From Candidatus Schekmanbacteria bacterium (GTDB lineage: Bacteria > SZUA-182): DNA of 64,000 bases. How positions within the stretch are numbered: position 1 is the first letter of the stretch; each line of letters opens with the position of its first letter. Positions 1-64,000 of this stretch are shown piece by piece. The stretch covers positions 1,779 to 65,778 of the forward strand of contig JACRJN010000131.1 in the NCBI GenBank assembly GCA_016235675.1, read 5' to 3'. The notes under the pieces are model-generated. The model made no database searches and had not been told where the DNA came from. It saw nothing but the letters and a program-made list of their open reading frames with translations. The translations under genes were made by a program, and so were the position numbers.

Positions 1-262
1 AAATAATATCCAGGACGCGCCGGATTTGGTGGTGGAGATAATTTCCGAAAGCAGTGTCTACCGGGATTCGGTAAGAAAAAAGAAGCTTTATGCCAAATTC
101 GGGGTCAAAGAATTTTGGCTGGTCGCTCCTGAAGAAAAAATGATTGAGGTTTATAATTTGGACAATCAGAGGTACCGTTTAAGCCAGACTTGTTTTTATA
201 ATGACAGCCTGGAATCTCAGGTTTTGAAAGGCTTCAGGATGGATTCGAAGGATATTTTTTAA
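1..262 (+). CDS. Uma2 (DUF820) family putative endonuclease, 5'-truncated by the window edge
   Basis: The C-terminal sequence ('VVEIISE..YRDSVRKKKLYAKFGVKEFWLVAPEEKMIEVY') is closely similar to the C-terminus of the complete Uma2 ORF at 4772..5323. Confidence 0.6.
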   Translation, partial: NNIQDAPDLVVEIISESSVYRDSVRKKKLYAKFGVKEFWLVAPEEKMIEVYNLDNQRYRLSQTCFYNDSLESQVLKGFRMDSKDIF

Positions 263-359
263 ATCAATCACTATTCATTTGTCATGGTTTCGGCTTTTCT
301 CAAGCCAAACATCCTAACATGAGTTTTATACTCTTTTCGAATACTCCGGGGAATAAGTA

Positions 360-590
360 ATGAAAAATTTAACACGAATCACATTTGACCCCAATGTGAT
401 GGGCGGGAAGCCTTGTATCCGCGGATTACGCCTCACTGTTGGAACTATTGTCGGGCTGATTGCTACAGGATATTCCACTTCAGACATTTTGAAAGCATAT
501 CCTTATCTGGAAGAAGACGATATTCGCGAAGCACTTAAATACGCCGCCTGGCGAGTTGAAGAAATCGAATTACCCTTGGTACCCATATGA
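360..590 (+). CDS. DUF433 domain protein (antitoxin-like)
   Basis: 76-aa ORF 'FDPNVMGGKPCIRGLRLTV..' typical of DUF433. Its stop overlaps the start of the next ORF in an ATGA arrangement. Confidence 0.55.
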   Translation: MKNLTRITFDPNVMGGKPCIRGLRLTVGTIVGLIATGYSTSDILKAYPYLEEDDIREALKYAAWRVEEIELPLVPI

Positions 591-949
591 AACTGCTGGT
601 TGATATGAATCTTTCTCCTATGTGGATTGAATTTTTCGAACAGCAAGGGTGGCAAGCACTTCATTGGTCAACAGTGGGTAACCCTCGTGCAACTGATATT
701 GCAATCATGGATTGGGCGCGGGAAAATGATTATGCGGTATTCACTCACGATCTTGATTTTGGAGCTTTGTTAGCGGCTACCAGCGCTGACAAACCTAGTG
801 TTATTCAGGTACGTACACAAGATATTATGCCCCATAGTTTAGGCCCCAAATTAGTAAAAATATTACGGCAATATGAATCAGTTCTTAATAATGGGGCATT
901 GCTAACTGTGGACGAAAACAAGTCCAGAGTGCGTATTCTACTTTTTTAG
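587..949 (+). CDS. DUF5615 / PIN-like (Mut7-C) domain protein, putative toxin partner of DUF433
   Basis: 120-aa ORF 'LLVDMNLSP..' with a 4-bp overlap onto the upstream DUF433 gene; the DUF433-DUF5615 pairing is a known arrangement. Confidence 0.55.
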   Translation: MKLLVDMNLSPMWIEFFEQQGWQALHWSTVGNPRATDIAIMDWARENDYAVFTHDLDFGALLAATSADKPSVIQVRTQDIMPHSLGPKLVKILRQYESVLNNGALLTVDENKSRVRILLF

Positions 950-984
950 CAACCAGTAATCACATAATTTCTAGGATTAAACCT

Positions 985-2025
985 ATGATCAACATTTCTT
1001 ACTCCGATTTAAGCTCCGATCCCCGCTATGCCTTTGCAGTCGGGAAAATCAGGGCGCTGGAAACAAACCTGATCACCAATCAGCAGGTCAACCGCCTGCT
1101 GGAGACCAAAGACGCCAACGCTCTTTGGTCGGAATTGGGCAATAACCGGGATTACGAAGCGCATCTGGCCCAATTCTACGATCCCCAGGATTTCGAAGCG
1201 GTTTTAAGCAGCGAATTGAAAAGGGTCTACGCTTTAACCCTGGGGATTTCTGCTGAGCGCACCGCCTTGGAATTACTGGCTTTGCGCCATGATTTCCATA
1301 ACTGCAAGGTTATCTCCAAAGCGTGCTTTTTGGGCGAAGATACGGATAGCAATTTAAGCCCCTTAGGAACGTGTCCCCCCAAAGAATGGGAACAACTCAT
1401 GGTTGCAGAAAAAGAAGCCGGGCTGTGCCGGTTACCTGCCGATTTGATGCAGATTGTCCGTGATGTGCAACAACAGCTTATCGACGAACAAAACTTGCGC
1501 CGGCGGGACATAATCTGGGATCAGGCGCTTTATCAATACCTCTCCCGCCACGCCGAAAAATCGAAAAATCTGTTTGTGCAGACCTGGCTGAAAATTCGCA
1601 TCGACGGCCTCAATTTGCTGACATATGTGCGCTGTATCAGGCAAAAGTCGGATAAGGGATTATTGAAGCTGGCTTTAATTGACAGCGGCACGATAGCTTG
1701 TGAAAAATTGCAAAACGCCTACGAAGGCGGCTTGGAAACGCTGGCCTCCCTGCTCTCCCCTACTCCCTATGCGGGAATGATCCAGGAGGGGCTGGCCTGT
1801 TATAAGCGGGACAACTCCTTTTCCTGTCTGGAAAAACTGTTCGACGATTACGAGATGGAGTTTTTGTCGCAGGCGCGCTATGTCTCTTTGGGGGTGGAGC
1901 CGTTGTTTGCCTATTTATTGGCCAAGGAGACCGAGATCAAGGTCTTGCGCATCCTGCTGGTGGGCAAAATAAACCGCCTGGACAAGACGGAAATCAGTAA
2001 ACGGGTAAGGAGGCTTTATGCCTAA
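985..2025 (+). CDS. atpC: V/A-type ATP synthase subunit C
   Basis: 346 aa. N-terminal 'YAFAVGKIRALETNL' and C-terminal 'EIKVLRILLVGK' match the subunit C (d) family. The gene lies immediately upstream of subunits F, A and B. Confidence 0.7.
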   Translation: MINISYSDLSSDPRYAFAVGKIRALETNLITNQQVNRLLETKDANALWSELGNNRDYEAHLAQFYDPQDFEAVLSSELKRVYALTLGISAERTALELLALRHDFHNCKVISKACFLGEDTDSNLSPLGTCPPKEWEQLMVAEKEAGLCRLPADLMQIVRDVQQQLIDEQNLRRRDIIWDQALYQYLSRHAEKSKNLFVQTWLKIRIDGLNLLTYVRCIRQKSDKGLLKLALIDSGTIACEKLQNAYEGGLETLASLLSPTPYAGMIQEGLACYKRDNSFSCLEKLFDDYEMEFLSQARYVSLGVEPLFAYLLAKETEIKVLRILLVGKINRLDKTEISKRVRRLYA

Positions 2026-2350
2026 GATGGCGATTTTAGGAGAAAGGGACGCGATTTTGGGCTTCAAAGCCGTGGGAGTGAATGTTTTCCCCATCAAAAA
2101 CACCGATGAAGCGGAGGCGGTTTTGCGCAAACTGGCAATGGAAGACTATGCCGCGATCTTTGTCAGCGAGCGTTACGCCCAGGATTTGGAACTGCAAATC
2201 AAGGAGATCGAGCGCTCCGGCGGCATGTTTCCCAGTATCGTAATTATCCCCGGCCCCGGCGTAAATCAAGGGTTGGGAATGAATAAAATCAAAAACATGG
2301 TTGAGAAAGCCCTGGGTATGGCTATTCTTTCCACAGACGAAAAACAATGA
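2018..2350 (+). CDS. atpF: V/A-type ATP synthase subunit F
   Basis: 110 aa, 'MAILGERDAILGFKAVGV', with size and position (between C and A) as expected. An RBS GGAGG precedes the ATG. Confidence 0.7.
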   Translation: MPKMAILGERDAILGFKAVGVNVFPIKNTDEAEAVLRKLAMEDYAAIFVSERYAQDLELQIKEIERSGGMFPSIVIIPGPGVNQGLGMNKIKNMVEKALGMAILSTDEKQ

Positions 2351-2360
2351 GGTTTGACAT

Positions 2361-4112
2361 ATGCAGGCAGGAAAAATAATCAAAGTGGCTGGCCCTTTGG
2401 TGGTTGCCGACGGCATGGTTGACGCCAAGATGTATGACGTGGTCAAAGTCGGCCTTGAGGAACTGATCGGCGAGATTGTGGAAATCAAAGGCGATAAAGC
2501 CTCGATTCAGGTCTACGAGGAAACGGGAGGCATCGGCCCCGGCGATCCGGTGATCACTACCGGTATGCCGCTTAGCGTCGAGTTAGGCCCCGGATTGCTG
2601 CAAAGCATTTACGACGGTATTCAGCGCCCGCTGGAATTGATCTACGGCAAGGTCGGGGATTTGATCACCCGCGGGGTTAACGTCCCCAGCCTGAATCGGG
2701 AAAAGAAATGGGCGTTTACTCCGACTGGCAAAACGGGTGATAAGGTGCAGGCCGGGGATATTTTGGGCACGCTGCCGGAAACCAGGGTTATTACCCATAA
2801 GGTGCTGGTTCCGCCCGGAATCGAGGGAGAGATCGTTAAGATTGCGGCAGGCGGCGAATACACCATTACCGATACCATCGCCCGCATTAAAACCAAAAAC
2901 GGTGAACAGGATATTTGTATGCTGCAAAAGTGGCCGGTGCGTATCAGCCGTCCCTTAAAGGGTAAGCTTTCGCCCAAAGAGCCGCTTTCCACCGGACAGC
3001 GCATTATCGACACCCTCTTTCCCCTGGCCAAGGGCGGAACGGCTTGTGTTCCCGGCCCCTTCGGTTCAGGCAAGACCGTAGTGCAGCATCAGTTGGCCAA
3101 ATGGGCATCTGCCGAGATTGTGGTTTATATCGGCTGCGGCGAGCGCGGCAACGAGATGACCGACGTTTTGATCGAACTGCCGGAGATCGAAGACCCCAGA
3201 ACCGGTGAATCGCTGATGCAGCGCACCGTTTTGATCGCCAACACCTCAAACATGCCGGTGGCCGCCCGTGAAGCCTCGGTCTATACCGGGATCACCCTGG
3301 CCGAATATTACCGCGATATGGGCTACCATGTGGCGCTGATGGCTGATTCCACCTCCCGCTGGGCGGAAGCCTTGCGCGAGATGTCGGGACGTCTGGAAGA
3401 GATGCCCGGAGAAGAAGGCTATCCGGCTTATCTGGCGACCAAGATCGCCGATTTCTACGAGCGCGCCGGTCGGGTCAACACCCTGGGCAGCAACGGCAGA
3501 GAGGGATCGATCAGCGTTATCGGAGCGGTTTCCCCTCCCGGCGGCGACATGTCCGACCCGGTGGTGCAGGCCACCCTCAAGGTGGTTAAGGTCTTCTGGG
3601 GGCTGGACGCCAATTTAGCCTACCGCCGGCATTTCCCCGCCATCAACTGGCTGCAAAGCTATTCACTGTATATGGACAACCTCAAGGATTACCTGACCGG
3701 AGAAATTGCCCGCGACTGGGTCACCATCCGCCAGAAAGCCATGGCGCTGTTACAGAAAGAGGCGGAACTGGAAGAAATCGTACGACTAATCGGCAAGGAC
3801 TCCCTCTCCCCTACCGATCAGCTAACCCTGGAAATCACCAAGATCATCCGCGAGGATTTTCTGCATCAGAACGCCTTCCACGCCCAGGACTCCTACACCT
3901 CGCTGAACAAGCAATATAACTTGCTGAAGCTGATTCTCACCGCCGAAGAACTGTTCCGCTCCGCAGTCGAAGCCAAAATTCCCTTAAAGCGCATCCTCTC
4001 CATCCCGGCCCTGGAAGAAATCGCCAAAGCCAAGTTTATCACCGAAGACAAACCGGAGGAGATCGAAGCCATCGGGCAGAGATTGAGGGAGCAGGTAGGG
4101 GGGTTGAAGTAA
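2361..4112 (+). CDS. atpA: V/A-type ATP synthase catalytic subunit A
   Basis: 583 aa with Walker A 'GPFGSGKT' and conserved A-subunit blocks; an RBS is present. Confidence 0.95.
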   Translation: MQAGKIIKVAGPLVVADGMVDAKMYDVVKVGLEELIGEIVEIKGDKASIQVYEETGGIGPGDPVITTGMPLSVELGPGLLQSIYDGIQRPLELIYGKVGDLITRGVNVPSLNREKKWAFTPTGKTGDKVQAGDILGTLPETRVITHKVLVPPGIEGEIVKIAAGGEYTITDTIARIKTKNGEQDICMLQKWPVRISRPLKGKLSPKEPLSTGQRIIDTLFPLAKGGTACVPGPFGSGKTVVQHQLAKWASAEIVVYIGCGERGNEMTDVLIELPEIEDPRTGESLMQRTVLIANTSNMPVAAREASVYTGITLAEYYRDMGYHVALMADSTSRWAEALREMSGRLEEMPGEEGYPAYLATKIADFYERAGRVNTLGSNGREGSISVIGAVSPPGGDMSDPVVQATLKVVKVFWGLDANLAYRRHFPAINWLQSYSLYMDNLKDYLTGEIARDWVTIRQKAMALLQKEAELEEIVRLIGKDSLSPTDQLTLEITKIIREDFLHQNAFHAQDSYTSLNKQYNLLKLILTAEELFRSAVEAKIPLKRILSIPALEEIAKAKFITEDKPEEIEAIGQRLREQVGGLK

Positions 4113-4172
4113 CATAGGGTAGGGTGGGCTGCGCCCACCATTTTGATGGGCACAGCCCACCCTACAGGCTAC
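4113..4172. repeat. GTAG-headed palindromic element (family J: GTAGGGTGGGCTGCGCCCACC inverted pair)
   Basis: An inverted pair 'tagggtgggctgcgcccacc' / 'ggcacagcccaccctaca' is seen here. Related copies occur at 4648..4745, 11945..12035 and 29222..29246. Confidence 0.8.
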
Positions 4173-4192
4173 ATGAAAAAAAGGGTTGCTTT

Positions 4193-4432
4193 GTGGAGAT
4201 AAATTTTTCTCGTCATGCCAAGAGAAGAGCCAGGTTATACAAAATCCCTGACTCAACAATTCTTAATCTTTTGGAATCGAAAATTTGGAACCAGGGAAAT
4301 CATGAGATTACAAAAATTGTTGCGGGGATTAAATACCCATTGAAAATTGTGTTTAATGTTGAAGACCATATTTTAACTGTAATAACTTGCTATCCTTTAA
4401 AAAAAGGAGCTAAGGGTGAAAGTATATTATGA
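4193..4432 (+). CDS. DUF4258-like protein (putative toxin of a DUF4258/DUF2283 pair)
   Basis: 'FSRHAKRRARLYKIPDSTILNLL' resembles the DUF4258 H-A-x-x-R motif. The tracked ORF begins inside the upstream palindrome, so the first in-frame start after the repeat (GTG at 4193) was chosen. The 3' end overlaps the DUF2283 gene. Confidence 0.45.
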   Translation: MEINFSRHAKRRARLYKIPDSTILNLLESKIWNQGNHEITKIVAGIKYPLKIVFNVEDHILTVITCYPLKKGAKGESIL

Positions 4433-4643
4433 CGACGAAGCAGACGCCCTTTATCTAAAATTGGGAGAAGAAACGCCGGAAGGGGTAATAGAGCTAGCCG
4501 AAGGGGTTAATCTGGACACCACTGCTGAAGATAAGATAGTAGGGATAGAAATTTTGAATGCCTCCAAGAAGATTGATTTAAAAACAATATTATCTTATAC
4601 CCTGGAGTTTGAAAAGGATTTAATAACCCAAGAAGCGGCCTGA
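4416..4643 (+). CDS. DUF2283 domain protein (putative antitoxin partner)
   Basis: 75 aa 'MKVYYDDEADALYLKLGEE' is a characteristic DUF2283 N-terminus. It uses a GTG start with an AAGGAG RBS. Confidence 0.65.
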   Translation: MKVYYDDEADALYLKLGEETPEGVIELAEGVNLDTTAEDKIVGIEILNASKKIDLKTILSYTLEFEKDLITQEAA

Positions 4644-4647
4644 TAGT

Positions 4648-4745
4648 AACGTAGGGTGGGCTGTGCCCACCAAAGGCTAACCAGGGCAATTTGAACAGCG
4701 ACATATGGGCGAAAAACAAAAGGTTGGCAAAGCCCACCCTACATA
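4648..4745. repeat. Family J GTAG palindromic element pair
   Basis: 'gtagggtgggctgtgcccacc' ... 'gcaaagcccaccctacat' form inverted arms around a ~50-nt spacer. Confidence 0.8.
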
Positions 4746-4771
4746 AATAAAACTCAAGGAGGTGAGCACCC

Positions 4772-5323
4772 ATGCAGGGTTTGGCGATAAAGCAAAAAAA
4801 ATATACTTATCAGGACTATTTAAAAACCCCGGACGATATGCGGTATGAACTAATTGAGGGAGATTTAATAATGACACCGGCGCCATATATTCGACACCAA
4901 AGAATTTCCAGTAACTTGTTTTTCAAGATGAGAGATTTCACAAGCACCAATAATTTAGGCGAGGTTTTTTACGCTCCCTGCGATGTCTACTTAGACGATG
5001 AGAATGTTGTTCAGCCGGATATACTCTTCGTTTCCAAGGAGCGTCTGGAAATTATCACGGAAAAGAATATCCAGGGTGCGCCGGATTTGGTAGTGGAAAT
5101 TGTTTCGGAAGGAAATGCTTACCGGGACACCATACAGAAAAAAAGACTATACGCCCGTTTCGGGGTGAAAGAATATTGGATAGTGGCACCGGGGGAAAAG
5201 ATGATCGAACAATATCATTTGAATAAGCAGGGTTACCAATTGATTAGGACTTATTATCATGAGGATCATCTCATATCCCAGGAATTGCAGGATTTCACGA
5301 TTGAATTGAGGGAGGTTTTTTAA
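4772..5323 (+). CDS. Uma2 (DUF820) family putative endonuclease
   Basis: 183 aa with a strong RBS. It is a paralogue of the truncated ORF at 1..262. Confidence 0.7.
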   Translation: MQGLAIKQKKYTYQDYLKTPDDMRYELIEGDLIMTPAPYIRHQRISSNLFFKMRDFTSTNNLGEVFYAPCDVYLDDENVVQPDILFVSKERLEIITEKNIQGAPDLVVEIVSEGNAYRDTIQKKRLYARFGVKEYWIVAPGEKMIEQYHLNKQGYQLIRTYYHEDHLISQELQDFTIELREVF

Positions 5324-5327
5324 AAAA

Positions 5328-5387
5328 TGTAGTTACCTGATTTATCAGGGAACGGCCTGCTGGTACCCGATAAATCGGGTAACTACA
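5328..5387. repeat. Family I REPIN-like element (outer stem GTAGTTACC/GGTAACTAC, inner hairpins CCTGATTTATCAGG and CCCGATAAATCGGG)
   Basis: The palindromic structure is directly visible. A second copy lies at 25116..25173. Confidence 0.85.
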
Positions 5388-5415
5388 AATGGCAGCATAA
5401 CACAGGAGGAATAAA

Positions 5416-6816
5416 ATGCCGAAAGAATACCGAACTGTGGCCTCGGTTTCCGGACCGTTGATTTTAGTGGACAAGGTAGAAAGCATTAAATACGAAGAAC
5501 TGGTGGAAGTGGAACTGCCCGGCGAACAAATCCGTCTGGGCAAGGTACTGGAGGTCTCAGGAAATACCGCCCTGGTGCAGCTTTTCGGTACATCTACCGG
5601 CATCAATATCTATCAGAGCAAAATTCGCTTTCTGGGCAAGGGGATTGAACTGGGGGTTTCTCCCGATTTATTGGGACGGATTTTCGACGGCCTGGGACGC
5701 CCGATCGACAATGGCCCGCGCATTATCCCGGAAAAACGCCTGAACATCAACGGGAATCCGATCAACCCCTATGCCCGCGATTATCCCTCGGAGTTTATCC
5801 AGACCGGTATTTCCACCATCGACGGCCTAAATACACTGGTGCGCGGACAAAAATTGCCCATCTTCTCAGGTGCCGGTCTCCCGCACTCCCAAATGGCGGC
5901 CCAAATCGCCCGTCAATCCAAGGTTTTGGGCAAGGAAGAAGCCTTTGCCGTGGTCTTTGCCGCCATGGGCATCACCTTTGAGGAATACGAGTTTTTCCGC
6001 CAAGATTTCCAGAAATCCGGTGCGCTGGAACGCTCGGTGCTGTTCGTCAATCTGGCCAATGACCCGGCGGTAGAACGCATCGCCACCCCGCGAATGGCCC
6101 TGACCGCCGCTGAATATCTGGCATTTGAGAAGGATATGCACGTTCTGGTTATCTTAACCGATCTGACCAATTATTGCGAAGCCCTGCGCGAGGTTTCCGC
6201 CGCCCGCAAGGAAATACCCGGTCGCCGCGGTTATCCCGGTTACATGTATACCGACCTGTCCACGATTTATGAACGCGCCGGACGCATCAAGGGCAAAAAG
6301 GGATCGATCACCCAGATTCCCATTCTTACCATGCCGGAAGATGACAAAACCCATCCCATCCCGGATTTGACCGGTTATATTACCGAGGGACAAATTATCC
6401 TGGGACGGGCGATGCACCGCAAAGGCATCTATCCCCCAATCGATGTCTTGCCGTGTCTTTCCCGCTTGCGGGATAAAGGCATCGGCGAGGGCAAGACCAG
6501 GGAAGACCACGCCGGCTGGTCGAATCAATTGTTTGCCGCCTATGCCAGGGGTAAAGAGTCTGAAGAATTGGCGGTTATATTGGGTGAATCGGCTCTATCG
6601 GCAGCCGATAAAACCTTCCTTAAATTCGCCCTGGAATTTGAGCGGCGGTTTGTACAGCAAGGGGCCTATGAAGACCGGGCTATCGAGGAAACTTTGGCTA
6701 TCGGCTGGGAATTAATGGCGGCACTTCCGAAAGCCGAACTCAAACGGGTGAAAGAGGATCATATCGCTAAATATATGCCGGCGGGGAAAGAATTAGGCTT
6801 GAGGCTTGAGGCCTGA
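5416..6816 (+). CDS. atpB: V/A-type ATP synthase subunit B
   Basis: 466 aa with conserved regulatory B-subunit blocks, preceded by a strong RBS (CAGGAGG). Confidence 0.95.
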
Positions 6817-6927
6817 GGCTTGAGTAATGAGATTTGAGGTAAAATCACAGGCAGGATGCCTGTGCTACCGTAGGGCGAATTTGTATTCGCCCTCTTTCCC
6901 TCAAGCCTCAAGTCTCAAGCCTTTTTA
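6796..6927. repeat. Composite palindrome: GAGGCTTGAGGCCTGAGGCTTGAG heptamer-like arms enclosing a family C hairpin
   Basis: Arms at 6800..6830 and 6895..6925 are reverse complements. The internal 'cacaggcaggatgcctgtgctacc' is a family C hairpin. The element sits between the convergent atpB and PHP genes and is a likely terminator. Confidence 0.75.
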
Positions 6928-7571
6928 TTACAGCGATGAACCAAATTTCGGGCATTAACCCAAATTTGCTCTATCTGGGACTCGGTCAGCCCTGCGCCGA
7001 TGGCTACTTTAATGGCTTGTTCCTGCGAAATGAGGTCATCCGGTTCATGAGAGTCGGTATCAAGTATTAAAGAAGCATCTGATTTTGCGGCCAACTTGGC
7101 CACATGGCCGTTTGTCAGGGAATGTCCCTTACGGCTGGTAATTTCCAGAAAAATATGACGCTTTGCCGCCAAACGGACGTCTTCTTCGCTGATCAAACCC
7201 GGATGCGCCAATATATCGATGTCGGATTTTAAGGCATAATGATTGGTGCCAGGAACAACCGGCTCGGCTATGGTTTCCCCATGGACAACGATAATTTTAG
7301 CGCCCAGGGAGCGGGCACGGTACGCCAGATCGGGGATGAGCTTAGGCGGAACATGCGTTAATTCTATGCCGGGGATAGCGGTTATTTCCCAATGCTGATT
7401 AGCGGTTTGACAGGCTTGAATAATACGCGGGATTACAAATTCCAGGTTGGACGGATCGGCATGATCGGTCAAAGCGATGGCTTTATAGCCTTTAACGACG
7501 GCGTGGCGTATCAATTCCATCGGAAGGAGAACGCCGTCACTGAACAAAGAATGGGTATGAAAATCAAACAT
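6915..7571 (-). CDS. PHP-domain (histidinol-phosphatase-like) metal-dependent phosphoesterase
   Basis: 'MFDFHTHSLFSDG' and 'ALTDHAD' are PHP-domain motifs. Confidence 0.7.
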   Translation of the reverse strand: MFDFHTHSLFSDGVLLPMELIRHAVVKGYKAIALTDHADPSNLEFVIPRIIQACQTANQHWEITAIPGIELTHVPPKLIPDLAYRARSLGAKIIVVHGETIAEPVVPGTNHYALKSDIDILAHPGLISEEDVRLAAKRHIFLEITSRKGHSLTNGHVAKLAAKSDASLILDTDSHEPDDLISQEQAIKVAIGAGLTESQIEQIWVNARNLVHRCNKKA

Positions 7572-7573
7572 GT

Positions 7574-7933
7574 CTATTGAGCTAACTTAACGGTAACATT
7601 TTCAAAACGAGTCATCAATTCTTTCGCTTCCTGCATAAAACTATTCAATAAAGCGTCGCTGCAACATTGCTTACTTCTCAATTCATCACATAATTTACTG
7701 TTATCTAAATACAAGGTGATATTATTCGCGCCCATCCCCTTAGCCCTTCTTAAGGCAACTAAAAGCGCACAGGAATCCTGAATATCTTTGTTAGCCAAGG
7801 TAGCATTTTCCCGGATAATGCTCAAAAGGTTATCTTCATCATCTTTAACCATTACTTCAACGTAGCCGCGTGAATAGGGTTTTATCTGCTTTTGGCCATT
7901 TACAAATAAAATTAAGTGATTAAATCCCGCCAT
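7574..7933 (-). CDS. Hypothetical protein, possibly a degenerate RNase H-like fold
   Basis: 'DSCALLVALRRA..ITLYLDNS' resembles the TNNxAEL..TDS blocks of RNase H, but the catalytic residues are substituted. The ATG at 7933 was chosen. Confidence 0.3.
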   Translation of the reverse strand: MAGFNHLILFVNGQKQIKPYSRGYVEVMVKDDEDNLLSIIRENATLANKDIQDSCALLVALRRAKGMGANNITLYLDNSKLCDELRSKQCCSDALLNSFMQEAKELMTRFENVTVKLAQ

Positions 7934-8045
7934 AGCCCTCACCGCCTTTTTAAACCCAATTAAATTATAGCATCTTACTATTTAAAATGCAATTGAAGTA
8001 GTTTGTAAAATGTATCGCAGATAACACAAAGAAAAATAATATTTT

Positions 8046-8305
8046 GGTAGCGTTCTCAATAAGAGACCTAAAGCGTCAAAAGCGAGGCAGCCTTATCGCC
8101 GAAGCAATCTCATGTGCACGCATGGAGATTGCTTCGCTTCGCTCGCAATGACGCTTCAGGTCTGCGGTATTTCTACGCTACCAATAATTTTACACTAAAC
8201 AGTCATGCTCCTTCAGAACGACACAAAACATGAAAACATTCCCCCCTGCCGTAGTGCCGGGGCTTTAGCCCCGGTAGTTCAGCCCTGAAGGGCTGGAACT
8301 ACGAA
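8046..8305. repeat. Composite intergenic element: family D long hairpin (GTCATTGCGAG../GAAGCAATCTC) plus a family B'-like GTAG element
   Basis: 'gcgtcattgcgag..gaagcaatctc-loop-gagattgcttc..ctcgcaatgacgc' is flanked by 'ggtagcgttctc'/'tctacgctacc'. It is followed by 'gtagtgccggggctttagccccggtagttcagccctgaagggctggaactacg'. Confidence 0.8.
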
Positions 8306-8335
8306 ACTACGAAACACAAACAGGCATTTAGCCTT

Positions 8336-9049
8336 TTATTTCTTCGTCTCCCCCTTTGCCGGTTCCATTTTTTTAATCCACTGTTTTATTTCTTCAGCTT
8401 GGGGAGAATTCGGTTCCAACTCTAAAAATTTTTGAAAATAAAAAACCGCTTTTTCCGGCTGGGATAATTTCTTGGCGTAGATTGTCCCCAGGTTAAAATA
8501 GGCATCGGAGGAATCGTACACCTCTAATACTTTTGAGTAATATTCGACGGCTTTTGCATAATCGCCGCTTACGGCTGCAATATTCCCTTGTTTCAGTAGT
8601 TGCATCATTGTATCGAGGGTTTCCTGACTCAAATCGTTTATCATCCGGCTTGTTTTCGCGGATTGAGGGTTATTGGTCGACAAATCATAAATTTTTTCTT
8701 TATCCAGGTATAATTTTATTTCCTTAATCCATTGGCGTACATGAGGAGTATCTGTATCGAAGGGTTTTAACTGGAGAAATTTTTCATAATAAAAAAGTGC
8801 CCTTTTGCGATCCTGGATATTAATCTCATAAGTCACCCCCAAATTAAACACGGCATCGATCGAATTATAACCGACAAAGGCTTTTTCATAGGCAGCGACG
8901 GCCTCCTGATAATTACCCTCTTCGCAAGCTTTATTCCCCTCTAAAACAAGCTGCGTCCCCGGATCATAACTTTCTTGTGCCGAAGCGATAGAATTTATAA
9001 GTAATATCGGGAAAAAGACGATAAATAAAATTGACGCTTTAAATCTCAT
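8336..9049 (-). CDS. Secreted TPR-repeat protein
   Basis: Carries an N-terminal signal peptide and repeated 'AxxYxxKALxxxP' TPR-like units. Confidence 0.65.
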   Translation of the reverse strand: MRFKASILFIVFFPILLINSIASAQESYDPGTQLVLEGNKACEEGNYQEAVAAYEKAFVGYNSIDAVFNLGVTYEINIQDRKRALFYYEKFLQLKPFDTDTPHVRQWIKEIKLYLDKEKIYDLSTNNPQSAKTSRMINDLSQETLDTMMQLLKQGNIAAVSGDYAKAVEYYSKVLEVYDSSDAYFNLGTIYAKKLSQPEKAVFYFQKFLELEPNSPQAEEIKQWIKKMEPAKGETKK

Positions 9050-9099
9050 TGCTAAACTCCACTTAGTACGCGATTTTATAAATAACTAAGATTATTTTT

Positions 9100-9290
9100 T
9101 AAGTGTCATTGCGAGCTTAAGCGAAGCAATCTCTACCCATGCGTCTGAGATTGCTTCGGCGATAAGGCTGCCTCGCTTTTGACAGAATAAACTCAGTTAG
9201 TTATAAAATCGTGTATTAGTTACTTCCGAGATACGAGGTATGAAAACTAACTCTTCCGTATCTCGTACCTCGTATCTCGTATCTCGGTAT
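9100..9290. repeat. Composite: family D hairpin followed by a GAGATACGAGGTACGAGATACG heptamer-array hairpin
   Basis: 9105..9185 holds cattgcgag/gaagcaatctc palindromes. 9222..9290 reads 'ccgagatacgaggta..cgtatctcgtacctcgtatctcgtatctcgg'. Confidence 0.8.
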
Positions 9291-10016
9291 TTACAGCTTC
9301 GGCTGACGTAATTTAAACGCCGTCCCCTTATAAAAATGCCCCTTTTGCCGCTTCAAATTTTCCTCTGCGGCGACTTTCCATCCTGAGGCATTTCCGGCTT
9401 GTTCATGCATTGGCGCCAGACTTAAAAATTTCTGATAAAAAAAGACCGCTTTCTGCCAGTAGTTTAAATCATAATCATAAACTACGGCCAGGTTAAAACA
9501 AGCCGCCGCGGAATTATTTTTAGTCAGCGTTTCCATATATGCGCTGACCGCCTTCCGATATTCTTTTTTCAGCAAATATTGGTTGCCGGAAACCAGGTTC
9601 ACGTCACCAACATCGGTCATAATCAATTCCTGCGCCTCCGGGCGTTTTAATTGCGGATCAATCGCCTGATCGGGATAAACCTTTTGTTTTACCTCTATAA
9701 GCCAGGCTTTCACCTGAGGGACATCCGCCGAATTCGGCTCCAGTTCCAGAAATTGCTGATAAAGGTGCATGGCCTTGGCATAAAAATCGAGCCGGTGATG
9801 ATAAGTGATGGCCAGATTATAAACGGCATCGGAGGATTTCTTAAGCTGCAAAGCCTCTTTATAGGAACGGGCGGCTTTTTCATATTGACCGCTTTCAAAA
9901 AAATTATTGCCCTGCAAAACCAAATCGGGAACATCCAGGACTTTACCGCCTGCATGGGGCACCAGACAAAAAATAAAGCAGACGACTAAAATCAGCCATC
10001 GGGAAAGATATTGCAC
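9291..10016 (-). CDS. Secreted TPR-repeat protein
   Basis: Has a signal peptide and TPR-like repeats; it is a paralogue of the ORF at 8336..9049. Confidence 0.65.
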   Translation of the reverse strand: MQYLSRWLILVVCFIFCLVPHAGGKVLDVPDLVLQGNNFFESGQYEKAARSYKEALQLKKSSDAVYNLAITYHHRLDFYAKAMHLYQQFLELEPNSADVPQVKAWLIEVKQKVYPDQAIDPQLKRPEAQELIMTDVGDVNLVSGNQYLLKKEYRKAVSAYMETLTKNNSAAACFNLAVVYDYDLNYWQKAVFFYQKFLSLAPMHEQAGNASGWKVAAEENLKRQKGHFYKGTAFKLRQPKL

Positions 10017-10019
10017 CTT

Positions 10020-10697
10020 TTAACCCCCATTTACCGCCAGTTTTAACTGCCTGACATTTTCCTGCGGATTCTTGCCATCGAAAACCGCCGAGCCGGCTAC
10101 TAAAATATCCGCCCCCGCCTGCGCGGTTTGAACTGCATTGTCGATTTTAACCCCCCCGTCGACTTCGATTAATATATCCAGCGTCTTATCGTTAATCATC
10201 TGGCGTAATTGCTGAATTTTAGGCCATACCTGGGGAATAAACTTCTGATTCCCAAAGCCGGGATTGACCGACATCAGTAAGATCAGATCCACATCCGGCC
10301 AAAGGTGCTCCAAGACATTTAACGTTGTGGCCGGATTTAATGCCAATCCGGCCCTGACTTTTTGCCGGCGAATCGCGTCCAATGTGCGTTGCAAATGATA
10401 GCCGGTCTCCGCATGAACGGTAATAAAATCACTGCCCGCACCGATAAAAGCATCCACATATTGATCGGGGTTTTCGATCATCAAATGCACGTCCAGCGGC
10501 ACAGCGGTAATTTTTTTCAGGGCTGAGACTACCAGAGGCCCAATAGTTATATTCGGTACAAAATGCCCGTCCATGACATCGACATGAATTAAATCCGCAC
10601 CGCCCGAAACAGCGGCTTGCACTTCATCCCCCAAACGGGCAAAATCGGCGGAGAGGATGGAGGGGGCAATTTGAACCTTATTTTTCCCTGTTGTCAT
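10020..10697 (-). CDS. rpe: Ribulose-phosphate 3-epimerase
   Basis: 'IAPSILSADFARLG..VDVMDGHFVPN' is the Rpe signature. Confidence 0.9.
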   Translation of the reverse strand: MTTGKNKVQIAPSILSADFARLGDEVQAAVSGGADLIHVDVMDGHFVPNITIGPLVVSALKKITAVPLDVHLMIENPDQYVDAFIGAGSDFITVHAETGYHLQRTLDAIRRQKVRAGLALNPATTLNVLEHLWPDVDLILLMSVNPGFGNQKFIPQVWPKIQQLRQMINDKTLDILIEVDGGVKIDNAVQTAQAGADILVAGSAVFDGKNPQENVRQLKLAVNGG

Positions 10698-10815
10698 GAA
10701 AAAAAACCCTTTGCATTGGAGAGGTTAATCGGCAGGCAAACAGCCCATATGCCTTTAATGTAATAGAATTATAAATAAGCGTCAAGATAAAAATGACAGA
10801 ATACCGGGAGGGGAA

Positions 10816-11862
10816 TTACTTATTCTGAAATGCCGGGAAATTGGAGAGATCGAAAATAGCATAAAGCGACTGGACGGAAGCCGCCGTTTCTTTGGTTAAA
10901 TCCAACTGATCGAGATTTTCCACGATTCTGAAAAACCATTTGCTGATTCTGATCTTATCGGGACGATCTTCTTCGGCCAATTCATCTTTGACCTTATCCA
11001 GGTTGAGAATTGTCTTTTCCTTTTTGCCCCCATCTAAGCGGGAATCATATTTCAAGAGCATTATTACCTTGTTCACGGCCTCTATTTGTAATTTTCGCTC
11101 ATTGAAAGAGGTACCGATCTTTATATCCAAATTAGCCGCGGGATTGATCTTGGCCGTGTCTTCTAAAGTATAGGGGGCGAGGGTTTGAAACCCAGGGTTT
11201 TTCACTGGAAGCGGGGTATCTTGTTGCAGAAAACTGGCTATGGAGGATATTCCCATGGGATGGGCGGATAACTCAGACAATACCTTTTCGTAAAGTTCTT
11301 TGCTCTCATCCGATATATTATAGCTTTTTAAGATAAAATCCGTTCTTACCTTCATGGTGGTAAGTAACAAATCGTGTTCCTTTTTATTGATAATCACCGG
11401 TAGATCGGAAAAATCGGCGCCCCGGCGGATTCTCTCCAGATAATCCTTAAGATCGATTCTAACCGTCTGCGGGCTGACGGTAATGCCTTCATCGGCCAAA
11501 GTGAGTTTAAAACCGATACGCTGGGGGACAGAATTATCTACGGAAAAACGCACTTTGTAGCCATGCAGACGGGAGTAATTTTCAAAACCGATTAATAAGT
11601 CATGAAACAGCGGTCTTTGATCATCCGGCAGATTTATCGAGATATAGCCGCCCAGGTTTGTGCCCACCATCGGTTCTCTACTCTGGGAAAGCTGCATTTC
11701 ATACATTTTCTTTTGGCAGACTAATTGTTCTTTGATCAATTCCTCCCGCTTTTTCAATTCATCCTTGCGATCATACCTCCAAAGCCAGATGCAAAAAATC
11801 GCCATCAGTAAAGACACCAAAGAAATAATGTAGGGGACGGAAATTGTAATCGATTCAAACAT
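10816..11862 (-). CDS. Hypothetical membrane-anchored coiled-coil protein
   Basis: An N-terminal TM helix is followed by a charged coiled-coil segment. An ATG with an AGAGG RBS sits at 11862; the tracked upstream start lies inside the heptamer repeat. Confidence 0.45.
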   Translation of the reverse strand: MFESITISVPYIISLVSLLMAIFCIWLWRYDRKDELKKREELIKEQLVCQKKMYEMQLSQSREPMVGTNLGGYISINLPDDQRPLFHDLLIGFENYSRLHGYKVRFSVDNSVPQRIGFKLTLADEGITVSPQTVRIDLKDYLERIRRGADFSDLPVIINKKEHDLLLTTMKVRTDFILKSYNISDESKELYEKVLSELSAHPMGISSIASFLQQDTPLPVKNPGFQTLAPYTLEDTAKINPAANLDIKIGTSFNERKLQIEAVNKVIMLLKYDSRLDGGKKEKTILNLDKVKDELAEEDRPDKIRISKWFFRIVENLDQLDLTKETAASVQSLYAIFDLSNFPAFQNK

Positions 11863-11892
11863 GTTAAAACCTCTAAGAAATACTTTTTTCAC

Positions 11893-12102
11893 CACAAAGC
11901 ACACGAAGATCACGAAGAAAAAATAAATAGTTTAATTAAATATCATAAATAGTAGGGTGGGCTGCGCCCACCATTACCTCAAACTCATGAATATTCTTAA
12001 AATGGTGGGCGCAACCCACCCTACAAACTGCATTACCGTAAAAAAATAGCATTTGTAATTCTTCGTGTGCTTCGTGCGCTTCGTGGTGAAAAGAAATTTA
12101 CC
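11893..12102. repeat. Family E composite palindrome (CACGAAG heptamer arrays flanking a family J GGTGGGC palindrome)
   Basis: 'cacaaagcacacgaagatcacgaagaaaaa' at 11893.. is mirrored by 'ttcttcgtgtgcttcgtgcgcttcgtggtg' at 12058... Between them lies a 'tagggtgggctgcgcccacc...ggtgggcgcaacccaccctaca' palindrome. Confidence 0.8.
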
Positions 12103-12124
12103 CGCAGTTTATCGCCATGATCCA

Positions 12125-12880
12125 TTATTGGCTGACCGTCACATCGACCAAATTCCCTTGCTGGATACGAAAGCCTGAGGGCGGGGATTGATCGATCACG
12201 ATACCGGGTGAAATCCCCTGATAGATTATCTGCCCGACCTTGCCTAAGCTGGCATTCATGATTTTCAAGCGGCGTGTCACCGAATCCACCTGCTGTCCGA
12301 TAAAATCCGGCATAAGATAATTCTCAGTCATCGGGCCTTTACTGACCAATAGATTGACTTTCGTGCCCCGTTTGACGCCGAATCCCGCCGGAGGCGATTG
12401 CCCGATAATCTCCTGAGATGGCGCGTAATTATAAACCCTGGCCAAAGTCCCGATGCCTAAACCTTCCTTGTGCAGAACAGACTGCGCCTGATGCCAGGCT
12501 GTCCTCAATAAAGTGGGGATTTTTACCAATTGCGATCCCCGGCTTAAAATAATCCGTACTTTACGTCCGGCTTTGATGGTACTGCCGGCCGGCGGATGTT
12601 GAGCGATTATGTAATGGCTGGGAACTCCGGCATTAAATTCCTGCTCCTCGATTTCCAGGCGCAAATTTAATTGATTCAGCTTTTCCAAAGCATCGACGAT
12701 ATTTTGCCCTTCCAGGGCGGGGACTGTAACCTCTGTGCCTTTGATAAAAAAGCGCAGGCTTAAAAAGGCGCTCGACAATCCCAAAACAATCAATCCGAAA
12801 AAAATGAACAGTAATCGTCCCCAGGAACTCTTGGTCAACTTAAACTCCTTAAGGTTAGAGATAGTTGCAAAAGTCCCCAA
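12125..12880 (-). CDS. PASTA domain-containing membrane protein
   Basis: An N-terminal TM helix is followed by three PASTA-like repeats ('..GxxVxxxxSxG..'). Confidence 0.65.
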   Translation of the reverse strand: MGTFATISNLKEFKLTKSSWGRLLFIFFGLIVLGLSSAFLSLRFFIKGTEVTVPALEGQNIVDALEKLNQLNLRLEIEEQEFNAGVPSHYIIAQHPPAGSTIKAGRKVRIILSRGSQLVKIPTLLRTAWHQAQSVLHKEGLGIGTLARVYNYAPSQEIIGQSPPAGFGVKRGTKVNLLVSKGPMTENYLMPDFIGQQVDSVTRRLKIMNASLGKVGQIIYQGISPGIVIDQSPPSGFRIQQGNLVDVTVSQ

Positions 12881-12892
12881 AATGTCATTCCC

Positions 12893-12978
12893 GCAATGAT
12901 TTTAAGCGGGAATCTGGTTTTAACTGCTTGAAAAACCATATCCCCGATAAAAACATTCGGGGATGACAGATAGTTTTG
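12893..12978. repeat. Family G element (GTCATTCCCG..CGGGAAT and CATATCCCCGATAAA..CGGGGATGACAG hairpins)
   Basis: A second copy at 28262..28372 is nearly identical. Confidence 0.8.
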
Positions 12979-12981
12979 CAA

Positions 12982-14316
12982 CTACCTCGTTAACTTAGCG
13001 ACAAAGAAACCGTCGCTGAAATCTTTTTGCGTCCACGAATGCCAATAATTGCAGGCTTTCCCGTCCGTAATTATCGGCGCTGATTGCCAGCCTGGGTGAG
13101 TTTTTAAAAAACCTTCGATTACCTGTTCGTTTTCCTCCTCCTCCAGGCTGCATGTAGCATACACCAAAACACCGTCATTTGCCAGATACGGCGCAGCCTG
13201 TGCTAATAATTTCCCTTGGGAAACCGGCATTTTATCAATCAATTCAGGTGATTTATACCAACGGGCTTCGGGATAACGTCCCAAAACGCCCAGTCCGGAA
13301 CAGGGCGCATCTATTAATATCCGATCATATTTTTGACCTGAGGCTATCGGCAAAGCAACCGCGGCGTCCGCACATAAACCATGCACGGTATTTATCCCCA
13401 AGCGCCGACAATTGGCTTGATTTTGCCGCAGTTTATCTGAATTGATGTCTATCGCTTCTATCCACCCCTGATTTTGCATCAATTGAGCCAGATGGGTGCT
13501 TTTTACCCCCCGCCCGGCACACAAATCCAAAACCCGCTGCCCCGGTTTCGGGTCAAGAACCTGACCGACAGATTGTGAGCAGGGGCTTTGTATCTCGATA
13601 CAACCGTCCTGATAAGCCCGGCTGCAAACGAAATCGACACCGGAAACAACCTCTAATGCGCCGCTTATCGAGATATGGGGAGCAGTCACAATATTCTCTT
13701 GCAATAACCGTTCCTGGCATCCGGCCAGCGTAGTCTTAAGCGTATTTACACGAAACGCAGTGATCGCCGGTTGATTATTCCCGGCGCAGATTTGTTTAGT
13801 CTTTTCCACCCCCCAGCGCTTTATCCAGCGCCTGATTAACCATTCCGGATGCGAATAATCGACGGAGATGTTCAAGACGGGATTTTCCTCCCAGGCAGGC
13901 AAAGCAGGCAGGGCTTTTAAGGTGCTGATTTTTCTTAAAACGGCATTGACTAAATTGTTACTACCCGGATAACCATAGCGACGGGCAAGAGTAACGCTTT
14001 CATTTACCGCGGCATAGGGGGTAATCCCTTTGAGGAAAAGCAGTTGATAGGCGCCCAGGCGCAGGATATTCAACACCGCGGGATGGGTTTTTTTCAAGCG
14101 CTGACCGGTCAGATAATTCAACACCCAGTCCAGCTTGAGCCTCAAGCGCAAAACACCGTTGACCAGTTCCTTCAAAAGGGCTTTATCTTGCGGACTTAAC
14201 GGATATTTTTGATAAACTTCCAGAATTAATAAATTGGCGGAACTGTTTTGGGTTTCGATCGCTTGCAGAATTTTTAAAGCCAGTTCACGGGCGGCAGGTA
14301 CCGATTGCTTTTTCAT
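12982..14316 (-). CDS. rsmB: 16S rRNA (cytosine967-C5)-methyltransferase RsmB/Sun
   Basis: Has an N-terminal NusB-like domain and a C-terminal SAM MTase with 'DLCAGRGVKS' and 'DAPCSGLG' motifs. Confidence 0.85.
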   Translation of the reverse strand: MKKQSVPAARELALKILQAIETQNSSANLLILEVYQKYPLSPQDKALLKELVNGVLRLRLKLDWVLNYLTGQRLKKTHPAVLNILRLGAYQLLFLKGITPYAAVNESVTLARRYGYPGSNNLVNAVLRKISTLKALPALPAWEENPVLNISVDYSHPEWLIRRWIKRWGVEKTKQICAGNNQPAITAFRVNTLKTTLAGCQERLLQENIVTAPHISISGALEVVSGVDFVCSRAYQDGCIEIQSPCSQSVGQVLDPKPGQRVLDLCAGRGVKSTHLAQLMQNQGWIEAIDINSDKLRQNQANCRRLGINTVHGLCADAAVALPIASGQKYDRILIDAPCSGLGVLGRYPEARWYKSPELIDKMPVSQGKLLAQAAPYLANDGVLVYATCSLEEEENEQVIEGFLKTHPGWQSAPIITDGKACNYWHSWTQKDFSDGFFVAKLTR

Positions 14317-14339
14317 GCTGCGAATTATATATTATTTGG

Positions 14340-14618
14340 GGGGGAAAGAAAAGAGCGGGAACTTTAATATTGCCCTACGTCCGGTAGCACAGGTATCTTG
14401 CCTGTGTCATGGTCTTTCGGCTTGTCCTCAAGCCGAAAGACCCAAAAAATGTAGTCCCGTGGCTTTAGCCACGCAATTTCAGCCTTAAGCTGAGACTAAA
14501 GACACGTTCATCCGGAAACACCTGAACTTATACTGAACCGGGTTAACCATTTGTGAGTCGTGATTGCATGGCTTTATGCCATGAAGATCAGCCCTGAAGG
14601 GCTTTAGACTACGATATT
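14340..14618. repeat. Cluster of family C and family B-like GTAG hairpin elements
   Basis: 'ggtagcacaggtatcttgcctgtg', 'gtagtcccgtggctttagccacg' and 'cagccctgaagggctttagactacg' are visible in this span. Confidence 0.7.
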
Positions 14619-14624
14619 TTAGGT

Positions 14625-15962
14625 TTAAAATCTCTGTTTATGGGTTTCTTGAGTATAAAAAGAAAACAGCGGTTTTTTGATCCGTCTTCTTAATCTTTTC
14701 AAATAGGTTAAATCGGTTTGGTAATCGGGATGTTTTATTCTTGCTTCAATATCCACCGCTTGTTCCAAAAGCGAAACGGCCTCTTTTAGTCGGCCCTGCT
14801 TTTCCAGAATGATGCTTAGATTGAACTCGGTTACCGCTTCAACAGCTAAGTTACCGATTTCCTTCCAGATTTTCAAGCTTTCCTGATAATATTGGATAGC
14901 CTGATCGTATTTGCCCCAATAGCGGAAAATAGCCCCTAAATTAATCAGGGTCGTCCCTTCGCCTTGCCGATCGCCGGTTTCCCGGTGAATTTTCAGGCTT
15001 TCCCGATAATATTGGATGGCCTGGTCATAATCGCCAGATGAATCGTATATCGCCCCTATATTATTCAGGGTTGCGCCCTCCCCCTGGCGATAACCGATCC
15101 CTCTCCAGACTTTCAGGCTGTGGTGATAATATTTAACGGCCTGCTCAGGCTTTCCCCATGAATCATAAATGGCGCCGATATTATTCAAGGTGATCCCCGC
15201 TCCCTGCCGGTCTTTGATTTTCTTCAATATGTTCAGACTCTCCCGCAGATAATAAATCGCTTGCTCATATTGGCCCCACGAGTCGTATATTGCGCCCAGA
15301 TTGGATAAAACCGCCCCCTCGCAGCAGTAATCCTCACATTCCCGGCTGACTTTCCAGCTATCCTGGAAATATTGGATTGCCAGATCGTATCGGCCCCAGG
15401 AGTGGTAAATCATGCCGACGGCATTCAGTATTTGCCCTTCCATTTTTTTATCTTGTTGTTTTAGCGCTAATTTGAGCGCGATATCGCAATTTTCCAGGGC
15501 GGGTATATATTGGGACAGATGATAATAGGCGTTGCCTAAAGCAAAATAAAAACTGCGACATTTTACCTTATCAGCCGCCTGCTGAAAATGATTGACCGCT
15601 GTCTTGAAATCACGCTGTCGATAACTCTCCATTCCCGTCAGATATTGGTTTTCCGCTTCAGTCACGGCTTGCAGAAACCCGGCTTTAGCGGCTCTCAACT
15701 CTTTCTTTAATTTCCCGGACGACGGCAGGGAAAGCAGTTCCCGTTCCTGCAAGACCTTTACCGCGATTTCGGTTTGCTGCGTGGATTCTTGTTTGACCTG
15801 CTCTTGCCCGGCCTTTTTAGCGGATTTTATTTTAAGCTGTTGGAAAAGTTTTCCGGCAAGGAATGCAGCAATTATACATAACCCGGCTGATAAGCTTATG
15901 TAAGTTATGGATATTAATAGCCGTATAATATCTGCAAAATTTTCCGCATAATAATTGACCAT
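14625..15962 (-). CDS. Membrane-anchored TPR-repeat protein
   Basis: An N-terminal TM helix is followed by about 8 TPR units with a recurring 'IYDSWG' motif. Confidence 0.65.
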   Translation of the reverse strand: MVNYYAENFADIIRLLISITYISLSAGLCIIAAFLAGKLFQQLKIKSAKKAGQEQVKQESTQQTEIAVKVLQERELLSLPSSGKLKKELRAAKAGFLQAVTEAENQYLTGMESYRQRDFKTAVNHFQQAADKVKCRSFYFALGNAYYHLSQYIPALENCDIALKLALKQQDKKMEGQILNAVGMIYHSWGRYDLAIQYFQDSWKVSRECEDYCCEGAVLSNLGAIYDSWGQYEQAIYYLRESLNILKKIKDRQGAGITLNNIGAIYDSWGKPEQAVKYYHHSLKVWRGIGYRQGEGATLNNIGAIYDSSGDYDQAIQYYRESLKIHRETGDRQGEGTTLINLGAIFRYWGKYDQAIQYYQESLKIWKEIGNLAVEAVTEFNLSIILEKQGRLKEAVSLLEQAVDIEARIKHPDYQTDLTYLKRLRRRIKKPLFSFYTQETHKQRF

Positions 15963-16007
15963 TTACTTCCCTTTGCTCATAATATATCTGATCTAATCAT
16001 AATACCG

Positions 16008-16115
16008 TTCACTTAACGTAGCGCAGGGCTTTAGCCCTGCTTATGGGGTGGCTTCGGCGGGAACGAAGGAGCAGACCTAAAGGTCTGCACTACGTTAAGT
16101 GAACAGTCTTTAATT
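16008..16115. repeat. Family A REPIN-like element (GTAGCGCAGGGCTTTAGCCCTGC / GCAGACCTTTAGGTCTGCGCTAC, outer CTGTTCACTTAA TIR)
   Basis: Other copies lie at 16876..16951, 21590..21828, 57137..57265 and 59815..59985. Confidence 0.85.
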
Positions 16116-16237
16116 TAATCATATATAAAATGATTAAGCATATATGATACTTTATATGGGAAGAAAAAAGAAGAGGATAAATGGGTGAAAGGATGAAACA
16201 GTATTGATACCAATTCGCTATCGAACATTGAAGAATA

Positions 16238-16335
16238 ATTCGTAGCACGGGGGTTTATCCCCCGTTTGCAGCGCCTGCTTACGGGAGATGAACTCCCGCG
16301 CTACATTAATCTTTGATAGCGAATTGGTATGAGTT
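16238..16335. repeat. Family H element (GTAGCG + GGGGTTTATCCCC / GGGGGATAAACCCCC hairpins)
   Basis: Related copies occur at 19150..19258 and 43470..43562. Confidence 0.75.
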
Positions 16336-18923
16336 TAAATAACAATATTAACCAGCTTTCCGCCGGCAACTATTACCTTGCGGATTGGCTTGCCTTGGAT
16401 AAATTCCCGGATGCGGGCATCTGATAAGGCGGATTGTTTGATCGTCTCTTCCCCCGCGTCTTTAGGCAGGTTGATCTTGCTGCGTAATTTGCCGTTAATC
16501 TGGATGACGACGGTGACCTCATCCTCGCTGGCGATGGCTTCATCGTAAACCGGCCAGGGCTGCTGGCTGATACTGGCGGGATAGCCCAATGTCCGCCACA
16601 ATTCCTCGCTGATATGGGGGGCGAAGGGGGCAAGCAGTAATAACACACTGCGTAAAGCCTCCTTCAAGACTAAATAAGCCTCATCATCCTTCGGTTCGAA
16701 CTGATAGAGGGTGTTGACCAGTTCCATCACGGCGCTGATGGCGGTGTTGAAGTGGAAGCGGTCTTCGATGTCCCGGCCTACCTTGCGGATGGTTTGATGC
16801 ACCCGGCAGCGCAATTGTTTGTTGGCCGGGGTCAACTGGACGGGAATCAGATCATTGCCGATCGCCGTCAATTTTTCACCTGAAGATGTCGTAGCGCAGG
16901 GCTTTAGCCCTGCCTCCCCGGTAGCAGACCTAAAGGTCTGCGCTACATGTTTATTGTTCTTGGTATCCCGAAGAGACATAGGTGTTTCGGCATAGGTATT
17001 GACCAGCCGCCAGACCCGTTGCAGGAAGCGGTAAGAGCCTTCCACCCCTTCCTCGCTCCAATCCAAATCCTTTTCCGGCGGGGCGGCAAACAAGGAAAAG
17101 AGGCGCGCCGTGTCTGCTCCGTACTTTTCCAGCAAATCATTGGGATCAACTACATTACCCTTGGATTTGCTCATCTTCGCCCCATCCTTGATAACCATGC
17201 CTTGAGTAAGCAGGTTAGTGAAGGGTTCGTCATAAGTCAAGTAGCCCAAATCACGCAAAACTTTGTTGAAAAAGCGGGCATAAAGTAAGTGCAGCACGGC
17301 ATGTTCGATCCCGCCCACATATTGATCCACCGGCAGCCAGTAATTGACCGCTTTTTCATCAAAAGCGGCATTAGTTAACCGGGGAGATGTGTAGCGGGCA
17401 AAGTACCAGGAGGATTCGACAAAGGTATCCAGGGTATCGGTCTCCCGTTTAGCCGGTTTACCGCAGGCCGGACAGTCGGTATTGACGAATTCGGCGATCG
17501 AAGGCAAAGGGGAATGGCCGTCTTCGGGAAATGCCGTATGGGTGGGCAGAACTATCGGTAACCGTTCCGCTTGCTCCGGAACGGTTCCGCAAGCATCGCA
17601 ATAAACTATCGGAATGGGCGCACCCCAGAAGCGCTGGCGGGAGATGCCCCAATCGCGCAGACGATAATTGACCTTACGGCAGCCGATCTCGGCCTTCTCC
17701 ATAAAATCGGCGATCGCTTCGCGGGCTTGTGGGCTGGTCAGGCCACTAAATTGACCGCTGTTGACCAGATTGCCATCGTCTACATAGGCTTCGGTCATTG
17801 TTTCCGCTTGCAATGCACCATCAGTGGGTTGAATTACCACCCGCAAGGGGATATTGTACTTGCGGGCGAATTCAAAATCCCGCTGGTCATGAGTGGGCAC
17901 AGCCATAACCGCCCCGGTGCCGTAACCCATCAGGACGAAGTTAGCCAGATAGACCGGAATATACTCCTGGGTCATCGGATTGAGGACGTAGCAGCCGCAG
18001 AATATGCCCTCCTTTTCCGGCTCCGCCTGACCGCGCTGCTGTACCCGGTGGCTTTTCTTGAAATTCTCCACAAAGATTTGTAACGTTTCAGGATTTGGGC
18101 AATGCTGTCTGATTATGTCCACTAAAGGGTGTTCGGGGGAAATGGAAACAAAGGTAGCGCCGAAAATAGTATCGACACGGGTGGTAAAGACGGTCAGCGA
18201 TTCGCCTAAGCCTTTGAGTGGAAACTTGATCTCCATCCCCTGGCTTTTGCCGATCCAGTTGCGCTGCATCATTAATACCTTTTCCGGCCAGCCGGGTAGC
18301 TGATCAGTAAACTTGAGCAGTTCGTCGGCATAGGCGGTGATGCGGAAAAACCAGCTTTCCATCGCCCGCGGCTCAACCACACTGGAACAGCGCCAGCACA
18401 AGCCCTCCTCCACCTGCTCGTTAGCCAGAACGGTCTGGCAGGAAGGGCACCAGTTGACCGGGGAAAGCTTTTTGTAGACCAACCCCTTCTCATACATCTG
18501 CAAGAAGAATTGCTGCTCCCAGCGGTAATAATCCGGCAGACAAGTCGCCAATTCCCTATGCCAGTCGTAGCTATAACCCATTCGTTTCAATTGACCGCGC
18601 ATATAATCGATATTGCTTGCCGTCCATTTGGCCGGATGGCTCTTATGGGCAATGGCCGCATTCTCCGCCGGCAGCCCGAAAGCGTCCCACCCCATCGGAT
18701 GCAGAACGTTAAAGCCCTTCATCCTCTTGTAACGGGCGATCACATCCCCGATCGAGTAATTACGCACATGCCCCATATGAATCCGCCCGGAGGGATAGGG
18801 AAACATCTCCAATAAGTAGTATTTGGGAAGATTAGGGTCTTCCGTCACCCGGAAAATCCGCTCCCTCTCCCAATACTCCTGCCATTTGGCCTCGATTTCT
18901 TTATGCTGATAATGCTGATTCAT
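16335..18923 (-). CDS. leuS: Leucine--tRNA ligase
   Basis: 862 aa with HMGH ('HMGHVRNY') and KMSKS motifs. It contains an in-frame family A repeat at 16876..16951. Confidence 0.95.
16876..16951. repeat. Family A REPIN-like element embedded in-frame in leuS
   Basis: 'gtagcgcagggctttagccctgcctccccggtagcagacctaaaggtctgcgctac' lies inside the leuS reading frame. It is translated as '..[21 protein letters not shown]..'. Confidence 0.85.
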
Positions 18924-19116
18924 TTATTTCTCCGTAACTAACTTTAATTGTTTTTCTCGCCCAACGGATAGCGTCCTCAATATCTTCCTCTTTAATGCCA
19001 AGTGATGCGATTTTATTTCTGATGTTTTCTATCGTTATTTTAGCGGATTGATCCGGCAACATTTTCATGCCTCCTCCAATATAAACATTATAATAGCATT
19101 TAAAGGCAATGATCAC
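18901..19116 (-). CDS. Small hypothetical protein upstream of leuS
   Basis: 71-aa ORF overlapping the leuS start; no recognisable domain. It may not be a real gene. Confidence 0.2.
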
Positions 19117-19149
19117 AAGTAGAACATTGACAAGTAACCGATTGGGAAT

Positions 19150-19258
19150 TATAATTTATTATGCTTTAATGTCGCGTTGGGGTTTATCCCCAACAGCAGA
19201 CGCAGGAACCTTGCAGCGGAAGCGGGGGATAAACCCCCGCGCTACGTTCAGGAGAGAC
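19150..19258. repeat. Family H element
   Basis: 'gttggggtttatccccaac...gcgggggataaacccccgcgctacg' is visible here. Confidence 0.75.
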
Positions 19259-19261
19259 AGT

Positions 19262-20287
19262 ATGGCATATCACTTCAGAAATCTGGTTTTCGAGGGCGGC
19301 GGCGTTAAAGGAATAGCTTATGTGGGGGCAATGAAGGTTTTGGAGAGCAAGGGAATTCTGCCGGACATCGTCAGGGTCGGCGGAGCATCGGCAGGGGCGA
19401 TCAATGCCCTGCTTGCCGGTCTGAATTATACACCGACTGAGGTAAAGCAAATCCTGGGCGATCTTGATTTCAAAAATTTCATGGATGATGATTTCGGGGT
19501 GGTGCGCGATACCGATCGTTTGATCTCCGAATTCGGCTGGTACAAGGGCGATTTCTTCCGCAATTGGGCAGCCCGGCTGATCCGGGACAAGACCGGTGAC
19601 AGCGAATCGACTTTTGACAAGGTAGCATCATTAAAGGAGAGCCGAAGGTTTAAGGATATTTATTTTATGGGCGCCAATTTATCGACTGGTTTTTCGGAGG
19701 TGTTTTCCGCTGAGCATACCCCCAAAAAGCGTGTGGCCGACGCTCTGCGGATTTCCATGTCTATCCCCTTGTTTTTCAAGGCTGTTCGGAGTGACAGAGG
19801 CGATGTCTATGTGGACGGCGGGTTGTTGGACAATTATCCGGTAAAGCTTTTCGACCGCCAGAAATATATCGACCAATTCTCGCTCAACACCGATTACTAT
19901 GACGAACACAACAAGCAATTAAAGGCTCAGGGCAGGCAAATAAGCCCTTACGTTTATAATAAAGAGACCTTGGGTTTTCGCCTGGATACCGCCAAGGAAA
20001 TTGCGATATTTCGGAATCAGGCCGAACCGGAGCATAAGAAAATTAAAGATTTTTTCGATTACGCCTGGGGGTTGGTGGATACCATTATGGAAAGCCAGCA
20101 GAGCCAGCATTTGCATGGCGATGATTGGCAACGCAGCGTTTATATCGATAGCCTGGGGGTCAAGACCACCGACTTTAATCTCAGCGACAAGAAAAAGGCA
20201 GAATTGGAAGATTCCGGGAGGAAAGGGGCGGAGATTTATTTTAAGTGGTATGATGATCCGGACAGTACTCCGGTGAATCGCCCGTAA
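19262..20287 (+). CDS. Patatin-like phospholipase
   Basis: Has 'GGGVKG', 'GASAG' (GxSxG) and 'DGG' motifs. An ATG at 19262 with a CAGGAGAG RBS was chosen because the tracked upstream start lies in the repeat. Confidence 0.8.
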   Translation: MAYHFRNLVFEGGGVKGIAYVGAMKVLESKGILPDIVRVGGASAGAINALLAGLNYTPTEVKQILGDLDFKNFMDDDFGVVRDTDRLISEFGWYKGDFFRNWAARLIRDKTGDSESTFDKVASLKESRRFKDIYFMGANLSTGFSEVFSAEHTPKKRVADALRISMSIPLFFKAVRSDRGDVYVDGGLLDNYPVKLFDRQKYIDQFSLNTDYYDEHNKQLKAQGRQISPYVYNKETLGFRLDTAKEIAIFRNQAEPEHKKIKDFFDYAWGLVDTIMESQQSQHLHGDDWQRSVYIDSLGVKTTDFNLSDKKKAELEDSGRKGAEIYFKWYDDPDSTPVNRP

Positions 20288-20356
20288 GCTAAAACCGAGA
20301 TACGAGGTACGAGATACGTAGAAAAGCATTTTCGTATCTCGTATCTCGTGCCTCGG
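20288..20356. repeat. GAGATACGAGGTACGAGATACG heptamer-array hairpin
   Basis: 'ccgagatacgaggtacgagatacg-loop-cgtatctcgtatctcgtgcctcgg' is the same word family as 9222..9290. Confidence 0.8.
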
Positions 20357-20484
20357 TAATTGAGGCACTTTTCTTGCAGTAACATTGCTAACTATAAATT
20401 AACGGTACAGGCTTGTAACGGGGGGCTGGTTTTTTTCGAGCCTCGCAAGCCTGGAAACAGCAAATTTCAAACAGGAGGTTCGGA

Positions 20485-21495
20485 ATGGAAGGACAAACAT
20501 TAAGCTTGGCAGCGCATTTGCGGGACGAGCAAAAAAAGAATCCCAAAATCACCAATGGATTGATTAGTTTGTTGGGCGAGATGGCCTCAGCGTCCAAAGC
20601 TATTTCCCGCGACGTTAACCGGGCGGGATTGGTGGGTATTCTGGGACTGGCCAACAAGGTCAATGTCCAGGGGGAGGAAGTAAAAAAACTGGACGAATAC
20701 TCCAATGAGATCGTCAGAGCGCAGATGAGCAAAAGCGGGCAGGTTTGCATCATGGCCTCGGAGGAAGTCGATAACTCCATGCCGGTCGATGAGGGCTGCG
20801 AAGGCCCGTATACCATTGCCTTCGATCCGCTGGACGGCTCATCCAATATCGACGTGAACGTCAGTATCGGCACCATCTTCTCTATCCATCACAAGATCAG
20901 CCCCGGCACAAAGGGAACCGATGATGATTTGCTGCAACCGGGCAATAAGCAGGTCTGCGCAGGCTACGTACTGTACGGCTCAAGCACCATGCTGGTCTAT
21001 ACCGCGGGCTCTGGTGTACACGGCTTTACCCTGGATCAGGGCGTGGGCGAATTCTATCTGTCCCATCCCAACATGCAGATCAAGCCCAAGGGGGATATTT
21101 ACAGCATCAACGAGGGGAACTACCTCTATTGGGACAAAAACACCCAAAAATATATCGACTACCTGAAGGCCGAAGACAAGGCCACCAAGCGGCCCTATAA
21201 GGCGCGCTATGTCGGATCACTGGTGGCCGATTTCCACCGCACCCTGATCTACGGCGGCTTGTTCCTCTACCCCATGGACTACAAAGACCCGCAAAAGCCC
21301 AAGGGCAAGCTGCGCCTTCTATACGAAGCCGCACCCATGGCCTACGTCGTCCAGCAGGCCGGAGGCTACGCCAGCACCGGTTTTGAAGCGATCCTGGATA
21401 TTAAACCGACCGGACTGCATCAACGGGTGCCGCTAATCATCGGCAGCGTGGAGGATGTGAAGCAGGCGGAGAAATTTATTCAGAGGAAGGCGTAA
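20485..21495 (+). CDS. fbp: Fructose-1,6-bisphosphatase class 1
   Basis: 336 aa with conserved FBPase class I blocks and a strong RBS. Confidence 0.9.
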   Translation: MEGQTLSLAAHLRDEQKKNPKITNGLISLLGEMASASKAISRDVNRAGLVGILGLANKVNVQGEEVKKLDEYSNEIVRAQMSKSGQVCIMASEEVDNSMPVDEGCEGPYTIAFDPLDGSSNIDVNVSIGTIFSIHHKISPGTKGTDDDLLQPGNKQVCAGYVLYGSSTMLVYTAGSGVHGFTLDQGVGEFYLSHPNMQIKPKGDIYSINEGNYLYWDKNTQKYIDYLKAEDKATKRPYKARYVGSLVADFHRTLIYGGLFLYPMDYKDPQKPKGKLRLLYEAAPMAYVVQQAGGYASTGFEAILDIKPTGLHQRVPLIIGSVEDVKQAEKFIQRKA

Positions 21496-21539
21496 GAGTT
21501 CATTGTAAATCTATTAAATTTTTGGTAGAATTGTATTTT

Positions 21540-21575
21540 AAAAGGAGGCGTTGATTGACGCCTCCTTTTATTTAT
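21540..21575 (+). terminator. Rho-independent terminator downstream of fbp
   Basis: 'aaaggaggcgttgattgacgcctcctttt' forms a stem-loop followed by a T-run. Confidence 0.6.
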
Positions 21576-21589
21576 AGGGGCGAAAATTC

Positions 21590-21828
21590 TATTAAGACGT
21601 AGCGCAGGGCTTTAGCCCCAATACTGTTCCCCTAACGTAGCGCAGACCTTTAGGTCTGCTCCGGAGTGCTCACAAAGCCACCCCATAAGCAGGGATAGAA
21701 GCCCTGCGCTACGTCTTAAGTGAACGGTATTGGCTTTAGCCCTGCTTCCGGACACACATCAAACCCGGTAGCCGGTAGCAGACCTAAAGGTCTGCACTAC
21801 GTTAGGGGAACAGTAAAGGGGCGGCTAT
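21590..21828. repeat. Two interleaved family A REPIN-like elements
   Basis: The GTAGCGCAGGGCTTTAGCCC / GCAGACCTTTAGGTCTGC units are repeated twice with CTTAAGTGAACAG outer repeats. Confidence 0.8.
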
Positions 21829-22093
21829 GACTAAATCAGCTTTATTCTCTTATCTTGAAGGATATAAGCTGGCTGATAAAATCATTAAAAAGGAAAAAAA
21901 ACAGCGGCTTTCTCAAATGACGTTTGAAGAATCCTTGCTTGAGTTTAATAACCTTTGCCTAACCTGGGAATCAGTTTCCAACAAAGAAGGAATGGATAAT
22001 TTGGAAAAGCGAAAAATTACCTTCCTTATCGAACAAAGAGCTCGCTTAGATAAAGCCGGCAGCCGGAAAGTGAAAAATGAATCAATACGCTAA
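21827..22093 (+). CDS. Hypothetical small protein, putative partner of the downstream nucleotidyltransferase
   Basis: 88 aa; its stop overlaps the next ORF by 17 nt. Confidence 0.35.
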   Translation: MTKSALFSYLEGYKLADKIIKKEKKQRLSQMTFEESLLEFNNLCLTWESVSNKEGMDNLEKRKITFLIEQRARLDKAGSRKVKNESIR

Positions 22094-22652
22094 AGCTATC
22101 GATGAATTGCATGAATTTTTTGACCGGGAGGGAATATCTTATGCCATTATTGGAGGCATTGCTCTACAATATTGGGGAGAGCCTCGTTTTACCAGAGATA
22201 TAGACGTCACCGTTCTGGTTGATTTAGGTAAAGATGAAATAATCCTGCAAAAAATTCTTTCTGTATTCACGCCCCGCATCTCTGATGCCTTGAAATTTGC
22301 CCTGCAAAATCGTGTTTGTTTGGTTAGAAGCCGGGATGGGATCGAAATAGACATTTCTCTGGGTATTCCCGGATACGAAGAGAAAATGATGGGGCGTACG
22401 GTAGAATGTAATCTGGGCGGCAGCTATAATGTTAAGATTTGCTCGGCGGAAGACCTGATCATTCATAAAGCCGTCGCCGGAAGACCGCAGGATTTAGCTG
22501 ATATTGAGAGCATAATAATGCGCCAGGGTGAAAAATTGGATGAAGCATATATCCGTTTTTGGTTGGATGAGTTTTCTCTCTTGCTTGAAACCAAAGAAGT
22601 ATTGGAGCGGTTCGAAAATCCCTGGCGGCGGTTGCTTGGGGAAGATGAATAA
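22077..22652 (+). CDS. Nucleotidyltransferase-fold protein (pol-beta superfamily)
   Basis: 'IIGGIALQYWGEPRFTRDIDVTV' matches the hG[GS]...DxD nucleotidyltransferase motif. Confidence 0.5.
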   Translation: MNQYAKAIDELHEFFDREGISYAIIGGIALQYWGEPRFTRDIDVTVLVDLGKDEIILQKILSVFTPRISDALKFALQNRVCLVRSRDGIEIDISLGIPGYEEKMMGRTVECNLGGSYNVKICSAEDLIIHKAVAGRPQDLADIESIIMRQGEKLDEAYIRFWLDEFSLLLETKEVLERFENPWRRLLGEDE

Positions 22653-22697
22653 TTTGACTAACAAAAATTTTAAATAACAACATAGGAAGTAAAACTA

Positions 22698-23798
22698 ATG
22701 GGTTTAAATTGCGGTATCGTGGGCTTGCCGAATGTGGGCAAGTCCACCATTTTTAATGCACTGACCAGAGCCGGGGCGGAAGTTGCCAATTATCCCTTTT
22801 GCACCATTAACCCCAACGTGGGAGTGGTGGAGGTGCCGGACGAGCGCCTGGACACTCTGGCGCGGATGATGCAGCCCTCCAAGGTAACGCCGACCAACAT
22901 GCAATTTGTGGACATCGCCGGTCTGGTCAAGGGAGCCAGTACCGGCGAGGGTTTGGGCAATCAATTTTTGGGGCATATTCGGGAGGTCAACGCCATCGCT
23001 CATGTGGTGCGCTGTTTCGATGACCCGGATGTAGTGGTATCCAACAGTACCACCCTCGATCCCGGCCAGGATATTGACATTATCCACACCGAATTGATTT
23101 TGTCCGATCTGCAAAACCTGGAGAAGCGTTTATACAAGCAGCAAAAGGCCGCCAAATCGGGCGATGAAAAAGAGCGTCAGACTTTAACCACTTGCAGTAA
23201 AATCAAGATCGGTCTGGAAAAGGGCATTCCGGCGCGACAGTTAAGCCTCTCAGCAGAGGAAACGGTTATCCTAAACGAGCTGCAATTGATGACCGGAAAG
23301 CCGGTGCTTTATGTGCTCAATGTGGGCGAAGACCCGTCTCCCAAGGAACAGCAGCATATCCAGACAGTAACCGAACTGGCGCAAAAAGAAAAAGCTGGGG
23401 TGGTAAGAATCAACGGTAAGCTGGAGGCGGAGTTAAACGAGTTGGAGCCGGAAGAGCGCAAAGCCTTTTTAGCTGAACTGGGATTGCAGACCAGCGGTTT
23501 GGAAAATTTGATTCAGGCCAGCTATAGCCTTTTGAATCTGATTACCTTTTTCACCGGCGCCGCCCGATGTGAATTGCGCGCCTGGACGATCAAACAAGGC
23601 ACCAAATTTCCCCAGGCCGCCGGAACGATCCACACCGATTTCGAACGCGGCTTCATCCGCGGCGAGGTCATCCATTATGAGGACTACGTTAAAGTCGGCT
23701 CGGAAGCCGCCGCCCGCGACAAAGGTATGCTCCATGTGGAAGGCAAGGAATATGTGGTGCAGGATGGGGATATTGTGCATATCCGGTTTAATGTGTAG
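22698..23798 (+). CDS. ychF: Ribosome-binding ATPase YchF
   Basis: 'GIVGLPNVGKSTIFNALT' is followed by a C-terminal TGS domain. Confidence 0.9.
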   Translation: MGLNCGIVGLPNVGKSTIFNALTRAGAEVANYPFCTINPNVGVVEVPDERLDTLARMMQPSKVTPTNMQFVDIAGLVKGASTGEGLGNQFLGHIREVNAIAHVVRCFDDPDVVVSNSTTLDPGQDIDIIHTELILSDLQNLEKRLYKQQKAAKSGDEKERQTLTTCSKIKIGLEKGIPARQLSLSAEETVILNELQLMTGKPVLYVLNVGEDPSPKEQQHIQTVTELAQKEKAGVVRINGKLEAELNELEPEERKAFLAELGLQTSGLENLIQASYSLLNLITFFTGAARCELRAWTIKQGTKFPQAAGTIHTDFERGFIRGEVIHYEDYVKVGSEAAARDKGMLHVEGKEYVVQDGDIVHIRFNV

Positions 23799-23859
23799 CG
23801 TATGTTTTTGTATAGCGCACGGGGTTAGAATCTCTCGTAAGAAACTCGTAATGCTCCCC

Positions 23860-25086
23860 TCACCTGGGACTTAAAGCCATAAGCGCATAGGCCGCATTCA
23901 TGAACGCCCCTGGCATATATGTCTTGTCCGCTATTTGAAGTATGGTACCGCTTTTATCCCAACGGGCAAAACCGGACAGATTATAAATCTCCATCCCATC
24001 TGTTCCGCTGCCGTCGACACGTGCAGCCATCGAAGTATAGTTAGGCGCGCCCACGGCAAAAACCACATCCCGAAAGGTGGCGGCGTATTTTTCCATATCC
24101 TTATCCGGATAATAATCTCCGAATTTTTCCAGAGACATTTCCATCACCATAGTCATGAAATACTCGGCATAATTAATCTTTTGATAACCCTCGTCGTTTC
24201 CCCAGACGTTATGTTTCCAGACAAAAGCCTGCGGTTTGGCAGTATTGGTTTGGACATGCTTTACCAACATATCGGTATAATAGTTGGCTTTTTGTAAATA
24301 TATCTCCTTCCCGGTCATTTTATATAAATAATAGGCGATGCGCGCCAAATTGGAAATCGGATGGGTGAAACGTTTTTCAATCCCGCTCCAGGCCTCGGAA
24401 AGACTCCCTTTTCTCACAGCCCATTTGCCCATAAAATGATTCTGCAAATAATTCAGCCAAAAATCAGCCTGTTGCTGATATTTCGGATTTAAGTGCTTGT
24501 TCAGGTAAAAGGCATAGGTAATCGCCGCTACCCCGCCGTGTGTCATGGCCTCATCCATCGGGTCTTCATCGGTGCAGAAGTAAGGGTAATTGACGTTATA
24601 ACCGCTTTTGGGATAGAATTCCAGTTGCAGCCAGTCTAAAAACCCATCCGTACTGCCGTTGCATTTATCGGCGCCCGGCATGGCGTTGTCCGGCAATCGC
24701 CATTCGTCTTTAAGCAGCGCACGCGCCATATCCATTATCGCCGCCGCTTCATCTAAAAATTTCAAATCCCCGGTCGCCCGCAAGGCCATCATCAGCGCGC
24801 TGACATACTCATTGACCACCCGCATCCGGTAAAGACTGCCGCTTTTGGCATTGTATTCGATATATGATTTTCTATCCGCTATCGATTCCCAAAGGCGGTT
24901 ATACCAAACCCGCATTTGGGGGGATAATTCGTCGGGATTGAATTTGGGATTGCCGTATAAAGGCACAGAGATGACTGTAGCGCTGACCACTTCTTTATTG
25001 GAACTAACCTTGGCTTGCGCCATATTATTGAAGATTAAGATAAAAGTTATAATGTTAAAGAATAATCTTTTTGTCCATGGTTTCAT
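23860..25086 (-). CDS. Hypothetical secreted protein
   Basis: The signal peptide 'MKPWTKRLFFNIITFILIFNNMAQA' supports a start at 25086, since the tracked start runs into the repeat. The helical body resembles polysaccharide-lyase or hydrolase proteins, but no domain is assigned. Confidence 0.45.
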   Translation of the reverse strand: MKPWTKRLFFNIITFILIFNNMAQAKVSSNKEVVSATVISVPLYGNPKFNPDELSPQMRVWYNRLWESIADRKSYIEYNAKSGSLYRMRVVNEYVSALMMALRATGDLKFLDEAAAIMDMARALLKDEWRLPDNAMPGADKCNGSTDGFLDWLQLEFYPKSGYNVNYPYFCTDEDPMDEAMTHGGVAAITYAFYLNKHLNPKYQQQADFWLNYLQNHFMGKWAVRKGSLSEAWSGIEKRFTHPISNLARIAYYLYKMTGKEIYLQKANYYTDMLVKHVQTNTAKPQAFVWKHNVWGNDEGYQKINYAEYFMTMVMEMSLEKFGDYYPDKDMEKYAATFRDVVFAVGAPNYTSMAARVDGSGTDGMEIYNLSGFARWDKSGTILQIADKTYMPGAFMNAAYALMALSPR

Positions 25087-25115
25087 AATGCCCCCTTTTA
25101 AAGACTGTGCCGCAA

Positions 25116-25173
25116 TGTAGTTACCTGATTTATCAGGTACGACCCGTGGTACCCGATAAATCGGGTAACTACA
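25116..25173. repeat. Family I REPIN-like element
   Basis: This is a near-identical copy of the element at 5328..5387. Confidence 0.85.
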
Positions 25174-25181
25174 ATTACCCA

Positions 25182-26936
25182 TCACCCTTTTCTCCAAATA
25201 GCATAATCATTGATGACTAATAAATCAAGCTTTGATTTTAATAAAACGTCAACAGCCTGATCGCTGTTTTCCACAATGGGGTGACCGTGCAAATTAAATG
25301 AGGTATTCAGCACACAGGGAATCCCGGTCTTTTGGTAAAAGCCCTCGACAATCTGATAGAAATCCGGATAGCGCTCTTTGGTCACCGTCTCAGCACGGGC
25401 GGTAAAATCGGACTGATGCAGGGCGCAGGCGATACTCTCCCTTTGGTCTTCCACGGTTTCGAAGGCAAACATCATATACGGCGATCCTTGAGATTTTAAA
25501 GCGTTGGGAATCCTGATCAATTGCCCGGCTTTGTCCCATAACATCGCCGGAGCAAAGGGCATCCAGAAATCCCGGTTCTTTATCGCCCGGTTGATTTTGC
25601 CCACCACATTTAAATTGGAAGGGTTAGCCAGAATGGATCGATTTCCCAGCGCTCTTGCGCCGAATTCCATCGGCCCGGAACAGCGCGCCACAATCTTGCC
25701 GGCAACCAATTGCCCGACAATGTAAGCGTTGATGTCCTTGATTCGCTCGTATTCGATCTGCCCCCGGTATTTTTCTAAAACCGCGGGCAAATCCCCGCCG
25801 ATAACAGACCCCAGGCAATAGGATTTTAAATTGTCCACCTTTTTTTCTATATGGGTGTTGTACAGATAAAACCCGGCGCCGAACACATTGGATTCATCCC
25901 CGCAGGAAGGGAAAACATCGATGTATTCCACCTCCGGCATCTGAGACAAAAGCATATTGGTCTTGACGTTCATAAAAACACCGCCGCTGCACAGAATTTT
26001 CCCGACCCCGTATTTTTTGATCGCCCCCCGAATCCAGGCGCCGAGAATCTCCTCGGTAAAGGCTTGCAGACCGGCAGCCACATTATCAAAACGCGCCCTT
26101 TTCAAATCATTTAACAAATGGCGCATGAAAATTTCATGATATAACAATTTGGAATTTTCAAAGCGGGTATCGTCGTCGGCCAGTTTGAGAAACTGGCTGA
26201 AATACTTTTTATATTTGTCTTGATGTTTTTTGTCAACATAAGGAGCCAAACCCATTAATTTATATTCATGTTCGTGAGGGGTAAAACCCAGATGATGGGT
26301 CACCGCCGAATACATATTCCCGATCGAATAGCAAGGAGAGCTTGACAACAACTGCAAGTTTCCGCCCTGCCCCAGATACAGCGCGCTGGTATAGCGATCC
26401 CCGCCGCCGTCTAAGGTAAACACCAGGTACTTTTCATCCAGATGCCTGGCCAGTCCGTAATAAGCCGCCGAGGCATGGCACAAATGGTGCTCGACGCGCT
26501 CGATTCTGTCCGGCCTAAACCCCAGGTGCGCCAAATAATCCAAATCTTTTTCTTTGCCGCGGTTAATTTGCTGACGCGAGCGCAGATAGACCCCGAACAG
26601 GAAATCGCTGGACTTGATATTTTTTCTTAGCTCATTGCGTACTCTGGTGATATTGATCGGATTGCCGCAAGCCCGCCGATAATGCCGCTCATAGTTATTG
26701 TAAAAGGTGGTGCGGTTCAGCTCCCGATAAATGGCGTTAGCAATACCGACATATTCCACCTCAGATGGCCGGACGATTCCGTTTTTGATGATATAATCCA
26801 GCGCTTTATAGGGGAAGCCCATCCAGTTTTTGGTTCTAATCAGACGCTCCTCTTCCATACAAAACACCGGTTTGCCGTTCTGAAAAACCCCCAGCGAACT
26901 GCCTAACCCCGAATTTATGGTCACTATTGTGCTCAT
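25182..26936 (-). CDS. Carbamoyltransferase (NodU/CmcH family)
   Basis: About 584 aa with an N-terminal Kae1/HypF-like ASKHA fold. The ATG at 26936 is preferred over the tracked TTG at 26951. Confidence 0.7.
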   Translation of the reverse strand: MSTIVTINSGLGSSLGVFQNGKPVFCMEEERLIRTKNWMGFPYKALDYIIKNGIVRPSEVEYVGIANAIYRELNRTTFYNNYERHYRRACGNPINITRVRNELRKNIKSSDFLFGVYLRSRQQINRGKEKDLDYLAHLGFRPDRIERVEHHLCHASAAYYGLARHLDEKYLVFTLDGGGDRYTSALYLGQGGNLQLLSSSPCYSIGNMYSAVTHHLGFTPHEHEYKLMGLAPYVDKKHQDKYKKYFSQFLKLADDDTRFENSKLLYHEIFMRHLLNDLKRARFDNVAAGLQAFTEEILGAWIRGAIKKYGVGKILCSGGVFMNVKTNMLLSQMPEVEYIDVFPSCGDESNVFGAGFYLYNTHIEKKVDNLKSYCLGSVIGGDLPAVLEKYRGQIEYERIKDINAYIVGQLVAGKIVARCSGPMEFGARALGNRSILANPSNLNVVGKINRAIKNRDFWMPFAPAMLWDKAGQLIRIPNALKSQGSPYMMFAFETVEDQRESIACALHQSDFTARAETVTKERYPDFYQIVEGFYQKTGIPCVLNTSFNLHGHPIVENSDQAVDVLLKSKLDLLVINDYAIWRKG

Positions 26937-26945
26937 GCCTTCTCC

Positions 26946-27051
26946 TGACAATAAACCCCACCTTGAATTTCGTAGTCCCAGCCCTTCAGGGCTGATCTTC
27001 CAGGGCTAAAGCCCTGGCACTACGGCTACGGCAGGAATGTTTGGTGGTATC
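26946..27051. repeat. Family B REPIN-like element flanked by a 47-bp direct duplication (26899..26945 and 27052..27098)
   Basis: The core is 'cgtagtcccagcccttcagggctgatcttccagggctaaagccctggcactacg'. The flanking copies differ at 2 positions. Confidence 0.8.
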
Positions 27052-27085
27052 CTGCCTAACCCCGAATTTATGGCCACTATCGTGC

Positions 27086-28216
27086 TCATGCCTTCTCCAA
27101 TACCTGTATATACAACTCTTGGGTAGTTTTCAGCATCTGCCGCAGGGAAAACCGCTCTTCGATAATTCTTCTCCCGCGCTTTCCAAAAGCCTCCGCCAGA
27201 TTCTTATCCGCTAACACCCGGTTAATCGCCGCAACCAGCGGCTCAGGCTGATTGGAGGGGACTAAAAACCCGCTGACACCGTCTTCAACCAATTCAGAGC
27301 AGCCGCCGACGTTAGTTGCGACTACCGGCTTTCGGGCGGCCATCGCCTCCATGATCGCACCCGGCAGACCCTCGGAGATTGAGGTAAGCACCAGAACATC
27401 GAAAACCTGCAAAATCCGGGGGATGTCATCCCGCGTACCCAGAAAGAAAAAACGATCCCTTAGGGAAAAATCCTTCAGCCAGCCGGCCTTGGCGGTCTGA
27501 TCCAAACCCTGGCCGGCCAGGACAAAACAGAGATGCTCTTTTTGAGCGGCTAAAATTTTGGCGGCCTGAATAAATAAGGGAATGTTCTTGGCCACAGCAT
27601 CCCGGCTGATTATTCCCACTACCTGAGAATCCGACGGCAAGCCCAACTGCGCCTTAATTATTCCCCTGTCTTCGGTCAATTTAAACAGGTCTGGATCGAT
27701 CCCGTTAAAAATAGTTATAATCTTGCTTTCATCCAACCCAAGATTATCGACCAGGTAATCCTTTAAATCCAGGGAATTGACCATGACGATCGCTGCTGAA
27801 TTAAGTGCTAGGGTATCGAAAAATTTTCTTAAAGCCGAGGGACTTTTCCGATAGCCCAGCACCGAGGGGATAAAAGCCTTGATGCCCGCAAGCTTACAGG
27901 CAAAATAGCTGTACACGACAGCAATATACAACAGGGCATGAACGATTTGAATTTTTTCTTTTTTAAAGAGCCAGGCCAGTTTAAATAAGCGGATTAAATC
28001 GAAGTTGGATTTTCTTTTAAAGGTATAGACCTTGATCCCCTGCTTCGTCAGCTTTTCCCCGTAAGGGTAATCCTTCTCCGACAGGCAAAACACTGTGGGA
28101 TTAAACCGGGTGCGATCCAGGCGAATCACCATTTCATATAGCTGCTGCTTTTCCGCCCCGCCCCAGGATAACTGCCCGATGACGAGCGCCAGATTTATCG
28201 GTTGATCTATTTGCAT
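27086..28216 (-). CDS. Glycosyltransferase family 4
   Basis: GT-B fold with an 'EGLPGAIMEAMA' motif. Confidence 0.8.
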   Translation of the reverse strand: MQIDQPINLALVIGQLSWGGAEKQQLYEMVIRLDRTRFNPTVFCLSEKDYPYGEKLTKQGIKVYTFKRKSNFDLIRLFKLAWLFKKEKIQIVHALLYIAVVYSYFACKLAGIKAFIPSVLGYRKSPSALRKFFDTLALNSAAIVMVNSLDLKDYLVDNLGLDESKIITIFNGIDPDLFKLTEDRGIIKAQLGLPSDSQVVGIISRDAVAKNIPLFIQAAKILAAQKEHLCFVLAGQGLDQTAKAGWLKDFSLRDRFFFLGTRDDIPRILQVFDVLVLTSISEGLPGAIMEAMAARKPVVATNVGGCSELVEDGVSGFLVPSNQPEPLVAAINRVLADKNLAEAFGKRGRRIIEERFSLRQMLKTTQELYIQVLEKA

Positions 28217-28231
28217 GTTTATTTTTTTGTA

Positions 28232-28434
28232 TTTGGTAGCACAGGCTTCTAGCCTGTGATATCATTTTCTGGTTGTCATTCCCGAATGACTTTATCGGGA
28301 ATCCAGTTCTAAAGTTCTAATTGCTTGAAAAGCCATATCCCCGATAAAGACATTCGGGGATGACAGAGTGCCTTCTCAACCAGAAAATGATATGACCTGT
28401 GATGCACAGGCTAGAAGCCTGTGCTACCATACCA
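28232..28434. repeat. Nested element: family C inverted arms (GGTAGCACAGGCTTCTAGCCTGTG) enclosing a family G element
   Basis: Arms at 28232..28272 and 28390..28434 are reverse complements, with the family G copy at 28262..28372 between them. Confidence 0.8.
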
Positions 28435-29056
28435 CCCTGGCAGGGTTGCCGAATACCGTGGTATTCTCTGCCACATCCTTTAAAACCACCGCTCCGATTC
28501 CAACTTTTGACCAGCGGCCTATAATACGACCGGGAATAATCGCGGCGTTGGCTCCGATGTCGGCGCCTTCCAGAATTTTCACCCGCCCGGTAATATTCGC
28601 TCCGGGAGCGATGGTGCAATAGTCCTCCAACAGGCAATCGTGCCCGATTGTGGCATTCAGGTTGATCGTGATATGATCGCGTATATCGGTTTCACCGGCA
28701 ATGACTACGCCCGCTCCGATAATCACCCCTTTGCCCAATTTTACGCTGGGAGCGATTGTGGCCGCCGGATGCACCGCGTTGATATAATCAATATTGCCGG
28801 CCAATCTTTGTTTGATTTGCTTTTTGACTTCAGGATTGGCGATGGCCAGGATGCAGCTATAAGCTTCCGTTGTCTGATTCAGCCGGTCAATTTTGCCCAA
28901 AACCAGGATTTGGTTGATGATCAGCCCCTGTTTATCGGCCGCGTCATCCACAAACCCCGCCAGTGTAAATTGCGGGTTTAGTTCATTTTGCGCCCGCAAA
29001 ATCTCCCAAACCCCGCGGCCGTGATCCCCTGCGCCGATGATAATTATTTTTTTCAT
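28424..29056 (-). CDS. PglD/NeuD-like sugar N-acetyltransferase (hexapeptide repeat)
   Basis: 'MKKIIIIGAGDHGRGVWEIL' (Rossmann-like N-terminus) is followed by a left-handed beta-helix. The stop codon TAG is supplied by the first bases of the family C repeat. Confidence 0.7.
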   Translation of the reverse strand: MKKIIIIGAGDHGRGVWEILRAQNELNPQFTLAGFVDDAADKQGLIINQILVLGKIDRLNQTTEAYSCILAIANPEVKKQIKQRLAGNIDYINAVHPAATIAPSVKLGKGVIIGAGVVIAGETDIRDHITINLNATIGHDCLLEDYCTIAPGANITGRVKILEGADIGANAAIIPGRIIGRWSKVGIGAVVLKDVAENTTVFGNPARVVW

Positions 29057-29084
29057 GTGCATTATCCTGTAGGGTGGACACACA

Positions 29085-29246
29085 GAACGGTAGCACAGGC
29101 ATCTTGCCTGTGATGTGGGCAACGCCCACACAAAAACGGTGCAATGACTGGAAGTTGTTGGGTAAATCGAAAGCTTCCATTCTATGCCGCAACACACAGG
29201 CTGGAAGCCTGTGCTACCCTACCCAATGGTGGGCACAGCCCACCCT
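29085..29246. repeat. Family C inverted pair plus family J palindrome
   Basis: 'ggtagcacaggcatcttgcctgtg' ... 'cacaggctggaagcctgtgctacc' is followed by 'ggtgggcacagcccaccctac'. Confidence 0.75.
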
Positions 29247-29850
29247 ACTTTTTCCAATAATCCGCCTTGGCCAGATCCTCTTCTCTTGATATTAAAGCCG
29301 GAAAAGTCAGCAGCAATATCTTGCAATCCAGAAGAAAGGACAGGTGGCGGATATATTCTATATCGTATTCGATTCTTTTATCCCAATCAATGGATTTCCG
29401 TCCGCTGACCTGAGCCAGACCGCTAATTCCCGGCCTTATAAGCAGCCTTTGCCTTTGATGGGGCGTATATTGATCCACCTGATATTTTAACGTCGGACGC
29501 GGCCCGATGATGCTCATATCGCCGCGCAAGATATTGATCCCCTGGGGCAATTCATCCAACCCGCTGACGCGCAACCATTGGCCGATGCGGGTCACCCTGG
29601 GGTCGTTTTTCTCCACCAGTATCCCCGCTCCCATTTTGGCGGCATTGGGCAGCATGGTGCGGAATTTGTATAAATCAAATAACTTGCCGTCTTTGCCTAC
29701 CCGCTCCTGGCTGAAAAATACCGTCCCTTTAGAATCCAATTTTATCAGCAGGGCGATGATTAGCATGGGAATAAGCATCAGCGACAAAATGACCAGGATG
29801 AAAATTATGTCTAACGCCCGCTTAAAATATTTGGAATAAAGCCCGTTCAT
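29245..29850 (-). CDS. Undecaprenyl-phosphate sugar phosphotransferase (PglC/WbaP C-terminal-domain type)
   Basis: 'MNGLYSKYFKRALDII' plus one TM helix and the conserved bacterial sugar transferase domain. The tracked upstream start lies in the repeat. Confidence 0.8.
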   Translation of the reverse strand: MNGLYSKYFKRALDIIFILVILSLMLIPMLIIALLIKLDSKGTVFFSQERVGKDGKLFDLYKFRTMLPNAAKMGAGILVEKNDPRVTRIGQWLRVSGLDELPQGINILRGDMSIIGPRPTLKYQVDQYTPHQRQRLLIRPGISGLAQVSGRKSIDWDKRIEYDIEYIRHLSFLLDCKILLLTFPALISREEDLAKADYWKK

Positions 29851-29866
29851 TATTTTCCATTTCCAT

Positions 29867-29950
29867 CTTTGGTAGCACAGGCTTCCCATCCTGTGACACA
29901 GGCAAGATGCCTGTGCTACCGGAGGCAGGGATAAAGCCCTGCGCTACGAC
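29867..29950. repeat. Family C/A hybrid GTAG element
   Basis: 'ggtagcacaggcttcccatcctgtgacacaggcaagatgcctgtgctaccgg..cagggataaagccctgcgctacg'. Confidence 0.75.
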
Positions 29951-31474
29951 TTATTTCAGCAAATGTTTCTGCACCTTGCCCGATGCGGTCTTGGGCAATT
30001 GAGCCACAAATTCCACCACTTTGGGGACTTTATAGGAGGCCAGATTCCTGGCGCAGAAGATCAGCAGTTCTTCCTTGTTTACGAGTTGTCCATCTTTGCT
30101 GACGATATAGGCTTTGACCGCCTCGCCTAAAATCTCATCCGGCATCCCCACCACCGCCGCTTCATAAACGGCGGGATGGGAGATCAATACCGCCTCGACT
30201 TCTTTGGCGCTGATCTTTTCACCCCTGCAATTGATAATATCACTCTTGCGCCCCTTGATAAAAATAAAACCGTCTTCATCAATTGTGGCCATATCGCCGG
30301 TATGCAGACCGTCCTTTTGGAGCACCCGCCCGGTTTCCACCGGGTTGTTCAAATAACCCTTCATCACGTTGGAGCCGCGGATTACGATTTCCCCCGTTTC
30401 GCCGGGAACTACCTCCCGCCCGTCCGGATTCAGCACCCGCACTTGCACATTAGGGATCGCCTTGCCGATGGAGCCGATCTTCTCCCTGGCGTATTTAAAA
30501 TCCAGATAAGTGGCGCGGGGGGCAACCTCGGAACAGCCGTAATTGTTAATAATCTCCACACCGGGAAAAGCGCTCAGCAACCTTTCGATGATGGCGGGAT
30601 AAATCGGGCCGCCGGCGTTCAGGATATAGCGCAAGCTCGACAAATTATAGGTTGGCAGATTGCCGATGCGCAGTAGAATATTATAGGTTGTCGGAACCCC
30701 GCCGAAGCCGGTCACCCCCTCCTGCCCGACTAAGCTTAGCGCCCGCTGGGGAAAAAGAAAATCGCGCATCAGGGTAATAGTGCCGCCCGCTCTTAAAACG
30801 GTCAGCATTTGCGATAGCGCATAGGAATAGAACAGAGGCAGAAATATCAAGGTGTTATCATCTTCGGTCAGCCTTAAGTAATGGACTATCGAATTTACAT
30901 TGGAGAGGATATTCAAATGGGTTAAGACCACCCCTTTGGGCTGTCCGGTGGTGCCGGAGGTATAGATAATAACCGCCTCATCGGCATCGATTAAGGATAG
31001 GCCGGGATGATCATTCGCCCCCTCCTCCGTTTGCAGGTTCCAAAACTGAATACGCCCGTCTCCGGCTATTTTGGGATCAGTTGTCAGGACGATCGCTTGC
31101 TGAACAGTTGTCAGATGCGGCAGAGTCTGGTTTATAAAGGAATCAGTTGCCAGATTGGTCAGTAACATCCGGGTTTGGCAGTTTTCCAGAATATATTGCA
31201 ACTCCCTTAATTTCAATTGGGTATTGACGGGAACAACGACCGCGCCGATCCTTATCAGCGCAAAATAGGCGATGATAAACTCCGGAGCGTTGGTAATGAA
31301 CAGGGCGGCCTTTTCACCTTTGGCGATCCCCTGCCCGATTAATTTCCGGGCGCATTGATTGATCTTGCGCTCCAACTCCCGGTAGCTATACCTTTGGCCA
31401 TCGAAAATCAGGGCGGTTTTATCCGGGGTTTTCAGGCTGGTCTGAGTTATTATCTCGCCGATGGTGTAGATCAA
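29951..31474 (-). CDS. AMP-dependent acyl-CoA/acyl-ACP synthetase (ANL family)
   Basis: Carries the AMP-binding motif 'IIYTSGTTGQPKG', an 'ASGK' C-terminal lysine motif and a probable TTG start. Confidence 0.8.
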   Translation of the reverse strand: MIYTIGEIITQTSLKTPDKTALIFDGQRYSYRELERKINQCARKLIGQGIAKGEKAALFITNAPEFIIAYFALIRIGAVVVPVNTQLKLRELQYILENCQTRMLLTNLATDSFINQTLPHLTTVQQAIVLTTDPKIAGDGRIQFWNLQTEEGANDHPGLSLIDADEAVIIYTSGTTGQPKGVVLTHLNILSNVNSIVHYLRLTEDDNTLIFLPLFYSYALSQMLTVLRAGGTITLMRDFLFPQRALSLVGQEGVTGFGGVPTTYNILLRIGNLPTYNLSSLRYILNAGGPIYPAIIERLLSAFPGVEIINNYGCSEVAPRATYLDFKYAREKIGSIGKAIPNVQVRVLNPDGREVVPGETGEIVIRGSNVMKGYLNNPVETGRVLQKDGLHTGDMATIDEDGFIFIKGRKSDIINCRGEKISAKEVEAVLISHPAVYEAAVVGMPDEILGEAVKAYIVSKDGQLVNKEELLIFCARNLASYKVPKVVEFVAQLPKTASGKVQKHLLK

Positions 31475-31485
31475 TTTTATTTCCC

Positions 31486-31702
31486 TTTAACCACGGAAGC
31501 CACGGAAGCCACGGAAAATCAAACTATTCTCCCCCTCTTTGGCAAAGAGGGGTCGGGGGAGATTTTAAAATTGCTTTCAACCATCAAGTATTTTTAATTA
31601 CTTATGGGAAAATGACAATTTGAAAATCCCCCTTTATCCCCCTTTGCTAAAGGGGGAATTATTATTGATACTTTTCCGTGCCTTCCGTGCCTTCCGTGGT
31701 TA
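31486..31702. repeat. Family E composite palindrome (CCACGGAAG x3 arrays flanking two inner hairpins)
   Basis: 'ccacggaagccacggaagccacggaa' at 31488 is mirrored by 'ttccgtgccttccgtgccttccgtgg' at 31672. Inner hairpins are 'ccctctttggcaaagaggg' and 'cccctttgctaaagggg'. Confidence 0.8.
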
Positions 31703-31951
31703 ACTCTTGTTAGATTTCCTCTCGATATAACCCGCCAAAGACCCCATATCGGCAAAGACTTCCGGGCCGACATCTTCATCCGCCACCCTGATCCCGAATT
31801 CGACCTCCAAGCCGCCGATCAAATCGATCATCCCGATGGAATCGATCCCGATCTCTTTGAGCGCTTGAGCCTCCGATATATCAGAGACTTCCTGATTGGC
31901 GATTCCGGCCACTAATTTTTTCAACCTGATATTTATTTCATTGGTACTCAT
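31700..31951 (-). CDS. Acyl carrier protein
   Basis: 83 aa with a 'GIDSIGMIDL' phosphopantetheine-attachment Ser motif. It lies immediately upstream of the acyl ligase on the same strand. Confidence 0.7.
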   Translation of the reverse strand: MSTNEINIRLKKLVAGIANQEVSDISEAQALKEIGIDSIGMIDLIGGLEVEFGIRVADEDVGPEVFADMGSLAGYIERKSNKS

Positions 31952-33203
31952 TTTTCACCCGAACTAAAATGTCGTTCAATTTATCGGCTATGTTTTTGCG
32001 CATAAAATTTTTCAGCACATAATCCCGCCCGGTTTGCCCTTGCCGCTCCCGCTCCTGCCTTGATAAACGGGAATAATTCAAGACCGCATCGGCTAATCCC
32101 CGATCATCCCCCGGAGCAACTACCACTCCCGCCCCCGATGCCTCGATAATCTGCCTGGTATCCCCGCAGGCGCAGGCGATAACCGGCGATCCCGCCGCCA
32201 GATAATCGAAGGTCTTATTTTGCACCATGCCGTGAAAAACCGGCTCATCCCGCAAGGGCAGAAGGCAGACGTCGGCTGTGCCCAAATAGGCGGGCACCGT
32301 TTTCTTAGAGATCGGATCAAGAAAAATCAGGTTTTCCAGTTTCCATTCCTCCCTGGTTTTGAGCAATTCAGGCTTTTCATCCCCGTCGCCGATCAAGAGA
32401 AAGGCGATCTGGGGATATGCCTTTAAACGCCGCGCCGCTTTTAATATTACTTGCAAGTTGTTGACCATCCCGAAAGCGCCGACGTAAATCGCTACGAATT
32501 TATTCTCCAATCCCAATTGGCATTTCAATGCCTCCTGCTTGGGGATGTGATCGAAAATATCCAAATCCACCCCGTGCGGGACTACTTCCACCTTAGAGGC
32601 TTCTATTCCCCTTTGTATGATCTGTTTACGAAACCCGTTAGTTACCGCCACGACACAATCCGCCTGGCGATAAAGAAAATTGGCTAACCCTTGCCCCAGT
32701 CTTGCGATTTTGCTTTCCGGCTTGAACACCCCTAAGGCCACTACCGCCTCCGGCCAGGGATCGCGGATTTCAAAGACAAAGGGAATGCGCTTTAAAAGCC
32801 CCAGGAGCCAGCCGGGAATCCCCACAAATAAAGGGGTGGAGGAAGCCAAAACCAAATCGGCCTTTTCCTGCCATCCGGCGACAAAAGCCATGAGCATAAA
32901 AGAAAGGTGGTTGAGGAGACGTTTTTTGACGTTGATTTTGCCGTCATCCCCGCGGTAATTGGCATAAACGTAGGTTCTTAAAACCCGAACCCCGGCGACT
33001 TGTTCCCCGGTAATTAATTTGCCTTTGTAGCGATCGGGAATCAACCCGGTACGGTAGTTTTGCGAACCGGTGATCACCGTTACCTGATGCCCCCGTTTTT
33101 GCAGTTCCGTAGCCGAAGCAAAGTGCCTCCCGGCTCCGGCTTCCTCAGGCAGATTGAAGTATTGGGCGATGTAAATTATTTTCATGTTTTGAAATTCTGT
33201 CAT
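31938..33203 (-). CDS. Glycosyltransferase family 4
   Basis: GT-B fold with N- and C-terminal Rossmann halves. Confidence 0.8.
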   Translation of the reverse strand: MTEFQNMKIIYIAQYFNLPEEAGAGRHFASATELQKRGHQVTVITGSQNYRTGLIPDRYKGKLITGEQVAGVRVLRTYVYANYRGDDGKINVKKRLLNHLSFMLMAFVAGWQEKADLVLASSTPLFVGIPGWLLGLLKRIPFVFEIRDPWPEAVVALGVFKPESKIARLGQGLANFLYRQADCVVAVTNGFRKQIIQRGIEASKVEVVPHGVDLDIFDHIPKQEALKCQLGLENKFVAIYVGAFGMVNNLQVILKAARRLKAYPQIAFLLIGDGDEKPELLKTREEWKLENLIFLDPISKKTVPAYLGTADVCLLPLRDEPVFHGMVQNKTFDYLAAGSPVIACACGDTRQIIEASGAGVVVAPGDDRGLADAVLNYSRLSRQERERQGQTGRDYVLKNFMRKNIADKLNDILVRVKNEYQ

Positions 33204-33285
33204 TGCGAGGCAGCCTTATCGCCGAAGCAATCTCAGACATACGAGATTGCTTCACTCCTTCGTCGTTCGCAATGACAATTCTGAA
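33192..33285. repeat. Family D long hairpin
   Basis: 'tgtcattgcgaggcagccttatcgccgaagcaatctcagacatacgagattgcttc..cgcaatgaca'. Confidence 0.8.
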
Positions 33286-33288
33286 ATT

Positions 33289-34467
33289 TTAACCAATTTG
33301 CCCCTTCACCTGTACCCTGTTCTCATAAATCCGCTCAATCGCCTCACAAACCTTGATTACCTTCTCTTCCGGCAAGTGGGTAAACAAGGGCAGGCAGCAA
33401 ATCCTTTTACAAACCCAGGCGGTGGCCGGTAATTGATCCTGATATTGCTGATAATAATCTTTATAGGCGTCCTGCTCATGCACCGGGGGATAAAAATATT
33501 TTCTGGTCATGATATTTTCCGGCTTCAGGGCGGCAGATAGTTGATCGTTATTCAGACCGAATATCTCTTCATCCACCAAAACAGAGAAATAATTGTAAGA
33601 TGTGCGGGCATTGGCCTCAATCTTTTGAAAGCTTATCCCCGGCAATTTCTGCAACCTGGATTTATATAAATCTACCAGTTTATACCTGGTATTAATGCTT
33701 TCCTCTAATTTTGTCAGGCATTTACCGGCCAATAAAGCGTGCATCTCGCTCATACGGGCGTTTAAGCCGATAAACCGGGTGTTGTAGTTTCCCGGATTGC
33801 CGTAATCCCTGGCGATCTTCAGATCGGCAGCCAGTTGATCGTTATTGGTGGCGACGATCCCCCCCTCGCCGGCCACTACCAATTTGGTAGGCGCCAGGCT
33901 GAAGACCTCCGCATCTGCGAAATTCCCGGCAAATTTGCCGTGATATTTTACACCCAAAGCATGTGCCGCATCGGAAATCATTTTGAGATGATGTTTGGCG
34001 GCGATGGAGGTTAAACGATCCAGTTGCGGCGGGTTGCCGAAGATATAAACCAGCATAATGGCGCAGGTCTGCGGCGTGATTTTCTTCTCTACCTCATGCG
34101 GATCGATATTAAAGGTCTCCGGGTCGCAATCCACAAAGACCGGCTTTAAATTATTCCACAGCAGGGCATGAACCGTCGCCGGAAAGGTAAAGCTGGGGAC
34201 AATTACTTCCCCCTTCAAACCCAATAATTTCAAGCTCAACAACAAACCGGAAGTGCAACAGGAAACGGCTACCGCGTTTTTTACCTCAAGATAATCGGCG
34301 CATTCATTTTCAAAGCGTTTGACATAGCGCGCATTGGTCAGCATCCCGGAATTAAATATATCCGTTAATTCAGCGGTCAAGTCATCAACCTTCGGCAAAG
34401 TCGGCTGATTAATCGGTAATAATTGGTCGAAAGCGGGGCTGCCCCCTAAAATAGCCGGTTTTTTCAT
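33289..34467 (-). CDS. DegT/DnrJ/EryC1/StrS family sugar aminotransferase
   Basis: PLP-dependent fold with the PLP-binding lysine in context 'VFSLAPTKLVVAGEGG'. Confidence 0.85.
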   Translation of the reverse strand: MKKPAILGGSPAFDQLLPINQPTLPKVDDLTAELTDIFNSGMLTNARYVKRFENECADYLEVKNAVAVSCCTSGLLLSLKLLGLKGEVIVPSFTFPATVHALLWNNLKPVFVDCDPETFNIDPHEVEKKITPQTCAIMLVYIFGNPPQLDRLTSIAAKHHLKMISDAAHALGVKYHGKFAGNFADAEVFSLAPTKLVVAGEGGIVATNNDQLAADLKIARDYGNPGNYNTRFIGLNARMSEMHALLAGKCLTKLEESINTRYKLVDLYKSRLQKLPGISFQKIEANARTSYNYFSVLVDEEIFGLNNDQLSAALKPENIMTRKYFYPPVHEQDAYKDYYQQYQDQLPATAWVCKRICCLPLFTHLPEEKVIKVCEAIERIYENRVQVKGQIG

Positions 34468-34491
34468 TATAATTTGTCCCTTCTTGTAAAT

Positions 34492-34640
34492 AAATTGGTA
34501 GCGTTTTCAACAGAAGACCAGTAGCGTCATTGCGAGCGGAGCGAAGCAATCTCCATGCGTGCGTAGAGATTGCTTCGCTTAAGCTCGCAATGACATTTTT
34601 CAGCCGAAAGAAAATTATCCCTCAAGCCTCAAGCCTAGTT
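34492..34640. repeat. Family D long hairpin plus GAGGCTTGAGG heptamer tail
   Basis: 'ggtagcgttttcaacagaagacc..gtcattgcgagcggagcgaagcaatctc..gagattgcttcgcttaagctcgcaatgac' is followed by 'cctcaagcctcaagcc'. Confidence 0.8.
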
Positions 34641-35851
34641 TATGCCGTAATCAATTCGGCTAATTGAGCCACATTCTTTCTAATATCAAAAGATTCGCAA
34701 ACCCTTTGCCGCCCGGCTTTTCCTAACCTTTGGCGCAAATCCGGGTCGTGATATAGTTTTTTAATCGCCTCCTTCAAGGCCAAAACATCTGCGGGAGGAA
34801 CGATTAGCCCGGTTTCCATATTATGCACCAATTCGGGAATAGCGGAAATATCGGTTGAGATTACCGGCACTTCCAATGCCAGCGCTTCGATAAATACGTT
34901 GGGAAGGCCATCCTGCCGGTTACCGTTGAGTGTAACGCAAGGCAGGACAAAGACATCAGCCGACTTCATCTTTTCAATTACCTGAGGATGAGGCAAATGA
35001 TTGCTGATTTTCACCCGGTCACCTAATTGATATTTTCGGTGCAAGGCGATTATTTCCTCTTTGGCCGGGCCGTTTCCGCCGATAATCTCCGCACTAAATT
35101 CCATCCCTTCTTTTTTCAGCAGATGAAGCGCTTCGATTAAATATTTGAACCCCTTCTTTTCCACCATCCGCCCAACCGCCAGGATATTGAATTTCCCGTT
35201 GCTTCTACTCCCAAGAGGCTGATAATGATTGGGGTTCAATCCATGATAATTTACCTTAATTTTATCGGCAAAGCCGTTTTCACATAAAGTAATTAAATAT
35301 TTCTGATTAAATTGTGTACAGGTAACCATACATTTGGCTTTTTTAATCTTCTGCCGCAACCCATATGTATCTACAAAAATATCCCAGGCATGACCGGTAA
35401 AGGAAAATCCCAACCCTAAAAGCCGGGCGATTATCATGGCGCTTGCCGTAGAAGTCGTCGCCCAATGGGCATGGATATAGCGAATATTTTGTTCCTCGAT
35501 AAGTTTAGCGTAATAAACAGATTTTGGGAAGATAGCCAACGCCCTAAGGATAAAAGCTAACTCGTTAGAATTGGTAAAAAGTTCTTTTAAGACGGCTAGA
35601 TATTGCTTGGGTTTTTTCGCAAGATAATAAATATGCGCCCATAAAATCTTTAAGGATAACAGGTAGGGGCTGTAATAAACCGGCCTTTTCAGTTGATTTA
35701 ATAACGGATAATTTTTCTCCAAATCAGCCAGTTTTTTCCCCAAGGCAAATATATGTAAATCAATTCCCTGATTGGCTAATTCCAGCATCTCCCGCAGAAT
35801 AAATTCCGATCCCAGAGATGTGTTGATATAAGCTATCTTTTGTTTTGCCAT
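34640..35851 (-). CDS. Glycosyltransferase family 4
   Basis: GT-B fold with an 'EGLPNVFIEALA'-type motif. Confidence 0.8.
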   Translation of the reverse strand: MAKQKIAYINTSLGSEFILREMLELANQGIDLHIFALGKKLADLEKNYPLLNQLKRPVYYSPYLLSLKILWAHIYYLAKKPKQYLAVLKELFTNSNELAFILRALAIFPKSVYYAKLIEEQNIRYIHAHWATTSTASAMIIARLLGLGFSFTGHAWDIFVDTYGLRQKIKKAKCMVTCTQFNQKYLITLCENGFADKIKVNYHGLNPNHYQPLGSRSNGKFNILAVGRMVEKKGFKYLIEALHLLKKEGMEFSAEIIGGNGPAKEEIIALHRKYQLGDRVKISNHLPHPQVIEKMKSADVFVLPCVTLNGNRQDGLPNVFIEALALEVPVISTDISAIPELVHNMETGLIVPPADVLALKEAIKKLYHDPDLRQRLGKAGRQRVCESFDIRKNVAQLAELITA

Positions 35852-37412
35852 CTAACTTCCTTCTTTGGTAGCACAGGCTGGAAGCACATGACACAGGCTG
35901 GAAGCCTGTGTTACCGGATGCAGGGCTGAAGCCCTGCGCTACACTTTTTTGCCTCCCGGTTAAAAGCCTCCCTTTAGCTTTAACAGTAATTCCGGCCATG
36001 ATCCAAAAATAAGCCGTTAATTCATTGGAAAAAAAGCGCGCTCCCGATAAATCCAATAAAAACAGGGCGATGACACAACCCAGTAGCCCGCCGGCCAGCG
36101 CCTTAATGTAGGGATCGTCCGTCTGGCGCATTACCTGCCGGGCACTAAAAAAAACAGCCGCCAAAATCCATAAATACAAAATTAACCCGACGATTCCTTC
36201 CTCGACTGCAATCCAAATAAACGAACTATGAGCCGCTTTGGGAAACGGAAGCACCCCACATCTGACCACCACTTCCTGGAATGTTTCAAAACCCGTACCC
36301 AAGATGGGGGCTTCGGCCATCATCCGCGGCAATCCTTTCCACTGGCGTAGCCTCAATTCTGTGGAATTATCGTATTGCTGATTTTCATATTTTCCCTGCA
36401 CCCCTTCTTCCAGAAAGGTATCGTCTACCCGTTCTTCTACCGCCGGCGGCGGATGCACCAAGATCACAACTAAAGCCAACAACATAAATAAAAGCAGGCG
36501 CTTATCTTTAACCAGTCCCAGGAACAAAAGACTGGCCAAACAGGCCAGCCAGGAACCGCGGGATAAGGTGGTAAACAAGGCCAGAAAACATAAACCGGTA
36601 CCCGCTAAAAGCAGGTAATGCCGTTTGGAGGGCAGTTTCAGATATAAAGAGCAAATAAATAGCGGGGTATACATAGCCAGAAAGCCGCCATATAAATTAG
36701 GCTGATCCCCGATTACCCCGCCTCCGTTTCTGTTCCGCTCGATATAATCCGCTATTCGAAAAAAATCTTTTAACGAAAGTATTACGATAATTCCGATCGT
36801 TACTAAAAGAAAAATCAACAAACGGCGGCTATAATGCAAATCGTAAGATTTTAAGGTGATGAAATATAAAGAAACATAAATAAGCCAATTTTTAGCGACA
36901 CTTAAGCGTTCAACATCCGAACAATACGCGGAAGGCATCCTGAAAATGGATAATAAAGTAAAAAATACAAGCAGATAAACAGGTATTTTTAACGGATCGC
37001 ATCTCGAATTTTCTTGCGGCTGCTTTTGGGAAAACACGCCAAGAAATAAAATGGCCACAATAATAGTTTGGGCGTTTATTCCGGTTATGCCGAAAAAATC
37101 AGGGGGAAAGAGGTCTAAAATCGGCATAAAAAAGATAAAAAAACAAACCGCTAAATCGATTCTTACAAAGGCCAAATAAGTCCAAAAAATACCCAGGGAA
37201 AACCCTAAGAAAATCTTTACCGGATAATAAGGCAAAAATATCGCGCAAATTACCGCCGCCACAAGAACCGATAAACTTGTTTTTTCAAACCGATCAACCG
37301 AAGAGACATCAGATTTGCCGGATGTTTCGGTTGGATTTAAATAATTTAATTGATACACAGGTGAAGTGTCCACAACTTTCCTCAGTGCTATGAAATACGA
37401 CAAAACTCCCAT
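35760..37412 (-). CDS. O-antigen ligase / polymerase (Wzy-like) polytopic membrane protein
   Basis: About 10 TM helices and a large periplasmic loop. The ORF reads through the repeat at 35865..35945 and ends inside the next gene. An internal start near 37412 is preferred. Confidence 0.6.
   Translation of the reverse strand: MGVLSYFIALRKVVDTSPVYQLNYLNPTETSGKSDVSSVDRFEKTSLSVLVAAVICAIFLPYYPVKIFLGFSLGIFWTYLAFVRIDLAVCFFIFFMPILDLFPPDFFGITGINAQTIIVAILFLGVFSQKQPQENSRCDPLKIPVYLLVFFTLLSIFRMPSAYCSDVERLSVAKNWLIYVSLYFITLKSYDLHYSRRLLIFLLVTIGIIVILSLKDFFRIADYIERNRNGGGVIGDQPNLYGGFLAMYTPLFICSLYLKLPSKRHYLLLAGTGLCFLALFTTLSRGSWLACLASLLFLGLVKDKRLLLFMLLALVVILVHPPPAVEERVDDTFLEEGVQGKYENQQYDNSTELRLRQWKGLPRMMAEAPILGTGFETFQEVVVRCGVLPFPKAAHSSFIWIAVEEGIVGLILYLWILAAVFFSARQVMRQTDDPYIKALAGGLLGCVIALFLLDLSGARFFSNELTAYFWIMAGITVKAKGRLLTGRQKSVAQGFSPASGNTGFQPVSCASSLCYQRRKLDGKTKDSLYQHISGIGIYSAGDAGISQSGN
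35865..35945. repeat. Family C/A hybrid GTAG element, translated at the 3' end of the Wzy-like ORF
   Basis: 'ggtagcacaggctggaagcacatgacacaggctggaagcctgtgttaccggatgcagggctgaagccctgcgctac'. Confidence 0.8.
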
Positions 37413-38842
37413 AACCGGTACAAGCGCGCCTTTTCCTGGGCGGCAAAAAAACCGCTCAGCCAAAGTAATACGGGAAACAAAAGAATTAACATGCACTTAT
37501 AAGCGATAGCCACGCTTATTGCTTCAATATTAATCAGTACCCCCGCCAAATATAAAGCTAAGCTAATCGCTATTAATTTGATGATACGACCAAATTCATA
37601 TCTGACAGGATAAAGCTTCATCGAAAGAACGACTATCATAATAAATTGAAAAATATAGGCCAGCAACGTCGCATAAGCCGCCCCCATCATCCCAAAAGAT
37701 GGGATCCAAAGAAAATTCAATCCGACATTCAACAGCGCAGCAATTCCTACAGCCGTGCTGAAATATGAAGTTTTACTCTTCAAATATACACCGACCGCCA
37801 CTACATTGAACAGCCCGTAAAATAACTGGGATAGGGCAATGATCGGAATCACCCGGTAAGCCTCTAAAAATTTAGGCGTGGTGGCTAAAATAATAATTTC
37901 CCTGGCCAATATCGATAAGGACAGGCAGACAAAGGACATTATCGCAAAAAAATAAGTGCTGGTTTTGGAATATAACTCGTTGGCATTTGGCGATTTTTCG
38001 TTGGAAAACACAAATTGCGGCCAGGCCAGTTGAAAAGCCCAGGCCAGAAACCACAGAATTTCCCCGAATCTATAGCCTAATGAATAGATACCCACTTGAT
38101 CCAGCGTACTATACATTTTTAACATGTATCTGTCCGACAGGGTTAAGATTATCCCGCCGATGCCGGAGAAGATTAAGGGAACGCCGAACCGCAGCAGACT
38201 TTTTGCTTCGGTTAAAGAAAACCGAAAAGGCACATCCCTTAAAATCCAGGGGATAAGAATGAGGCAAACTAACAAACCGGCCAGGCATTGACTGATTAAA
38301 ATCCCCCAGAACCCTTTTTTAAATGCCACTACTAAAAAAATAGTCAATAACAAGGTAAAACCGGTATCGGATAAAGTCAGTACGGCATATTTCTTCGATT
38401 CGCCTTGCGCCCGCAGGCAGGAAAAAGGGATTTTGGCCAATTGGGAAAAAACACCGGTTAAAGACACGATGATCACGGCATTGGCATAAACCGGGCTTCC
38501 CAGCAACAATCTGGAAATCCCGGCTGAATTAACAATAATAATGCCCATCACCGGCAGAGAAATCAGCAGCATTATAAATCCGGAGGTGCTTAAAACCAGG
38601 TTTTTCCCCTCCGGTGTCTCGGCCTTAAAATAATTTTTAAATATGGCGCTGCTCATCCCCAGGTTTAAAAATATAAACAAAAAGGAGCCGAACAGGGAAC
38701 ATAAAGACAAGATTCCATAATCCGCGGGCGTCAGATAACGGGTATAAAGCGGAATCAGCAAAAATCCCACTATTTTCCCGGCGGTATTTCCTAAAACATA
38801 GAAAATACTATCGGAAAATAATTTTTTAATTTTGGAAAACAT
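37388..38842 (-). CDS. Polysaccharide flippase (Wzx, MOP superfamily)
   Basis: 484 aa with about 12 TM helices and an N-terminus typical of polysaccharide biosynthesis protein family members. Confidence 0.75.
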   Translation of the reverse strand: MFSKIKKLFSDSIFYVLGNTAGKIVGFLLIPLYTRYLTPADYGILSLCSLFGSFLFIFLNLGMSSAIFKNYFKAETPEGKNLVLSTSGFIMLLISLPVMGIIIVNSAGISRLLLGSPVYANAVIIVSLTGVFSQLAKIPFSCLRAQGESKKYAVLTLSDTGFTLLLTIFLVVAFKKGFWGILISQCLAGLLVCLILIPWILRDVPFRFSLTEAKSLLRFGVPLIFSGIGGIILTLSDRYMLKMYSTLDQVGIYSLGYRFGEILWFLAWAFQLAWPQFVFSNEKSPNANELYSKTSTYFFAIMSFVCLSLSILAREIIILATTPKFLEAYRVIPIIALSQLFYGLFNVVAVGVYLKSKTSYFSTAVGIAALLNVGLNFLWIPSFGMMGAAYATLLAYIFQFIMIVVLSMKLYPVRYEFGRIIKLIAISLALYLAGVLINIEAISVAIAYKCMLILLFPVLLWLSGFFAAQEKARLYRLWEFCRIS

Positions 38843-40157
38843 ATTTCTTTAATTCTTGATTCAACACACCGGCCAATAAATGGGTTAAATTCCGGCTGTT
38901 GAATTTTTTCCACAATACACTCGGTTGTTCTTTCAATGTTCCATTAATATATTGGAGATAAAATTCCTTGATTGCCTCTTTGATCTGAAGAATATCCTCC
39001 GGATCGACAACCTTTCCGGAAACATTTTCCGACGAAAACAAATCGGCTAAAGCCCCTGGCTCAGCCAGCGCCAATATCGGCTTGCCCGCCGCAAAATATT
39101 CAAATGTTTTAGAGGGAATCTGACAACATCCCAGATAAATATTGGTCAACAAAAGCAAATGGGCTGAATTCATTAATTCTAAAGCTTTTTTATGCTCTAC
39201 CTGCTTTTTCCAGGTTACCAGCTTGCCTAAACCCGACTTTTCAATCAAATCAAAGTATTTATGAAAACCGCTACCCGCAAAAACCAGTTGAATCTTGTCC
39301 TCTAACGTTTTGTCTTCGTTGAGTAATTCCCTTAGTGCAAAAAAGAAATTCGACGGATTGCGGGCGGAATAAAAAGACCCGGTAAAAACTATAGTAAATT
39401 TTTCATAGTGTTGTTTGCTTAATTTAGAAAAATCGGCCTCATCGAATCCGTTATTGATGACGATTACTTTATTTTCCTGAATGTTATGATTTAAAACCAG
39501 TTGTTTCTTTAAAGTTTCGGTGTTAGCGATAACGACATCTGCATTTAAAACCGCCGATTTTTCACAAATCCAGGCCACTTTGTTCAACCAGGGATGACTC
39601 CACATGTTATTATAATCACTAGCCCATGGGTCTCTGAAATCCACCACCAGCGGCTTGCCGCTGATTTTCTTCAACCACACCGCGGTAATAAAGGTGGAAA
39701 AAGGCCCGCCCGTTGCGTAAATAGCGTCGATTTTTTGAGTATAAATCAAATATAGTCCGGCAATAAAGGCAAAAGGAATCCAGCCGACCGCCTCATCAGG
39801 CGTTCTTAATAAATCCGCCGGAATCTTTTTCCAGGAGACTTTGCTTTTGGGGGCCGGATTCTTTCCGCCTTTAATCCCGTCACCGTCCGGCGATTTTTTA
39901 ACAATCTTTCTGACGGCTTTAATTATCTGCGAGTAACGACTATAAAAAAGCCAGGCCGGGGTTCGGTAAATTTTTGCCACCGGGGGCACTTCATTGACTA
40001 AATTGTTATCGATAATCTCATATTTTTTCTCATCCAGCGTCAGAATTATCGGCTGCCAGCCTTCATCAGGCAGGTATTTACTAAAACGCAAAGTTCTATA
40101 TGTGCCCGTTCTGGCAGACGGGGGATAGGCATAGGCCAGCATCAGTAGTTTTTTCAT
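38826..40157 (-). CDS. Glycosyltransferase (GT4-like)
   Basis: GT-B fold; a start at 'MKKLLMLAYAYPP' is preferred. Confidence 0.6.
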   Translation of the reverse strand: MKKLLMLAYAYPPSARTGTYRTLRFSKYLPDEGWQPIILTLDEKKYEIIDNNLVNEVPPVAKIYRTPAWLFYSRYSQIIKAVRKIVKKSPDGDGIKGGKNPAPKSKVSWKKIPADLLRTPDEAVGWIPFAFIAGLYLIYTQKIDAIYATGGPFSTFITAVWLKKISGKPLVVDFRDPWASDYNNMWSHPWLNKVAWICEKSAVLNADVVIANTETLKKQLVLNHNIQENKVIVINNGFDEADFSKLSKQHYEKFTIVFTGSFYSARNPSNFFFALRELLNEDKTLEDKIQLVFAGSGFHKYFDLIEKSGLGKLVTWKKQVEHKKALELMNSAHLLLLTNIYLGCCQIPSKTFEYFAAGKPILALAEPGALADLFSSENVSGKVVDPEDILQIKEAIKEFYLQYINGTLKEQPSVLWKKFNSRNLTHLLAGVLNQELKKYVFQN

Positions 40158-40177
40158 ATCCGTTTTCCCCATATTAT

Positions 40178-40957
40178 TCAGCCTGAGCATTTCAGGTAAA
40201 GCACCCCGATCCAGCTTTTTTGTTTTAAAGGAATCTTTTTTAGAAGCTTCTCAAAAGCCCCGCAAATCATAGTTACTATATTTCTTTGGGTATAAGGAAA
40301 TTCCGTGTTGCCGCAGCGCAGGCAAACCGTATGTTCTTCGGCCTTAAACCAGCGGTTTCCTAATTTTTGTTTGATAATTAAGATTAAATTACTTTTATAT
40401 TCCCTGTTTTCGCCGAAAAAGGCGTATTTAATCGGTTTATACCCGGAAAATAGGTTTTCCAGATCTTTCGTGCCCTTAAAATCACGGATATGCTGCCAGA
40501 CATGAAAGATATTAGCGCATTTTTCGCACTTGATAAAGCCGCTTCTTAAGTTTTGCCGGTATGGTACGGTGACCAGGATGTATTTTTTACTGACATTTTG
40601 AACGTTTCTTACCGTCTCATAAAAGAAATCATCCGTTAAATGCTCTAAAACCTCAGTCAGCATCACTAAATCGAAGCTATTTTCCTTGAAGGCTAATTTT
40701 TTGATTTCCGTGCAGGTTTTAGCGGCTTTTAATTTTTTTAAGGGATGGAAAATAAAATCCGCGCCTACCACCCAATAATCGGAGGCCAATAAATTGGCAA
40801 TCCGCCCATCGCCGCAACCGATGTCTAAAATTGTTTTCACATCTTCCGGGATTAGATTTATGGTGGAACAAATCCGGTCGTGTTCTTTTTCCGTTAAGGA
40901 TTCGTCAGTTTTGTCGAAGATATTTGTATAATATTCTTTTAGGTAAGATGCTTCCAT
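40178..40957 (-). CDS. Class I SAM-dependent methyltransferase
   Basis: 'ILDIGCGDGRI' is motif I. Confidence 0.7.
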   Translation of the reverse strand: MEASYLKEYYTNIFDKTDESLTEKEHDRICSTINLIPEDVKTILDIGCGDGRIANLLASDYWVVGADFIFHPLKKLKAAKTCTEIKKLAFKENSFDLVMLTEVLEHLTDDFFYETVRNVQNVSKKYILVTVPYRQNLRSGFIKCEKCANIFHVWQHIRDFKGTKDLENLFSGYKPIKYAFFGENREYKSNLILIIKQKLGNRWFKAEEHTVCLRCGNTEFPYTQRNIVTMICGAFEKLLKKIPLKQKSWIGVLYLKCSG

Positions 40958-40984
40958 ATATTCTTTAAAACTCTAAGAAAGGTA

Positions 40985-41100
40985 AAAGCGTCATTGCGCG
41001 CGAAAGCGAAGCAATCTTCGTTCGTGCGTCTGAGATTGCTTCGGCAATAAAGCCGCCTCGCAATGACATTTGCATTATCCATTGTCAATTGTCCATTATC
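40985..41100. repeat. Family D long hairpin plus CCATTGTCAATTGTCCATTATC heptamer-like tail
   Basis: 'gtcattgcgcgcgaaagcgaagcaatcttcgttcgtgcgtctgagattgcttcggcaataaagccgcctcgcaatgac'. Confidence 0.75.
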
Positions 41101-41731
41101 AAGGCAGCCAGGGGTCGAGCGCCGGAAGCAATCCCTGGATAAAATCCTCCAGATCAGCCTGGGAGTCGGCGGAGACCCGCACCAAACCGCTGGCGCAATA
41201 GCCGTTGACCAGGCTGGAGCAGATATTGGCCGTCATCTGGCTGAATCTGTCGGTCATTTGCTTTTTGCCCTGGGCAAACCACCAATAGAGAACGGTCGAC
41301 CTTCCCTGGTCAATTTTTTCCACTTCCAGTTTGTTGACCGCTATCCCGGCTTGGGCCAGCTTAACTACTTGCGTATTCAATCCGTCAGCCTTAACAATCG
41401 ACCAGCCTTGCGAGGTGTAGCAAGTCTGCACATCATGGGCGCCCCAGCGGTCGTTTTCATGAAATACCACCACTAACAGTATGCGTGCGCCGGATTCATT
41501 GCCGTATTCCCGGAAGATCAGGGCTTGCGGGCCAAGCGCAGAAAAGCTTTTCTCATCCATCGCGATGTCGGAAATATAGCGCCAGCCGCCGATTTGCCTG
41601 GGGAAGCTTTGGATTTTCTGCGCAAACGCCACCGAGCCGAATTCCCCCTGGCGGGGCTGGTTAAAAAATTCCAGATAGATACAAACGGGGATAAGTAAAG
41701 CGATTATAATCAGGAGGCGCTTATTTGGCAT
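41099..41731 (-). CDS. EpsI-family protein (exosortase-associated)
   Basis: About 210 aa with an N-terminal TM helix, located immediately downstream of the exosortase on the same strand. Confidence 0.55.
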   Translation of the reverse strand: MPNKRLLIIIALLIPVCIYLEFFNQPRQGEFGSVAFAQKIQSFPRQIGGWRYISDIAMDEKSFSALGPQALIFREYGNESGARILLVVVFHENDRWGAHDVQTCYTSQGWSIVKADGLNTQVVKLAQAGIAVNKLEVEKIDQGRSTVLYWWFAQGKKQMTDRFSQMTANICSSLVNGYCASGLVRVSADSQADLEDFIQGLLPALDPWLP

Positions 41732-42540
41732 TTCATGAGCCTTCCTATAAATAGTAAGCCGACGGCGGTCATGGCTACGATGATCAAACTGATCGCGGTT
41801 TCCCAATTAGTATTGGAAACGCTGATTCCCCAATAGTTGAGCAATAATATCGCGGTAATGATTCTGATACTGTTTCCCAGGATTACCAAGGGAATGGTAA
41901 AGGAAAAAAGTAACATTTTTTTAAAGCCGGTTCCCTGGGCTAAATAGGCGAAAACGGTTCCCATCATTAGAAAGGTAAACAGGGAGCGGATACCGCTGCA
42001 CGGGTCGGCTACTTCCAAAGCGCCCCTGCCGGTAGTGAGGATCACCCCTTCCCGGTAGACGGGGATTCCCAGACTCTGCACGATTTGCGCCGATAAGTAG
42101 CTGGACAACAGTTTCAGCCGGTAACTTACCGGGTCGATCAGGAATTGGGAGACCGGGATCATAAACAATAAAAACAGCAGGGGGAATAAAACCTCTTTGG
42201 TCGCATCAATGCCCCATTGGTATAAGCTTATCCCGATTAGCAAACCGATCAGGGAATAGGCGGTGATGAAATTTACCCCCATCCTCCTTCCGGCCAGCAG
42301 AATCAGCAGTGCGCCGAGGATGATAAACAAACCCAGGCTGGATGAACTTTGGGGGAATTGTTTCAGCTTGCCCTTCTTTTTCCAGATAATCCAGCCGCAG
42401 ATCAGCGGTACGGCGAATCCATGGGAGTAATCTGGATTTTCCCGCCAGCTTGCGATCAGCCAGACCAATATTGGCCGGTAGATGAGGATGATTAGGCCGG
42501 CGATGGTTATGTAGAGTATGTTTTTGTATGTGTTTTTCAT
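41710..42540 (-). CDS. Exosortase (XrtA/EpsH-like)
   Basis: 276 aa with 8 TM helices. 'DYSHGF', the conserved Cys in 'ADPCSGIRS' and an Arg match exosortase signatures. Confidence 0.7.
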   Translation of the reverse strand: MKNTYKNILYITIAGLIILIYRPILVWLIASWRENPDYSHGFAVPLICGWIIWKKKGKLKQFPQSSSSLGLFIILGALLILLAGRRMGVNFITAYSLIGLLIGISLYQWGIDATKEVLFPLLFLLFMIPVSQFLIDPVSYRLKLLSSYLSAQIVQSLGIPVYREGVILTTGRGALEVADPCSGIRSLFTFLMMGTVFAYLAQGTGFKKMLLFSFTIPLVILGNSIRIITAILLLNYWGISVSNTNWETAISLIIVAMTAVGLLFIGRLMKCQISAS

Positions 42541-42700
42541 TTTTGTTGTCAGTTGTCAGTTGTCGGTTTTAATTCTTTAACTGACAACCGACAACTGACA
42601 ACTTTTTTTCATCACCAGCCGTAGTCCCAGCCCTTTAGGGCTGAATTTCCGGGGCTAAAGCCCCGGCACTACGGCTACGGCTACGGCTGACAATCGCCTG
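42541..42700. repeat. TGTCAGTTGTC heptamer-array hairpin followed by a family B GTAG element
   Basis: 'ttttgttgtcagttgtcagttgtcgg..ccgacaactgacaact' is followed by 'cgtagtcccagccctttagggctgaatttccggggctaaagccccggcactacggctacgg'. Confidence 0.8.
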
Positions 42701-42705
42701 TACCG

Positions 42706-43446
42706 TCAGCCGCTTTTCTTCTCCATCACCAGCTTAAAAGCGCTTCTGGTAAAAAATGCACCATACCGGTTGGCTAAAATCTTTTCAAAGCTTTTTAATT
42801 TCGCCGGAACCAACCAATCTACCCGCGGGTTAGTGTAGCCGCATTGCTTCAGCAGTTCGATCCAAAGATCGGGCGTTTGATGCTTATGCCATTCAATCGT
42901 AGAGGATAGAGGGTTTTTCATTCCCAGTGTGTCGAAGAAATTATAGGGAGAACAGTCCAGGATTACAATTTTCCCGCCATTTTTGGTAATGCCGCTTAAT
43001 TTAGTGAAGATGGACAGGTATTTTTCCCGCGCCGCCCGGCTGGTTCTTAATCCGACACAGGCTTTCTCATCTAAATGATTGATGGAACTGTGCGATAAAA
43101 TCAGATCGAACGAAAGCCCGTTGGGTGCAAATTCCTGCAAGGTTTGCGGATAGCAAACGATATTCGCTAATTTAAGGGCCGCGGCCATTTTGTTGAATAC
43201 CGCGGCGGAACTGCTGCTGCTCCCGGCCTCTTCCGGCTCAAGACCGATGACCTGCGCCGCTCCCCGGCAGGCACTGTAAATGCTCATCAATCCCGTCCCG
43301 CAACCGATGTCCAGGATGTTTTTGTCTGCAAGATCGACGCCGTCTAAAAAGCGGTCGATATACCCTTGCGCCAAAGCCGGTGTTTTAAATCCGATTTCCT
43401 GCACCGCTAAAGATAAAAAATGATCTGTTAATGTTTGGCTGGTCAA
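42706..43446 (-). CDS. Class I SAM-dependent methyltransferase
   Basis: 'ILDIGCGTGL' is motif I. Confidence 0.7.
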   Translation of the reverse strand: MTSQTLTDHFLSLAVQEIGFKTPALAQGYIDRFLDGVDLADKNILDIGCGTGLMSIYSACRGAAQVIGLEPEEAGSSSSSAAVFNKMAAALKLANIVCYPQTLQEFAPNGLSFDLILSHSSINHLDEKACVGLRTSRAAREKYLSIFTKLSGITKNGGKIVILDCSPYNFFDTLGMKNPLSSTIEWHKHQTPDLWIELLKQCGYTNPRVDWLVPAKLKSFEKILANRYGAFFTRSAFKLVMEKKSG

Positions 43447-43469
43447 TGTTTTCTCAAATTAAAAGCCGG

Positions 43470-43562
43470 GCAAAATGTAGCGTTGGGGTTTATCCCCAAC
43501 ATTGCGGACGCAGGAGATACCCCTACGTAAAAAGCGGGGGATAAACCCCCGCGCTACTTTAA
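43470..43562. repeat. Family H element
   Basis: 'tgtagcgttggggtttatccccaac...gcgggggataaacccccgcgctac'. Confidence 0.8.
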
Positions 43563-43586
43563 AAAATCTTGGTGTGAATTATTTCC

Positions 43587-45500
43587 TCAATTATGCACAG
43601 GCGGATGAAACTCCGGCACTACCTCTTGCAGCTTTTTGATAATCCCCTCGAATTCCATTTTCAAAGATAACACCTGCAATTCTTTAATGTTTTTATACAA
43701 TGAAGTATTATACCTTGTTCCGTTCGGACATACCATCCAAATTTTATTTTGGTTAGTTTTAAGTACGTCCTCTTTTTTCATCGCCAATTCTTCATAAAGT
43801 TTTTCGCCGGGGCGCAGCCCGATGAAATCGATTGCAATATCCTTGCCCGGCTCGAATCCGGCCAGACGGATGGTCTCCTTGGCTAAATCGACGATTTTGA
43901 CCGGCTCTCCCATATCCAGGATGAAAATTTCTCCACCCTTGCCCATCGCACCCGCTTGTATCACCAATTGCGCCGCTTCCGGAATAGTCATGAAAAACCT
44001 GGTGATCTCCGGATGAGTGATGGTAATCGGGCCACCTCTGGCGATTTGCTCTTTGAAAAGCGGGATCACGCTGCCCCGACTGCCCAACACATTGCCGAAC
44101 CGTACCGCCGCGCAAATAGTTTTTTGATTGGGGCGGGACTGCACCAGCAATTCCGTAATCCGCTTGCAACAACCCATAACGCTGGAAGGATTGACCGCCT
44201 TATCCGAAGAAATGCAAACCACCCTCTCCGTCTCGAACTCTTCCGCTATTTCCAGTAAATTCAGGGTGCCGACAATGTTATTCAAAACCGCCTCGTCCGG
44301 ATTGCTCTCCATCAGGGGAACATGTTTATCCGCACCGGCATGAAAAATCACCTGCGGGCGGTATAATTTAAAAACACCCTCCAGCTTGCGTTTATTGATC
44401 ACATCGCCGATTACCTCTTTAAGCTCATATCCGTTGCGCCTGGAATTGCGCAATTCGTTGGCGATACAAAAAATACTGTGCTCACCCCTTCCGAAAAGTA
44501 TCAATTGGCTGGGATGAAATTTCAGGATGTTCCGGCATAGCTCCGAACCTATGGAACCGCCGGCGCCGGTCACTAATACACGTTTACCGGTCAAATAAGG
44601 TAACTGCTCATTGAAATCGAATTCGACCCCTTCCCGGCCTAAAAGGTCTTCCACCTGCACGCCTCTTAAATTATTTATTTCTTTCCCCCTTAAGATTTCC
44701 TCAAGCTGCGGCACCAGCCTGATTTTGCTATACAAAGCCGGATCGGTTTTATCCATCAACTCCCGCAGCTTTTTGCCTTGGAGGGACGGAATAGAGATAA
44801 TAATTTCCTCGATCTTTTTATCCTTTACAATTTTAGCTAAATCCTTGATCGCCCCTAAAACCTCGATGCCGTGGATTCTTAAACCCCGTTTAGCGGGGTC
44901 ATCATCAATAAAACCAATTATGTTATACTTTTGATTTAATTTTTCCCGATTCGTAATCCCCCGCAGCGTCATTTCCCCTAAATCGCCCGCTCCCAATATC
45001 AGCGCCCGTTTTTGCGATTCACCGTAACATGATAAATTATTATGCCCCTCGAAACGGATAGTCTTAATCAGGCTATGATATATTCTGTGGTAAAACCTCA
45101 TAGAACCAATGACAAACATATTTAACAACCAATCGACCACAAAAACCGAACGCGGATACCCTACCGGGTAATGCAGATTAAAATATAACAAGACACTCAA
45201 AGCGATACATAACGAGCTAAAAGAAACGGCTTTGACCAAGGTTATTAAATCATCTATTCCGGCATATTTATAAATTGATTTATAGGTGCCGAAATAAAGC
45301 AGGCTAAAAATTCTGACGACAACGGTTACAATCAGGGAATGAAGGAACAAGGTATAATATTTTGCGGGAATATTCCCATCGAAACGCAGGATAAAGGCCA
45401 GATAATAAGAGCAGATTATAACAATAAAATCAAGAAAACATAATAACATCCTTCTCTTGTTTCTCAGGCTTCTCAATTTTAAAAGCATATTTTGAGACAT
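43587..45500 (-). CDS. Membrane-anchored UDP-sugar 4,6-dehydratase / polysaccharide biosynthesis protein (CapD/PglF/WbpM family)
   Basis: N-terminal TM helices, a Rossmann 'VLVTGAGGSIGSEL' motif and an SDR catalytic region. Confidence 0.85.
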   Translation of the reverse strand: MSQNMLLKLRSLRNKRRMLLCFLDFIVIICSYYLAFILRFDGNIPAKYYTLFLHSLIVTVVVRIFSLLYFGTYKSIYKYAGIDDLITLVKAVSFSSLCIALSVLLYFNLHYPVGYPRSVFVVDWLLNMFVIGSMRFYHRIYHSLIKTIRFEGHNNLSCYGESQKRALILGAGDLGEMTLRGITNREKLNQKYNIIGFIDDDPAKRGLRIHGIEVLGAIKDLAKIVKDKKIEEIIISIPSLQGKKLRELMDKTDPALYSKIRLVPQLEEILRGKEINNLRGVQVEDLLGREGVEFDFNEQLPYLTGKRVLVTGAGGSIGSELCRNILKFHPSQLILFGRGEHSIFCIANELRNSRRNGYELKEVIGDVINKRKLEGVFKLYRPQVIFHAGADKHVPLMESNPDEAVLNNIVGTLNLLEIAEEFETERVVCISSDKAVNPSSVMGCCKRITELLVQSRPNQKTICAAVRFGNVLGSRGSVIPLFKEQIARGGPITITHPEITRFFMTIPEAAQLVIQAGAMGKGGEIFILDMGEPVKIVDLAKETIRLAGFEPGKDIAIDFIGLRPGEKLYEELAMKKEDVLKTNQNKIWMVCPNGTRYNTSLYKNIKELQVLSLKMEFEGIIKKLQEVVPEFHPPVHN

Positions 45501-45866
45501 AAATCGGTTACCTCTTTGATTTCATAAATCCCCCCCCTCTTTAAAATTGCGTTTTTAAGTTATGAAATCTCAATTAAATAATCCACGATGTTAAAGATAT
45601 TCAAATTCTATATGATGTTTATATATGTGTCAAGAAAAAAAGTAGTCATAACCAACAATTAGTGTAATTTTTTGGTTAATTCGGATATTATTATCATGTT
45701 ATAACTAATTATTATAGTAGTTTTATATAAACTATGTGCAGTAGTTATAATATATTTTATGACATATACTGACGAAAGATTATCTATACTCTGAATAAGG
45801 GATAGGCTATAATGTCTTTTAAAAGGTGCTCCTCTTTTATCCACTCGTTTATTTTGAGGATAAACA

Positions 45867-46103
45867 ATGATTATTAAAAAAAATATTCAAAAGGAAACAT
45901 CGTTGGAATTGCCTTGGCATTTATTAGAAAAAGCCCATCTTAAGGGGAAAATAAATATTATTGTGGAAGAAAATGAAATCCTGATTAAAAAACAAACTAA
46001 AAAATCTAAGGTTGTCGATGAAATGATCGGTCTGGGAAAGGGTATTTTTAGTGAAAACTCGCTAACTCTTCAGAAAAAAATTCGGGAGGATTGGAAACTG
46101 TGA
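45867..46103 (+). CDS. Putative antitoxin (VapB-like) of a PIN-domain TA pair
   Basis: 78 aa; its 3' end overlaps the PIN gene. No strong domain signature was recognised. Confidence 0.4.
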   Translation: MIIKKNIQKETSLELPWHLLEKAHLKGKINIIVEENEILIKKQTKKSKVVDEMIGLGKGIFSENSLTLQKKIREDWKL

Positions 46104-46531
46104 AAAGAATTGGTCTCGATACCAATATTTTTATGAGCGTTTTTTTGGAAGAAAAGGGGAAATTAGAAGCTTGCCTGGCGATTTTACAAAATATTCATGA
46201 CGGTATTCTGGAAGGGATTATCAGTGTAATTACATTAGTAGAAATAGCCGTACTTTTTTACCAAAAAAATGAATATCTAAAAGCTAAGAAAGCCTTATCC
46301 CTTATCAACTCTCTTTCAAATATTGCCATTATTGACATAACTCCACATTTGGCTTTAAAAATAGCTGCTATAAAAACTTCAGATAAATTATCTGTTGCGG
46401 ATGCAATTATTCTTGCCACAGCGGTACACGCATCTGCGGAAGCTTTTTTAACGTATGACCATGACTTTGCCAAAGTAAAAACCATCAGGTGCATTAAACC
46501 GGAAGATTATCTTCAAGAGATGAATATTTGA
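46100..46531 (+). CDS. PIN-domain ribonuclease (VapC-like toxin)
   Basis: 'IGLDTNIF' N-terminal acidic motif and a 'TYDHDF' C-terminal motif. Confidence 0.75.
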   Translation: MKRIGLDTNIFMSVFLEEKGKLEACLAILQNIHDGILEGIISVITLVEIAVLFYQKNEYLKAKKALSLINSLSNIAIIDITPHLALKIAAIKTSDKLSVADAIILATAVHASAEAFLTYDHDFAKVKTIRCIKPEDYLQEMNI

Positions 46532-46564
46532 TCGTTCATTTTATGCCCCTAAAGGACAAACACC

Positions 46565-48328
46565 TTGAAAAATTTCCTGCGCCTGAAAAAATACTTCTAC
46601 CAATACCGCAAGTCGATCTTGGCCGGGGTTATGTGTTTAGTCCTGACTAATCTGGTGAGTTTAACCGCTCCCTGGGTCTTGAAAACCGCCATCGATCAGT
46701 TGCGCCAGTCCCTTACCCATAAGCGTCTGTTCTATTATGCCGCCCTGATTTTGGGAATCAGCATCGTACAGGGAATTTTCCGCTATCTTACCCGCCAGAT
46801 ATTAATCGGCGCCTCCCGCCACATTGAATACCATTTCCGCAACGATATTACACTCCATTTGCAGAAATTGCCCTGGAGCTTTTTTATCAAACACAAGACC
46901 GGCGACATTCTCGCCCGCACCACTGAAGATTTGAATGCGGTACGCATGGCGATTGGCCCCGGCATCATGCACTTTTCCCATACTATTGTGTTGTTCTTCG
47001 TGGTGGCCGGATTGTTGTTCTACATCAATCCGGTCCTGGCTTTCTGGGCCTTGCTGCCGCTACCGGTTTTTTCCCTCTACATCAAAAAGAATACCAAGCG
47101 GGTTTATCAGTCCTTCATGTCGGTGCAGCAAAAACTGTCCGCCCTGACCTCCCATGTGCAGGAAAATTTCTCCGGCATCCGCATCATCCAGGCTTATCAG
47201 CGGGAAGAAGCATCCATCGAAACCTTTCAAAAGCTGGGGAGGGAATACATCCAGGGCAATATGGAACTGGCGCGTTACTGGGGGCTGCTGCTGCCGCTGA
47301 TGATGTTAATTTACGGTCTGGGGCAGATAATCGTACTTATGCTGGGAGGCCGTCAGATTATCCTGGGCCAATTGAGCTTAGGCGAGTTCGTCGCTTTCAA
47401 CGCCTATCTGGCCATGCTGCTTTTCCCGATGATGGCTTTAGGCTGGGTAATGAATCTCTTCCAGCGGGGAGCGGCGGCCATGGAGCGCATCTCGTTGATT
47501 CTGGATGAACCGGAACAAGAAAACCGGGGGCAATTATCGGAAACCCCCGCAAAAGGAGAAATAGAATTCCGCCACTTACATTTTTCCTACGAAACGCAAA
47601 ACAAAAAATGGGCATTGAAAAACATCAATCTGAAAATCCCCGCAGGAACGACATTAGGCATTGTCGGAGCGGTGGGAGCGGGCAAGACCACTTTAGTTAA
47701 TTTACTCCCCCGCTTACTGGAAATCAGTCAGGGGCAGATTTTAATCGACAACCAGGAGATTAGAAACATTCCCTTAAAGGCATTGCGCAGCCTGATTGGA
47801 TATGTCCCTCAGGAAGGCTTCCTCTTTTCCGCCTCCATCAAGGAAAACATCCTCTACGGCTTCGAATGCTTAATTGACAAATGCAACGAGGAAGAAAAAA
47901 TTATTGAGGCTGCGCAAATCTCCCAGATATGGGAGGAAATCCACACCTTACCGGAGCGTTTCGAAACAAAACTGGGGGAACGCGGAATCACCCTGTCCGG
48001 CGGCCAGCGTCAGCGCACGGCTTTGGCCCGCGCCCTGATTCGCGACCCTAAGATATTGATACTGGATGACTCCTTTGCCAGTGTCGATACCTATACGGAA
48101 AGGAAAATCCTGCAACACCTCAAACCATTTATGGCAGGCCGCACCTGTCTGATTATTTCGCACCGCATATCAACGGTGATGGACGCCGACCGGATAATTG
48201 TCCTGGATGAGGGGGAAATCGTTCAGCAGGGGCGGCATGAGGATTTAATCCGGAACCCGGATGGTTTTTACGCCAAAACCTATGCCAAACAATTATTATT
48301 GGATGAGATTACCAGGGGAAACAAATGA
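46565..48328 (+). CDS. ABC transporter permease/ATP-binding protein (exporter half-transporter)
   Basis: A 6-TM domain is followed by a nucleotide-binding domain with Walker A 'GAVGAGKTT', signature 'LSGGQRQR' and Walker B 'ILILDD'. Confidence 0.85.
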   Translation: MKNFLRLKKYFYQYRKSILAGVMCLVLTNLVSLTAPWVLKTAIDQLRQSLTHKRLFYYAALILGISIVQGIFRYLTRQILIGASRHIEYHFRNDITLHLQKLPWSFFIKHKTGDILARTTEDLNAVRMAIGPGIMHFSHTIVLFFVVAGLLFYINPVLAFWALLPLPVFSLYIKKNTKRVYQSFMSVQQKLSALTSHVQENFSGIRIIQAYQREEASIETFQKLGREYIQGNMELARYWGLLLPLMMLIYGLGQIIVLMLGGRQIILGQLSLGEFVAFNAYLAMLLFPMMALGWVMNLFQRGAAAMERISLILDEPEQENRGQLSETPAKGEIEFRHLHFSYETQNKKWALKNINLKIPAGTTLGIVGAVGAGKTTLVNLLPRLLEISQGQILIDNQEIRNIPLKALRSLIGYVPQEGFLFSASIKENILYGFECLIDKCNEEEKIIEAAQISQIWEEIHTLPERFETKLGERGITLSGGQRQRTALARALIRDPKILILDDSFASVDTYTERKILQHLKPFMAGRTCLIISHRISTVMDADRIIVLDEGEIVQQGRHEDLIRNPDGFYAKTYAKQLLLDEITRGNK

Positions 48329-50094
48329 GCACTGATTATTACCAGGGGGCGGACGGTGATAAGGCTTACGACAGCTATCTGATGAAGCGGCTGTTGACCT
48401 ATTTGCGCTCCTATAAATTACTGGTGGCCTCCGCTTTGGGCTTGCTGTTGCTGGTTTCCGTCCTGGGACTTTCCGGGCCGTATCTTATCAAGATCGCTAT
48501 CGACCGGCATATCCACAATAAAGATATGGCGGGGCTGACCGTTATCGCCGCGGTCTATTTTCTGGTAATGTTTCTGGAATTTATCCTGCGTTACTGGCAA
48601 ATCTATCTGATGCAGCTTACCGGCCAGAAGGTCATGTTTGATTTGCGCCGGCAACTTTTCTCCCATCTTGCGCGGATGCAGGTCGGATTCTTCACCGAGC
48701 AGACCATCGGAGGCTTAATCAGCCGCCTGATCAGCGACATCGAGGTTTTAAACGAAATGTTTTCCGCAGGCTTAGTCGCGGTATTCGGGGATATTGCCAT
48801 GCTGCTGGGGATCATGTTTATGCTGCTGTATATGAACTGGAGGCTGGCCTTGGTGGTCTTTACCGTGATTCCTTTGATATTTTACGTCACTTACCTGTTT
48901 CGCCAAAAGGTACGGGTGTCCTTTCGCGCCATCCGTCAGCATACCGCCCGCATCAGCGCCTTTATGCAGGAAAACCTCACCGGCATGTCGATTATTCAGG
49001 TTTTCAACCGCCAGGAAAAGAATTTTAAGCAATTCGACCGCCTGAATAACGACTACCTGGAGGCTTACAAGCAAACCATCTTCTATTACGCCATGTTCTT
49101 TCCGGTGGTCGAATTCCTGGGCGCGCTTTCCATCGCCCTGATGCTTTGGTACGGCGGGATGCAGGTAATCCAAAAGCTGATCACCTTCGGGGTGCTGGTG
49201 GCTTTCATCGAATATAATCAGCGCTTCTTCCGCCCGATCGATGACTTGATGGAAAAGTACAATATCTTTCAATCCGCCATGGCCGCAGCGGAACGCATTT
49301 TCAAACTTCTGGATACCCCGGCAACCATCCGCGACGCGCCTAATTCCACCCCCTGGCCGGGATTACGACAGGAGATAAGCTTTCAAAATCTCTCCTTTGC
49401 CTATAACGGGGAGGATTTTATTTTGAAGGACATTAATCTGCGGATAAAAAAGGGAGAAAAATTAGCGGTTGTCGGTCTCACCGGTTCGGGAAAAACCACT
49501 TTGGTCGGGCTTTTGCACCGTTTTTATGAGGCACAATCCGGCCGGGTGCTTTTGGATGGAATCGACATCCGGAATATCTCTCTCCATGATTTACGCCAAC
49601 ACACCGCCGTCATTTTGCAGGAGCCTTTTATTTTTTCCGGCAGCGTTTGTGATAATATCCGCTTAGGGCGCACCGATATACCGATGGACAAAATAATCTG
49701 GGCGGCGCATCAGGCCAACGCCCATGACTTTATTCAGCAGTTTGCCGACGGGTACCGGCATGAGTTGAAAGAACGGGGAGCCGATTTATCCGCCGGACAA
49801 AAACAATTGCTCACCTTTGCCCGCGCCTTAGTCTTCGATCCGCAGATATTGATCCTCGACGAAGCCACCTCCAATATCGACTCTCAGACCGAGGGCTTGA
49901 TCCAGGATGCCCTGGATAAGATTTTGCAGGATCGCACCTGCATCGTAATCGCCCACCGCCTGGCCACCATCCAGAAAATGGAACGCATTATCGTAATGGA
50001 CAAGGGACAAATCAAGGAAGAAGGCAATCATCAGCAGTTATTGCAGCAGAACGGGCTATACGCCAAATTGTACCGCTTGCAGTTTACGGTTTGA
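48325..50094 (+). CDS. ABC transporter permease/ATP-binding protein (exporter half-transporter, heterodimer partner)
   Basis: Start overlaps the upstream stop (ATGA). Has Walker A 'GLTGSGKTT', signature 'LSAGQKQL' and Walker B 'ILILDEAT'. Confidence 0.85.
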   Translation: MSTDYYQGADGDKAYDSYLMKRLLTYLRSYKLLVASALGLLLLVSVLGLSGPYLIKIAIDRHIHNKDMAGLTVIAAVYFLVMFLEFILRYWQIYLMQLTGQKVMFDLRRQLFSHLARMQVGFFTEQTIGGLISRLISDIEVLNEMFSAGLVAVFGDIAMLLGIMFMLLYMNWRLALVVFTVIPLIFYVTYLFRQKVRVSFRAIRQHTARISAFMQENLTGMSIIQVFNRQEKNFKQFDRLNNDYLEAYKQTIFYYAMFFPVVEFLGALSIALMLWYGGMQVIQKLITFGVLVAFIEYNQRFFRPIDDLMEKYNIFQSAMAAAERIFKLLDTPATIRDAPNSTPWPGLRQEISFQNLSFAYNGEDFILKDINLRIKKGEKLAVVGLTGSGKTTLVGLLHRFYEAQSGRVLLDGIDIRNISLHDLRQHTAVILQEPFIFSGSVCDNIRLGRTDIPMDKIIWAAHQANAHDFIQQFADGYRHELKERGADLSAGQKQLLTFARALVFDPQILILDEATSNIDSQTEGLIQDALDKILQDRTCIVIAHRLATIQKMERIIVMDKGQIKEEGNHQQLLQQNGLYAKLYRLQFTV

Positions 50095-50310
50095 TTTTGT
50101 CATTGCGAGCGACCGGAGGGAGCGAAGCAATCTCGGCGTCCGTTGCCATAACGAGATTGCTTCGCTCCGCTCGCAATGACTATCGGTTAGATATTTCGGC
50201 GTGTCCCCACGCCGAAATTATCAAGGGGTAACGTTCCCCCTTTACGGTTTCGGTGTGAGGACACACCGAAATATCAAATCACAGGCTGAAAGCCTGTGCT
50301 ACCGGAAAGA
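50093..50310. repeat. Cluster of 5 tandem hairpins (family D, ATTTCGGCGTGTCCCCACGCCGAAAT, TTTCGGTGTGAGGACACACCGAAA, family C)
   Basis: All five palindromes are directly visible downstream of the ABC exporter operon. Confidence 0.8.
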
Positions 50311-50433
50311 AATTTCGGCATAACAATCTATTTCGGGAATAATTCCCTTGGTAATTTTATCTTTATATTTAAAACAACATGTTGTTGACACCTCGGTCAC
50401 TTATGGTTAGTATAGTAATAGGAGGCTAATATT

Positions 50434-51297
50434 GTGAGTCCGGCAGGGAAAACGAATAACATCCAATTGCGCAGCCTATTGCTGATTCTGATATTCTTTA
50501 CCTTTGTCAGCCTGTTGATTCATGACAGTAAGGATATTGGGATGTTCTGGCATTTGTATATAATTCCTCTATATATCGCGGCGGTCTCTTACGGTTTGGC
50601 GGGAGGATTAATAGTAGGAATCTTAAGCACATGCAGCGTTGTGGGCTGGCTCTATGCCTTACAAATGTTCACGCCCCAGCAAGCGGAAAAGTTATGGGAA
50701 ATCGGTATCGGCATGGCTTTGTTTATCGGGACGGGTATAACCTTGGGACATTCATCCGGTAAGCAAAAGGCGCAAAAGGACATGCTGGAGGGGCTTTCCA
50801 TCCGTGACCGCTTGACCGGTTTATTCAATTACGGTTATTTTCTGGATCATCTGGAAAAAGAGCGCAAGCGTGCTCAGCGTTATCAGAATCCCCTATCCGT
50901 TATTATGATCGATGTGGATTTTTTCAAGCGCTTCAACGATACCTTCGGCCATGAAAAGGGCAATGAGGTTTTAAAGCGGGTGGCTAAGGTATTGGTGGAA
51001 AACACCCGCAATGTGGATACGGTAGCGCGCTACGGAGGAGAAGAATTTGTCGTCACCCTGCCTAATGCCACTGCGGAACAAGCTCAAACCGTGGCGGAAA
51101 GAATCCGCGAAGCCGTAGCCTGCGAAACCTTCGAAGGAAATGATCAGCAACCTATCGTCAACGTCACCATCAGCGGCGGTATCGCCGGCTATCCCACTCA
51201 GGCCGAACAGATCGATAAACTGATCTATAAGGCCGATCAAGCCCTCTATTCGTCCAAAGAGAATGGCCGCAACCAAATCCGTATTTTTTCGGAATAA
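50434..51297 (+). CDS. Membrane-anchored diguanylate cyclase (GGDEF domain)
   Basis: The 'RYGGEEF' active site follows 3-4 N-terminal TM helices. It uses a GTG start with a TAGGAGG RBS. Confidence 0.8.
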   Translation: MSPAGKTNNIQLRSLLLILIFFTFVSLLIHDSKDIGMFWHLYIIPLYIAAVSYGLAGGLIVGILSTCSVVGWLYALQMFTPQQAEKLWEIGIGMALFIGTGITLGHSSGKQKAQKDMLEGLSIRDRLTGLFNYGYFLDHLEKERKRAQRYQNPLSVIMIDVDFFKRFNDTFGHEKGNEVLKRVAKVLVENTRNVDTVARYGGEEFVVTLPNATAEQAQTVAERIREAVACETFEGNDQQPIVNVTISGGIAGYPTQAEQIDKLIYKADQALYSSKENGRNQIRIFSE

Positions 51298-51375
51298 ACC
51301 AACCAACATATTCCAATTGACAATGCCGACGGTAAAGATTATATTTTATAATATTTGGCTAATGTTGTTTTTTTA

Positions 51376-51692
51376 CCACGAAGGCCACAAAGCACACGAA
51401 GAAAAAATTTCGAGAGTGTTCACCTAAAGATAGATATTTATATATTTAAAAACGTAGTCCCGTGGCTTTAGCCGCGTATTTTCAGCCCCTTAGGGCTGCA
51501 AAAAAAGGTGTGTTCGTATGGAACGCGCCGAAAGTATTGAGAGTCATAATTGCAGGGCTAACGCCCTGAAGTTCAGCCCTGAAGGGCTGGGACTACGATA
51601 TTACTGGGACTACGATATTATATTGATGTTTTGGCCAATCCCCAGGCCGAAAAATTTCTTCGTGCTCTTCGTGTGCTTCGTGGTTGGTAATT
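51376..51692. repeat. Family E composite (CACGAAG heptamer arrays flanking family B GTAG hairpins)
   Basis: 'ccacgaaggccacaaagcacacgaagaaaaa' at 51376 is mirrored by 'ttcttcgtgctcttcgtgtgcttcgtgg' at 51658. Inner hairpins are 'gtagtcccgtggctttagccgcg' and 'cagccctgaagggctgggactacg'. Confidence 0.8.
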
Positions 51693-51707
51693 TCATCTGG
51701 GAGCGAC

Positions 51708-52928
51708 ATGCCTGTTTTCGTTTACAAAGCCTGTGACAGTACCGGGAAAATTATTACCGGCACCATGGAAGTAAAGGATCGGACGGCGGTGACAGCCGGT
51801 CTGCAAGCCTCTAATTACTACCCGTTGCAGATCGATGAACAGCAAAAAGATCAGGGCATATCCGCAACCGCCGGTTTAACTTTAAGCTTTCAGCGGGTAA
51901 AGAAAAGAGATATATTAACCTTTACCAACCAATTGGGAATCCTCATGGAAGCCGGATTGCCGCTGGATCGCAGCTTAGCCATCCTCAAAGACCTGACGGA
52001 TAATAAAAAATTCGCCAGGATTATCGATAACATCCTGCGCAGCATCGAAGGCGGCAGTTCGCTGGCCGACGCCTTGGCGCGTCATCCCCGCGTTTTTTCC
52101 CGCCTCTATGTCAACATGATTAAGGCGGGCGAAACCGGCGGCGTGCTGGAATTGGTCATCAAGCGCCTGAGCGAATTTCTCGGCAACTCCCAGGCATTGC
52201 AGGATGATATTATATCGGCTATGATCTACCCGACTCTTTTGACCCTGGTGGCGGCAAGCGCGGTGGCCACTTTGTTGCTCTTCGTCGTCCCCAAATTTGC
52301 CGCCATGTTCAGCGATATGGGGCAGGCTTTGCCCCTGTCCACCCAAATTTTACTGGGCGTTACCGATATTTTGATTAATTATTGGTGGGCGATTTTAGGC
52401 AGCCTGGTGTTGCTGATTATCGCTTCCCGTTATTTTATCGGAACCGAGTCCGGTAAATATACCTGGGACGGCTGGAAGCTCAAGATTCCTTTATTGGGCG
52501 CACTGATTCAGCAAATCGAAGCCGCCCGTTTTACCCGCACCTTAGGCACATTGATTAAAAGCGGAGTCCCGATCCTGCAAGGGCTGAATATAGTAAAGGA
52601 CATCATCAGCAACAGCGTCATCTCCGCCGCGATGTATAAAGTCAGCAACGGCTTGAAGGAAGGCGGCGGAATAACCACCCCTTTGATGGAAAGCCACGTC
52701 TTCCCCCCCCTGGTAACGCACATGACCGCCATCGGAGAAGAAACCGGGCAATTAGACACTATGCTGATCAAAGTGGCCGATAGTTACGACGAAGAAATAC
52801 GCAACAGTATCAAAAGATTAATATCCTTTATCGAACCGGCGATGATTTTATTGATGGGCATCGTGGTCGGATTTATCGTGGTAGCCATGTTGATGGCGAT
52901 TTTCAGCGTCAATCAGATGCCGTTTTAA
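51708..52928 (+). CDS. Type II secretion / type IV pilus platform protein (GspF/PilC family)
   Basis: Two T2SSF repeats with 3 TM segments. An ATG at 51708 is preferred. Confidence 0.8.
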   Translation: MPVFVYKACDSTGKIITGTMEVKDRTAVTAGLQASNYYPLQIDEQQKDQGISATAGLTLSFQRVKKRDILTFTNQLGILMEAGLPLDRSLAILKDLTDNKKFARIIDNILRSIEGGSSLADALARHPRVFSRLYVNMIKAGETGGVLELVIKRLSEFLGNSQALQDDIISAMIYPTLLTLVAASAVATLLLFVVPKFAAMFSDMGQALPLSTQILLGVTDILINYWWAILGSLVLLIIASRYFIGTESGKYTWDGWKLKIPLLGALIQQIEAARFTRTLGTLIKSGVPILQGLNIVKDIISNSVISAAMYKVSNGLKEGGGITTPLMESHVFPPLVTHMTAIGEETGQLDTMLIKVADSYDEEIRNSIKRLISFIEPAMILLMGIVVGFIVVAMLMAIFSVNQMPF

Positions 52929-52995
52929 AAAATCGTTGACGGTTGACGATTGTCGGTTATTATTTTTTTAACTGACAACTGACAACCGTCAACAG
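52929..52995. repeat. TGACGGTTGACGATTGTCGG / CTGACAACTGACAACCGTCAAC heptamer-array hairpin
   Basis: Same 7-bp-periodic word family as the element at 42541..42610. Confidence 0.75.
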
Positions 52996-53005
52996 AAATA
53001 TTACC

Positions 53006-53530
53006 ATGAACCTCTTATTACATATTTGCTGCGCTCCCTGCACGGTCTATCCGCATCAGCAATTAACCCAGGCCGGGGTTCAGATTAAGGGATTCTTCTT
53101 CAATCCCAATATTCATCCCCTTCAGGAATTTAAAAAACGGCTGCTGGCGGTGCAGCAGTTGCAAACAATCACCGGGCTACCGGTAATCTATCGGGATGAA
53201 TATGGTTTGGAAGAATTTGTGCGCCAGGTGGTTTTTCGGGAGCAACAGCGCTGTAGCTTTTGCTACTTTTGGCGCCTGGAGATGGTGGCTAAAACCGCCA
53301 AGGAACAAAATTGCGCGGCATTTTCCAGCACCCTGCTTTACAGCAAGTATCAAAAGCATGAATTGATCAAAGAAATCGCTGAAGATATAGCTCAAAAGGA
53401 AAAGATTCCCTTCTATTATGAAGATTTCCGCCGCGGCTTTTCGGAAGGCATAAATCTATCCAGGCAAATGCAGCTTTACCGCCAGCCCTATTGCGGCTGC
53501 ATTTACAGCGAGGCGGAAAGGTATAAATAG
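53006..53530 (+). CDS. queH: Epoxyqueuosine reductase QueH
   Basis: 'LLLHICCAPC' and the C-terminal 'CGCIYS' cysteine motifs mark the DUF208/QueH family. Confidence 0.8.
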   Translation: MNLLLHICCAPCTVYPHQQLTQAGVQIKGFFFNPNIHPLQEFKKRLLAVQQLQTITGLPVIYRDEYGLEEFVRQVVFREQQRCSFCYFWRLEMVAKTAKEQNCAAFSSTLLYSKYQKHELIKEIAEDIAQKEKIPFYYEDFRRGFSEGINLSRQMQLYRQPYCGCIYSEAERYK

Positions 53531-53545
53531 GTTTCGGTATCCGAT

Positions 53546-53977
53546 ATTATCACCACGAAGAACACGAAGGGCACGAAGAATGGTATGAATAGGATAAAGG
53601 TAAAGAGTGAAGGTAAGGGACTTAGAAGATATTGACATACCCCCCACCCTAACCCTCCCCCGCAAGGGGCATAGGCGCTAACTTAGGCATTTAAAGTTCC
53701 CTCTCCCCCTGGGAGAGGGTTAGGGTGAGGGTACCATAATTTAATTTTTTAAGCTTTTGTACCATCATCCCGACCTTCTCCCAAGGGGAGAAGGAGCCTA
53801 AGTTAGCGCTTATGCCCGCAAGGGGGGAGGGAATTTATCCCCCTCCCCCCTTGATGGGGGAGGGTCGGGGTGGGGGTGATTATCGCGATCCTGAAACGGT
53901 ATGTTTGAAAATTTCAAGTCCCTAAACACCCTTTTCCCTTTTTCCCTTCGTGGCCTTCGTGCTCTTCGTGGTGAATC
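53546..53977. repeat. About 430-bp nested palindrome bounded by CACGAAG heptamer arrays (family E)
   Basis: 'caccacgaagaacacgaagggcacgaag' at 53552 is mirrored by 'cttcgtggccttcgtgctcttcgtggtg' at 53945. Inner pairs are 'cccccaccctaaccctcccc'/'ggggagggtcggggtggggg' and 'gcataggcgctaacttaggc'/'gcctaagttagcgcttatgc'. Confidence 0.8.
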
Positions 53978-53997
53978 AAAAAATTGGAATCAGCAAC

Positions 53998-55320
53998 ATG
54001 ACCACTAAAATAATCGATGCGGTCTGCGCCGCCGGGGTAGTCGGAGCGGGCGGAGCCGGATTTCCCGCTCATATCAAGCTGCAAGCCAAAGTCGATCTGA
54101 TCATCGCCAACGGCTGCGAATGCGAACCGCTGCTTTGTACCGATCAATATCTTATGGAAAATCAGGCCGATGCGGTGATAAAGGGATTATCCCTTGCCCT
54201 TCAGACCACCGGAGCGGATAAAGGTATCATCGCCCTGAAGGGAAAATACTCCGCTTCATACCAAGCGTTACAAAAAGCGGCTAAAGGTATCAAGGCAATA
54301 GAATTCAGCTTATTGCCCAATTATTATCCCATGGGGGATGAACAAATCCTGACCTGGCAGGTTTCGGGACGCCTGGTGCCCCTGGGCGGGATTCCCACCC
54401 AGGCCGGGGTTTTAGTGCAAAACGTGACCACACTGTCCCAAATAGCCGCAGCTATTGACGGGCTGCCGGTCACTCATCGAATGGTTGCCGTTTTGGGAGA
54501 AGTCGCCGAACCTAAGGTATTGAAAGTCCCTGTCGGTACCCCGGTTTCCCAGGTCATCGCATGGACGGGCGGCTTTCTGCGTGAGGACGTCGCGATCATT
54601 ACCGGCGGCCCGATGATGGGGCAATTGACGGTCGATCCCGACACCCCGATAACCAAAACCACCAATGCCTTGCTGGTATTGCCTAAAGAACACCATTTAA
54701 TCCTCAACAAAAGAAAAAACCTGCTGCATATGCAGCGCCACAGCCAATCCTACTGCCACGCCTGCTCAGGCTGTCAGATATTGTGCCCGCGCCAGGGTTT
54801 GGGACATCCCATCAGGCCGCAGCGTTCCATGCGTTCTGCCGGTTACCCCTTTACCACCCTCCCCTCCCCTTTACACAATATAACAGCATGCAGCCAATGC
54901 GGAGTTTGCGGATTTTATGCTTGCCCTATGGGATTAAATCCGGCTATAATACATAAAGACTTGCAAAAATATCCAAAAGATCATAAAATAATGATTATTC
55001 CCACATCACGCTCACAAAATCGATCGCTCCCCTTGGGAATTCCCACTGTCCGCCTCATTCAACGTCTGGGGCTGGGACGCTATAACCAACATCCGGCGCT
55101 GGATAACAACCGTTATCAGCCACAGTGGGTCAGATTGCCTTTAAAACAGCATGTAGGCGATGCTTCAATTCCGGTGGTGTCGGAAGGCGCCAAAGTTAAA
55201 GCCGGGGATTTACTGGCAAAGATTCCCGCCGGTAAATTAGGGGCCAGACTACATGCTTCGATAAATGGCAAGGTTAAGAAGATTACGGAGCGGGAAATAA
55301 TTATAACAATGGACAATTGA
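53998..55320 (+). CDS. RnfC/PduS-like NADH-binding (SLBB) iron-sulfur protein
   Basis: The 'GAGGAGFPAHIKL' motif is followed by two 4Fe-4S motifs ('CHACSGCQILCP', 'CSQCGVCGFYACP'). No other Rnf subunits are adjacent. Confidence 0.5.
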   Translation: MTTKIIDAVCAAGVVGAGGAGFPAHIKLQAKVDLIIANGCECEPLLCTDQYLMENQADAVIKGLSLALQTTGADKGIIALKGKYSASYQALQKAAKGIKAIEFSLLPNYYPMGDEQILTWQVSGRLVPLGGIPTQAGVLVQNVTTLSQIAAAIDGLPVTHRMVAVLGEVAEPKVLKVPVGTPVSQVIAWTGGFLREDVAIITGGPMMGQLTVDPDTPITKTTNALLVLPKEHHLILNKRKNLLHMQRHSQSYCHACSGCQILCPRQGLGHPIRPQRSMRSAGYPFTTLPSPLHNITACSQCGVCGFYACPMGLNPAIIHKDLQKYPKDHKIMIIPTSRSQNRSLPLGIPTVRLIQRLGLGRYNQHPALDNNRYQPQWVRLPLKQHVGDASIPVVSEGAKVKAGDLLAKIPAGKLGARLHASINGKVKKITEREIIITMDN

Positions 55321-55385
55321 CAATGGACAATTGACAGTTTTTCGTTATCCATTATCCACTATCCACTATCCACTATCCATTGAAT
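55308..55385. repeat. GACAATTGACAATGGACAATTGACAG + CCATTATCCACTATCCACTATCC 7-bp-periodic repeat
   Basis: Tandem heptamers are directly visible. Related words occur at 41083..41100 and 61505..61545. Confidence 0.7.
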
Positions 55386-55399
55386 TAACAACAATATTT

Positions 55400-57136
55400 A
55401 TGTCCATAAACAAACCTAAAAATTGGGATTTTTACCCCCCGAATCCCGAATTGCAAAAGAAACTCCAATCGGAATTAGGGATAAAATCCCGATTGGCCGA
55501 TCTGATGATCAACCGCGGCATCGAAACCGTCGCCGACGCCGGGATTTTTTTATGGGGGACTTTAGCGGAATTACACAGCCCATTTATCATGAAAGGGATG
55601 ACCACCGCCGCCGGAATCATTCTTAACGCCGTCCGGCAAAAAGATAAAATCTGTGTTTACGGGGATTACGACGTCGATGGATTAACCGGTGTGGCTTTGC
55701 TGTTCAAAACCCTGAGTTCGCTCCAGGCCGACGTGATCTTTTACATCCCCCACCGGCTGGAAGAAGGTTACAGCCTGAATTGTCAGGCGCTGGACGAGAT
55801 CAAAAACGCCTCCGTCAATTTAATCGTAACCGTGGACTGCGGCATCACCTCCTGCAACGAAGTCAATTACGCCAATAAATTGGGGATGCAGGTAATTATC
55901 AGCGACCATCATCAATTGGGAAATAATCTGCCTGCCGCCGCGGCCATTCTCAATCCCTTACAACCCGGATGTCCCTATCCTTTTAAAAAACTGTCCGGCG
56001 TAGGTATTGCCTTGAAATTAGCGCAGGCCATATTGGCGCAATCCGGTTTAATCCGCGAGGCGGCTGATCTTTTAAATAATGATTTGGACCTGGTAGCCCT
56101 GGGAACAATAGCCGATATGGTACCTTTAATGGGGGAAAACAGGATTTTAGTAAAATATGGTCTTAAACAATTGACAAATTCCTCCAAATCAGGTATAAAA
56201 GCATTAAAGCAGGTTACAGGTCTGGCTATTGACCAGGAAGTTAGCGTAGTAGACGTAGCATATAAGCTAGCCCCCCGGTTAAATGCCACCGGCAGAATGA
56301 GCGACCCTCAGCAGGGGTTGGAACTGCTGGTATCCAATAACGACACTGAAAGCGCTAATCTGGCTAAGCAAATAGAAGAAAACAATGTTCAGCGCAAAGC
56401 TATCGAAGGGATAATCCTGGAACAAGCCAGGACGCAATTGCAGCAAGCTATCGAGAACAACGCTCCGCCAAAAGCGATTATTTTAGCGGCCGAGGGCTGG
56501 CATATCGGCGTAATCGGAATCGTCGCCTCCCGCATAGTGGAAGAGTATTTCCGCCCGACGATCATTATCGGGCTTACATCGGGTGTCGGCAAAGGTTCAG
56601 GCCGAAGTATCCGTAACTTGCACCTGCAGCAAGTTTTATTGAAATGTCAGGATTTACTGCTGGAGTTCGGCGGCCATGAAATGGCGGCGGGCTTGAGTAT
56701 TCTGGAAGAAAATATACCCCGGTTCAAAGAGCGCATCAATCAACTGGTGGAAGATTCTTTACAGGAAAACGACTTTATACCCAGCTATAATCTGGACGGC
56801 GTGGTGGAATTAAAAGAGCTGACCTTGTCGTTTTGGCAGGAAATACAATTAATGGAGCCGTTCGGCATAGGCAATCCGGCGCCGTTATATTGTGCACGCC
56901 ATTTAGAAATAATGCCGCCGCTGCGCTTAGTGGGCAATAACCATTTAAAATTGAAGCTCAGGCAAAACGACCTGACTATGGAAGCCATCGGTTTTAATAT
57001 GGGAGATTGGCTCTCATTTTTAAATACTCCGGGCAATAAATCGATAGATGTGATTTTCCGCCCCCAGTTGAATGTCTGGCAAGGCAAAGAGCAATTGCAA
57101 TTGTCCCTGCAGGACATAGTGCAGACCAGGGATTAA
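55400..57136 (+). CDS. recJ: Single-stranded-DNA-specific exonuclease RecJ
   Basis: DHH motifs 'YGDYDVDG' and 'DHH', followed by DHHA1 and OB-fold domains. Confidence 0.85.
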   Translation: MSINKPKNWDFYPPNPELQKKLQSELGIKSRLADLMINRGIETVADAGIFLWGTLAELHSPFIMKGMTTAAGIILNAVRQKDKICVYGDYDVDGLTGVALLFKTLSSLQADVIFYIPHRLEEGYSLNCQALDEIKNASVNLIVTVDCGITSCNEVNYANKLGMQVIISDHHQLGNNLPAAAAILNPLQPGCPYPFKKLSGVGIALKLAQAILAQSGLIREAADLLNNDLDLVALGTIADMVPLMGENRILVKYGLKQLTNSSKSGIKALKQVTGLAIDQEVSVVDVAYKLAPRLNATGRMSDPQQGLELLVSNNDTESANLAKQIEENNVQRKAIEGIILEQARTQLQQAIENNAPPKAIILAAEGWHIGVIGIVASRIVEEYFRPTIIIGLTSGVGKGSGRSIRNLHLQQVLLKCQDLLLEFGGHEMAAGLSILEENIPRFKERINQLVEDSLQENDFIPSYNLDGVVELKELTLSFWQEIQLMEPFGIGNPAPLYCARHLEIMPPLRLVGNNHLKLKLRQNDLTMEAIGFNMGDWLSFLNTPGNKSIDVIFRPQLNVWQGKEQLQLSLQDIVQTRD

Positions 57137-57265
57137 GGTTCACTTAAGACGTAGCGCAGGGCTTTAGCCCTGCTTATGGCGGCTTTGGTAGGCACTCCGG
57201 AGCAGACCTAAAGGTCTGCTCTACGTTAAGTGAACAGTCTGCGCTACGTTAAGTGAACAGTATTG
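57137..57265. repeat. Family A REPIN-like element with a duplicated right end
   Basis: 'cttaagacgtagcgcagggctttagccctgc..gcagacctaaaggtctgctctacgttaagtgaacag' is followed by a second 'gcgctacgttaagtgaacag'. Confidence 0.8.
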
Positions 57266-57288
57266 GGATTAAGGAGGGGTTTGGGGGA

Positions 57289-58773
57289 GTGTTAAAAAAG
57301 CAATTATTTTTTAGATTGTCGCTGGTTGTCGTTTTGGGATTTTATTTTATATGGCCGAATATCTTTTCCTGGGCGCAGGAAGAACCTGCTGCGATAAAAA
57401 CAGACAAACCGGAATTTGTGGAACCGGGTATGAATCCCAATGAGAACATACCCACTATCGATCAATTTGTTGTCCCGTCGGATCTGGCGCCTGCCGTAAA
57501 GGATATGGCGCCGCAAAAAAAAGAATCCGAAGCGGGTAAAAAGATAGAATCCGAAGCGCCGACATTACCCTCCGGCCTTCTCCCGGACAAAACACCGGCA
57601 GCCGCTCCTGTGGCACCGGAGATGCAGCCTACTTTAACGGACTGGAATAAAGAAAATTTACTGAAATCATATAGCGATTTTATGAAAATGATGTCTCCGA
57701 AACGGGATGGGATCAAATTGGAAGCGCAAACAACGGAAGCACAAGATAATCCGATTTGGAAATTTCATAGCTGGCTGCAAGACCAACTGGCAATTATGGA
57801 ACAAACCGGCGGAGAAACCGCCGGCGGCAAAGGCGGCCTGGAAGAACTGTGTTTTGTTTGCCATAACGGTAAATTGGTAGTCAACCCTAACTTCTCCGGC
57901 GATTATACCAGTATCAAGGATGTTTTTCAACTCACCAGCCGCCATCCGGTAAGAGCTGCCGATAAATCCAATTTCTACGATCCGCTGAATCCGGATGACC
58001 CGACCAAATCAGACCCGACCTGGGAACGCAAACTACAATGTACTACCTGCCATAATCCGGCGGTAGTTACCGGAAAAACCAAGGACGGCGGTTATCCCTT
58101 AACCCTGCCTACCGATCCCGAAGTCACCTGGACGCAAAAATTAATCGACGGCTGGCCTACTTTGGATAATCCACCCTGGCCTCATGACACCCCGCCCCGT
58201 CCGATAGTCTACGGGCGCCCCTATGCGGATGATCCCAATCCCGATGTGCCGGGGGACGAAAAATTGGGCCCCGATGCCACGGAATTACCTAATTTTACCT
58301 CCTATTGTCAAACCTGCCACCGGCAAATTTCCGGACGTTACGGCGTGAGCAATAACTATTCCCGCTTAAAATACGATCCGATCCGCTATATCAAGGGAGA
58401 TGGCGGCGGCAATGTTTCAACCCATGGTTTAGCGCGCGGCAGGGAAAGCAATACCCCACATTTAAAATTAAGAGAACCATTCTACTCTTTAAGATGCGAC
58501 GCAGAGGGAAATGTAGTTAACAATCTTTATCTGGCCTGCGTCGATTGCCATGAACCTCATGGCTCTTCCAATGCTTTTTTATTAAGAACGAAGGTAAACG
58601 GTGTAGCGGGTGTAAAAGCCGGGTATGACGGTAAATTTTTTACTTTATGTTCTAAATGTCACATTGTCGCCAATCCCTGGCCGGGCGGGTATCCGCACGG
58701 GTCTCCGGGGGATATGGCGGAAAGATCATGTATCCAGTGCCATAACCATTCATCAGGGGGGGGGCGTTTCTAA
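57289..58773 (+). CDS. Secreted hexaheme c-type cytochrome
   Basis: Six CxxCH motifs (CFVCH, CTTCH, CQTCH, CVDCH, CSKCH, CIQCH) after an N-terminal hydrophobic signal. An AGGAGG RBS precedes the GTG at 57289. Confidence 0.75.
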   Translation: MLKKQLFFRLSLVVVLGFYFIWPNIFSWAQEEPAAIKTDKPEFVEPGMNPNENIPTIDQFVVPSDLAPAVKDMAPQKKESEAGKKIESEAPTLPSGLLPDKTPAAAPVAPEMQPTLTDWNKENLLKSYSDFMKMMSPKRDGIKLEAQTTEAQDNPIWKFHSWLQDQLAIMEQTGGETAGGKGGLEELCFVCHNGKLVVNPNFSGDYTSIKDVFQLTSRHPVRAADKSNFYDPLNPDDPTKSDPTWERKLQCTTCHNPAVVTGKTKDGGYPLTLPTDPEVTWTQKLIDGWPTLDNPPWPHDTPPRPIVYGRPYADDPNPDVPGDEKLGPDATELPNFTSYCQTCHRQISGRYGVSNNYSRLKYDPIRYIKGDGGGNVSTHGLARGRESNTPHLKLREPFYSLRCDAEGNVVNNLYLACVDCHEPHGSSNAFLLRTKVNGVAGVKAGYDGKFFTLCSKCHIVANPWPGGYPHGSPGDMAERSCIQCHNHSSGGGRF

Positions 58774-59774
58774 TGACGAATGAACTTGTGTTCGGCAGTG
58801 GCAGTATCATAGGGAAGAGTAAACCCATCAGGCATCTGTTTGGTCTCATCCCTTATTTGGCTGCCCAGGAAAATCCTGTTTTGATTCAGGGCGAAAGCGG
58901 CACCGGCAAAGAGCTAGTGGCTACCGCCATACATTCTTACAGTCAGCGTTCTCTGTCGCCGCTGATTAAAGTCAACTGTTCCGCCATAGATGAAACCTAT
59001 TTAGATGTCGAGTTATTCGGCGGGGTAAAAGAAACAGGAGAGGGGAAAAAAGAGGTAGCGAAGGGGTTATTCGAAATCGCCGACGGCGGCACAATTCTCC
59101 TGGATTGTATCGATAAATTACCCCCGGCGGGACAGGAAAAGCTCTCCCAGGTAATGAGCGAACATAAAATTCACCCCTTAGGTGTTCCGGAGATTAAGAA
59201 TATTAATGTACGGGTCCTGGCCACCACAGAATCTTCTTTAGCGGAGGCTGTCGGCCAGGGGGCATTTAATGAAGGTTTATACAACCAACTGCAAAATAAT
59301 GTCATCAGTATGCCGGCACTGCGCAAATTCCGGGAAGATATACCCTTGCTTGTCAAGCACTTTGCCACTAAATACAGCAAAAAACATAATAAATCAGTAA
59401 AAGGCATTTCGGCTGAAGCCTTGTCTATCTTGATGGAATACGACTGGCCGGGGAATATCAAAGAATTAGAGGAATGTATCGAGCAGGCTGTGATCATTGA
59501 GGATTTGGAAATCATCCAGGCGCACAGTCTGCCCTATGATTTGTTCCATACGGCGGAAAGCGCCCGTCATCGCCTGGCGGAGGAATATAATCTGCGCCGC
59601 CGCTTGAAGGCATTCGAGCGTCAATTGATCTTGCGCGCTTTAAACGAAACCAAATGGAAGAAGAAAGAAGCCGCTCAGTTAATGGGCATCGATCAGCGCA
59701 ATTTGAGCTATTTCTTAAGAAAGCATCACATTACCGATCCGGCCACCAGGGAAAAAGAGCGCGGGTATCTATAG
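58773..59774 (+). CDS. Sigma-54-activator-like AAA+ protein lacking an N-terminal regulatory domain, with apparently degenerate catalytic motifs
   Basis: Walker A 'GESGTGKE' and a C-terminal Fis-type HTH 'AAQLMGIDQRNLSYFLRK' are present. GAFTGA is replaced by 'VKETGEG' and Walker B DE by 'DC'. The start overlaps the cytochrome stop (TAATG). Confidence 0.7.
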   Translation: MTNELVFGSGSIIGKSKPIRHLFGLIPYLAAQENPVLIQGESGTGKELVATAIHSYSQRSLSPLIKVNCSAIDETYLDVELFGGVKETGEGKKEVAKGLFEIADGGTILLDCIDKLPPAGQEKLSQVMSEHKIHPLGVPEIKNINVRVLATTESSLAEAVGQGAFNEGLYNQLQNNVISMPALRKFREDIPLLVKHFATKYSKKHNKSVKGISAEALSILMEYDWPGNIKELEECIEQAVIIEDLEIIQAHSLPYDLFHTAESARHRLAEEYNLRRRLKAFERQLILRALNETKWKKKEAAQLMGIDQRNLSYFLRKHHITDPATREKERGYL

Positions 59775-59814
59775 CAGGACAGGCGTCCCGCCGGAAATTA
59801 TAAAATATTGTAGG

Positions 59815-60062
59815 GGCGGGGGTTTCCCCCAATGCTGTTGACTTAAGACGTAGCGCAGGGCTTTAGCCCTGCTTAAGACGCGGCATTTGACCCCTGTGGC
59901 TGTAGCAGACCTAAAGGTCTGCGCTACATAAACATCAAAACAAAATTCCTTAAGTCAACAGCATTGGGGGTTTCCCCGCCCTTTAATTAACTTAAGCCGT
60001 AGCCGTAGTGCCAGGGCTTTAGCCCTGGAAATTCAGCCCTAAAGGGCTTTAGACTACGAAAT
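59815..60062. repeat. Family A element nested within a CAATGCTGTTGACTTAAG inverted pair, followed by a family B element
   Basis: Outer 'gggggtttcccccaatgctgttgacttaag' is mirrored by 'cttaagtcaacagcattgggggtttcccc'. The family B copy lies at 59995..60062. Confidence 0.8.
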
Positions 60063-60159
60063 TTAAGAGCTTATCCGTAAATAACCGTTACCTTTGGTTT
60101 CCCCCTTTAGCAAAGGGGGATTAAGGGGGATTTGCAAATTGTAATTTCCATAAAGAATT

Positions 60160-60302
60160 TGGCAGCGTTCTCAATCAGAGACCCAAAGCGTCATTGCGAG
60201 GCAGCCTTATCGCCGAAGCAATCTCATCCACACGCATGGAGATTGCTTCGCTTCGCTCGCAATGACACTTCGGAGTCTCCCTATTTCTACGCTACCAAGA
60301 AT
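60160..60302. repeat. Family D long hairpin with GGCAGCGTTCTC / TCTACGCTACC outer stem
   Basis: Near-identical to the architecture at 8046..8190. Confidence 0.8.
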
Positions 60303-60521
60303 TTAATCTTTTAACAATATGTCGTGTTCGAATAATTCTTAAGGTTAGATTCAATTTGAAAATCTCCCCAACCCCTCTTTGCCAAAGAGGGAAAAGTTAT
60401 TTACGGATATATTCTAAGTCTTTCTATTTCTACGCGACAATTTTTAAATAAATATTCTCTGTGTCTCAGTGGCTCTGTGTGAAAAATTTCTCCTGAATTT
60501 TAATTTAGCACCTACCCCATT

Positions 60522-61490
60522 ATGAAAATAATCTTTTGTGGCACGCCGGAATTTGCCCTCCCCAGCTTAAATACCCTACTGACGTCCAAACATCAGGTTT
60601 TGGCGGTGATTACCCCACCCGATCGCCCCGCAGGCCGGGGTAAAAAGCTCAAACCCTCTGCAATTAAGGAAGCCGCCTCAACTCATAATTTACCCATCTT
60701 GCAGCCGGGAAAAATCGGATCGGCGGATTCGCTGGAAAGCATGCGGCAATTGAATCCCGACGCCTTGGCAGTTGTCGCCTTCGGACAACTTCTCCCCCCC
60801 CCGGTACTGAATTTACCCCGCTACGGATGCATCAATGTCCATGCCTCCCTGCTTCCCAAATACCGGGGAGCGGCTCCCATCAATTGGGCGATCATCCGGG
60901 GGGAAACCCAAACCGGGGTCTGCACCATGCGGCTGGATAAAGGGATGGACACCGGCGATGTTATCTTATGCAAGGCTGTCGATATTAGGTCGGAGGAAAC
61001 CGCCGGAACATTACACGACAAGCTGGCCCCGCTGGGCGCGCAATTATTAGCGGAAACATTGGATCAGATCGAAGCGAATACCGCGCTTTATCATCCTCAA
61101 GACCATAACTCGGCCACCTATGCGCCGCTCTTGGATAAATCGATTACCATCATCGACTGGAAACAAAGCGCCGAACAAATCGACTGCCTGGTGCGCGGGT
61201 TAAATCCCTATCCCGGAGCAAAAACATTTTTGGACGATCTGCCGCTGAAAATTCTTACGGTGGAAATCAGCAAGCTAGCTAGCCCGGCCCTACCGGGACA
61301 AATAATTCAGCAAAATCGACGGCAGGGAATTTTAGTCGCGACAGGCAGCGCTCCCATTTGGCTGAAAACAATTCAGCCGGCCAACCGCCAGCCTATGACC
61401 AGTGGCGATTTTCTTTCCGGATTGCGTGAGTCTTTAATAAATAAGGAATTCCGTAGTCCCAGCCCTTTAGGGCTGAATCTCCAGGGCTAA
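60522..61490 (+). CDS. fmt: Methionyl-tRNA formyltransferase
   Basis: 'MKIIFCGTPEFALPSL' and 'HASLLPKYRGAAPI' are Fmt motifs. The last 12 codons and the stop are provided by the family B repeat. Confidence 0.9.
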   Translation: MKIIFCGTPEFALPSLNTLLTSKHQVLAVITPPDRPAGRGKKLKPSAIKEAASTHNLPILQPGKIGSADSLESMRQLNPDALAVVAFGQLLPPPVLNLPRYGCINVHASLLPKYRGAAPINWAIIRGETQTGVCTMRLDKGMDTGDVILCKAVDIRSEETAGTLHDKLAPLGAQLLAETLDQIEANTALYHPQDHNSATYAPLLDKSITIIDWKQSAEQIDCLVRGLNPYPGAKTFLDDLPLKILTVEISKLASPALPGQIIQQNRRQGILVATGSAPIWLKTIQPANRQPMTSGDFLSGLRESLINKEFRSPSPLGLNLQG

Positions 61491-61512
61491 AGCCCTGGCA
61501 CTACGACTGACA
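61455..61512. repeat. Family B REPIN-like element overlapping the fmt 3' end
   Basis: 'cgtagtcccagccctttagggctgaatctccagggctaaagccctggcactacg'. Confidence 0.85.
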
Positions 61513-61555
61513 ATGGACAACGAATTCATTATCCATTCAATAATGGAGAGCCCTC

Positions 61556-62155
61556 ATGAATTACATAGTAGCAATCAGCGGAGCCAGCGGAGCAATCTAC
61601 GCCCAACGATTGCTGCAAGCCCTGGCGCAGGAAGGCGCCCGGATCCAACTTATCATCAGCGATACTGCCCGCCTGGTGATCAAGCACGAACTGGGGATAG
61701 AACTAGCGGCTGACCCCACCGCCCAAAAAGCGATCATTGCTGAACAAATTCTGGGCAAGTCCGATTATCCCCATTTACACATCCACGCCATCGACAACCT
61801 GGCGGCCTCCATCGCCAGCGGCACAGCACCGATAGACGCCATGATCGTTCTTCCCTGCTCCATGGGCACACTCTCCCGCATCGCTCACGGCATTTCCGGC
61901 AACCTGATCGAACGCTCCGCCGACGTCGCCCTGAAAGAAAAACGCCCATTAATCTTAGCCCCCCGCGAAACACCCCTAAACACAATTCACCTGCGCAACA
62001 TGCTGGAATTATCCCAAGCCGGAGCGCAAATCATCCCCTGCATGCCAGCTTTCTACCACTGCCCTAAGCAAATCAACGACTTGATTGATTTTGTAGTCGG
62101 CAAGATTCTGGATGCGTTGAAAATCGATCATCAATTGTTTAAGCGCTGGGAATGA
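61556..62155 (+). CDS. ubiX: Flavin prenyltransferase UbiX
   Basis: 'IVAISGASGAIYAQRLL' is the flavoprotein family N-terminus; 199 aa with a good RBS. Confidence 0.9.
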   Translation: MNYIVAISGASGAIYAQRLLQALAQEGARIQLIISDTARLVIKHELGIELAADPTAQKAIIAEQILGKSDYPHLHIHAIDNLAASIASGTAPIDAMIVLPCSMGTLSRIAHGISGNLIERSADVALKEKRPLILAPRETPLNTIHLRNMLELSQAGAQIIPCMPAFYHCPKQINDLIDFVVGKILDALKIDHQLFKRWE

Positions 62156-62165
62156 TTTCTCGAAT

Positions 62166-62226
62166 AACGTAGTCTAAAGCCCTTTAGGGCTGAACCTCCA
62201 GGGCTAAAGCCCCGGCACTATGGTAG
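62166..62226. repeat. Family B REPIN-like element
   Basis: 'cgtagtctaaagccctttagggctgaacctccagggctaaagccccggcactatgg'. Confidence 0.8.
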
Positions 62227-62282
62227 GGGAAATTTTGAAACACTCAAAAATATATACAAACCGACAATATTATGCTATACTT

Positions 62283-62660
62283 TAAAAATTATGGGGGCGA
62301 CTGGTTTCGACGGGGCTATTGAACCTCCAACTGCATGTCGAGCATTCTACTGACTCGTAAATCCGGTGGAAAAACAATAAACGCAAACTACTATGGCGAA
62401 AGCCAATTAGCTTTAGCCGCCTAATTAGTGCGGCTTCGTCCACCCTGCTTCGCTGATGGAGCGGGATGTGGGCGGCATATACATCAGATAGCGGATCCGC
62501 TTCGCCTAAGGGCGGACGAGCGAAACTACACTTTGGCTGGCCTTTCTTTGATCCTGCCGCCGGGAGCGGAAAGAGGCGAGAAACAATCCAGCGGCTAAAC
62601 ATGTAGAAGTTGCCGGCAAGGTACTCTCGGACGCGGGTTCGATTCCCGCCGCCTCCACCA
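62283..62660 (+). ncRNA. ssrA: tmRNA (SsrA)
   Basis: 5' GGGGGCGACUGGUUUCGACGGGG pairs with 3' ..CGCCUCCACCA, including a G3:U70 wobble. A T-arm GGGUUCGAUUCCC is present. The tag ORF GCA AAC TAC TAT GGC GAA AGC CAA TTA GCT TTA GCC GCC TAA encodes ANYYGESQLALAA. Confidence 0.85.
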
Positions 62661-63059
62661 GTTTGTCGGTGGGATGTCTATATATTTTGGATAGTTACAA
62701 GCTGCCCAAAATTTCCAAACCGCAAACGTCATTAAAACGTCATTATTCCGGTTCAAAAAACCGAGAGTAGTGGCGTTTTTTTGTATGAATACAATGAGAT
62801 AAGGGAAATTTTTGTGCCCCCATAGTTGTTATAATTTCCCCTAAAACGACATAATTTTCCATTCCGTTTCTCATAATATTGCAAATTAGCAGATCGATTG
62901 CCTTATTTGCAATATATTTTAATTAGATTACTCATTTTTTAACCTTGACAACTTCCCCCTGGATAGATAAGCTTCAATTGTTGACATATTAATCAAGCAT
63001 CTGACGGTTCTAATTATAAATACACCTTACAATTTTTCTAGGGAAGGAGAGAAATTTAT

Positions 63060-64000
63060 ATGAAAAAAATGGGTATTAAAGTAAATTCTGCATTAATTTG
63101 CCTATTTCTGGCTGTTTTCGGCATTTTACCCCCCCCATCGTCATTTGCATCTTCATTGGCAGGCCCGCCCCCAAGTACGGAAGAATTGGCGCAAAAAGCC
63201 GATTTACTCGTGATCGGTCGTGCAACCTCAAAAGAGGCGGAATGGGATGAACAACATAATACAATCAATACATACTATCGCATTGAAGTAGAACAAATTA
63301 TCAAAGGGAAAGTTGTCCCCGATCTTGTCGTCAGATACGAAGGGGGAGAAGCGGAAGGAATGGGTACGTGGCGTTCCGATGTTAATCCGGATATATTGAA
63401 AATCGGTGACCAGGTAATTCTTTTTTTGCAGCCTGACAACCAGTACCCGTATTCTGTAACAGGTGGGGAAAATCAGTATATTAGCATTAAAAACCATAGG
63501 GTTGATTTCGGGAAGATATCTGAATTAGATCGATGGGTGGGTCAAAGAGAGGAACAAACGGTGGAGCAGTTTGTTCAAAATATCAGGGAGCGTTTGGAAC
63601 TGCCGTCTCCGATTTATATAACTCCCGCTCCTTCTAAAGAAAGACCTCAGCCCACTCCAAAGGAGCCGCCTCAGTCCGCTCAAACATCCGGGACAGCTCC
63701 CGCTGAAAAAAAAGAGGAGCTGCCTCAGTCCGCTCAAACATCCGGTACGGCTCCCGCTGAAAAAAGAGCGCAGCCGCCTTCCCCCGCTCAGAGAATGCTC
63801 ATCCCTAAGCAAGACAAATCGGATCATTTAATTCCGGATAGTCATAAGAAATTAGCTCCTTCTCCCCAAATAAGCATTAGTTCTGGTTTGCCTAACTTAA
63901 AGGCTTATGTACCCAGCGGTTGGGGGAGCGCATTGGTTGTCTCTTCGGTTTCCGGCACAAGCTATGACGGGCCTAACCTTAATAATTGTAATAACACTTA
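63060..64000 (+). CDS. Hypothetical secreted protein with proline/threonine-rich tandem repeats (3' end beyond the window)
   Basis: An ATG at 63060 follows a GGAAGGAGAG RBS. An uninterrupted frame of more than 310 codons runs to the window edge and is absent from the ORF track because it has no stop. It has a signal peptide 'MKKMGIKVNSALICLFLAVFGIL' and a tandem 'PQSAQTSGTAPAEKK' repeat. Confidence 0.6.
   Translation, partial: MKKMGIKVNSALICLFLAVFGILPPPSSFASSLAGPPPSTEELAQKADLLVIGRATSKEAEWDEQHNTINTYYRIEVEQIIKGKVVPDLVVRYEGGEAEGMGTWRSDVNPDILKIGDQVILFLQPDNQYPYSVTGGENQYISIKNHRVDFGKISELDRWVGQREEQTVEQFVQNIRERLELPSPIYITPAPSKERPQPTPKEPPQSAQTSGTAPAEKKEELPQSAQTSGTAPAEKRAQPPSPAQRMLIPKQDKSDHLIPDSHKKLAPSPQISISSGLPNLKAYVPSGWGSALVVSSVSGTSYDGPNLNNCNNT

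Follow-up and report, generated by a model that had tools for sequence, protein, structure and literature searches.

Among the described palindromic repeats of bacteria, REPs that carry a GTAG head form superfamilies, with several families in a single genome and with dimers that can lie inside genes (PMC3733652). RAYT transposases generally contact the GTAG or use it as a guide. TnpAREP recognizes the GTAG and the loop, and the Marinomonas REP consists of GTAG, 2 nt, a stem, and a TTTA loop (PMC8266576). Cleavage at CT/CA by the Group 3 REPtrons needs GTAG and specific loop bases (PMC8266576).

The 64,000-nucleotide stretch of Candidatus Schekmanbacteria DNA analyzed here (the window) is rich in such repeats. 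They are real and unusually dense, yet the type of element is already known. The repeats are very probably GTAG-superfamily REPs, mostly REPIN-like head-outward doublets, spread by RAYT-type Y1 transposases that would be encoded elsewhere in the genome.

Abundance and families

GTAGY occurs 166 times in the 64-kb window (96.9 ± 9.4 expected), and perfect hairpins with a stem of at least 6 and a loop of 3–6 number 182, against 59–70 in shuffled sequences. When a unit is defined as GTAG with a hairpin starting within 0–4 nt, the window holds 55 units (~0.86 per kb), while 20 shuffles hold 2–12, with a mean of about 5. The count fits the figure of about 60 copies given by an earlier, sequence-only reading. 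Self-alignment, the check that this reading had proposed, yields 214 repeat HSPs by BLAST covering 3,309 nt, and the shuffled sequence yields 0.

The 55 units build 35 composite elements, and head-outward inverted doublets number 27 (Table 1). There are eight GTAG-headed families (A, B, C, F, H, I, J, and the singleton K) and at least five more palindromic families that lack the head (E, F-core, L, M, and N, with inverted heptamer arrays in addition). The earlier figure of more than 10 GTAG-headed families is too high; that number is reached only by adding the palindromes without GTAG. Palindromic repeats are present in 29 of 36 intergenic gaps (mechanically defined, at least 45 nt) and GTAG-headed ones in 21, much as expected from the description that nearly every intergenic region carries palindromes. 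Most elements are found 3′ of a gene or in the gap between co-directional genes. GTAG elements take up 2,798 nt, or 4.4% of the window; with the other palindromic repeats the total comes to 4,078 nt (6.4%), so that the earlier estimate of 10–15% was too high. The example sequences quoted in that reading are all found in the window, at 16018, 16891, 57151, and 59850 (family A), 42621, 61453, and 60005 (B), 28235 (C), 43477 (H), 5328 and 25116 (I), and 4119 and 11952 (J).

Table 1. Palindromic repeat elements of the window, by family (z, z-score of the single-stranded DNA fold).
Element	Position	Strand	Description
A-1	16001..16110		full-length; A1 hairpin, conserved spacer, A2 hairpin; terminal inverted repeat AATACCGTTCACTTAACGTAGCGCAG, roughly 27 nt; z −7.3
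A-2	16891..16946		doublet inside leuS; core of 37-codon insertion
A-3	21599..21800		A1 hairpin split by inserted A-4; GGCTTTAGCCC on both sides of insert
A-4	21620..21731		complete family A element, reverse orientation, nested in A-3
A-5	57139..57259		full-length; right end tandemly duplicated, 22 nt
A-6	59826..59972		doublet nested in longer palindrome, arms about 35 nt; z −10.5
A-7	29925..29947	-	single A1-like unit, tandem to C-5
A-8	35920..35942	-	single A1-like unit, tandem to C-6; same C+A composite as 29897-29947
B-1	8251..8310		doublet, B2 arm then B1 arm; GAAACTAC foot duplicated
B-2	14451..14612		expanded element: four hairpins, roughly 95-nt spacer
B-3	26972..27029		doublet, GGCTAC foot repeated; three-way junction, z −4.7
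B-4	42621..42684		doublet, GGCTAC foot x3; z −5.0
B-5	51454..51613		expanded element: four hairpins, 17-nt foot duplication
B-6	59999..60057		doublet, GCCGTA head repeated
B-7	61453..61504		doublet over last ~12 codons and stop of fmt
B-8	62169..62221		doublet, right head degenerated to CACTAT; tmRNA gene 72 nt downstream
C-1	6846..6868	-	single unit, head abutting K-1
C-2	14384..14406	+	single unit
C-3	28236..28427		doublet; spacer with second inverted repeat and E-2 palindrome (three nested layers)
C-4	29090..29217		doublet, 82-nt spacer; in mechanical N-terminal extension of PglD-like ORF; z −6.3
C-5	29872..29919		doublet, left arm imperfect
C-6	35868..35915		degenerate doublet in 3′ tail of Wzy-like ORF
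C-7	50280..50302	-	single unit
F-1	8046..8182		137-nt palindrome; outer stem GGTAGCGT...ACGCTACC around GTCA..GCGAG/GAAGCAATCTC core; z −6.4
F-2	34497..34595		partial: left GGTAGCG head and core, without right outer arm
F-3	60160..60296		long palindrome, left head degenerated to TGGCAGCG
H-1	16242..16304		doublet
H-2	19171..19245		doublet, left head degenerated to GTCG; upstream of patatin domain start
H-3	43477..43557		doublet; z −5.2
I-1	5329..5386		doublet GTAGTTACCTGATTTATCAGG...CCCGATAAATCGGGTAACTAC; z −7.9
I-2	25117..25172		doublet
J-1	4119..4165		doublet GTAGGGTGGGCTGCGCCCACC...GGGCACAGCCCACCCTAC, directly 3′ of V-ATPase A gene stop; z −7.1
J-2	4651..4742		doublet, 50-nt spacer
J-3	11952..12024		doublet
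J-4	29228..29248	-	single unit
K-1	6870..6893	+	single unit GTAGGGCGAATTTGTATTCGCCCT; similar REP beside RAYT in L180
F-core copy	9092..9183		GTCATTGCGAGC...GAAGCAATCTC palindrome, without GTAG outer stem
F-core, further copies	33198-33275, 40986-41070, 50098-50182
E-1	12883..12970		palindrome TGTCATTCCCG...CGGGGATGACA, without GTAG head
E-2	28274-28365		second E copy, inside C-3
M-1	50187..50278		two ATTTCGGCGTGTCCCCACGCCGAAAT-type hairpins, without GTAG head; related hairpin 14411-14442

Anatomy of units and doublets

Each unit comprises a GTAG foot, 1–3 unpaired bases, a 6–9-bp stem, and a short loop. In families A, B, H, and I, compensatory changes alter the stems and leave the loop constant; in families C and J it is the loop that varies and the stems that are constant. 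Folded as single-stranded DNA, the doublets reach z-scores of −4.7 to −10.5. The elements had been described as an outer GTAG...CTAC stem enclosing two hairpins, which is right for the layout of the doublets, but families A, H, I, and J favor one long hairpin. Arms of a doublet are systematically non-identical (A1 GCAGGGC and A2 GCAGACC; B1 CAGCCC and B2 CCAGGGC), and because of this family B folds as a three-way junction instead of a long REPIN hairpin. The palindromes of families B, C, H, I, and J are bounded by the GTAG, ±1 nt. Full-length copies of family A have terminal inverted repeats of roughly 27 nt and a conserved spacer; in this they look like a MITE, which counts against the RAYT reading.

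Arms are nearly identical between copies of one family, and the sequence common to copies spans 20–110 nt, including non-pairing spacers and flanks. Degenerate copies have heads mutated to GTCG, GTAAC, CACTAT, or TGGCAGCG, or are half elements (F-2, C-5, and C-6). No run of T was seen after the hairpins by inspection, no Rfam family matches, and none of the 27 doublets has a target-site duplication (flanking direct repeat of at least 5 nt).

Insertions in genes and in other copies

The gene leuS (16335-18923, − strand) contains a 37-codon in-frame insertion that is missing from five homologues and has A-2 as its core. Several coding regions were thought to carry elements, but this is the only clear in-frame internal insertion in the window. 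Two elements overlap the 3′ ends of ORFs, those of fmt and the Wzy-like gene. Three more occupy mechanical N-terminal ORF extensions and, as they precede the Pfam domain, are probably extragenic. Copies of one family also nest, with A-4 complete within A-3 (21599-21800). The nested insertion shows an 11-nt duplication (GGCTTTAGCCC), which is counter-evidence, since HUH transposition is not expected to leave one.

RAYT genes and REPs in other genomes

As the sequence-only reading had stated, the window has no RAYT (by tblastn and motif scan), and no transposase domain was found in about 50 ORFs. The exact family-A 25-mer ACGTAGCGCAGGGCTTTAGCCCTGC recurs in 41 stretches, whose MAGs together bear at least six phylum-level labels and whose flanks have 41–69% GC. 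At one locus (L018), a Y1 gene has the exact family-A REP at its flanks and also intruding into it; this gene scores 99.3 bits with the NCBIfam profile REP_Tyr_transpos (“REP-associated tyrosine transposase”, cutoff 80). The top PDB match of the RAYT profile is E. coli TnpAREP (4ER8, 5e-12), better than the IS200/IS605 transposases; this Group 2 enzyme is the sole TnpAREP among the PDB matches.

Related metagenomic RAYT genes have a GTAG hairpin upstream at 54 of 68 evaluable loci, and on both sides with heads outward at 41. GTAG hairpin density is 4.96 per kb within 300 nt of the RAYT and 0.18 per kb more than 600 nt away, a 28-fold difference. The left and right REPs are unlike each other at 37 of these 41 loci. 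Such differing hairpins match the A1/A2 and B1/B2 arms of the window, and their outward heads match its doublets. The inner-stem pair GGGC/GACC of A1/A2 recurs at L201, family-H-type REPs lie beside RAYTs at L203 and L204, and the repeat types that flank RAYTs include A-type, H-type, and K-like ones. RAYTs of Brocadia and Kuenenia have similar REPs on both sides, heads outward.

Across 72 RAYT loci there are 34 REP head types, and RAYT identity is 50% where the head type is shared versus 40% otherwise. RAYT similarity thus tracks head type, and the common mobilization machinery suggested earlier stands as a single enzyme family but is better read as a separate cognate RAYT for each REP family. 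The other fetched loci have one REP type each, and the eight GTAG families of the window exceed any of them. No cognate RAYT was found beside the repeats of families B, C, I, and J. Searches with the C and J patterns led to loci that contain no Y1 gene, and no copy of family B or I beyond the window turned up in IMG/VR. The best 120 RAYT relatives include no protein with a Schekmanbacteria name. In 37.5 kb of contigs from the closest relatives, GTAG hairpins occur at chance level only, which points to a lineage-specific, fairly recent expansion. In phage contigs, hairpins of the C type border a capsid-like gene.

Proposed mechanism and alternatives

A doublet is laid out like the ends of a RAYT cassette (“REPtron”) minus the transposase, its left and right hairpins sharing the GTAG foot, outer stem, and loop and differing in the inner stem. 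RAYT-type Y1 (HUH) transposases encoded elsewhere in the genome would recognize the folded single-stranded hairpin with its GTAG and cleave the DNA at a dinucleotide close by. Strand transfer would follow, and spread would therefore proceed without target duplication. The cleavage chemistry is modeled on the published E. coli, Stenotrophomonas, and Marinomonas enzymes. Probably every REP family is served by a cognate RAYT paralogue of its own. Copies would accumulate in intergenic DNA and within one another, and intragenic copies would persist only when landing in the single frame that stays open. The Schekmanbacteria genome is predicted to encode RAYTs that are, or were, active on the copies in the window. 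The REP/REPIN-RAYT reading, first made from the letters of the window, gains support from the anatomy, from doublets that lack target-site duplications, from the copies within leuS and within another element, and from the RAYT linkage in other genomes.

It is unlikely that the copies are relics of past RAYT spread, with no active RAYT now, and either inert or co-opted by the host as mRNA-end hairpins or protein-binding sites. Such relics would fit a window without a RAYT, the 120 best RAYT relatives without a Schekmanbacteria name, and several copies with mutated heads or missing halves. The near identity of arms within a family, the full element nested in another, the still intact leuS insertion, and nearest relatives entirely without the repeats count against relics, and the DNA examined amounts to no more than about 2% of a genome of typical size.

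Far less probable are the two readings that dispense with RAYTs. Classical MITEs, moved by a DDE transposase via terminal inverted repeats with the GTAG hairpins incidental, would account for the ends and spacer of full-length family A and for the duplication at the A-3/A-4 nest; however, flanking direct repeats are found at 0 of 27 doublets, the palindromes of five families stop at the GTAG, the same hairpins bracket Y1 and not DDE genes at 54 of 68 loci, and the window has no transposase of any kind. It is just as improbable that the hairpins arose locally as functional signals, such as terminators, RNA-stability elements, or protein-binding sites, and are alike by selection and not by copying. 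Their positions downstream of genes or between co-directional ones, the capsid-like gene of the phage contigs, and the published side-functions of REPs (PMC3733652) speak for such signals. Against them stand the likeness of copies over non-pairing spacers and flanks, the copies in frame in leuS and within another copy, an identical 25-mer in genomes of 41–69% GC, and hairpins with neither a T run nor an Rfam match, while a mobile origin is compatible with host function.

Relation to described REP systems

The features common to the repeats here and the GTAG-tagged REP superfamily (Di Nocera, De Gregorio & Rocco 2013, PMC3733652) are a 20–25-nt stem-loop with unpaired GTAG at one end, 6–9-bp stems whose sub-families are set apart by complementary changes, head-head dimers in which the spacer is structured, the presence of several families in one genome, intragenic dimers (coding for 20–30 additional residues), arrays of REPs in the neighborhood of EPS gene clusters, and GTAG repeats on the flanks of RAYT genes. 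The window differs in packing 8 GTAG families into 64 kb, with a density of about 0.86 units per kb, and in belonging to a candidate phylum outside the coverage of that survey.

In the REPIN-RAYT systems known from Pseudomonas and Enterobacteria (Bertels & Rainey 2011; PMC3337134, PMC5581495), too, the repeated unit consists of two inverted REPs plus a spacer, a Y1 transposase present in single copy lies between the same repeats, and co-existing families each have their own RAYT. The window departs from them in its systematically non-identical arms, in the three-way junction of family B, and in a REP sequence that is common to several phyla and missing from the nearest relatives. Because of this distribution, strictly vertical inheritance, as for Group 2/3 RAYTs, is hard to square with the repeats.

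Group 3 REPtrons, such as Marinomonas Mb and Stenotrophomonas Sm (Corneloup et al. 2021, PMC8266576), also place a short perfect palindrome about 2 nt from the GTAG, and REPtrons with two REP types are reported. Mb has the TTTA loop of families A and B but a stem of 5 bp versus 6–9 bp. The RAYT clade here has a Group 2 enzyme (4ER8) as its best PDB match. E. coli BIMEs, which alternate Y and Z REPs (summary in PMC2817692), similarly combine two REP types in opposite orientation, with some copies clustered with other repeats; their sequences are unrelated, and the units of the window lack the bulged stem.

IS200/IS605 elements have a related Y1 HUH enzyme (PDB matches 2XM3 and 2FYX), subterminal hairpins that differ between left and right ends, a 5′ tetranucleotide guide, and no target-site duplication. 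The hairpins of the window, however, are scattered in many copies apart from the gene, and the RAYT clade scores higher on TnpAREP than on IS200/IS605 TnpA and passes the NCBIfam RAYT cutoff.

Repeat content of the window

The palindromic repeats of the window are real, with corrected numbers. GTAGY occurs 166 times against 96.9 ± 9.4 expected (1.7-fold enriched), perfect hairpins with a stem of at least 6 and a loop of 3–6 number 182 against 59–70 in shuffled sequence, and GTAG followed by a hairpin within 0–4 nt forms 55 units against 2–12 in shuffles; all 55 were detected through the GTAG anchor, and a few copies have degenerate heads. Self-alignment by BLAST, proposed as a check in the sequence-only reading, bears the repeats out with 214 HSPs (3,309 nt covered) and none in shuffled sequence. 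These comparisons of hairpins, GTAG-plus-hairpin units and self-alignments rule out chance palindromes, and CRISPR-like arrays are rejected because the spacing is irregular and several unrelated units are present.

Eight families of GTAG-headed repeats (A, B, C, F, H, I, J and the singleton K) make up 35 composite elements with a combined length of 2,798 nt (4.4% of the window). Palindromic families without the GTAG head number at least five more (E, F-core, L, M and N), along with inverted arrays of heptamer repeats, and headed and headless palindromic repeats together reach 4,078 nt (6.4%). The sequence-only count of about 60 copies was right, while its estimates of the GTAG-headed families (more than 10) and of the share of the window (10–15%) were about two-fold too high. 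Roughly 40% of the non-coding DNA is palindromic repeat. Mechanical intergenic gaps of 45 nt or longer number 36; a palindromic repeat lies in 29 of them and a GTAG-headed one in 21. Measured on this single contig, the REP copies are dispersed and mainly extragenic, at about 0.86 GTAG units per kb of window.

Architecture of units and doublets

Each unit consists of GTAG, 1–3 unpaired bases, a 6–9-bp stem and a loop of 3–7 nt. Most units are paired into 27 doublets with the heads facing outward (GTAG-hairpin ... hairpin-CTAC) across spacers of 3–145 nt; single units occur as well. Variation takes two forms: compensatory stem changes around a fixed loop (TTTA, TTTAT or ATTTAT) mark families A, B, H and I, and a fixed stem with a varying loop marks families C and J. 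Within a doublet the arms are systematically unlike, with GCAGGGC in arm A1 against GCAGACC in arm A2 of family A, and CAGCCC in B1 against CCAGGGC or CCGGGGC in B2 of family B. By inspection, the A1-to-A2 orientation shows no bias relative to transcription (3 against 3).

Folded as single-stranded DNA, the elements lie far below shuffles throughout (z −4.7 to −10.5). The outer stem enclosing two hairpins that was first proposed as the shared architecture is the form that family B takes, as a three-way junction; families A, H, I and J favor a single long imperfect hairpin. Full-length family A elements measure about 105 nt and comprise a conserved spacer and terminal inverted repeats of about 27 nt, an arrangement kept in four copies; the spacers of families H, J and C are unlike between copies. 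Layering is frequent: a further inverted repeat and an E palindrome lie within the family C element C-3, and the family A element A-6 is nested in a palindrome with arms of about 35 nt. The F elements place a GTAG-headed stem around a GCAATGAC/GAAGCAATCTC core.

Other repeats accompany these families (table). A palindrome of about 85 nt without a GTAG head, GTCATTGCGAGC...GAAGCAATCTC...GAGATTGCTTC...CTCGCAATGAC, has seven copies, three of them inside a GGTAGCG...CGCTACC outer stem, and its core motifs recur in loci from other phyla (L004, L006, L024 and L156). An L-type motif is present in L024 too. Further headless palindromes contain G or C runs and are of the CCCTCTCCCCCTGGGAGAGGG or TCCCCCTTTGCTAAAGGGGGA type. 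Tandem heptamer or nonamer arrays (CGAGATA, GTTGTCA, CCACGGAAG and CACGAAG), which we take to resemble cyanobacterial STRR repeats, form inverted pairs that often enclose an entire intergenic region with other repeats inside. At seven element ends the GTAG/CTAC foot and a few flanking bases are tandemly duplicated over 6–22 nt; either repeated rounds of cleavage and strand transfer or slippage at the foot of the hairpin may have left them.

Positions of repeats and genes in the window and in loci from other genomes and metagenomes
Feature	Sequence	Positions
Headless palindrome of about 85 nt	Window	8100-8165, 9092-9183, 33198-33275, 34520-34595, 40986-41070, 50098-50182, 60195-60265
Tandem duplications of the GTAG/CTAC foot	Window	27018-27029, 42667-42684, 8296-8310, 51589-51613, 57218-57259, 59999-60008, 21768-21779
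Heptamer/nonamer arrays	Window	9219-9294, 20294-20357, 42545-42603, 52935-52993, 31497-31522/31675-31700, 51379-51402/51655-51684, 12063-12092, 53550-53578
G- or C-run palindromes	Window	53641-53864, 31527-31660, 60097-60133, 60368-60393
Family A element nested in family A element	Window	21599-21800
Toxin-antitoxin/defense-like genes (DUF5615/PIN-like, Uma2, AbiEii-like nucleotidyltransferase, PIN)	Window	587-949, 4772-5323, 22077-22652, 46091-46531
Interval between V-ATPase A and B genes	Window	4113-5415
tmRNA gene	Window	62293-62660
Direct repeat of about 50 nt in an ORF	Window	63661-63765
Adjoining V-ATPase A and B genes	L219	5156-8301
RAYT gene in V-ATPase operon (Brocadia)	L042-L044	1-4474
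In-frame REP copies in RAYT genes	L018	5600-5760
	L046	2059-2174
	L047	2357-2382
Family C-type hairpin pairs	L059	5925-8241
	L060	7099-9415
	L062	3402-5718

Genes and host genome

The window takes in nearly all of a 65,938-bp contig, which comes from a MAG with the label Candidatus Schekmanbacteria bacterium. The LeuRS of the window matches MBI5789077.1 at 100% identity, and the GC content is 42–50%. The gene set is ordinary and includes a V-type ATPase operon, leuS, rsmB, recJ, fmt, an exosortase/EPS cluster and ABC transporters, as well as a few toxin-antitoxin-like genes and a tmRNA. No transposase domain is found among about 50 ORFs, and neither tblastn with 120 RAYT proteins nor a HUH/Tyr motif scan reveals a Y1 gene in the window, in agreement with the sequence-only reading that it holds no RAYT (REP-associated Y1 tyrosine transposase) or other transposase.

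The small toxin-antitoxin or defense-like genes are dispersed amid housekeeping genes, and repeat-rich gaps frequently adjoin them. The tmRNA gene is of the one-piece type with the predicted tag ANYYGESQLALAA (ARAGORN; Rfam 194.9 bits) and lies 72 nt downstream of a family B doublet; it is the sole match to Rfam 15 at gathering score in the window, the repeats being unmatched. One ORF contains a direct repeat that encodes a duplicated ...PQSAQTSGTAPAEKK... segment and bears no relation to the palindromes. The V-ATPase A and B genes lie 1.3 kb apart, separated by family J element J-1, two small ORFs, J-2, a Uma2-family gene and family I element I-1; the two genes adjoin in the relative L219. 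In Brocadia, the F and A genes of the V-ATPase operon have a RAYT gene between them.

Evidence for insertion

The leuS gene contains 37 extra in-frame codons, the core of which is the family A doublet A-2, and these codons are missing from all five aligned homologues (64–72% identity). Elsewhere, a complete family A element sits within the A1 hairpin of another family A element, with the 11-nt GGCTTTAGCCC on either side of the insert. Contigs of the nearest LeuRS relatives (37.5 kb of unique sequence; 67–72% LeuRS identity) have GTAG hairpins at chance level only. The sequence-only reading had placed elements in several coding regions, of which the in-frame insertion in leuS alone is clearly internal; the others lie at ORF ends or are mechanical extensions. 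C-4 and H-2, of families C and H, are mechanical N-terminal ORF extensions ahead of a Pfam domain, I-2 is probably another, although no Pfam domain places it, and the 3′ ends of ORFs are overlapped by B-7 (fmt) and by C-6/A-8 (a Wzy-like gene).

The ends of the elements bear on the type of transposition. A flanking direct repeat of at least 5 nt is found at none of the 27 doublets, the sole exception being the 11-nt duplication at the nested family A site, and this lack fits HUH-type transposition and speaks against the DDE type. The nested site itself is at odds with this pattern, since a target duplication such as GGCTTTAGCCC is not expected of a Y1/HUH transposase. A MITE moved by a DDE transposase would account for terminal inverted repeats reaching past GTAG, which are present in family A only; this candidate is rejected because that feature is confined to one family and target-site duplications of consistent, fixed length are missing.

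Association with RAYT genes in other genomes

An exact 25-mer of family A, ACGTAGCGCAGGGCTTTAGCCCTGC, was found in 41 stretches with a flank GC of 41–69%, often paired with a second, unlike hairpin. The MAGs that carry it bear at least six phyla-level labels (Vicinamibacterales/Acidobacteriota, Desulfobacteraceae/Thermodesulfobacteriota/delta proteobacteria, Brocadiales, Actinomycetota, Thermomicrobiales and Pseudomonadota). In one such locus, L018, family A repeats lie upstream, downstream and inside a 200-aa Y1 gene. Against NCBIfam NF047646, “REP-associated tyrosine transposase”, its protein scores 99.3 bits where the cutoff is 80; the Pfam Y1_Tnp score is 49.9 bits, and the IS200 score of 36.5 bits falls short of the cutoff of 55 for that model. 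It has 738 relatives at E ≤ 1e-5, with Brocadia, Kuenenia, Smithella and Stahlbacteria among the matches listed, and a profile of these relatives matches E. coli TnpAREP (4ER8) best in the PDB (5e-12), with IS200/IS605 transposases behind. Judged by these matches, the enzyme tied to the REPs in other genomes is a RAYT and not an IS200/IS605 TnpA.

Repeats of the same kind border other RAYT genes as well. The Brocadia and Kuenenia copies have GTAGGGCAAGGCTTTAGCCTTGC-type hairpins on both sides, heads outward. A metagenome scan gave 80 further RAYT loci, 68 of which had enough flank to be counted: a GTAG hairpin stands upstream in + orientation in 54, downstream in − orientation in 44, and on both sides in 41. 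Up to 300 nt from the RAYT gene there are 4.96 hairpins per kb, and beyond 600 nt there are 0.18 per kb. In 37 of the 41 two-sided loci the upstream hairpin is unlike the downstream one, usually by the “GGC against ACC” inner-stem pattern that also separates A1 from A2 in the window; L201 has the exact GGGC/GACC pair. Each locus in these other genomes has one REP type: family A-type repeats flank the RAYT in L018, L146, L160, L168 and L201, H-type repeats in L203 and L204, and a K-like repeat in L180. RAYT identity averages 50% within the same REP head type and 40% otherwise (Mann–Whitney p = 1e-23, with non-independent pairs).

Scans of IMG/VR gave no match to families I and B and one match to family H. 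Family C and J patterns fetched loci in which tblastn and a motif search find no Y1 transposase, so these two families are still unlinked to a RAYT. Hairpins of family J type are present in 72 IMG/VR stretches, most of them at 57–63% GC, and in three IMG/VR contigs two family C-type hairpins lie 2,293 nt apart around a 500-aa ORF, by eye a putative phage major capsid protein.

RAYT genes may themselves carry REPs. About 30 of the 120 RAYT cluster representatives (P0121–P0204) contain one to four in-frame family A REPs, read as the peptide VAQGFSPA and variants, at a single position just before LWQxxYYDH and with the downstream catalytic Tyr motif intact. The other two frames run into TAG, which accounts for the reading frame (GTA-GCG-CAG) and not for the shared site; candidates for the latter are an insertion hot spot, a loop in which inserts are tolerated, or a self-regulatory hairpin.

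Proposed mechanism and origin

The REP/REPIN–RAYT interpretation of the sequence-only reading is supported by doublets without direct repeats and by the A-type, H-type and K-like repeats that flank RAYTs in other genomes. Given the flanking-hairpin pattern of those loci, the window doublets are best read as RAYT cassettes that have lost the gene and kept their distinct left and right ends. In published biochemistry, TnpAREP recognises the REP as a folded single strand and depends on GTAG to bind or to cleave; in Group 3 systems it also reads particular bases of the loop, and its cut falls at a CT or CA dinucleotide next to the hairpin (PMC8266576). A RAYT encoded elsewhere in the genome would bind the folded REP and its GTAG as the published enzymes do, and cleavage at CT or CA beside the hairpin would apply to the window families too. 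The common GTAG would then mark an enzyme family; the common mobilisation machinery first suggested for the families is upheld in that sense, and one shared enzyme is not implied. By analogy, several RAYT paralogues, one per REP family, would be expected in the Schekmanbacteria genome.

In Proteobacteria, the prevailing view is that each REPIN population is tied to one vertically inherited RAYT. A more far-reaching reading, which we regard as rather unlikely, is that a single widespread RAYT/REP lineage, with unlike left and right hairpins and often with in-frame REPs inside the transposase gene, moves horizontally between phyla, and that at least seven such systems have recently entered the Schekmanbacteria genome together. 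It is left open because the 25-mer occurs under at least six phyla-level labels, the nearest sampled relatives are free of the repeats and the loci elsewhere have one REP type each. If true, the REP load of this genome would rank among the densest and most diverse so far seen, and the view of REPIN–RAYT systems as solely vertically inherited would be contradicted.

The window comes from an uncultured candidate phylum and has eight GTAG families side by side. Should the rest of the genome confirm several RAYT paralogues, it would be a natural system in which to study the co-existence of REP–RAYT pairs without cross-talk and to ask about horizontal spread. On the practical side, the repeats yield spurious ORF extensions and in-frame insertions (leuS, fmt and the Wzy-like gene) and fragment MAG assemblies, and annotators should therefore mask them.

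Comparison with known systems

To our knowledge, REP/REPIN elements have been studied almost exclusively in Proteobacteria. What is unusual here is the host phylum, the density (about 0.86 units per kb), the number of families residing together, and the identity of family A across phyla along with its absence from the nearest relatives. REPIN–RAYT systems as such have been described (PMC3337134, PMC5581495). The known GTAG REPs comprise several families per genome, head-to-head dimers with structured spacers, sub-families with complementary stems, intragenic dimers encoding 20–30 residues, arrays around EPS gene clusters, and GTAG repeats on the flanks of RAYT genes (PMC3733652). Every main feature of the window repeats is already on record there, so they belong to a known kind and their novelty is modest. 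The Marinomonas REPtron Mb, a RAYT gene with its flanking REPs, has GTAG, 2 nt, a stem and a TTTA loop, like families A and B of the window (PMC8266576).

Follow-up and report, generated by a model that had tools for sequence, protein, structure and literature searches.

Putative selfish and defence-type gene modules at two junctions of a V/A-ATPase operon in Candidatus Schekmanbacteria

Toxin-antitoxin and DUF820 genes have been described within a bioenergetic operon before. In Synechocystis sp. PCC 6803, the hox genes are arranged as hoxEF-sll1222(DUF820)-hoxUY-sll1225/ssl2420(PIN toxin-antitoxin pair)-hoxH. The sll1225/ssl2420 pair lacks a separate transcription start and belongs to a longer transcription unit, and seven further strains also have toxin-antitoxin or DUF820 genes close to hox genes (Kopfmann et al. 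2016, PMC4963859). Uma2 has been described as a selfish element that proliferates (Feder and Bujnicki 2005, PMC551604) and also as a likely solo toxin (Makarova et al. 2009, PMC2701414). Its active site is a PD-EXX-K variant with a conserved His, represented by H43, D83, E111 and K127 in all3650 (PMC551604). DUF4258 is a putative toxin family of the RelE/ParE superfamily of type II toxin-antitoxin modules (mBio 2025, PMC11980606). GTAG REPs are palindromes of 20-40 bp in which one end bears a GTAG tag that stays unpaired; most of them sit between ORFs of the same direction, and transcription is plausible for many (Di Nocera et al. 2013, PMC3733652).

Here we describe a V/A-ATPase operon from the phylum Candidatus Schekmanbacteria that resembles the hox operon, in that a multi-subunit bioenergetic operon holds same-strand Uma2/DUF820 genes and type II toxin-antitoxin-like pairs at two junctions. 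It differs from hox in the machine encoded and in the phylum, and in the pairs themselves, which here are DUF4258-like/DUF2283 and DUF433/DUF5615. Each junction has both a Uma2 gene and a pair, the modules are set apart by REP dimers, and the relatives include operons with empty sites, different cargo or remnants. We regard the V-ATPase case as a new and clear instance of what is known from cyanobacteria.

The window, by which we mean the whole 64-kb stretch of DNA analysed, opens within this operon, and the atp genes described next lie on its plus strand. The gene atpC (V-ATPase subunit C/d, AC39; 985-2025; PF01992, E=1.2e-52) is followed by atpF (2018-2350; PF01990, E=6.8e-19) and by atpA (2361-4112), which encodes an intact catalytic A subunit of 583 aa with four Pfam domains at full coverage and has a GC3 of 70%. 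The intact atpB (5416-6816; 466 aa) has the full Pfam V/A-ATPase domain set and its own ribosome-binding site (ACACAGGAGG), which is also present in relatives; its product is 100% identical to MBI5789067.1 of Candidatus Schekmanbacteria. The gene calls thus place the end of atpA at 4112 and the start of atpB at 5416, as a preliminary description of the locus had it. The intervening 1303 bp hold three intact same-strand genes separated by three palindromes. An 88-aa ORF on the minus strand (4507-4773) crosses the second palindrome and the DUF2283 gene at its 3' end; it looks spurious and was set aside.

The first two genes of the gap are small and co-directional, and their reading frames overlap by 17 nt. 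The downstream gene, a candidate antitoxin (4416-4643, plus strand), encodes a DUF2283 (YuzE-like) protein that covers positions 1-49 of the 49 in PF10049 (E=2e-16; 60.3 bits against a cut-off of 23). The upstream, toxin-like gene (4193-4432, plus strand; 79 aa; GC 33%) is more divergent, and its product alone scores 15.3 bits against PF14076 (E=0.025), where the curated cut-off is 25 bits. It has 18 homologues of 74-83 aa, which share the motif FSRHAKRRxxLY. PF14076 is matched by 19/19 members of this family at E<=0.1 (best E=8.7e-8), and two of the 18 homologues bear a precomputed DUF4258 domain. The AF2 model of the protein (pLDDT 90.1) has the topology E-H-H-E-E-E, and its ten best Foldseek matches in the PDB are all YoeB, YafQ, RelE, HP0894, ParE or HigB2, at weak scores (E 0.016-0.13, TM 0.43-0.60); PDB sequence searches with the DUF4258-like family and with DUF2283 gave chance-level matches only. 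Together, the family profile and the modelled fold support the predicted assignment of the product as a divergent DUF4258 protein of the RelE/ParE superfamily. The preliminary description had proposed an overlapping DUF4258-like/DUF2283 gene pair with GTG starts, and this reading holds, outright for DUF2283 by Pfam and by way of homologue family and fold for DUF4258; the homologues of the toxin-like protein begin at the position of GTG 4193, and the DUF2283 gene starts with GTG at 4416.

Like the DUF4258 toxins surveyed in PMC11980606, the upstream gene would encode a small basic protein with a beta-alpha-alpha-beta-beta-beta, RelE-like fold, and its reading frame runs into that of a small partner gene downstream; the DUF4258-MqsA fusions of that survey likewise have the toxin first. 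The differences are that the protein here falls below the Pfam cut-off and that its partner, DUF2283, is absent from the antitoxins of the survey. The two families had also been called a known couple. The Athalassotoga plasmid pATS2 carries an annotated pair of DUF4258 and DUF2283 genes that overlap by 4 nt, but the pairing is otherwise weakly documented. The two homologue lists are linked by two coincidences of contig size and are of unequal length, with 1482 homologues for DUF2283 and 18 for the DUF4258-like protein. On Thermus plasmids, DUF2283 has other upstream neighbours; a tblastn search of plasmids with the DUF4258-like protein gave no match, and we found no paper naming both DUF4258 and DUF2283. 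The best 120 of the 1482 DUF2283 homologues are 83-94% identical and come from several phyla. Gene context, profile and fold lead us to predict that the two genes form a type II toxin-antitoxin-like pair.

The third gene of the gap (4772-5323, plus strand) encodes a Uma2/DUF820 protein of 183 aa that covers positions 2-169 of the 172 in PF05685 (E=5.6e-36; 124.1 bits against a cut-off of 27). It is preceded by a strong ribosome-binding site, AAGGAGG, so that the Uma2 family call and the strong RBS of the preliminary description are both borne out. The protein also matches PDB 6okh (E=6.5e-46) and the PADLOC candidate system PDC-S03 (E=1.5e-47). The residues H42, P82-D83, E109-I-V and K123/K124, read from the translation, fit the active-site motif of the family, and the product is thus a predicted PD-EXX-K nuclease. 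To our knowledge, the Uma2 family has no member of demonstrated function. The gene resembles known Uma2/COG4636/DUF820 members in its full-length match, its intact His/PD/EXX/K motif, the presence of several paralogues per genome and a scattered distribution of the selfish-element kind. It differs in that its host lies outside the cyanobacteria and Deinococcus-Thermus, and in its place inside an essential operon.

The three palindromes of the gap are dimers of GTAG-tagged REPs (REPINs). REPIN J1 (4119-4165) begins 7 nt past the atpA stop codon and is made of two inverted REPs (GTAG plus GGTGGGCnnnGCCCACC), 3 nt apart. Between the DUF4258-like/DUF2283 pair and the Uma2 gene sits REPIN J2 (4651-4672 and 4722-4742), two inverted REPs of the same family with a 49-nt spacer. 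REPIN I (5328-5387), two inverted GTAG-tagged REPs of another family (TGTAGTTACCYGATTTATCRGG), stops 28 nt short of atpB; the unit of this family is (T)GTAG plus TTACCYGATTTATCRGG, and its second copy in the window lies at 25116-25173. The predicted RNA hairpins have energies of -39.6 kcal/mol (z=-6.3) for J1, -41.9 kcal/mol (z=-4.9) for J2 and -34.5 kcal/mol (z=-7.8) for I, within a range of -34 to -46 kcal/mol (z = -4.9 to -9.8) for these palindromes. The preliminary description had already assigned them to families J and I, and the multi-copy pattern matches are far above expectation: across the window, family J has 4 loci with 11 pattern matches (0.03 expected) and family I has 2 loci with 4 pattern matches (0 expected). 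All of these loci lie between ORFs, and three of the six REP dimers are concentrated in the A-B spacer. Beyond the organism, family J is absent from the 176 compared loci except for this organism's own contig (L161). Rfam returned sub-threshold microRNA-hairpin matches only, which we took as generic hairpins. The elements share with published GTAG REPs and REPINs (PMC3733652; Bertels and Rainey, PMC3337134) the GC-rich palindrome with unpaired GTAG, the inverted dimers, the multiple copies and the location between unidirectional ORFs. They differ from these in setting, with four J and two I loci in 64 kb and no RAYT seen in the window.

The genome carries a second, analogous insertion at the atpE-atpC junction. 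The window begins inside it, with the 3' part of a second Uma2 gene (2-262, plus strand; Pfam Uma2, E=4.7e-14), the first gene of this insertion; atpE lies just outside the window. This Uma2 is 62% identical in amino acids and 71% in nucleotides to the one between atpA and atpB. It is followed on the plus strand by a DUF433 antitoxin-type gene (360-590; PF04255, E=2e-24), which overlaps the next gene by 4 nt, and by a DUF5615/PIN-like toxin-type gene (587-949; PF18480, E=2.4e-24; PIN_10, E=2.6e-4). A Logan contig of this organism (L170) that is 100% identical over window positions 1-3155 has the order atpE-[Uma2, DUF433, DUF5615]-atpC, and the palindrome adjoining atpE in it has no other copy in the 64-kb window. 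PADLOC profiles matched neither this pair nor the DUF4258-like/DUF2283 pair. Two more toxin-antitoxin pairs lie elsewhere in the window.

Is the A-B segment inserted DNA or an ancestral part of the operon? Exact look-ups gave matches for Uma2 and DUF433 and none for AtpA and AtpB, and close relatives were found by an AtpB protein search. The comparison set comprises eight related operons, all from metagenomes, with AtpA 70-81% identical to that of the window; genome and metagenome scans with AtpA, whose listed matches are at most 67% identical, served as background for adjacency. In this background, the A-B gap is 9-87 nt in 149/149 distant V-ATPase loci among the matches listed, in keeping with the earlier statement that atpA and atpB are normally adjacent. 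Long match ranges had suggested atpA inteins in some loci; these are cross-matches to atpB instead. Among relatives that have both genes, the closest operon (L163; AtpA 81% and AtpB 88% identical) has an A-B spacer of 63 nt, and L171 has an empty site of 142 nt, so that empty sites occur in both clades and the segment is not common to the relatives. The outgroup L168 (Nitrospinota) has a spacer of 176 nt with no ORF. The GC3 of the cargo (29-47%) is below that of the atp genes (60-70%), which fits a foreign origin. This comparison shows that the 1.3-kb segment is an insertion and not an ancestral part of the operon. The preliminary description had called it a cassette; the inserted nature of the DNA stands, but there are three or more separate modules in it, set apart by REP dimers.

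At the same two junctions, the relatives carry different cargo or decaying remnants of cargo. Between atpA and atpB, L165 has DUF6036 and a 59-aa gene, L166 has MNT and a remnant, L167 has HEPN, MNT and a remnant, and L172 has ten ORFs over 4.9 kb; L162 has a RAYT and DUF5677 upstream of atpB. Between atpE and atpC, L166 carries DUF4258 and a zinc-ribbon protein, and L167 carries MNT and HEPN. The window's clade and the other clade have unrelated cargo families, and within the latter an array (HEPN, MNT, DUF6036 and a small gene) is shared and eroding. PIN also occurs among the relatives' cargo at the two junctions. In the outgroup L168, one palindromic repeat is found at E-C, A-B and B-D and past atpD, which marks these as the junctions open to mobile DNA. 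Relatives also have toxin-antitoxin modules past the next gene, and since the genomes are rich in toxin-antitoxin genes elsewhere, the operon may be no hotter than other co-directional spacers.

We consider it likely that independent modules of a selfish or defence type have accreted in the A-B segment, at one of the few operon junctions that tolerate foreign DNA, and that the segment is probably co-transcribed with the operon. The modules would be a pair of a RelE/ParE-fold, DUF4258-family toxin and DUF2283, a solo Uma2/DUF820 gene and three GTAG REP dimers. The cargo and atpB would be read through from the operon promoter, with the REP hairpins acting as RNA stabilisers or attenuators and not as full terminators, and atpB would be translated off its own retained ribosome-binding site; a dependence of atpB on read-through is plausible. 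Insertions may survive selection only when they are co-oriented and lie at uncoupled junctions, and addictive toxin-antitoxin modules may withstand deletion. The conserved flanking atp genes could serve as homology arms through which spacer contents are swapped among related strains, and such exchange would turn the junctions into hot spots whose contents change over time. We found no recombinase, target-site duplication or other insertion signature at the cassette, so the mechanism of insertion is pure inference.

The transcription of atpB could be arranged otherwise. Toxin-antitoxin modules usually have their own autoregulated promoters, as is established for type II modules, so atpB could be driven from within the cassette, by a promoter of the pair or by one ahead of the Uma2 gene, with REPIN J1 ending an atpC-F-A transcript. 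The sequence offers candidates for such separate units: sigma-70-like hexamers occur at 4513-4540, 4998-5025 and 5233-5260, and the inner hairpin of J1 (4123-4139), followed by ATTTTGAT, is the top terminator-like plus-strand match in the cassette and could end some transcripts. However, neither promoter-like sites (10 against 8.4±3.2) nor plus-strand terminator-like sites (14 against 9.7±3.1) in the A-B region are in excess of shuffled sequences. The cargo ORFs lie on the operon strand in 28 of 28 cases, as expected were read-through important, and no separate transcription start serves the toxin-antitoxin pair embedded in hox (PMC4963859). We judge separate transcription units to be unlikely.

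The modules may, alternatively, have been domesticated. They could stabilise the operon against deletion, a role raised for hox by Kopfmann et al. (PMC4963859), or tie V-ATPase expression or stoichiometry to stress through the RNase activity of the toxin. All three genes in the window are intact, and the A-B array of the second clade is partly kept across lineages with AtpA only 77% identical. Yet the cargo varies among genomes, the sites are empty in L163 and L171, remnants speak of decay, and no cargo family is linked to ATPase function; we find domestication improbable.

We give similarly little credence to site-specific capture, REP/RAYT-mediated or other, in which the REP dimers would be landing sites, the junctions true attachment sites and the genes cargo brought in by an HUH transposase acting on single strands or by an element that targets REPs. 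Every module in the window is bounded by REP dimers, GTAG-type palindromes lie at cargo borders in L166 and L172, and the empty spacer of L163 weakly resembles a degenerate J-type REP pair. L162 has a RAYT in the same place, and this Y1 transposase gene has inverted REPs of its own on either side, as in REPIN/RAYT systems. However, no RAYT was matched within the 64-kb window, REP families differ among genomes (J being confined, among the 176 loci, to this organism's own contig), and the REPs may have colonised new spacers once the genes were in. We also know of no precedent for RAYTs moving protein-coding cargo.

Other mobile elements fit poorly. An insertion sequence or transposon was rejected, as 4113-5415 has no transposase domain and the repeat search found no flanking direct duplication besides REP units. 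Integron arrays and CALINs are similar in their co-oriented, apparently promoterless small genes, many of them toxin-antitoxin, and in the imperfect palindromes between genes and the expression from an upstream promoter. They differ from this locus, which has no integrase, GTAG-tagged REPs in place of GTTRRRY/RYYYAAC core sites, and repeat families that vary among genomes; all three ORFs of the cassette were assigned to families other than integrase, and we rejected this reading too. A speculative extension, to which we attach little weight, is that E-C and A-B act as integrase-less capture platforms for promoterless defence or toxin-antitoxin cassettes, perhaps recruited by REP/RAYT single-strand machinery or by recombination in the atp flanks, and that their expression rides on the strong transcription of a housekeeping operon. 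If true, the platforms would be a functional analogue of the integron within an essential gene cluster, possibly linking defence or growth arrest to the energy machinery.

A chimeric join is conceivable in a metagenome-assembled genome, in which repeats such as REPs can cause misjoins, but we hold it to be very improbable, as two separately assembled Logan contigs (SRR12113407), which may share reads with the MAG, span atpA-cassette-atpB (window 3137-5976) and atpE-insertion-atpC-atpF-atpA at 100% identity, and six other assemblies have analogous architecture.

The case shows that a highly conserved, stoichiometry-sensitive operon can accommodate selfish cargo in kilobase amounts, with one of the relatives reaching 4.9 kb and ten genes, on condition that the cargo sits at particular junctions and in sense orientation. 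The hox observation is thereby extended to another machine and another phylum, which suggests a general rule for where toxin-antitoxin and Uma2 genes settle. The divergent DUF4258 toxin-like protein with its DUF2283 partner, and DUF2283 proteins 83-94% identical across phyla, are candidates for experiments. The set of sites also bears on whether embedded modules ride host transcription. With its occupied, empty and decaying members, it provides a small natural time series for the gain, persistence and loss of such modules.

The V/A-type ATPase operon lies on the plus strand, and the window begins inside it. The genes atpC (985-2025), atpF (2018-2350), atpA (2361-4112) and atpB (5416-6816) each carry their full Pfam domain complement, and the AtpB protein matches MBI5789067.1, encoded on a 65,938-nt contig of a Candidatus Schekmanbacteria MAG, at 100% identity. 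A preliminary description had the operon split between atpA and atpB by palindrome-bounded selfish or defence cargo, and its coordinates for both genes and the cassette match our gene calls exactly. Downstream of atpA come, in order, a family J palindrome (4119-4165), a DUF4258-like ORF (GTG at 4193, end at 4432), an overlapping DUF2283 ORF (4416-4643), a split family J palindrome (4651-4672 and 4722-4742), a Uma2 ORF with an AAGGAGG site in front (4772-5323), and a second type of palindrome, family I (5328-5387); all three ORFs are on the plus strand. The last palindrome ends 28 nt before atpB, which has its own ACACAGGAGG ribosome-binding site. Beyond atpB, two minus-strand genes (6915-7942), one with a PHP domain and one of the RVT_3 (RNase H-like) type, converge on its end, and the synteny there is unlike that of every relative examined. 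An atpD gene is missing after atpB both here and in all members of the two related clades, and the 64 kb contain no copy at all; in a Nitrospinota outgroup operon (L168) it follows after a 193-nt spacer. The D subunit gene of the window's and related clades' operons must sit elsewhere.

Is the segment between atpA and atpB an insertion or an ancestral part of the operon? The adjacency expected in relatives was borne out: genome and metagenome scans gave, among the matches listed, 149 V-ATPase loci with AtpA at 59-67% identity, and in all of them atpA and atpB are projected to lie 9-87 nt apart, with no insertion. Closer relatives, retrieved through AtpB (81-90% identical), include empty sites, with E-C-F-A-B order and a 63-nt spacer in L163/L164 and a 142-nt spacer in L171. 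The cargo genes also differ in composition (GC 33-41%, GC3 29-47%) from the atp genes (GC 49-56%, GC3 60-70%). Because of these short spacers, empty sites and cargo composition, the segment is an insertion. An assembly chimera is argued against by two independently assembled Logan contigs, which agree fully (100% identity) with the window over the two operon interruptions. The split of the operon by inserted cargo is confirmed, and the interpretation first given to it is supported.

The second interruption, absent from the preliminary description, lies between atpE and atpC in the same genome. A Logan contig from the same organism (L170) overlaps the window and extends upstream, where it reads atpK-atpE-[palindrome, Uma2, DUF433, DUF5615/PIN]-atpC (L170 1-2117). 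This gene order identifies window positions 2-949, a Uma2 fragment and a DUF433/DUF5615 pair, as an insertion at E|C, a junction where the ends of the two atp genes share 4 nt in L163. The Uma2 copies at the two sites are paralogues, with 62% protein and 71% DNA identity.

The Uma2 and DUF2283 assignments hold, both passing Pfam curated cut-offs over their full length (E=5.6e-36 and E=2e-16). Uma2 also matches the solved family structure 6okh (E=6.5e-46) and PDC-S03, a PADLOC candidate single-gene defence system (E=1.5e-47), and it keeps the His / PD / EXX / K active-site variant defined for the family (PMC551604) as H42, D83, E109 and K123/124. The DUF4258 assignment is less direct. Alone, the ORF scores 15.3 bits, below the cut-off of 25. 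However, it has 18 homologues (74-83 aa, 51-69% identity) with starts matching GTG 4193 and 21 invariant residues in common, FSRHAKRR among them, and all 19 sequences match PF14076 (best E 8.7e-8). An AlphaFold model (pLDDT 90) has RelE-type topology, and its best ten PDB matches are all RelE/ParE-superfamily toxins, with modest scores; DUF4258 is itself listed as a RelE/ParE-superfamily family whose activity is not known (PMC11980606). On this combined evidence the label "DUF4258-like toxin" stands.

The claim that DUF4258 and DUF2283 form a known couple fared less well. One annotated overlapping pair, on an Athalassotoga plasmid, and two contig-length coincidences between the two homologue lists speak for it, but other genes adjoin DUF2283 on Thermus plasmids, and the case is weak overall. 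Our literature search found no paper naming both families. Homologues of the DUF2283 protein number 1482 at E<=1e-5, of which the best 120 are 83-94% identical and carry Planctomycetota/Brocadiia, Nitrospirota, Deltaproteobacteria, Campylobacterota, Tectomicrobia and Schekmanbacteria labels, a cross-phylum conservation far above that of AtpA or AtpB. For the upstream partner the number is only 18, at 51-69% identity, which suggests that the DUF2283 gene is highly mobile and pairs with varied partners.

In both palindrome families a GTAG tag, unpaired at the 5' end, precedes a GC-rich hairpin (J, GTAG-GGTGGGCnnnGCCCACC; I, GTAG-TTACCYGATTTATCRGG). They are arranged as inverted dimers and have folding energies of -34 to -46 kcal/mol. 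Further copies of J (11952-12024, 29224-29248) and I (25116-25173) occupy spacers between co-directional minus-strand ORFs. Their recurrence is far above chance, and the atpA-atpB spacer houses three of the window's six REP dimers. Both families bear the hallmarks of GTAG-tagged REPs (REPINs; PMC3733652). Rfam has no family for either, and no RAYT (REP-associated Y1 transposase) is visible within the 64-kb window.

Relatives carry other cargo at the same two junctions, a pattern likewise absent from the preliminary description. In trees of AtpA and AtpB the loci fall into two clades, one with the window, L162 and L163 and the other with L165, L166, L167, L171 and L172, each including empty and occupied members. 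In L162, whose AtpB is the most similar among the relatives, at least 2.6 kb directly upstream of atpB holds a RAYT with its own REPs and DUF5677 (the contig lacks atpA and does not cover E|C); inverted GTAGGTTGGGTT REPs flank this RAYT gene, and REP dimers lie to either side of it (381-2596). In the second clade, A|B holds a DUF6036 nucleotidyltransferase and a 59-aa gene in L165 (E|C empty); MNT, a remnant of the 59-aa gene and a GTAG palindrome in L166 (E|C with DUF4258 and a zinc-ribbon protein); and HEPN, MNT and a 5' remnant of DUF6036 in L167 (E|C with MNT and HEPN). L172 has at A|B a same-strand island of ten ORFs over 4.9 kb (5129-10000), including PIN, HEPN, MNT, DUF6036 and a 214-aa ORF made of 33-nt tandem repeats; no atpE was seen upstream of its atpC. 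All 28 of 28 cargo ORFs are on the operon strand. Because cargo is unrelated between the clades, while the second has in common an array of HEPN, MNT, DUF6036 and a small gene (45-80% identity) that erodes differently, the junction pattern combines several independent colonisations with prolonged retention and decay.

Cargo genes are lacking in the outgroup L168, where one palindromic repeat (ACAACCCCCTTATTCCCCCTTAACAAAGGGGGATAGGGGGTTGT) sits at E|C, at A|B, at B|D and behind atpD (6561-6626, 9843-9908, 11440-11505, 12865-12930), the first two copies within a 155-nt element 95% identical between sites. Its position marks precisely these points as the places that tolerate mobile DNA. Genes at C|F and F|A overlap or almost abut except in L172, where the genome-specific MITE-like repeat bordering the island takes up a 430-nt F|A spacer as well. 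Toxin-antitoxin modules abound in these genomes, not only at atp junctions, and in relatives some lie past the gene following atpB. The window itself has two further toxin-antitoxin-like pairs between co-directional genes: an 88-aa gene with an AbiEii/DUF6036 nucleotidyltransferase (21827-22652) and a 78-aa gene paired with a PIN-domain VapC (45867-46531).

The comparisons show insertion with intact genes, co-oriented cargo, repeated occupancy of the same junctions and cargo turnover. The modules would be transcribed together with the operon, and REP hairpins might work as RNA stabilisers or attenuators; a weak T-tract occurs only at the inner hairpin of the 4119-4165 palindrome, and terminator-like and promoter-like counts in the region show no excess over shuffles. 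The retained ribosome-binding site would serve atpB translation. Selection may purge antisense or coupling-breaking insertions, toxin-antitoxin addiction may slow loss, and conserved atp flanks could permit exchange of spacer content via homologous recombination. A search of the insertion for a recombinase, an attC-like core or a target duplication came up empty. A dedicated capture platform hitch-hiking on operon transcription seems quite improbable.

The nearest known parallel is the hox operon of Synechocystis 6803, hoxEF-sll1222(DUF820)-hoxUY-sll1225/ssl2420(PIN toxin-antitoxin pair)-hoxH, where the sll1225/ssl2420 pair has no transcription start of its own and belongs to a longer unit; seven other cyanobacteria have toxin-antitoxin or DUF820 genes near hox genes (PMC4963859). 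One proposal takes Uma2/COG4636 for a selfish element that proliferates (PMC551604), another for a likely solo toxin (PMC2701414). Our literature search found no paper linking toxin-antitoxin modules with a V-type ATPase operon. The present case is the same kind of thing, though in a different operon and a different phylum, and it adds to the hox precedent a comparative series of sites that are empty, differently filled or in decay.

Follow-up and report, generated by a model that had tools for sequence, protein, structure and literature searches.

Rickettsia palindromic elements (RPEs), described by Ogata et al. in 2000, reportedly lie in frame within functional genes, where they add peptide segments to the surface of the encoded proteins. 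REPs that carry a GTAG or a CGTC tag have been found wholly inside the ORFs of known proteins, tRNA synthetase genes included (Di Nocera, De Gregorio and Rocco 2013, BMC Genomics 14:522; PMC3733652). In that work, a GTAG REP is defined by an unpaired GTAG at one end and by a stem-loop, with a stem of 5-13 bp and a loop of 2-20 nt, that compensatory base changes preserve. Intragenic REP dimers were found to encode 20-30 amino acids (aa), and such inserts were suggested to be neutral and to occupy loops or linkers; RPEs, for their part, end in the CGTC tag (PMC3733652). Since intragenic GTAG REPs are listed there, the statement of an earlier note on the present DNA that REPs are extragenic by definition is out of date.

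The leuS gene of the window, as we call the whole 64-kb stretch of DNA that was analysed, carries such a repeat within its coding sequence. We consider it quite probable that a GTAG-tagged REP doublet was inserted into leuS and is translated as a tolerated, neutral loop. The leuS product has a 100% identical counterpart at NCBI, named leucine--tRNA ligase, in a Candidatus Schekmanbacteria MAG, and matches E. coli LeuRS with E = 8e-269. As the earlier note had proposed, a palindromic element lies inside the minus-strand leuS ORF and is read without a stop; the repeat core occupies 16891-16946 within the 862-aa ORF, in place of the span 16876-16951 initially assigned to the element. The gene and the parts of the insert, in window coordinates, are:

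16335-18923, minus strand: leuS ORF, 862 aa, intact
16878-16988, minus strand: lineage-specific in-frame insertion, 111 nt, LeuS residues 646-682 (37 aa)
16877-16890: left insert part, CACCTGAAGATGTC, loosely like the outer arm TTCACTTAAGAC of intergenic copies, a likeness that is not statistically supported
16891-16913, plus strand: REP half-site 1, GTAGCGCAGGGCTTTAGCCCTGC, a GTAG tag with a GCAGGGC/GCCCTGC hairpin, 0 mismatches to the family pattern
16914-16923: spacer between the half-sites, 10 nt (28-32 nt in other window copies)
16924-16946, minus strand: REP half-site 2, GTAGCGCAGACCTTTAGGTCTGC, a GTAG tag with a GCAGACC/GGTCTGC hairpin, 0 mismatches
16947-16988: right insert part, 42 nt, which matches nothing else and ends in GACATAGGTG (16975-16984)

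Comparison with orthologues reveals the extent of the insertion. Residues 646-682 face gaps in 14 of 14 and in 118 of 118 aligned orthologues (61-72% identity), and the length of the connector at the insertion site does not vary among the 118. With none of these proteins having residues in the columns concerned, the proposal of a lineage-specific, in-frame insertion that bears a multi-copy palindrome is borne out, while its dimensions needed revision. Instead of about 25 aa that match the repeat exactly, the orthologue alignment gives 37 aa, of which 19 codons are repeat, and the linker from RVWRLV to VHQTI, formerly put at about 55 residues and thereby underestimated, measures 66 aa in the window LeuS versus 29 aa in the orthologue P0003. 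The DNA of the site reads TAT GAA AAA CTG in P0003 and TAC GCC GAT AAA CTG in a further orthologue, P0002; in the window it reads TAT GCC GAA A(111 nt)AA TTG. The repeat core makes up 56 nt of the insert, that is its central 19 codons, and the other 55 nt are flanks, with 13 nt to the left and 42 nt to the right on the plus strand. On each strand, one of the three frames across the core is free of stops, and leuS uses the open one, as expected if solely harmless insertions survive in an essential gene.

The insertion is known from one contig of one MAG. Lookup of the exact protein retrieved no independent contig on record, and a search of 5.8 billion clusters retrieved no close relative of the window LeuS, the nearest protein having 72% identity and the next best proteins ranging from 67 to 72% identity and from 824 to 828 aa. 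The predicted empty site, CCTATGCCGAAAAATTGACGGCG, and the occupied junction, AACAATAAACATGTAGCGCAGACC, each gave 0 matches in a metagenome scan. A 48-aa synthetic query for the repeat-encoded peptide produced five candidates, none of which scored; as the same search missed even the window's own protein, this outcome is uninformative.

Apart from the insert, the protein looks intact, in agreement with the earlier note, which took the insertion to be tolerated. It retains the catalytic motifs HMGH (residue 49) and KMSKS (residue 583), and an AlphaFold2 (AF2) model built from 119 sequences reaches a mean pLDDT of 82.4 and aligns in Foldseek with the LeuRS of E. coli and of N. gonorrhoeae at TM values of 0.80-0.83. 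The residues that precede the insert are 74-76% identical to those of the nearest orthologues, and the residues that follow it 64-67%. The insert-free orthologues exhibit a similar drop among themselves, from 78-80% to 71-76%. The part of LeuS downstream of the insert gives, at the level of sequence, no sign of decay; conservation there is normal, and the enzyme is presumably active.

In the AF2 model, residues 647-679 have a pLDDT below 50, with block means of ~33, and the insert is flanked by confident helices (624-645 and 681-687/699-722). Pfam matches to the catalytic domain stop near residue 628, and the Anticodon_1 match begins at residue 704 (664 in P0003). Based on these model helices and domain borders, the insert is predicted to extend the connector where the catalytic domain meets the anticodon-binding domain; the earlier note had instead suggested a place between the latter and the C-terminal domain. 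The equivalent connector of E. coli LeuRS comprises ~12 residues (chain positions 700-713 of 3zgz). Given the low pLDDT, the 37 residues probably form a disordered surface loop.

The two half-sites are inverted with their GTAG ends outside, and hence form a head-head dimer. The 23-nt arms are 83% complementary and differ in stem variant (GGGC versus GACC), while each arm also constitutes a perfect 8-bp hairpin. The core is predicted to fold as one hairpin at -33 kcal/mol, and the insert in its entirety to fold at -44.3 kcal/mol (z = -5.2). Neither an intron nor a known structured RNA was detected in the insert, for which Rfam returned chance-level matches only (E of at least 0.04). The Rfam Acido-Lenti-1 RNA (RF01687) model scored the half-sites at 16.6 and 18.9 bits against a gathering threshold of 37, and yielded no match at that threshold in 15 REP-bearing loci.

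This repeat is not confined to leuS. The pattern GTAGCGCAGNNCTTTAGNNCTGC, with up to 3 mismatches, identifies 13 half-sites in the window versus 0.00 expected from 100 shuffles, and their locations outside leuS are:

16018-16093: intergenic full copy a short way downstream of leuS; its outer arms are GTTCACTTAAC and GTTAAGTGAAC
21599-21800: intergenic cluster of nested or rearranged family copies
29925-29947: further family half-site match
35920-35942: further family half-site match
57151-57224: intergenic full copy
59850-59927: intergenic full copy, which in its details resembles the leuS copy most (..GTAGCAGACC.., ..GCGCTACAT..)

The other full doublets of the window all lie between ORFs; the leuS pair alone is located deep inside a gene. 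In the copy at 59850-59927, CTAC and the outer arm are separated by an additional ~21 nt, an asymmetry comparable to that of the leuS insert. Overall, the window contains 53 GTAG-tagged hairpins of at least 7 sequence types, versus 2.7 in shuffles.

Both ends of the insert are loosely like the outer arms of the intergenic copies, which are arranged as TTCACTTAAGAC-GTAG...CTAC-GTTAAGTGAA. The insert is bounded by CACCT...AGGTG, with ATGTC/GACAT adjoining; CACCT represents the first five bases of the left insert part and is the reverse complement of 16980-16984. Furthermore, TTT occurs at 16874-16876 and at 16985-16987, on either side of a possible 108-nt unit (16877-16984). Both the 5-bp inverted repeat at the termini and the duplicated TTT are post hoc observations. 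The flanking TTT lies inside a T-run. When the 13-nt and 42-nt flanks were compared by BLAST with the window and 111 loci of the family, chance matches only, of at most 13 nt, were obtained. Pairing between the flanks was considered as a sign of terminal inverted repeats and was discarded: a ddG as strong as the observed -11.3 kcal/mol arises in 101 of 1000 flank shuffles and in 81% of real leuS flanks, so that it provides no terminal-repeat evidence. Judged by these sequence comparisons, 55 nt of the 111-nt insert are not demonstrably element-derived.

A scan for GTAGYGCAGRSCTTTAGSYCTGC in one genome per GTDB species returned at least 111 stretches. The half-site of the family, GTAGCGCAG-NN-CTTTAG-NN-CTGC (23 nt), occurs in at least 12 phyla among the matches listed. 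These comprise Acidobacteriota (above all Vicinamibacterales), Desulfobacterales and other Deltaproteobacteria, Brocadiales and Zixibacteria, together with Margulisbacteria, WOR-3, Actinomycetota, Clostridia, Gemmatimonadota, Dehalococcoidia, Pseudomonadota and the PVC group. Across 112 sources, namely 111 stretches among the matches listed and the window, 221 half-sites were counted, which form 44 inverted doublets (spacers of 4-76 nt) and 133 singletons. The 44 doublets, that of leuS included, have GTAG...CTAC outside. The stem is 7-8 bp long and the loop is TTTA/TT. The GTAG tag stands at the head of both leuS half-sites and of almost every other copy. In 208 of the 221 half-sites the variable stem dinucleotides are complementary, with 7 pair types, so that among the matches listed these positions covary while GTAGCGCAG, the loop and CTGC are invariant. 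The sequence beyond GTAG...CTAC differs genome by genome.

RAYTs are usually single-copy. None was found in the 64-kb window, where Pfam was applied to 10 ORFs and tblastn was also used; given the usual copy number and the 64 kb covered, this absence is uninformative. A regular-expression search for RAYTs gave no match in its strict version, and a looser version led to L035, a locus of Terriglobia. Here, an ORF at 5874-6365 on the minus strand scores 100.8 bits (cutoff 80) against NCBIfam NF047646, 'REP-associated tyrosine transposase', and also matches Pfam Y1_Tnp. Hairpins of the family are found on both sides of this RAYT gene, at 5692-5719, 5858-5880 and 6416-6443. Nine long open frames that extend across family copies elsewhere were tested with Pfam. 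Nearly all were rejected as intragenic copies, being neighbouring genes fused by stop-poor, high-GC DNA; the one that looked genuine is L111 of Vicinamibacterales, where a family copy lies in frame in a Ser/Thr kinase domain. The leuS contigs of the nearest relatives (L112-L114) contain none of the GTAG REP families, and they accordingly carry no information on the age of this one.

More general, and less expected, is the identity of the REP unit from phylum to phylum. We regard it as doubtful that GTAGCGCAG-NN-CTTTAG-NN-CTGC represents one pan-bacterial REP family as opposed to a lineage-specific repeat. Were it so, a single REP-RAYT system would be either spreading horizontally or extremely ancient, contrary to the prevailing view of REPINs as vertically inherited and lineage-specific, and the family would repeatedly supply core proteins with new surface loops, as in LeuRS and the Ser/Thr kinase domain.

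For leuS itself, we propose that the REP doublet, alone or within a longer composite element, was copied into the gene in this lineage, presumably by the genome's own RAYT. The landing site encodes the short stretch that joins two helices where the catalytic and anticodon-binding domains meet. With 111 nt in frame and the sole open frame in use, the mRNA would be translated straight through, and the product would be longer by 37 residues, probably as a disordered loop on the surface of an enzyme that tolerates it. The insert may thus be seen as a neutral passenger that survived purifying selection and not as an adaptation. That neither half-site departs from the family consensus is in keeping with a recent event.

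Repeats are a classical cause of misassembly. The insertion is present in one contig with no second assembly on record, in a genome that is repeat-rich (53 GTAG hairpins in 64 kb), and a multi-copy repeat might have been wrongly threaded into leuS from short reads. We hold this to be very unlikely. A misjoin would link two loci, whereas leuS runs on colinearly to either side of the insert and has lost no residue. Exactly 111 nt have been added; they keep the reading frame and are free of stops in the sole open frame, and 55 of them are unique, non-repeat sequence. The chances are equally slim that the window leuS is disabled or decaying while a second, intact leuS supplies the activity from elsewhere. 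Our view of the genome spans 64 kb, which leaves room for such a gene, but the ORF is open over 862 aa and retains its catalytic motifs, the model has good confidence apart from the insert, and divergence downstream of the insert is within the range of insert-free orthologues. Co-option of the insert also appears improbable, be it as an mRNA hairpin that tunes LeuRS expression or decay or as a loop that alters the binding of tRNA or of a partner. The folding energies of the core (-33 kcal/mol) and of the whole insert (-44.3 kcal/mol, z = -5.2) would suit a functional hairpin, as would the perfect consensus match of both half-sites, and it has been argued that many REPs act as RNA elements (PMC3733652). 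A recent insertion, however, explains the perfect half-sites equally well. Moreover, the insert is predicted to be disordered, the other copies of the family are ordinary intergenic REPs, and since the insert is unique to one genome, it offers no conservation to test. While a hairpin in the mRNA could affect translation or decay, nothing suggests selection for it.

The proposed insertion of a GTAG-tagged doublet might have occurred by either of two routes. The doublet may have entered a connector that had already been lengthened, in which case a loop of ~18 aa stood at the site and 56-58 nt (19 codons) were added later. Such a history is only a little less likely than a single insertion: it would explain why the core alone matches other copies and why flank pairing is at chance level, and perfect half-sites next to unmatched flanks are what a difference in age or origin would produce. 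Set against it are the 118 orthologues, 0 of which vary in length at the site, the loose resemblance of both insert ends to the family's outer arms and the CACCT/AGGTG boundaries, the same asymmetric layout in the copy at 59850, and the fact that the 56-nt core is not a multiple of three. We lean slightly towards a single insertion of a composite of ~108 nt, which would consist of an outer arm, REP1, the spacer, REP2, an extra segment of ~28 nt (ATGTTTATTGTTCTTGGTATCCCGAAGA) and a second outer arm.

An essential class I aminoacyl-tRNA synthetase thus appears with 37 extra residues at a connector that is length-invariant in 118 relatives. The case illustrates a route by which repeat-rich genomes lengthen core proteins, and it probably marks an insertion-tolerant position of LeuRS that would be useful for engineering.

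Among the systems with which this insertion may be compared, bacterial MITEs (PMC10969869) share with it small size, a lack of coding capacity, the outer inverted arms that the intergenic copies display, and, at the leuS site, a duplication of 3 nt that is a possible one. They derive from a deleted insertion sequence, whereas the leuS element has a core of GTAG REP hairpins, and for the leuS copy neither the terminal repeat nor the duplication has statistical support. The parallel with RPEs that was drawn initially holds for behaviour, in that both are inserted in frame into a gene that stays open. It does not extend to kinship: RPEs bear a CGTC tag (PMC3733652) and reside in Rickettsia, whereas the leuS element bears GTAG and resides in Schekmanbacteria, with no sequence relationship and a different presumed mobilising enzyme, and the leuS element does not belong to the RPE families.

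On the basis of its sequence, the leuS element is a GTAG-tagged REP head-head dimer, and as such it is REPIN-like. It shares with REPINs (Bertels and Rainey 2011, PMC3116915) two inverted REPs, a short spacer and the capacity to form one long hairpin, and differs in that its two stems are distinct variants (GGGC versus GACC), leaving it 83% self-complementary. The REPIN-RAYT association is matched in one genome, that of L035, where the family flanks a RAYT gene; none was found in the 64-kb window. Furthermore, REPIN-RAYT systems have been portrayed as specific to a lineage and inherited vertically, whereas the leuS-type half-site occurs in many phyla. With the GTAG-tagged REPs of PMC3733652, the leuS family shares the tag, a covarying short stem-loop and a multi-copy, mostly intergenic habit. 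The leuS target, this sequence family and Candidatus Schekmanbacteria are absent from the tables of that paper, and the literature searched did not contain the exact half-site sequence. The head-head dimer is the main arrangement there and the leuS copy is of the same type, although the leuS doublet differs in being embedded in a longer, 111-nt insert. A minority of those REPs lie inside ORFs, as the leuS pair does here. With in-frame intragenic REPs and RPEs already documented, the knowledge of REPs is unchanged, and the leuS insertion is a fresh example of a known phenomenon.

The 23-nt GTAG-tagged half-site, an inverted pair of which lies in frame inside leuS, is spread beyond a single lineage and is not lineage-specific; among the matches listed, exact copies occur in at least 12 phyla of species-representative genomes (loci L001-L111, retrieved by half-site scan). 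Across these loci and the window copies, variation within the half-site is confined to the stem dinucleotides, which covary, while the sequence outside GTAG..CTAC differs genome by genome (Vicinamibacterales have CGTAC, for example, and the Schekmanbacteria window has TTCACTTAAG). Two of the loci carry further features:

L035 (Terriglobia) 5874-6365, minus strand: REP-associated tyrosine transposase (RAYT) gene (NCBIfam NF047646, 100.8 bits)
L111 (Vicinamibacterales) 5914-5936, minus strand: single half-site, in frame in a Ser/Thr kinase ORF (5277-6239, minus strand)

The Terriglobia ORF is a bona fide RAYT gene. Hairpins of the leuS-type REP family are present on both of its sides (region 5692-6950), and more copies are clustered upstream. 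The half-site of L111 falls within the kinase domain, at a point where the beta4-beta5 loop is 8 residues longer than that of PknA. At its C-terminal end this kinase appears frameshifted, and the ORF may therefore be a pseudogene or reflect a long-read error.

The whole window holds 53 GTAG-tagged hairpins, as against about 2.7 in shuffles, and these comprise at least seven sequence types (examples being GTAGGGTGGGCTGCGCCCACC, GTAGCACAGGCATCTTGCCTGTG, GTAGTCCCAGCCCTTTAGGGCTG, GTAGTGCCAGGGCTTTAGCCCTGG, GTAGCGCGGGGGTTTATCCCCCGC and GTAGTTACCTGATTTATCAGGTA), none of which was found on the leuS-bearing contigs of the closest relatives (L112-L114). The following window features were noted:

19222-19245: GTAG hairpin of another family, in a patatin-like ORF (19109..20287, plus strand)
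21599-21800: 200-nt intergenic block of nested or rearranged copies of the leuS-type REP family
35890-35942: REP cluster in the ORF (35760..37496, minus strand) of a Wzy_C (O-antigen ligase-like) protein
62293-62660, plus strand: tmRNA gene (Rfam RF00023, 194.9 bits)

The longest patatin-like ORF includes the hairpin at 19222-19245 within its first 50 codons; since the Pfam domain begins only at residue 59 and is preceded by an internal Met, the hairpin is probably located in the 5' leader and not in the protein. The Wzy_C protein may have a REP-derived C-terminal tail. Its reading frame stays open across the cluster and continues for 52 further codons, and it shares about 90 nt with the 5' end of the following gene. 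In the intergenic block, upstream of an AbiEii-like nucleotidyltransferase ORF (22077-22652), one doublet has been inserted within a second one, and one of the half-sites is truncated. Given the tmRNA gene, the overlapping 106-aa ORF (62282..62602, minus strand) is probably spurious.

Compared with E. coli LeuRS, the window LeuS and its relatives have about 38 residues fewer around LeuS residues 579-585; the missing segment corresponds to E. coli chain positions 597-635 and is apparently the enzyme's leucine-specific insertion domain.

Follow-up and report, generated by a model that had tools for sequence, protein, structure and literature searches.

The window analysed here is a 64-kb stretch of DNA, from one contig of a metagenome-assembled genome (MAG) of the uncultured Candidatus Schekmanbacteria, obtained as a short-read metagenome bin. 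Two minus-strand genes meet in the region of interest, a GT4-family glycosyltransferase gene (GT4) and a carbamoyltransferase gene of the NodU/CmcH type, with the domains Carbam_trans_N and Carbam_trans_C. The MAG proteins are MBI5789085.1 and MBI5789086.1 (locus tag HZA78_09550), and the NCBI annotation gives an identical 584-aa carbamoyltransferase product. Both flanking genes are sugar-polymer genes. GT4 ends with ..YIQVLEKA and a TGA at 27088-27086, and its C-terminus stops at the same point as in its homologues. The carbamoyltransferase ORF covers 25182-26951 (-), with the ATG at 26936-26934 and a GGAG just before it, at 26945-26942. The first 12 residues of the enzyme are kept among homologues (MSLILAINSG..). 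A direct repeat was found where the two genes meet, with a short insert between its copies (Table 1).

Table 1. Position of the genes, repeats and REP elements discussed in the text (window coordinates)
Feature	Position	Strand	Remark
Carbamoyltransferase gene	25182-26936	-	584 aa; start within copy 1
Direct repeat, copy 1	26899-26945	-	carbamoyltransferase working RBS, start codon and codons 1-12 (plus 2 nt)
Insert between the copies	26946-27051		106 bp
Left spacer TGACAATAAACCCCACCTT	26946-26964		about 15-19 nt; unique in window
Family B REP doublet (REPIN-like)	26965-27032	+	two GTAG-headed inverted hairpins, then CTACGG repeat
Right spacer AGGAATGTTTGGTGGTATC	27033-27051		about 6-19 nt outside the element
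Leftover 27-codon frame	27006-27089	-	RBS and ATG, MSTIVAINSGLGRIPPNIPAVAVVPGL, TAG in the loop of the second REP hairpin
Direct repeat, copy 2	27052-27098	-	45/47 identical to copy 1
GT4-family glycosyltransferase gene	27086-28216	-	376 aa; stop codon within copy 2
Other family B copies	8248-8306, 42620-42687, 51545-51598, 59996-60056, 61446-61505, 62170-62222
Diverged family B copy	near 14583-14610

A duplicated gene junction

The repeated unit is a 47-mer (CTGCC..TCTCC), the two copies of which start 153 bp apart. They differ at two positions, T/C in both cases, at 26921/27074 and 26928/27081. An earlier note on this DNA had described the same pair, and its coordinates and both mismatches were reproduced. 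No third copy was found in the 64-kb window, even when up to three mismatches were allowed, and the two matches were obtained in none of 100 shuffles. The ends of the 47-mer are sharp, and similarity stops at both edges of either copy.

The two copies serve different genes. On the minus strand, copy 1 reads GGAGAAGGC-ATG-AGC-ACA-ATA-GTG-ACC.. and begins the carbamoyltransferase. The first 13 nt of copy 2 encode the end of GT4 (E-K-A, TGA) and its other 34 nt are a dead 5' end of the carbamoyltransferase gene (MSTIVAINSGLG). This agrees with the earlier note, which had assigned the GT4 stop to copy 2 and the carbamoyltransferase RBS and start to copy 1, and the ORF coordinates match. The note had also proposed that the two genes formerly overlapped by ATGA. 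In-silico removal of 26946-27098, one copy together with the insert, did rebuild this overlap, with an intact ..LEKA-TGA / ATG-AGC.. junction. The reconstructed empty site would read ..GGTATTGGAGAAGGCATGAGCAC(A/G)ATAGTG..GGCAGTTCGCTGG without a break. The claim that the duplication exactly preserves both genes holds in so far as both are intact, but only 13 nt (GGAGAAGGCATGA) needed duplicating and 34 nt are surplus. This surplus pseudo-5' end suggests that the duplication arose mechanically and then passed through selection, and was not tailored. Neither mismatch touches the 13 nt that serve a function in both copies; the two lie in the 34 nt without function in copy 2, as would fit an event long past and later drift. 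Copy 2 created the leftover 27-codon frame, which may be translated. An imperfect palindrome in the 47-mer was rejected as a symmetric target, as its centre lies about 4-5 nt off the repeat centre.

At residue 6, copy 2 encodes the family-typical Ala6 and the working copy 1 encodes Thr6. This difference, and the two mismatches in general, could stem from an incoming copy unlike the resident one, if a larger element with its own 47 bp had integrated in a site-specific or Campbell-type event and had then been mostly deleted, down to 106 bp. Gene-restoring repeats of 40-60 bp are typical of integrase-mediated insertion (PMC2853133). However, a Pfam scan of the 50 window ORFs turned up no integrase or recombinase gene or remnant, attachment sites do not usually lie at junctions within a polysaccharide operon, and the remnant shows a REP doublet and nothing more. 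An origin of the repeats as attachment-site scars is very improbable.

The arrangement was also weighed as an artefact, in which the repeated element would have led to the merging of two loci, or of variants from two strains, in the MAG contig, so that no single molecule would carry the duplication. The source is a short-read metagenome bin, and a difference of two SNPs between the copies is what strain variants would show. A Logan contig (SRR12113407), produced by a different assembler, is identical to the window from the GT4 end through copy 2 and the right spacer to halfway along the element. Copy 2 thus really runs into the unique spacer and not into the body of the carbamoyltransferase gene. 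The copy-2 junction is confirmed by this second assembly; the copy-1 junction was found in the MAG assembly only, and exact look-up of the 584-aa and 589-aa carbamoyltransferase products gave no other contig or assembly. Private bases in this family B copy (GATCTTCC) let assemblers cross it, and even in a chimeric contig the 34-nt stub of the carbamoyltransferase gene downstream of GT4 could be explained only by a duplication. There is only a slight chance of an assembly error. Protein searches with both genes returned the source MAG at 100% and the next homologues at 56-59% identity. GT4 and carbamoyltransferase homologues were not adjacent in three of the homologue contigs, and an empty site was not found in these relatives.

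The insert and its repeated element

The insert occupies the exact boundary between the copies, and both 47-mers are complete. It contains neither an ORF nor a terminator-like site, matches no Rfam family and gave one weak promoter-like match; a role as terminator, promoter or known RNA was rejected on these grounds. The earlier note had described it as 106 bp containing a family B GTAG element. The element is present, but only about 68 bp (26965-27032), and at most about 85 bp, belongs to it. Its hairpins are GTAGTCCCAGCCCTTCAGGGCTG at 26972-26994 (+) and GTAGTGCCAGGGCTTTAGCCCTGG at 27023-27000 (-), and the element folds stably as single-stranded DNA. At least seven copies of the doublet occur in the window, where shuffling predicts none of its core, and the two-hairpin inverted unit is conserved at the six other sites.

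The remainder of the insert, outside the repeated element, is unique in the window. Together with the preceding C, the left spacer forms CTGACAAT, a motif that also adjoins two other family B copies. The first part of the right spacer (GGAATGTTT) is also found in the flank of the copy at 8248-8306 and is thus probably part of a longer version of the element; this leaves the last 6-7 nt or so. No significant match to the spacers was found on either strand, within 26800-27200 or in the rest of the window, and the 106-bp unit is not repeated as a whole: the only part with further copies in the window is 26965-27032, joined in one of them by GGAATGTTT. Terminal inverted repeats are absent from the insert, the ends of which (TGACAAT.. 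and ..GGTATC) are not complementary, and pairing between the spacers is limited to an internal 5-bp CCACC/GGTGG stem.

Template switching could leave behind a REP doublet flanked, as here, by unequal lengths of unique DNA that is not part of the element. A nascent strand would have left the junction, copied about 106 nt at another REP locus, that is, a doublet with its donor flanks, and re-annealed 47 nt behind its exit, which would yield duplication and insert in one step and without a transposase. The stably folding hairpin element could stall a fork. The second family B copy that may be flanked by a repeat (42602-42733) also has an off-centre spacer, which fits a copied donor stretch better than an element with defined ends. 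Against such copying, the 64-kb window contains no donor with these flanks (TGACAATAAACCCCACC..REP..TGGTATC; GTTTGGTGGTATC), and no microhomology between insert end and target flank is visible past a single C. Template switching is unlikely.

REP elements in the window and in known systems

The window contains 51 GTAG hairpins in 26 clusters, and REPs are present in about half of its intergenic regions. Doublets are also found at 25117-25172, directly behind the stop codon of the carbamoyltransferase gene, and at 28236-28427, upstream of GT4; REPs have colonised most spacers of this operon. A long flanking repeat was found at one of the 26 clusters tested, the GT4/carbamoyltransferase site. 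Among the seven family B copies, this one has a clear flanking repeat, four or five have none, and the copy at 42602-42733 has a doubtful, gapped repeat of about 21 bp. Most copies of families B, E and F are without flanking duplication. A long duplication is not a general property of the family B element.

This abundance would suit a history of two events, in which the 47-bp junction was duplicated first, as a plain tandem or with a short filler, and a REP doublet colonised the spacer later; the element would then not be the cause of the duplication. The many copies without a duplication suggest that family B may normally insert without one. However, the complete 47-mers demand that the later insertion struck the exact boundary, which a random insertion into a tandem duplication would do about once in 35 times, or that the filler was very short. 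The ends of the 47-mer show no microhomology that could have seeded a slippage duplication. Moreover, another copy of the element has some of the right spacer attached to it, which leaves a possible filler of only about 21 nt. Two separate events are distinctly unlikely.

Family C, another group of REP elements with a GTAG hairpin doublet core, resembles the present site in that the core lies within a direct target duplication. Unlike the family B insert, these MITE-like elements have clear terminal inverted repeats (AATACTGTTCACTTAAGAC..), and their duplications, of 10-12 bp, abut the element ends. One family C copy (57129-57274) has, like the present insert, duplicated a junction of stop codon and RBS, in this case the one that separates recJ from a cytochrome gene. 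At 59818/59966 the true duplication is GGGGGTTTCCCC; the 10-mer pair GGTTTCCCCC at the same site was discarded, as it belongs to another small hairpin.

GTAG-tagged REP doublets are thought to be moved by RAYT / TnpA-REP. REP and IS200/IS605-type (single-strand) movement is expected to proceed without target duplication. The earlier note had measured the site against elements mobilised by a Y1 transposase, which by its account normally make no target duplication. Nothing ties the element to Y1, and the 50 ORFs of the window, scanned with Pfam, include no transposase of any kind (Y1_Tnp among them). A sister REP family, family C, leaves exact 11-12-bp duplications in the same window. A cognate RAYT gene was likewise not among the 50 ORFs. 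The family B copies at 60-62 kb were considered as possible neighbours of a RAYT gene, but the genes they flank encode a formyltransferase and a flavoprotein. A contig search with the second hairpin gave two chance matches. A metagenome scan gave more than 100, nearly all on large GC-rich contigs of one JGI metagenome (Ga0209118); these were rejected as a guide to the ends of family B, since they have just a single REP hairpin (CCGGGGCTAAAGCCCCGGCACTAC) in common with the window.

The GC-rich, GTAG-headed hairpins of the window, paired head-to-head, multicopy and almost always between genes, resemble REP/REPIN elements. Many copies of such hairpins, mostly intergenic and with several families per genome, make up the published REP picture (PMC3733652), and the route by which REPs spread is still unknown (PMC8266576). 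Unlike an expected REP/REPIN, the present copy lies inside a 47-bp duplication and is separated from the repeats by spacers.

Insertion with long target duplication was reportedly described by Nobusato et al. in 2000. The cases of Furuta, Abe and Kobayashi (2010) include repeats of 46 and 47 bp; a translation start or stop often lies within the repeat, and the authors argued that the target gene survives intact for this reason (PMC2853133). The present site is similar in its repeat of more than 30 bp (47 bp) of an otherwise unique target, with two copies in the window, and in an insert without transposase, integrase or terminal inverted repeats. It differs in that the published inserts are restriction-modification genes of several kb, proven by an empty site in a sister genome, whereas here a 106-bp non-coding REP insert is found and two genes were rescued together. 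IS1549/IS1634 produce direct repeats of 8-514 bp, varying by copy (PMC2266710), and share with the present site a duplication far above the usual 2-15 bp. These, however, are elements of 1.5-2 kb with a DDE transposase and terminal inverted repeats. With precedents of 46-47 bp (PMC2853133) and 8-514 bp (PMC2266710), a 47-bp duplication falls within the recorded range, where the earlier note had seen an unusual insertion mechanism or selection for a rare event.

Proposed event and its meaning

The arrangement of repeats around the insert is real and tidy, and of a known type, with a single instance here. Our tentative explanation, which is quite possible without being assured, is one old event of insertion with long target duplication. 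Before it, the end of GT4 and the start of the carbamoyltransferase gene would have shared one 47-bp stretch, with TGA and ATG overlapping as ATGA. The target strands would have been broken about 47 nt apart and a non-coding fragment of about 106 bp, the family B doublet with a few flanking nucleotides on each side, joined into the site. Fill-in of the single-stranded gaps would then have left one copy of the 47 bp at either end of the insert. The single step, the staggered breaks and the acting enzyme are what we infer. Complete copies and an insert at their exact boundary are as a coupled duplication and insertion predicts.

Most insertions at such a junction would ruin one gene, and this one would have lived on because the duplicated block happens to include the GT4 stop as well as the RBS and the first 12 codons, start codon included, of the carbamoyltransferase gene. 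GT4 is completed by the upstream copy and the carbamoyltransferase is begun by the downstream one. Conservation of the N-terminus suggests that an insertion without duplication would have wrecked the carbamoyltransferase, and it makes selection for the duplication plausible. In place of a translational overlap there would now be a 150-bp spacer, occupied by a structured repeat and by the dead frame of 27 codons.

Related REP elements in the window do leave target duplications, which speaks for an insertion with long target duplication; against it, the repeats do not abut the conserved ends of the element. With REPs in about half of the intergenic regions, an element in the spacer argues only weakly that it caused the event. 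As unique spacers also separate it from the repeats, the element may have come with the event or may have colonised the new spacer later. A broader reading, in which the REP doublets of this lineage spread by a route that duplicates a variable and sometimes long target (10-12 bp in family C, about 21 and 47 bp in family B), is improbable. If it were true, the junction would be a preserved footprint of REP/REPIN insertion, a step never yet observed, and insertions could separate overlapping genes without loss.

One event in one metagenome bin, of a general phenomenon already published, amounts to a useful annotation note and a survey lead and is not a discovery by itself. Clean insertion footprints of REP/REPIN elements are of some value, because their entry into new sites is still unresolved (PMC8266576). 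As the site illustrates, a long target duplication can come to enclose a short palindromic repeat. It also suggests how an ATGA-overlapped, probably translationally coupled gene pair may become two genes, each with its own initiation and with a structured spacer between them; on a small scale, it exemplifies the evolution of operon junctions and the origin of intergenic space for repeats.

The 47-bp direct repeat and its flanking genes

A 47-nt direct repeat was found by reading the window over 26700-27300 and by a repeat finder. The two copies, hereafter copy 1 and copy 2 (see the table), are identical at 45 of 47 positions, their starts are 153 bp apart and the similarity ends sharply on both sides. 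No further copy was found in the 64-kb window with up to three mismatches allowed, and two 47-mer matches were reached by no shuffle. When the whole window was scanned for local direct repeats, this was the sole long, high-identity, non-tandem pair, and the duplication with two mismatches described in the earlier note is thus real. Both mismatches fall in the 34-nt stretch without function in copy 2, and the 13 nt functional in both copies are identical. Because of this placement, the mismatches point to an old event, neither recent nor made by the assembler.

The window is part of a 65.9-kb contig in a metagenome bin of Candidatus Schekmanbacteria. A contig of SRR12113407, obtained with a different assembler, is identical to the window from 28288, in the REP region upstream of the GT4 gene, into the element. 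It spans GT4, copy 2 and the right spacer, ends inside the element, as expected at a repeat, and confirms the copy-2 junction. Exact look-ups of the carbamoyltransferase product found no independent support for the copy-1 junction. Just upstream of GT4 lies a palindromic unit of ~190 bp (28236-28427), with an inverted pair of family A REPs (GTAGCACAGGCT..) at its ends and a long internal hairpin at 28265-28370. Its only Rfam matches, on both strands, were to a microRNA precursor model and below threshold; they are taken to reflect the long hairpin only.

Positions of the repeat, its flanking genes and the elements compared with it
Feature	Position	Strand	Remarks
47-mer, copy 1	26899-26945
Insert	26946-27051		106 bp; conserved core ~26965-27032
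47-mer, copy 2	27052-27098
GT4 glycosyltransferase	28216..27086	minus	Upstream gene; 376 aa; identified by its Pfam families; TGA 27088-27086 within copy 2
NodU/CmcH-type carbamoyltransferase	Start ATG 26936-26934, in copy 1	minus	Downstream gene; Carbam_trans_N and Carbam_trans_C; ATG preceded by GGAG (26945-26942)
Family C element	21608-21742		Exact 11-bp duplication GGCTTTAGCCC (21608, 21732) abutting ends
Family C element	57129-57274		Between recJ (55331-57136) and multihaem cytochrome gene; 10-mer GGGATTAAGG at 57129 and 57265
Family C element	59818-59977		Exact 12-bp duplication GGGGGTTTCCCC (59818, 59966) abutting ends
Family B copy	42620-42687		Gapped ~21-bp repeat, 42602-42619 and 42713-42733

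As the earlier note had proposed, copy 2 supplies the stop of GT4 (C-terminus ..QELYIQVLEKA), and copy 1 the ribosome binding site (RBS) and start of the carbamoyltransferase, whose 584-aa product is identical in the NCBI annotation. In-silico deletion of 26946-27098 gave ..GTA TTG GAG AAG GCA TGA overlapping ATG AGC ACA.. with the two frames intact, which recovers the proposed ancestral ATGA overlap. Past the GT4 stop, copy 2 holds a dead 34-nt carbamoyltransferase 5' end (MSTIVAINSGLG; the working copy is MSTIVTINSGLG), and copy 1 carries the final 9 nt of GT4 ahead of its ATG. A leftover 27-codon frame from copy 2 has its stop in the loop of the insert's second hairpin.

The next-best homologues of the two proteins were 56-59% identical, and in three of their contigs the two genes are non-adjacent. 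Carbamoyltransferase homologues begin with MSLILAINSG(I/M)GSS.., and GT4 homologues end at the same position as the protein studied here. Since the first 12 carbamoyltransferase residues are conserved in homologues, insertion at this start without duplication would have inactivated the enzyme. A duplication of only 13 nt, from RBS through TGA, was needed to save both genes. Both are indeed intact, and the claim of an exact preservation is weakened by the surplus of 34 nt, which argues for a mechanical duplication that was then passed by selection.

The REP insert and the origin of the duplication

Two inverted GTAG-headed hairpins and a CTACGG repeat make up the contents of the insert, and its conserved core was delimited by alignment with six other copies in the window. 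Since GGAATGTTT, beyond the core, is shared with one copy (8248-8306), a longer form of the element may reach ~27045. What remains of the insert, its spacers, measures 15-19 nt on the left side (TGACAATAAACCCCACCTT) and 6-19 nt on the right side; both are unique in the window, and no local origin was detectable for either. The spacers are not terminal inverted repeats, because the pairing between them is weak and limited to a 5-bp stem (CCACC/GGTGG). No terminator-like site or Rfam match was found in the insert.

Three plus-strand occurrences of the 8-mer CTGACAAT (26945, 42687, 61507) each lie next to a family B copy: two directly after the element and the one at 26945 20 nt before it. One more occurrence is on the opposite strand (55779). 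The 8-mer could be a target motif or a piece of a longer element form. A metagenome scan for the REP hairpin returned mostly GC-rich contigs of one JGI metagenome (Ga0209118), whose sole similarity to the window is a single hairpin. Its large contigs hold well over 100 copies of a single REP, CCGGGGCTAAAGCCCCGGCACTAC, with the hairpin and GTAG head of the second family B hairpin; this class of REP either is common to such distant lineages or arose in them by convergence.

Foreign DNA lies exactly between two complete 47-mers, as predicted by a coupled duplication-insertion, in which strand breaks ~47 nt apart would be joined to an incoming fragment and the gaps filled in. Had a plain tandem duplication come first, a later insertion would have hit the boundary of the tandem copies with a chance of only ~1 in 35, and the 47-mer ends show no microhomology as a seed for slippage. 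Template switching to another REP locus would explain the unequal unique flanks of the insert equally well. The REP may also have colonised a short filler later and not been the cause of the duplication. Because roughly every second intergenic region here carries a REP, the element between the repeats is weak evidence for its causal role in a coupled event.

Duplications at other GTAG elements

The window holds 51 GTAG hairpins of several families in 26 clusters. Each cluster was analyzed for flank-to-flank direct repeats by gapped local alignment and shuffling, and family B also by ungapped alignment. A clearly significant flanking repeat was observed only for the cluster at 26972. The gapped repeat at another family B copy (p ~0.025) consists of GCTGGTGATG extended by ~8 bases, with a gap of 3 nt. 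The 3' end of a methyltransferase gene (..KLVMEKKSG, stop 42706) forms its right copy, its left copy would read ..LVMKKS.., and a unique 25-nt spacer is present on one side only, off-centre as at the main site. It is a possible second long duplication, not an established one. Families E and F were without duplications, and long duplication is the rule for no REP family in the window. The reading that insertion of REP doublets here brings duplications of variable and sometimes great length is supported by a single clear case and a doubtful second one, both of family B, and is unlikely.

The earlier note had regarded the insert as Y1-mobilised and normally duplication-free. This premise falls, since some of the genome's GTAG elements duplicate their target. 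A scan of 50 ORFs in the window gave no transposase or integrase domain. Family C elements have terminal inverted repeats (AATACTGTTCACTTAAGAC.. / ..GTTAAGTGAACAGTATT), and two copies have exact duplications of 11 and 12 bp, the first sitting in the hairpin of another REP and the second in a GGGGCGGGGGTTTCCCCGCCC hairpin. They behave like MITEs, with target site duplications (TSDs) and a preference for palindromic targets. In the copy next to recJ, the left 10-mer carries the recJ stop TAA and the right one the RBS of the next gene (TAAGGAGG), a gene-saving outcome like that at the main site, at ordinary TSD length. The left inverted repeat of this copy is truncated, and its right end recurs in a 23-bp tandem duplication (57214-57259).

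Several other repeats were observed. A GTAG REP doublet (GTAGCGCAGGGC.. / GTAGCGCAGACC..) at 16891-16946 looks like an in-frame intragenic insertion in the unbroken leucyl-tRNA synthetase frame (862 aa, 16335-18923, minus strand). A family F doublet (16242-16304) is centred in a perfect 16-bp inverted repeat (ATACCAATTCGCTATC .. GATAGCGAATTGGTAT; 16207-16330) and is thus a REP doublet within a larger palindrome. A heptamer-repeat hairpin, (TTGTCAG)n .. (CTGACAA)n, at 42543-42601 lies immediately upstream of the start (42540) of the exosortase EpsH gene and has ATGAAAAA on either side. A 54-bp tandem duplication, 93% identical, lies at 63661-63768, close to the window end, and the 120-nt periodic repeats at 14854-15453, within a TPR-repeat gene (14625-15962), are probably ordinary protein repeats.

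Relation to described insertions

GTAG REPs are known to form doublets, to be nested in larger palindromes and to lie beside or within genes (PMC3733652), and how REPs spread is still an open question (PMC8266576). For IS1549/IS1634, De Palmenaer et al. reported repeats of 8-514 bp, without a mechanistic model (PMC2266710). Furuta, Abe and Kobayashi described 'insertion with long target duplication', with cases including 46-bp and 47-bp repeats, which in many cases include the start or stop of translation and leave the target gene intact (PMC2853133). The 47-bp duplication, taken in the earlier note to imply an unusual mechanism or a rare selected event, is real, the interpretation given in that note holds in part, and a class with repeats of this length was already described. 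The present case resembles that class in its repeat length and in the gene ends spanned, and is unusual in its tiny non-coding REP insert and in the rescue of two genes together; it is a further example of the described class.
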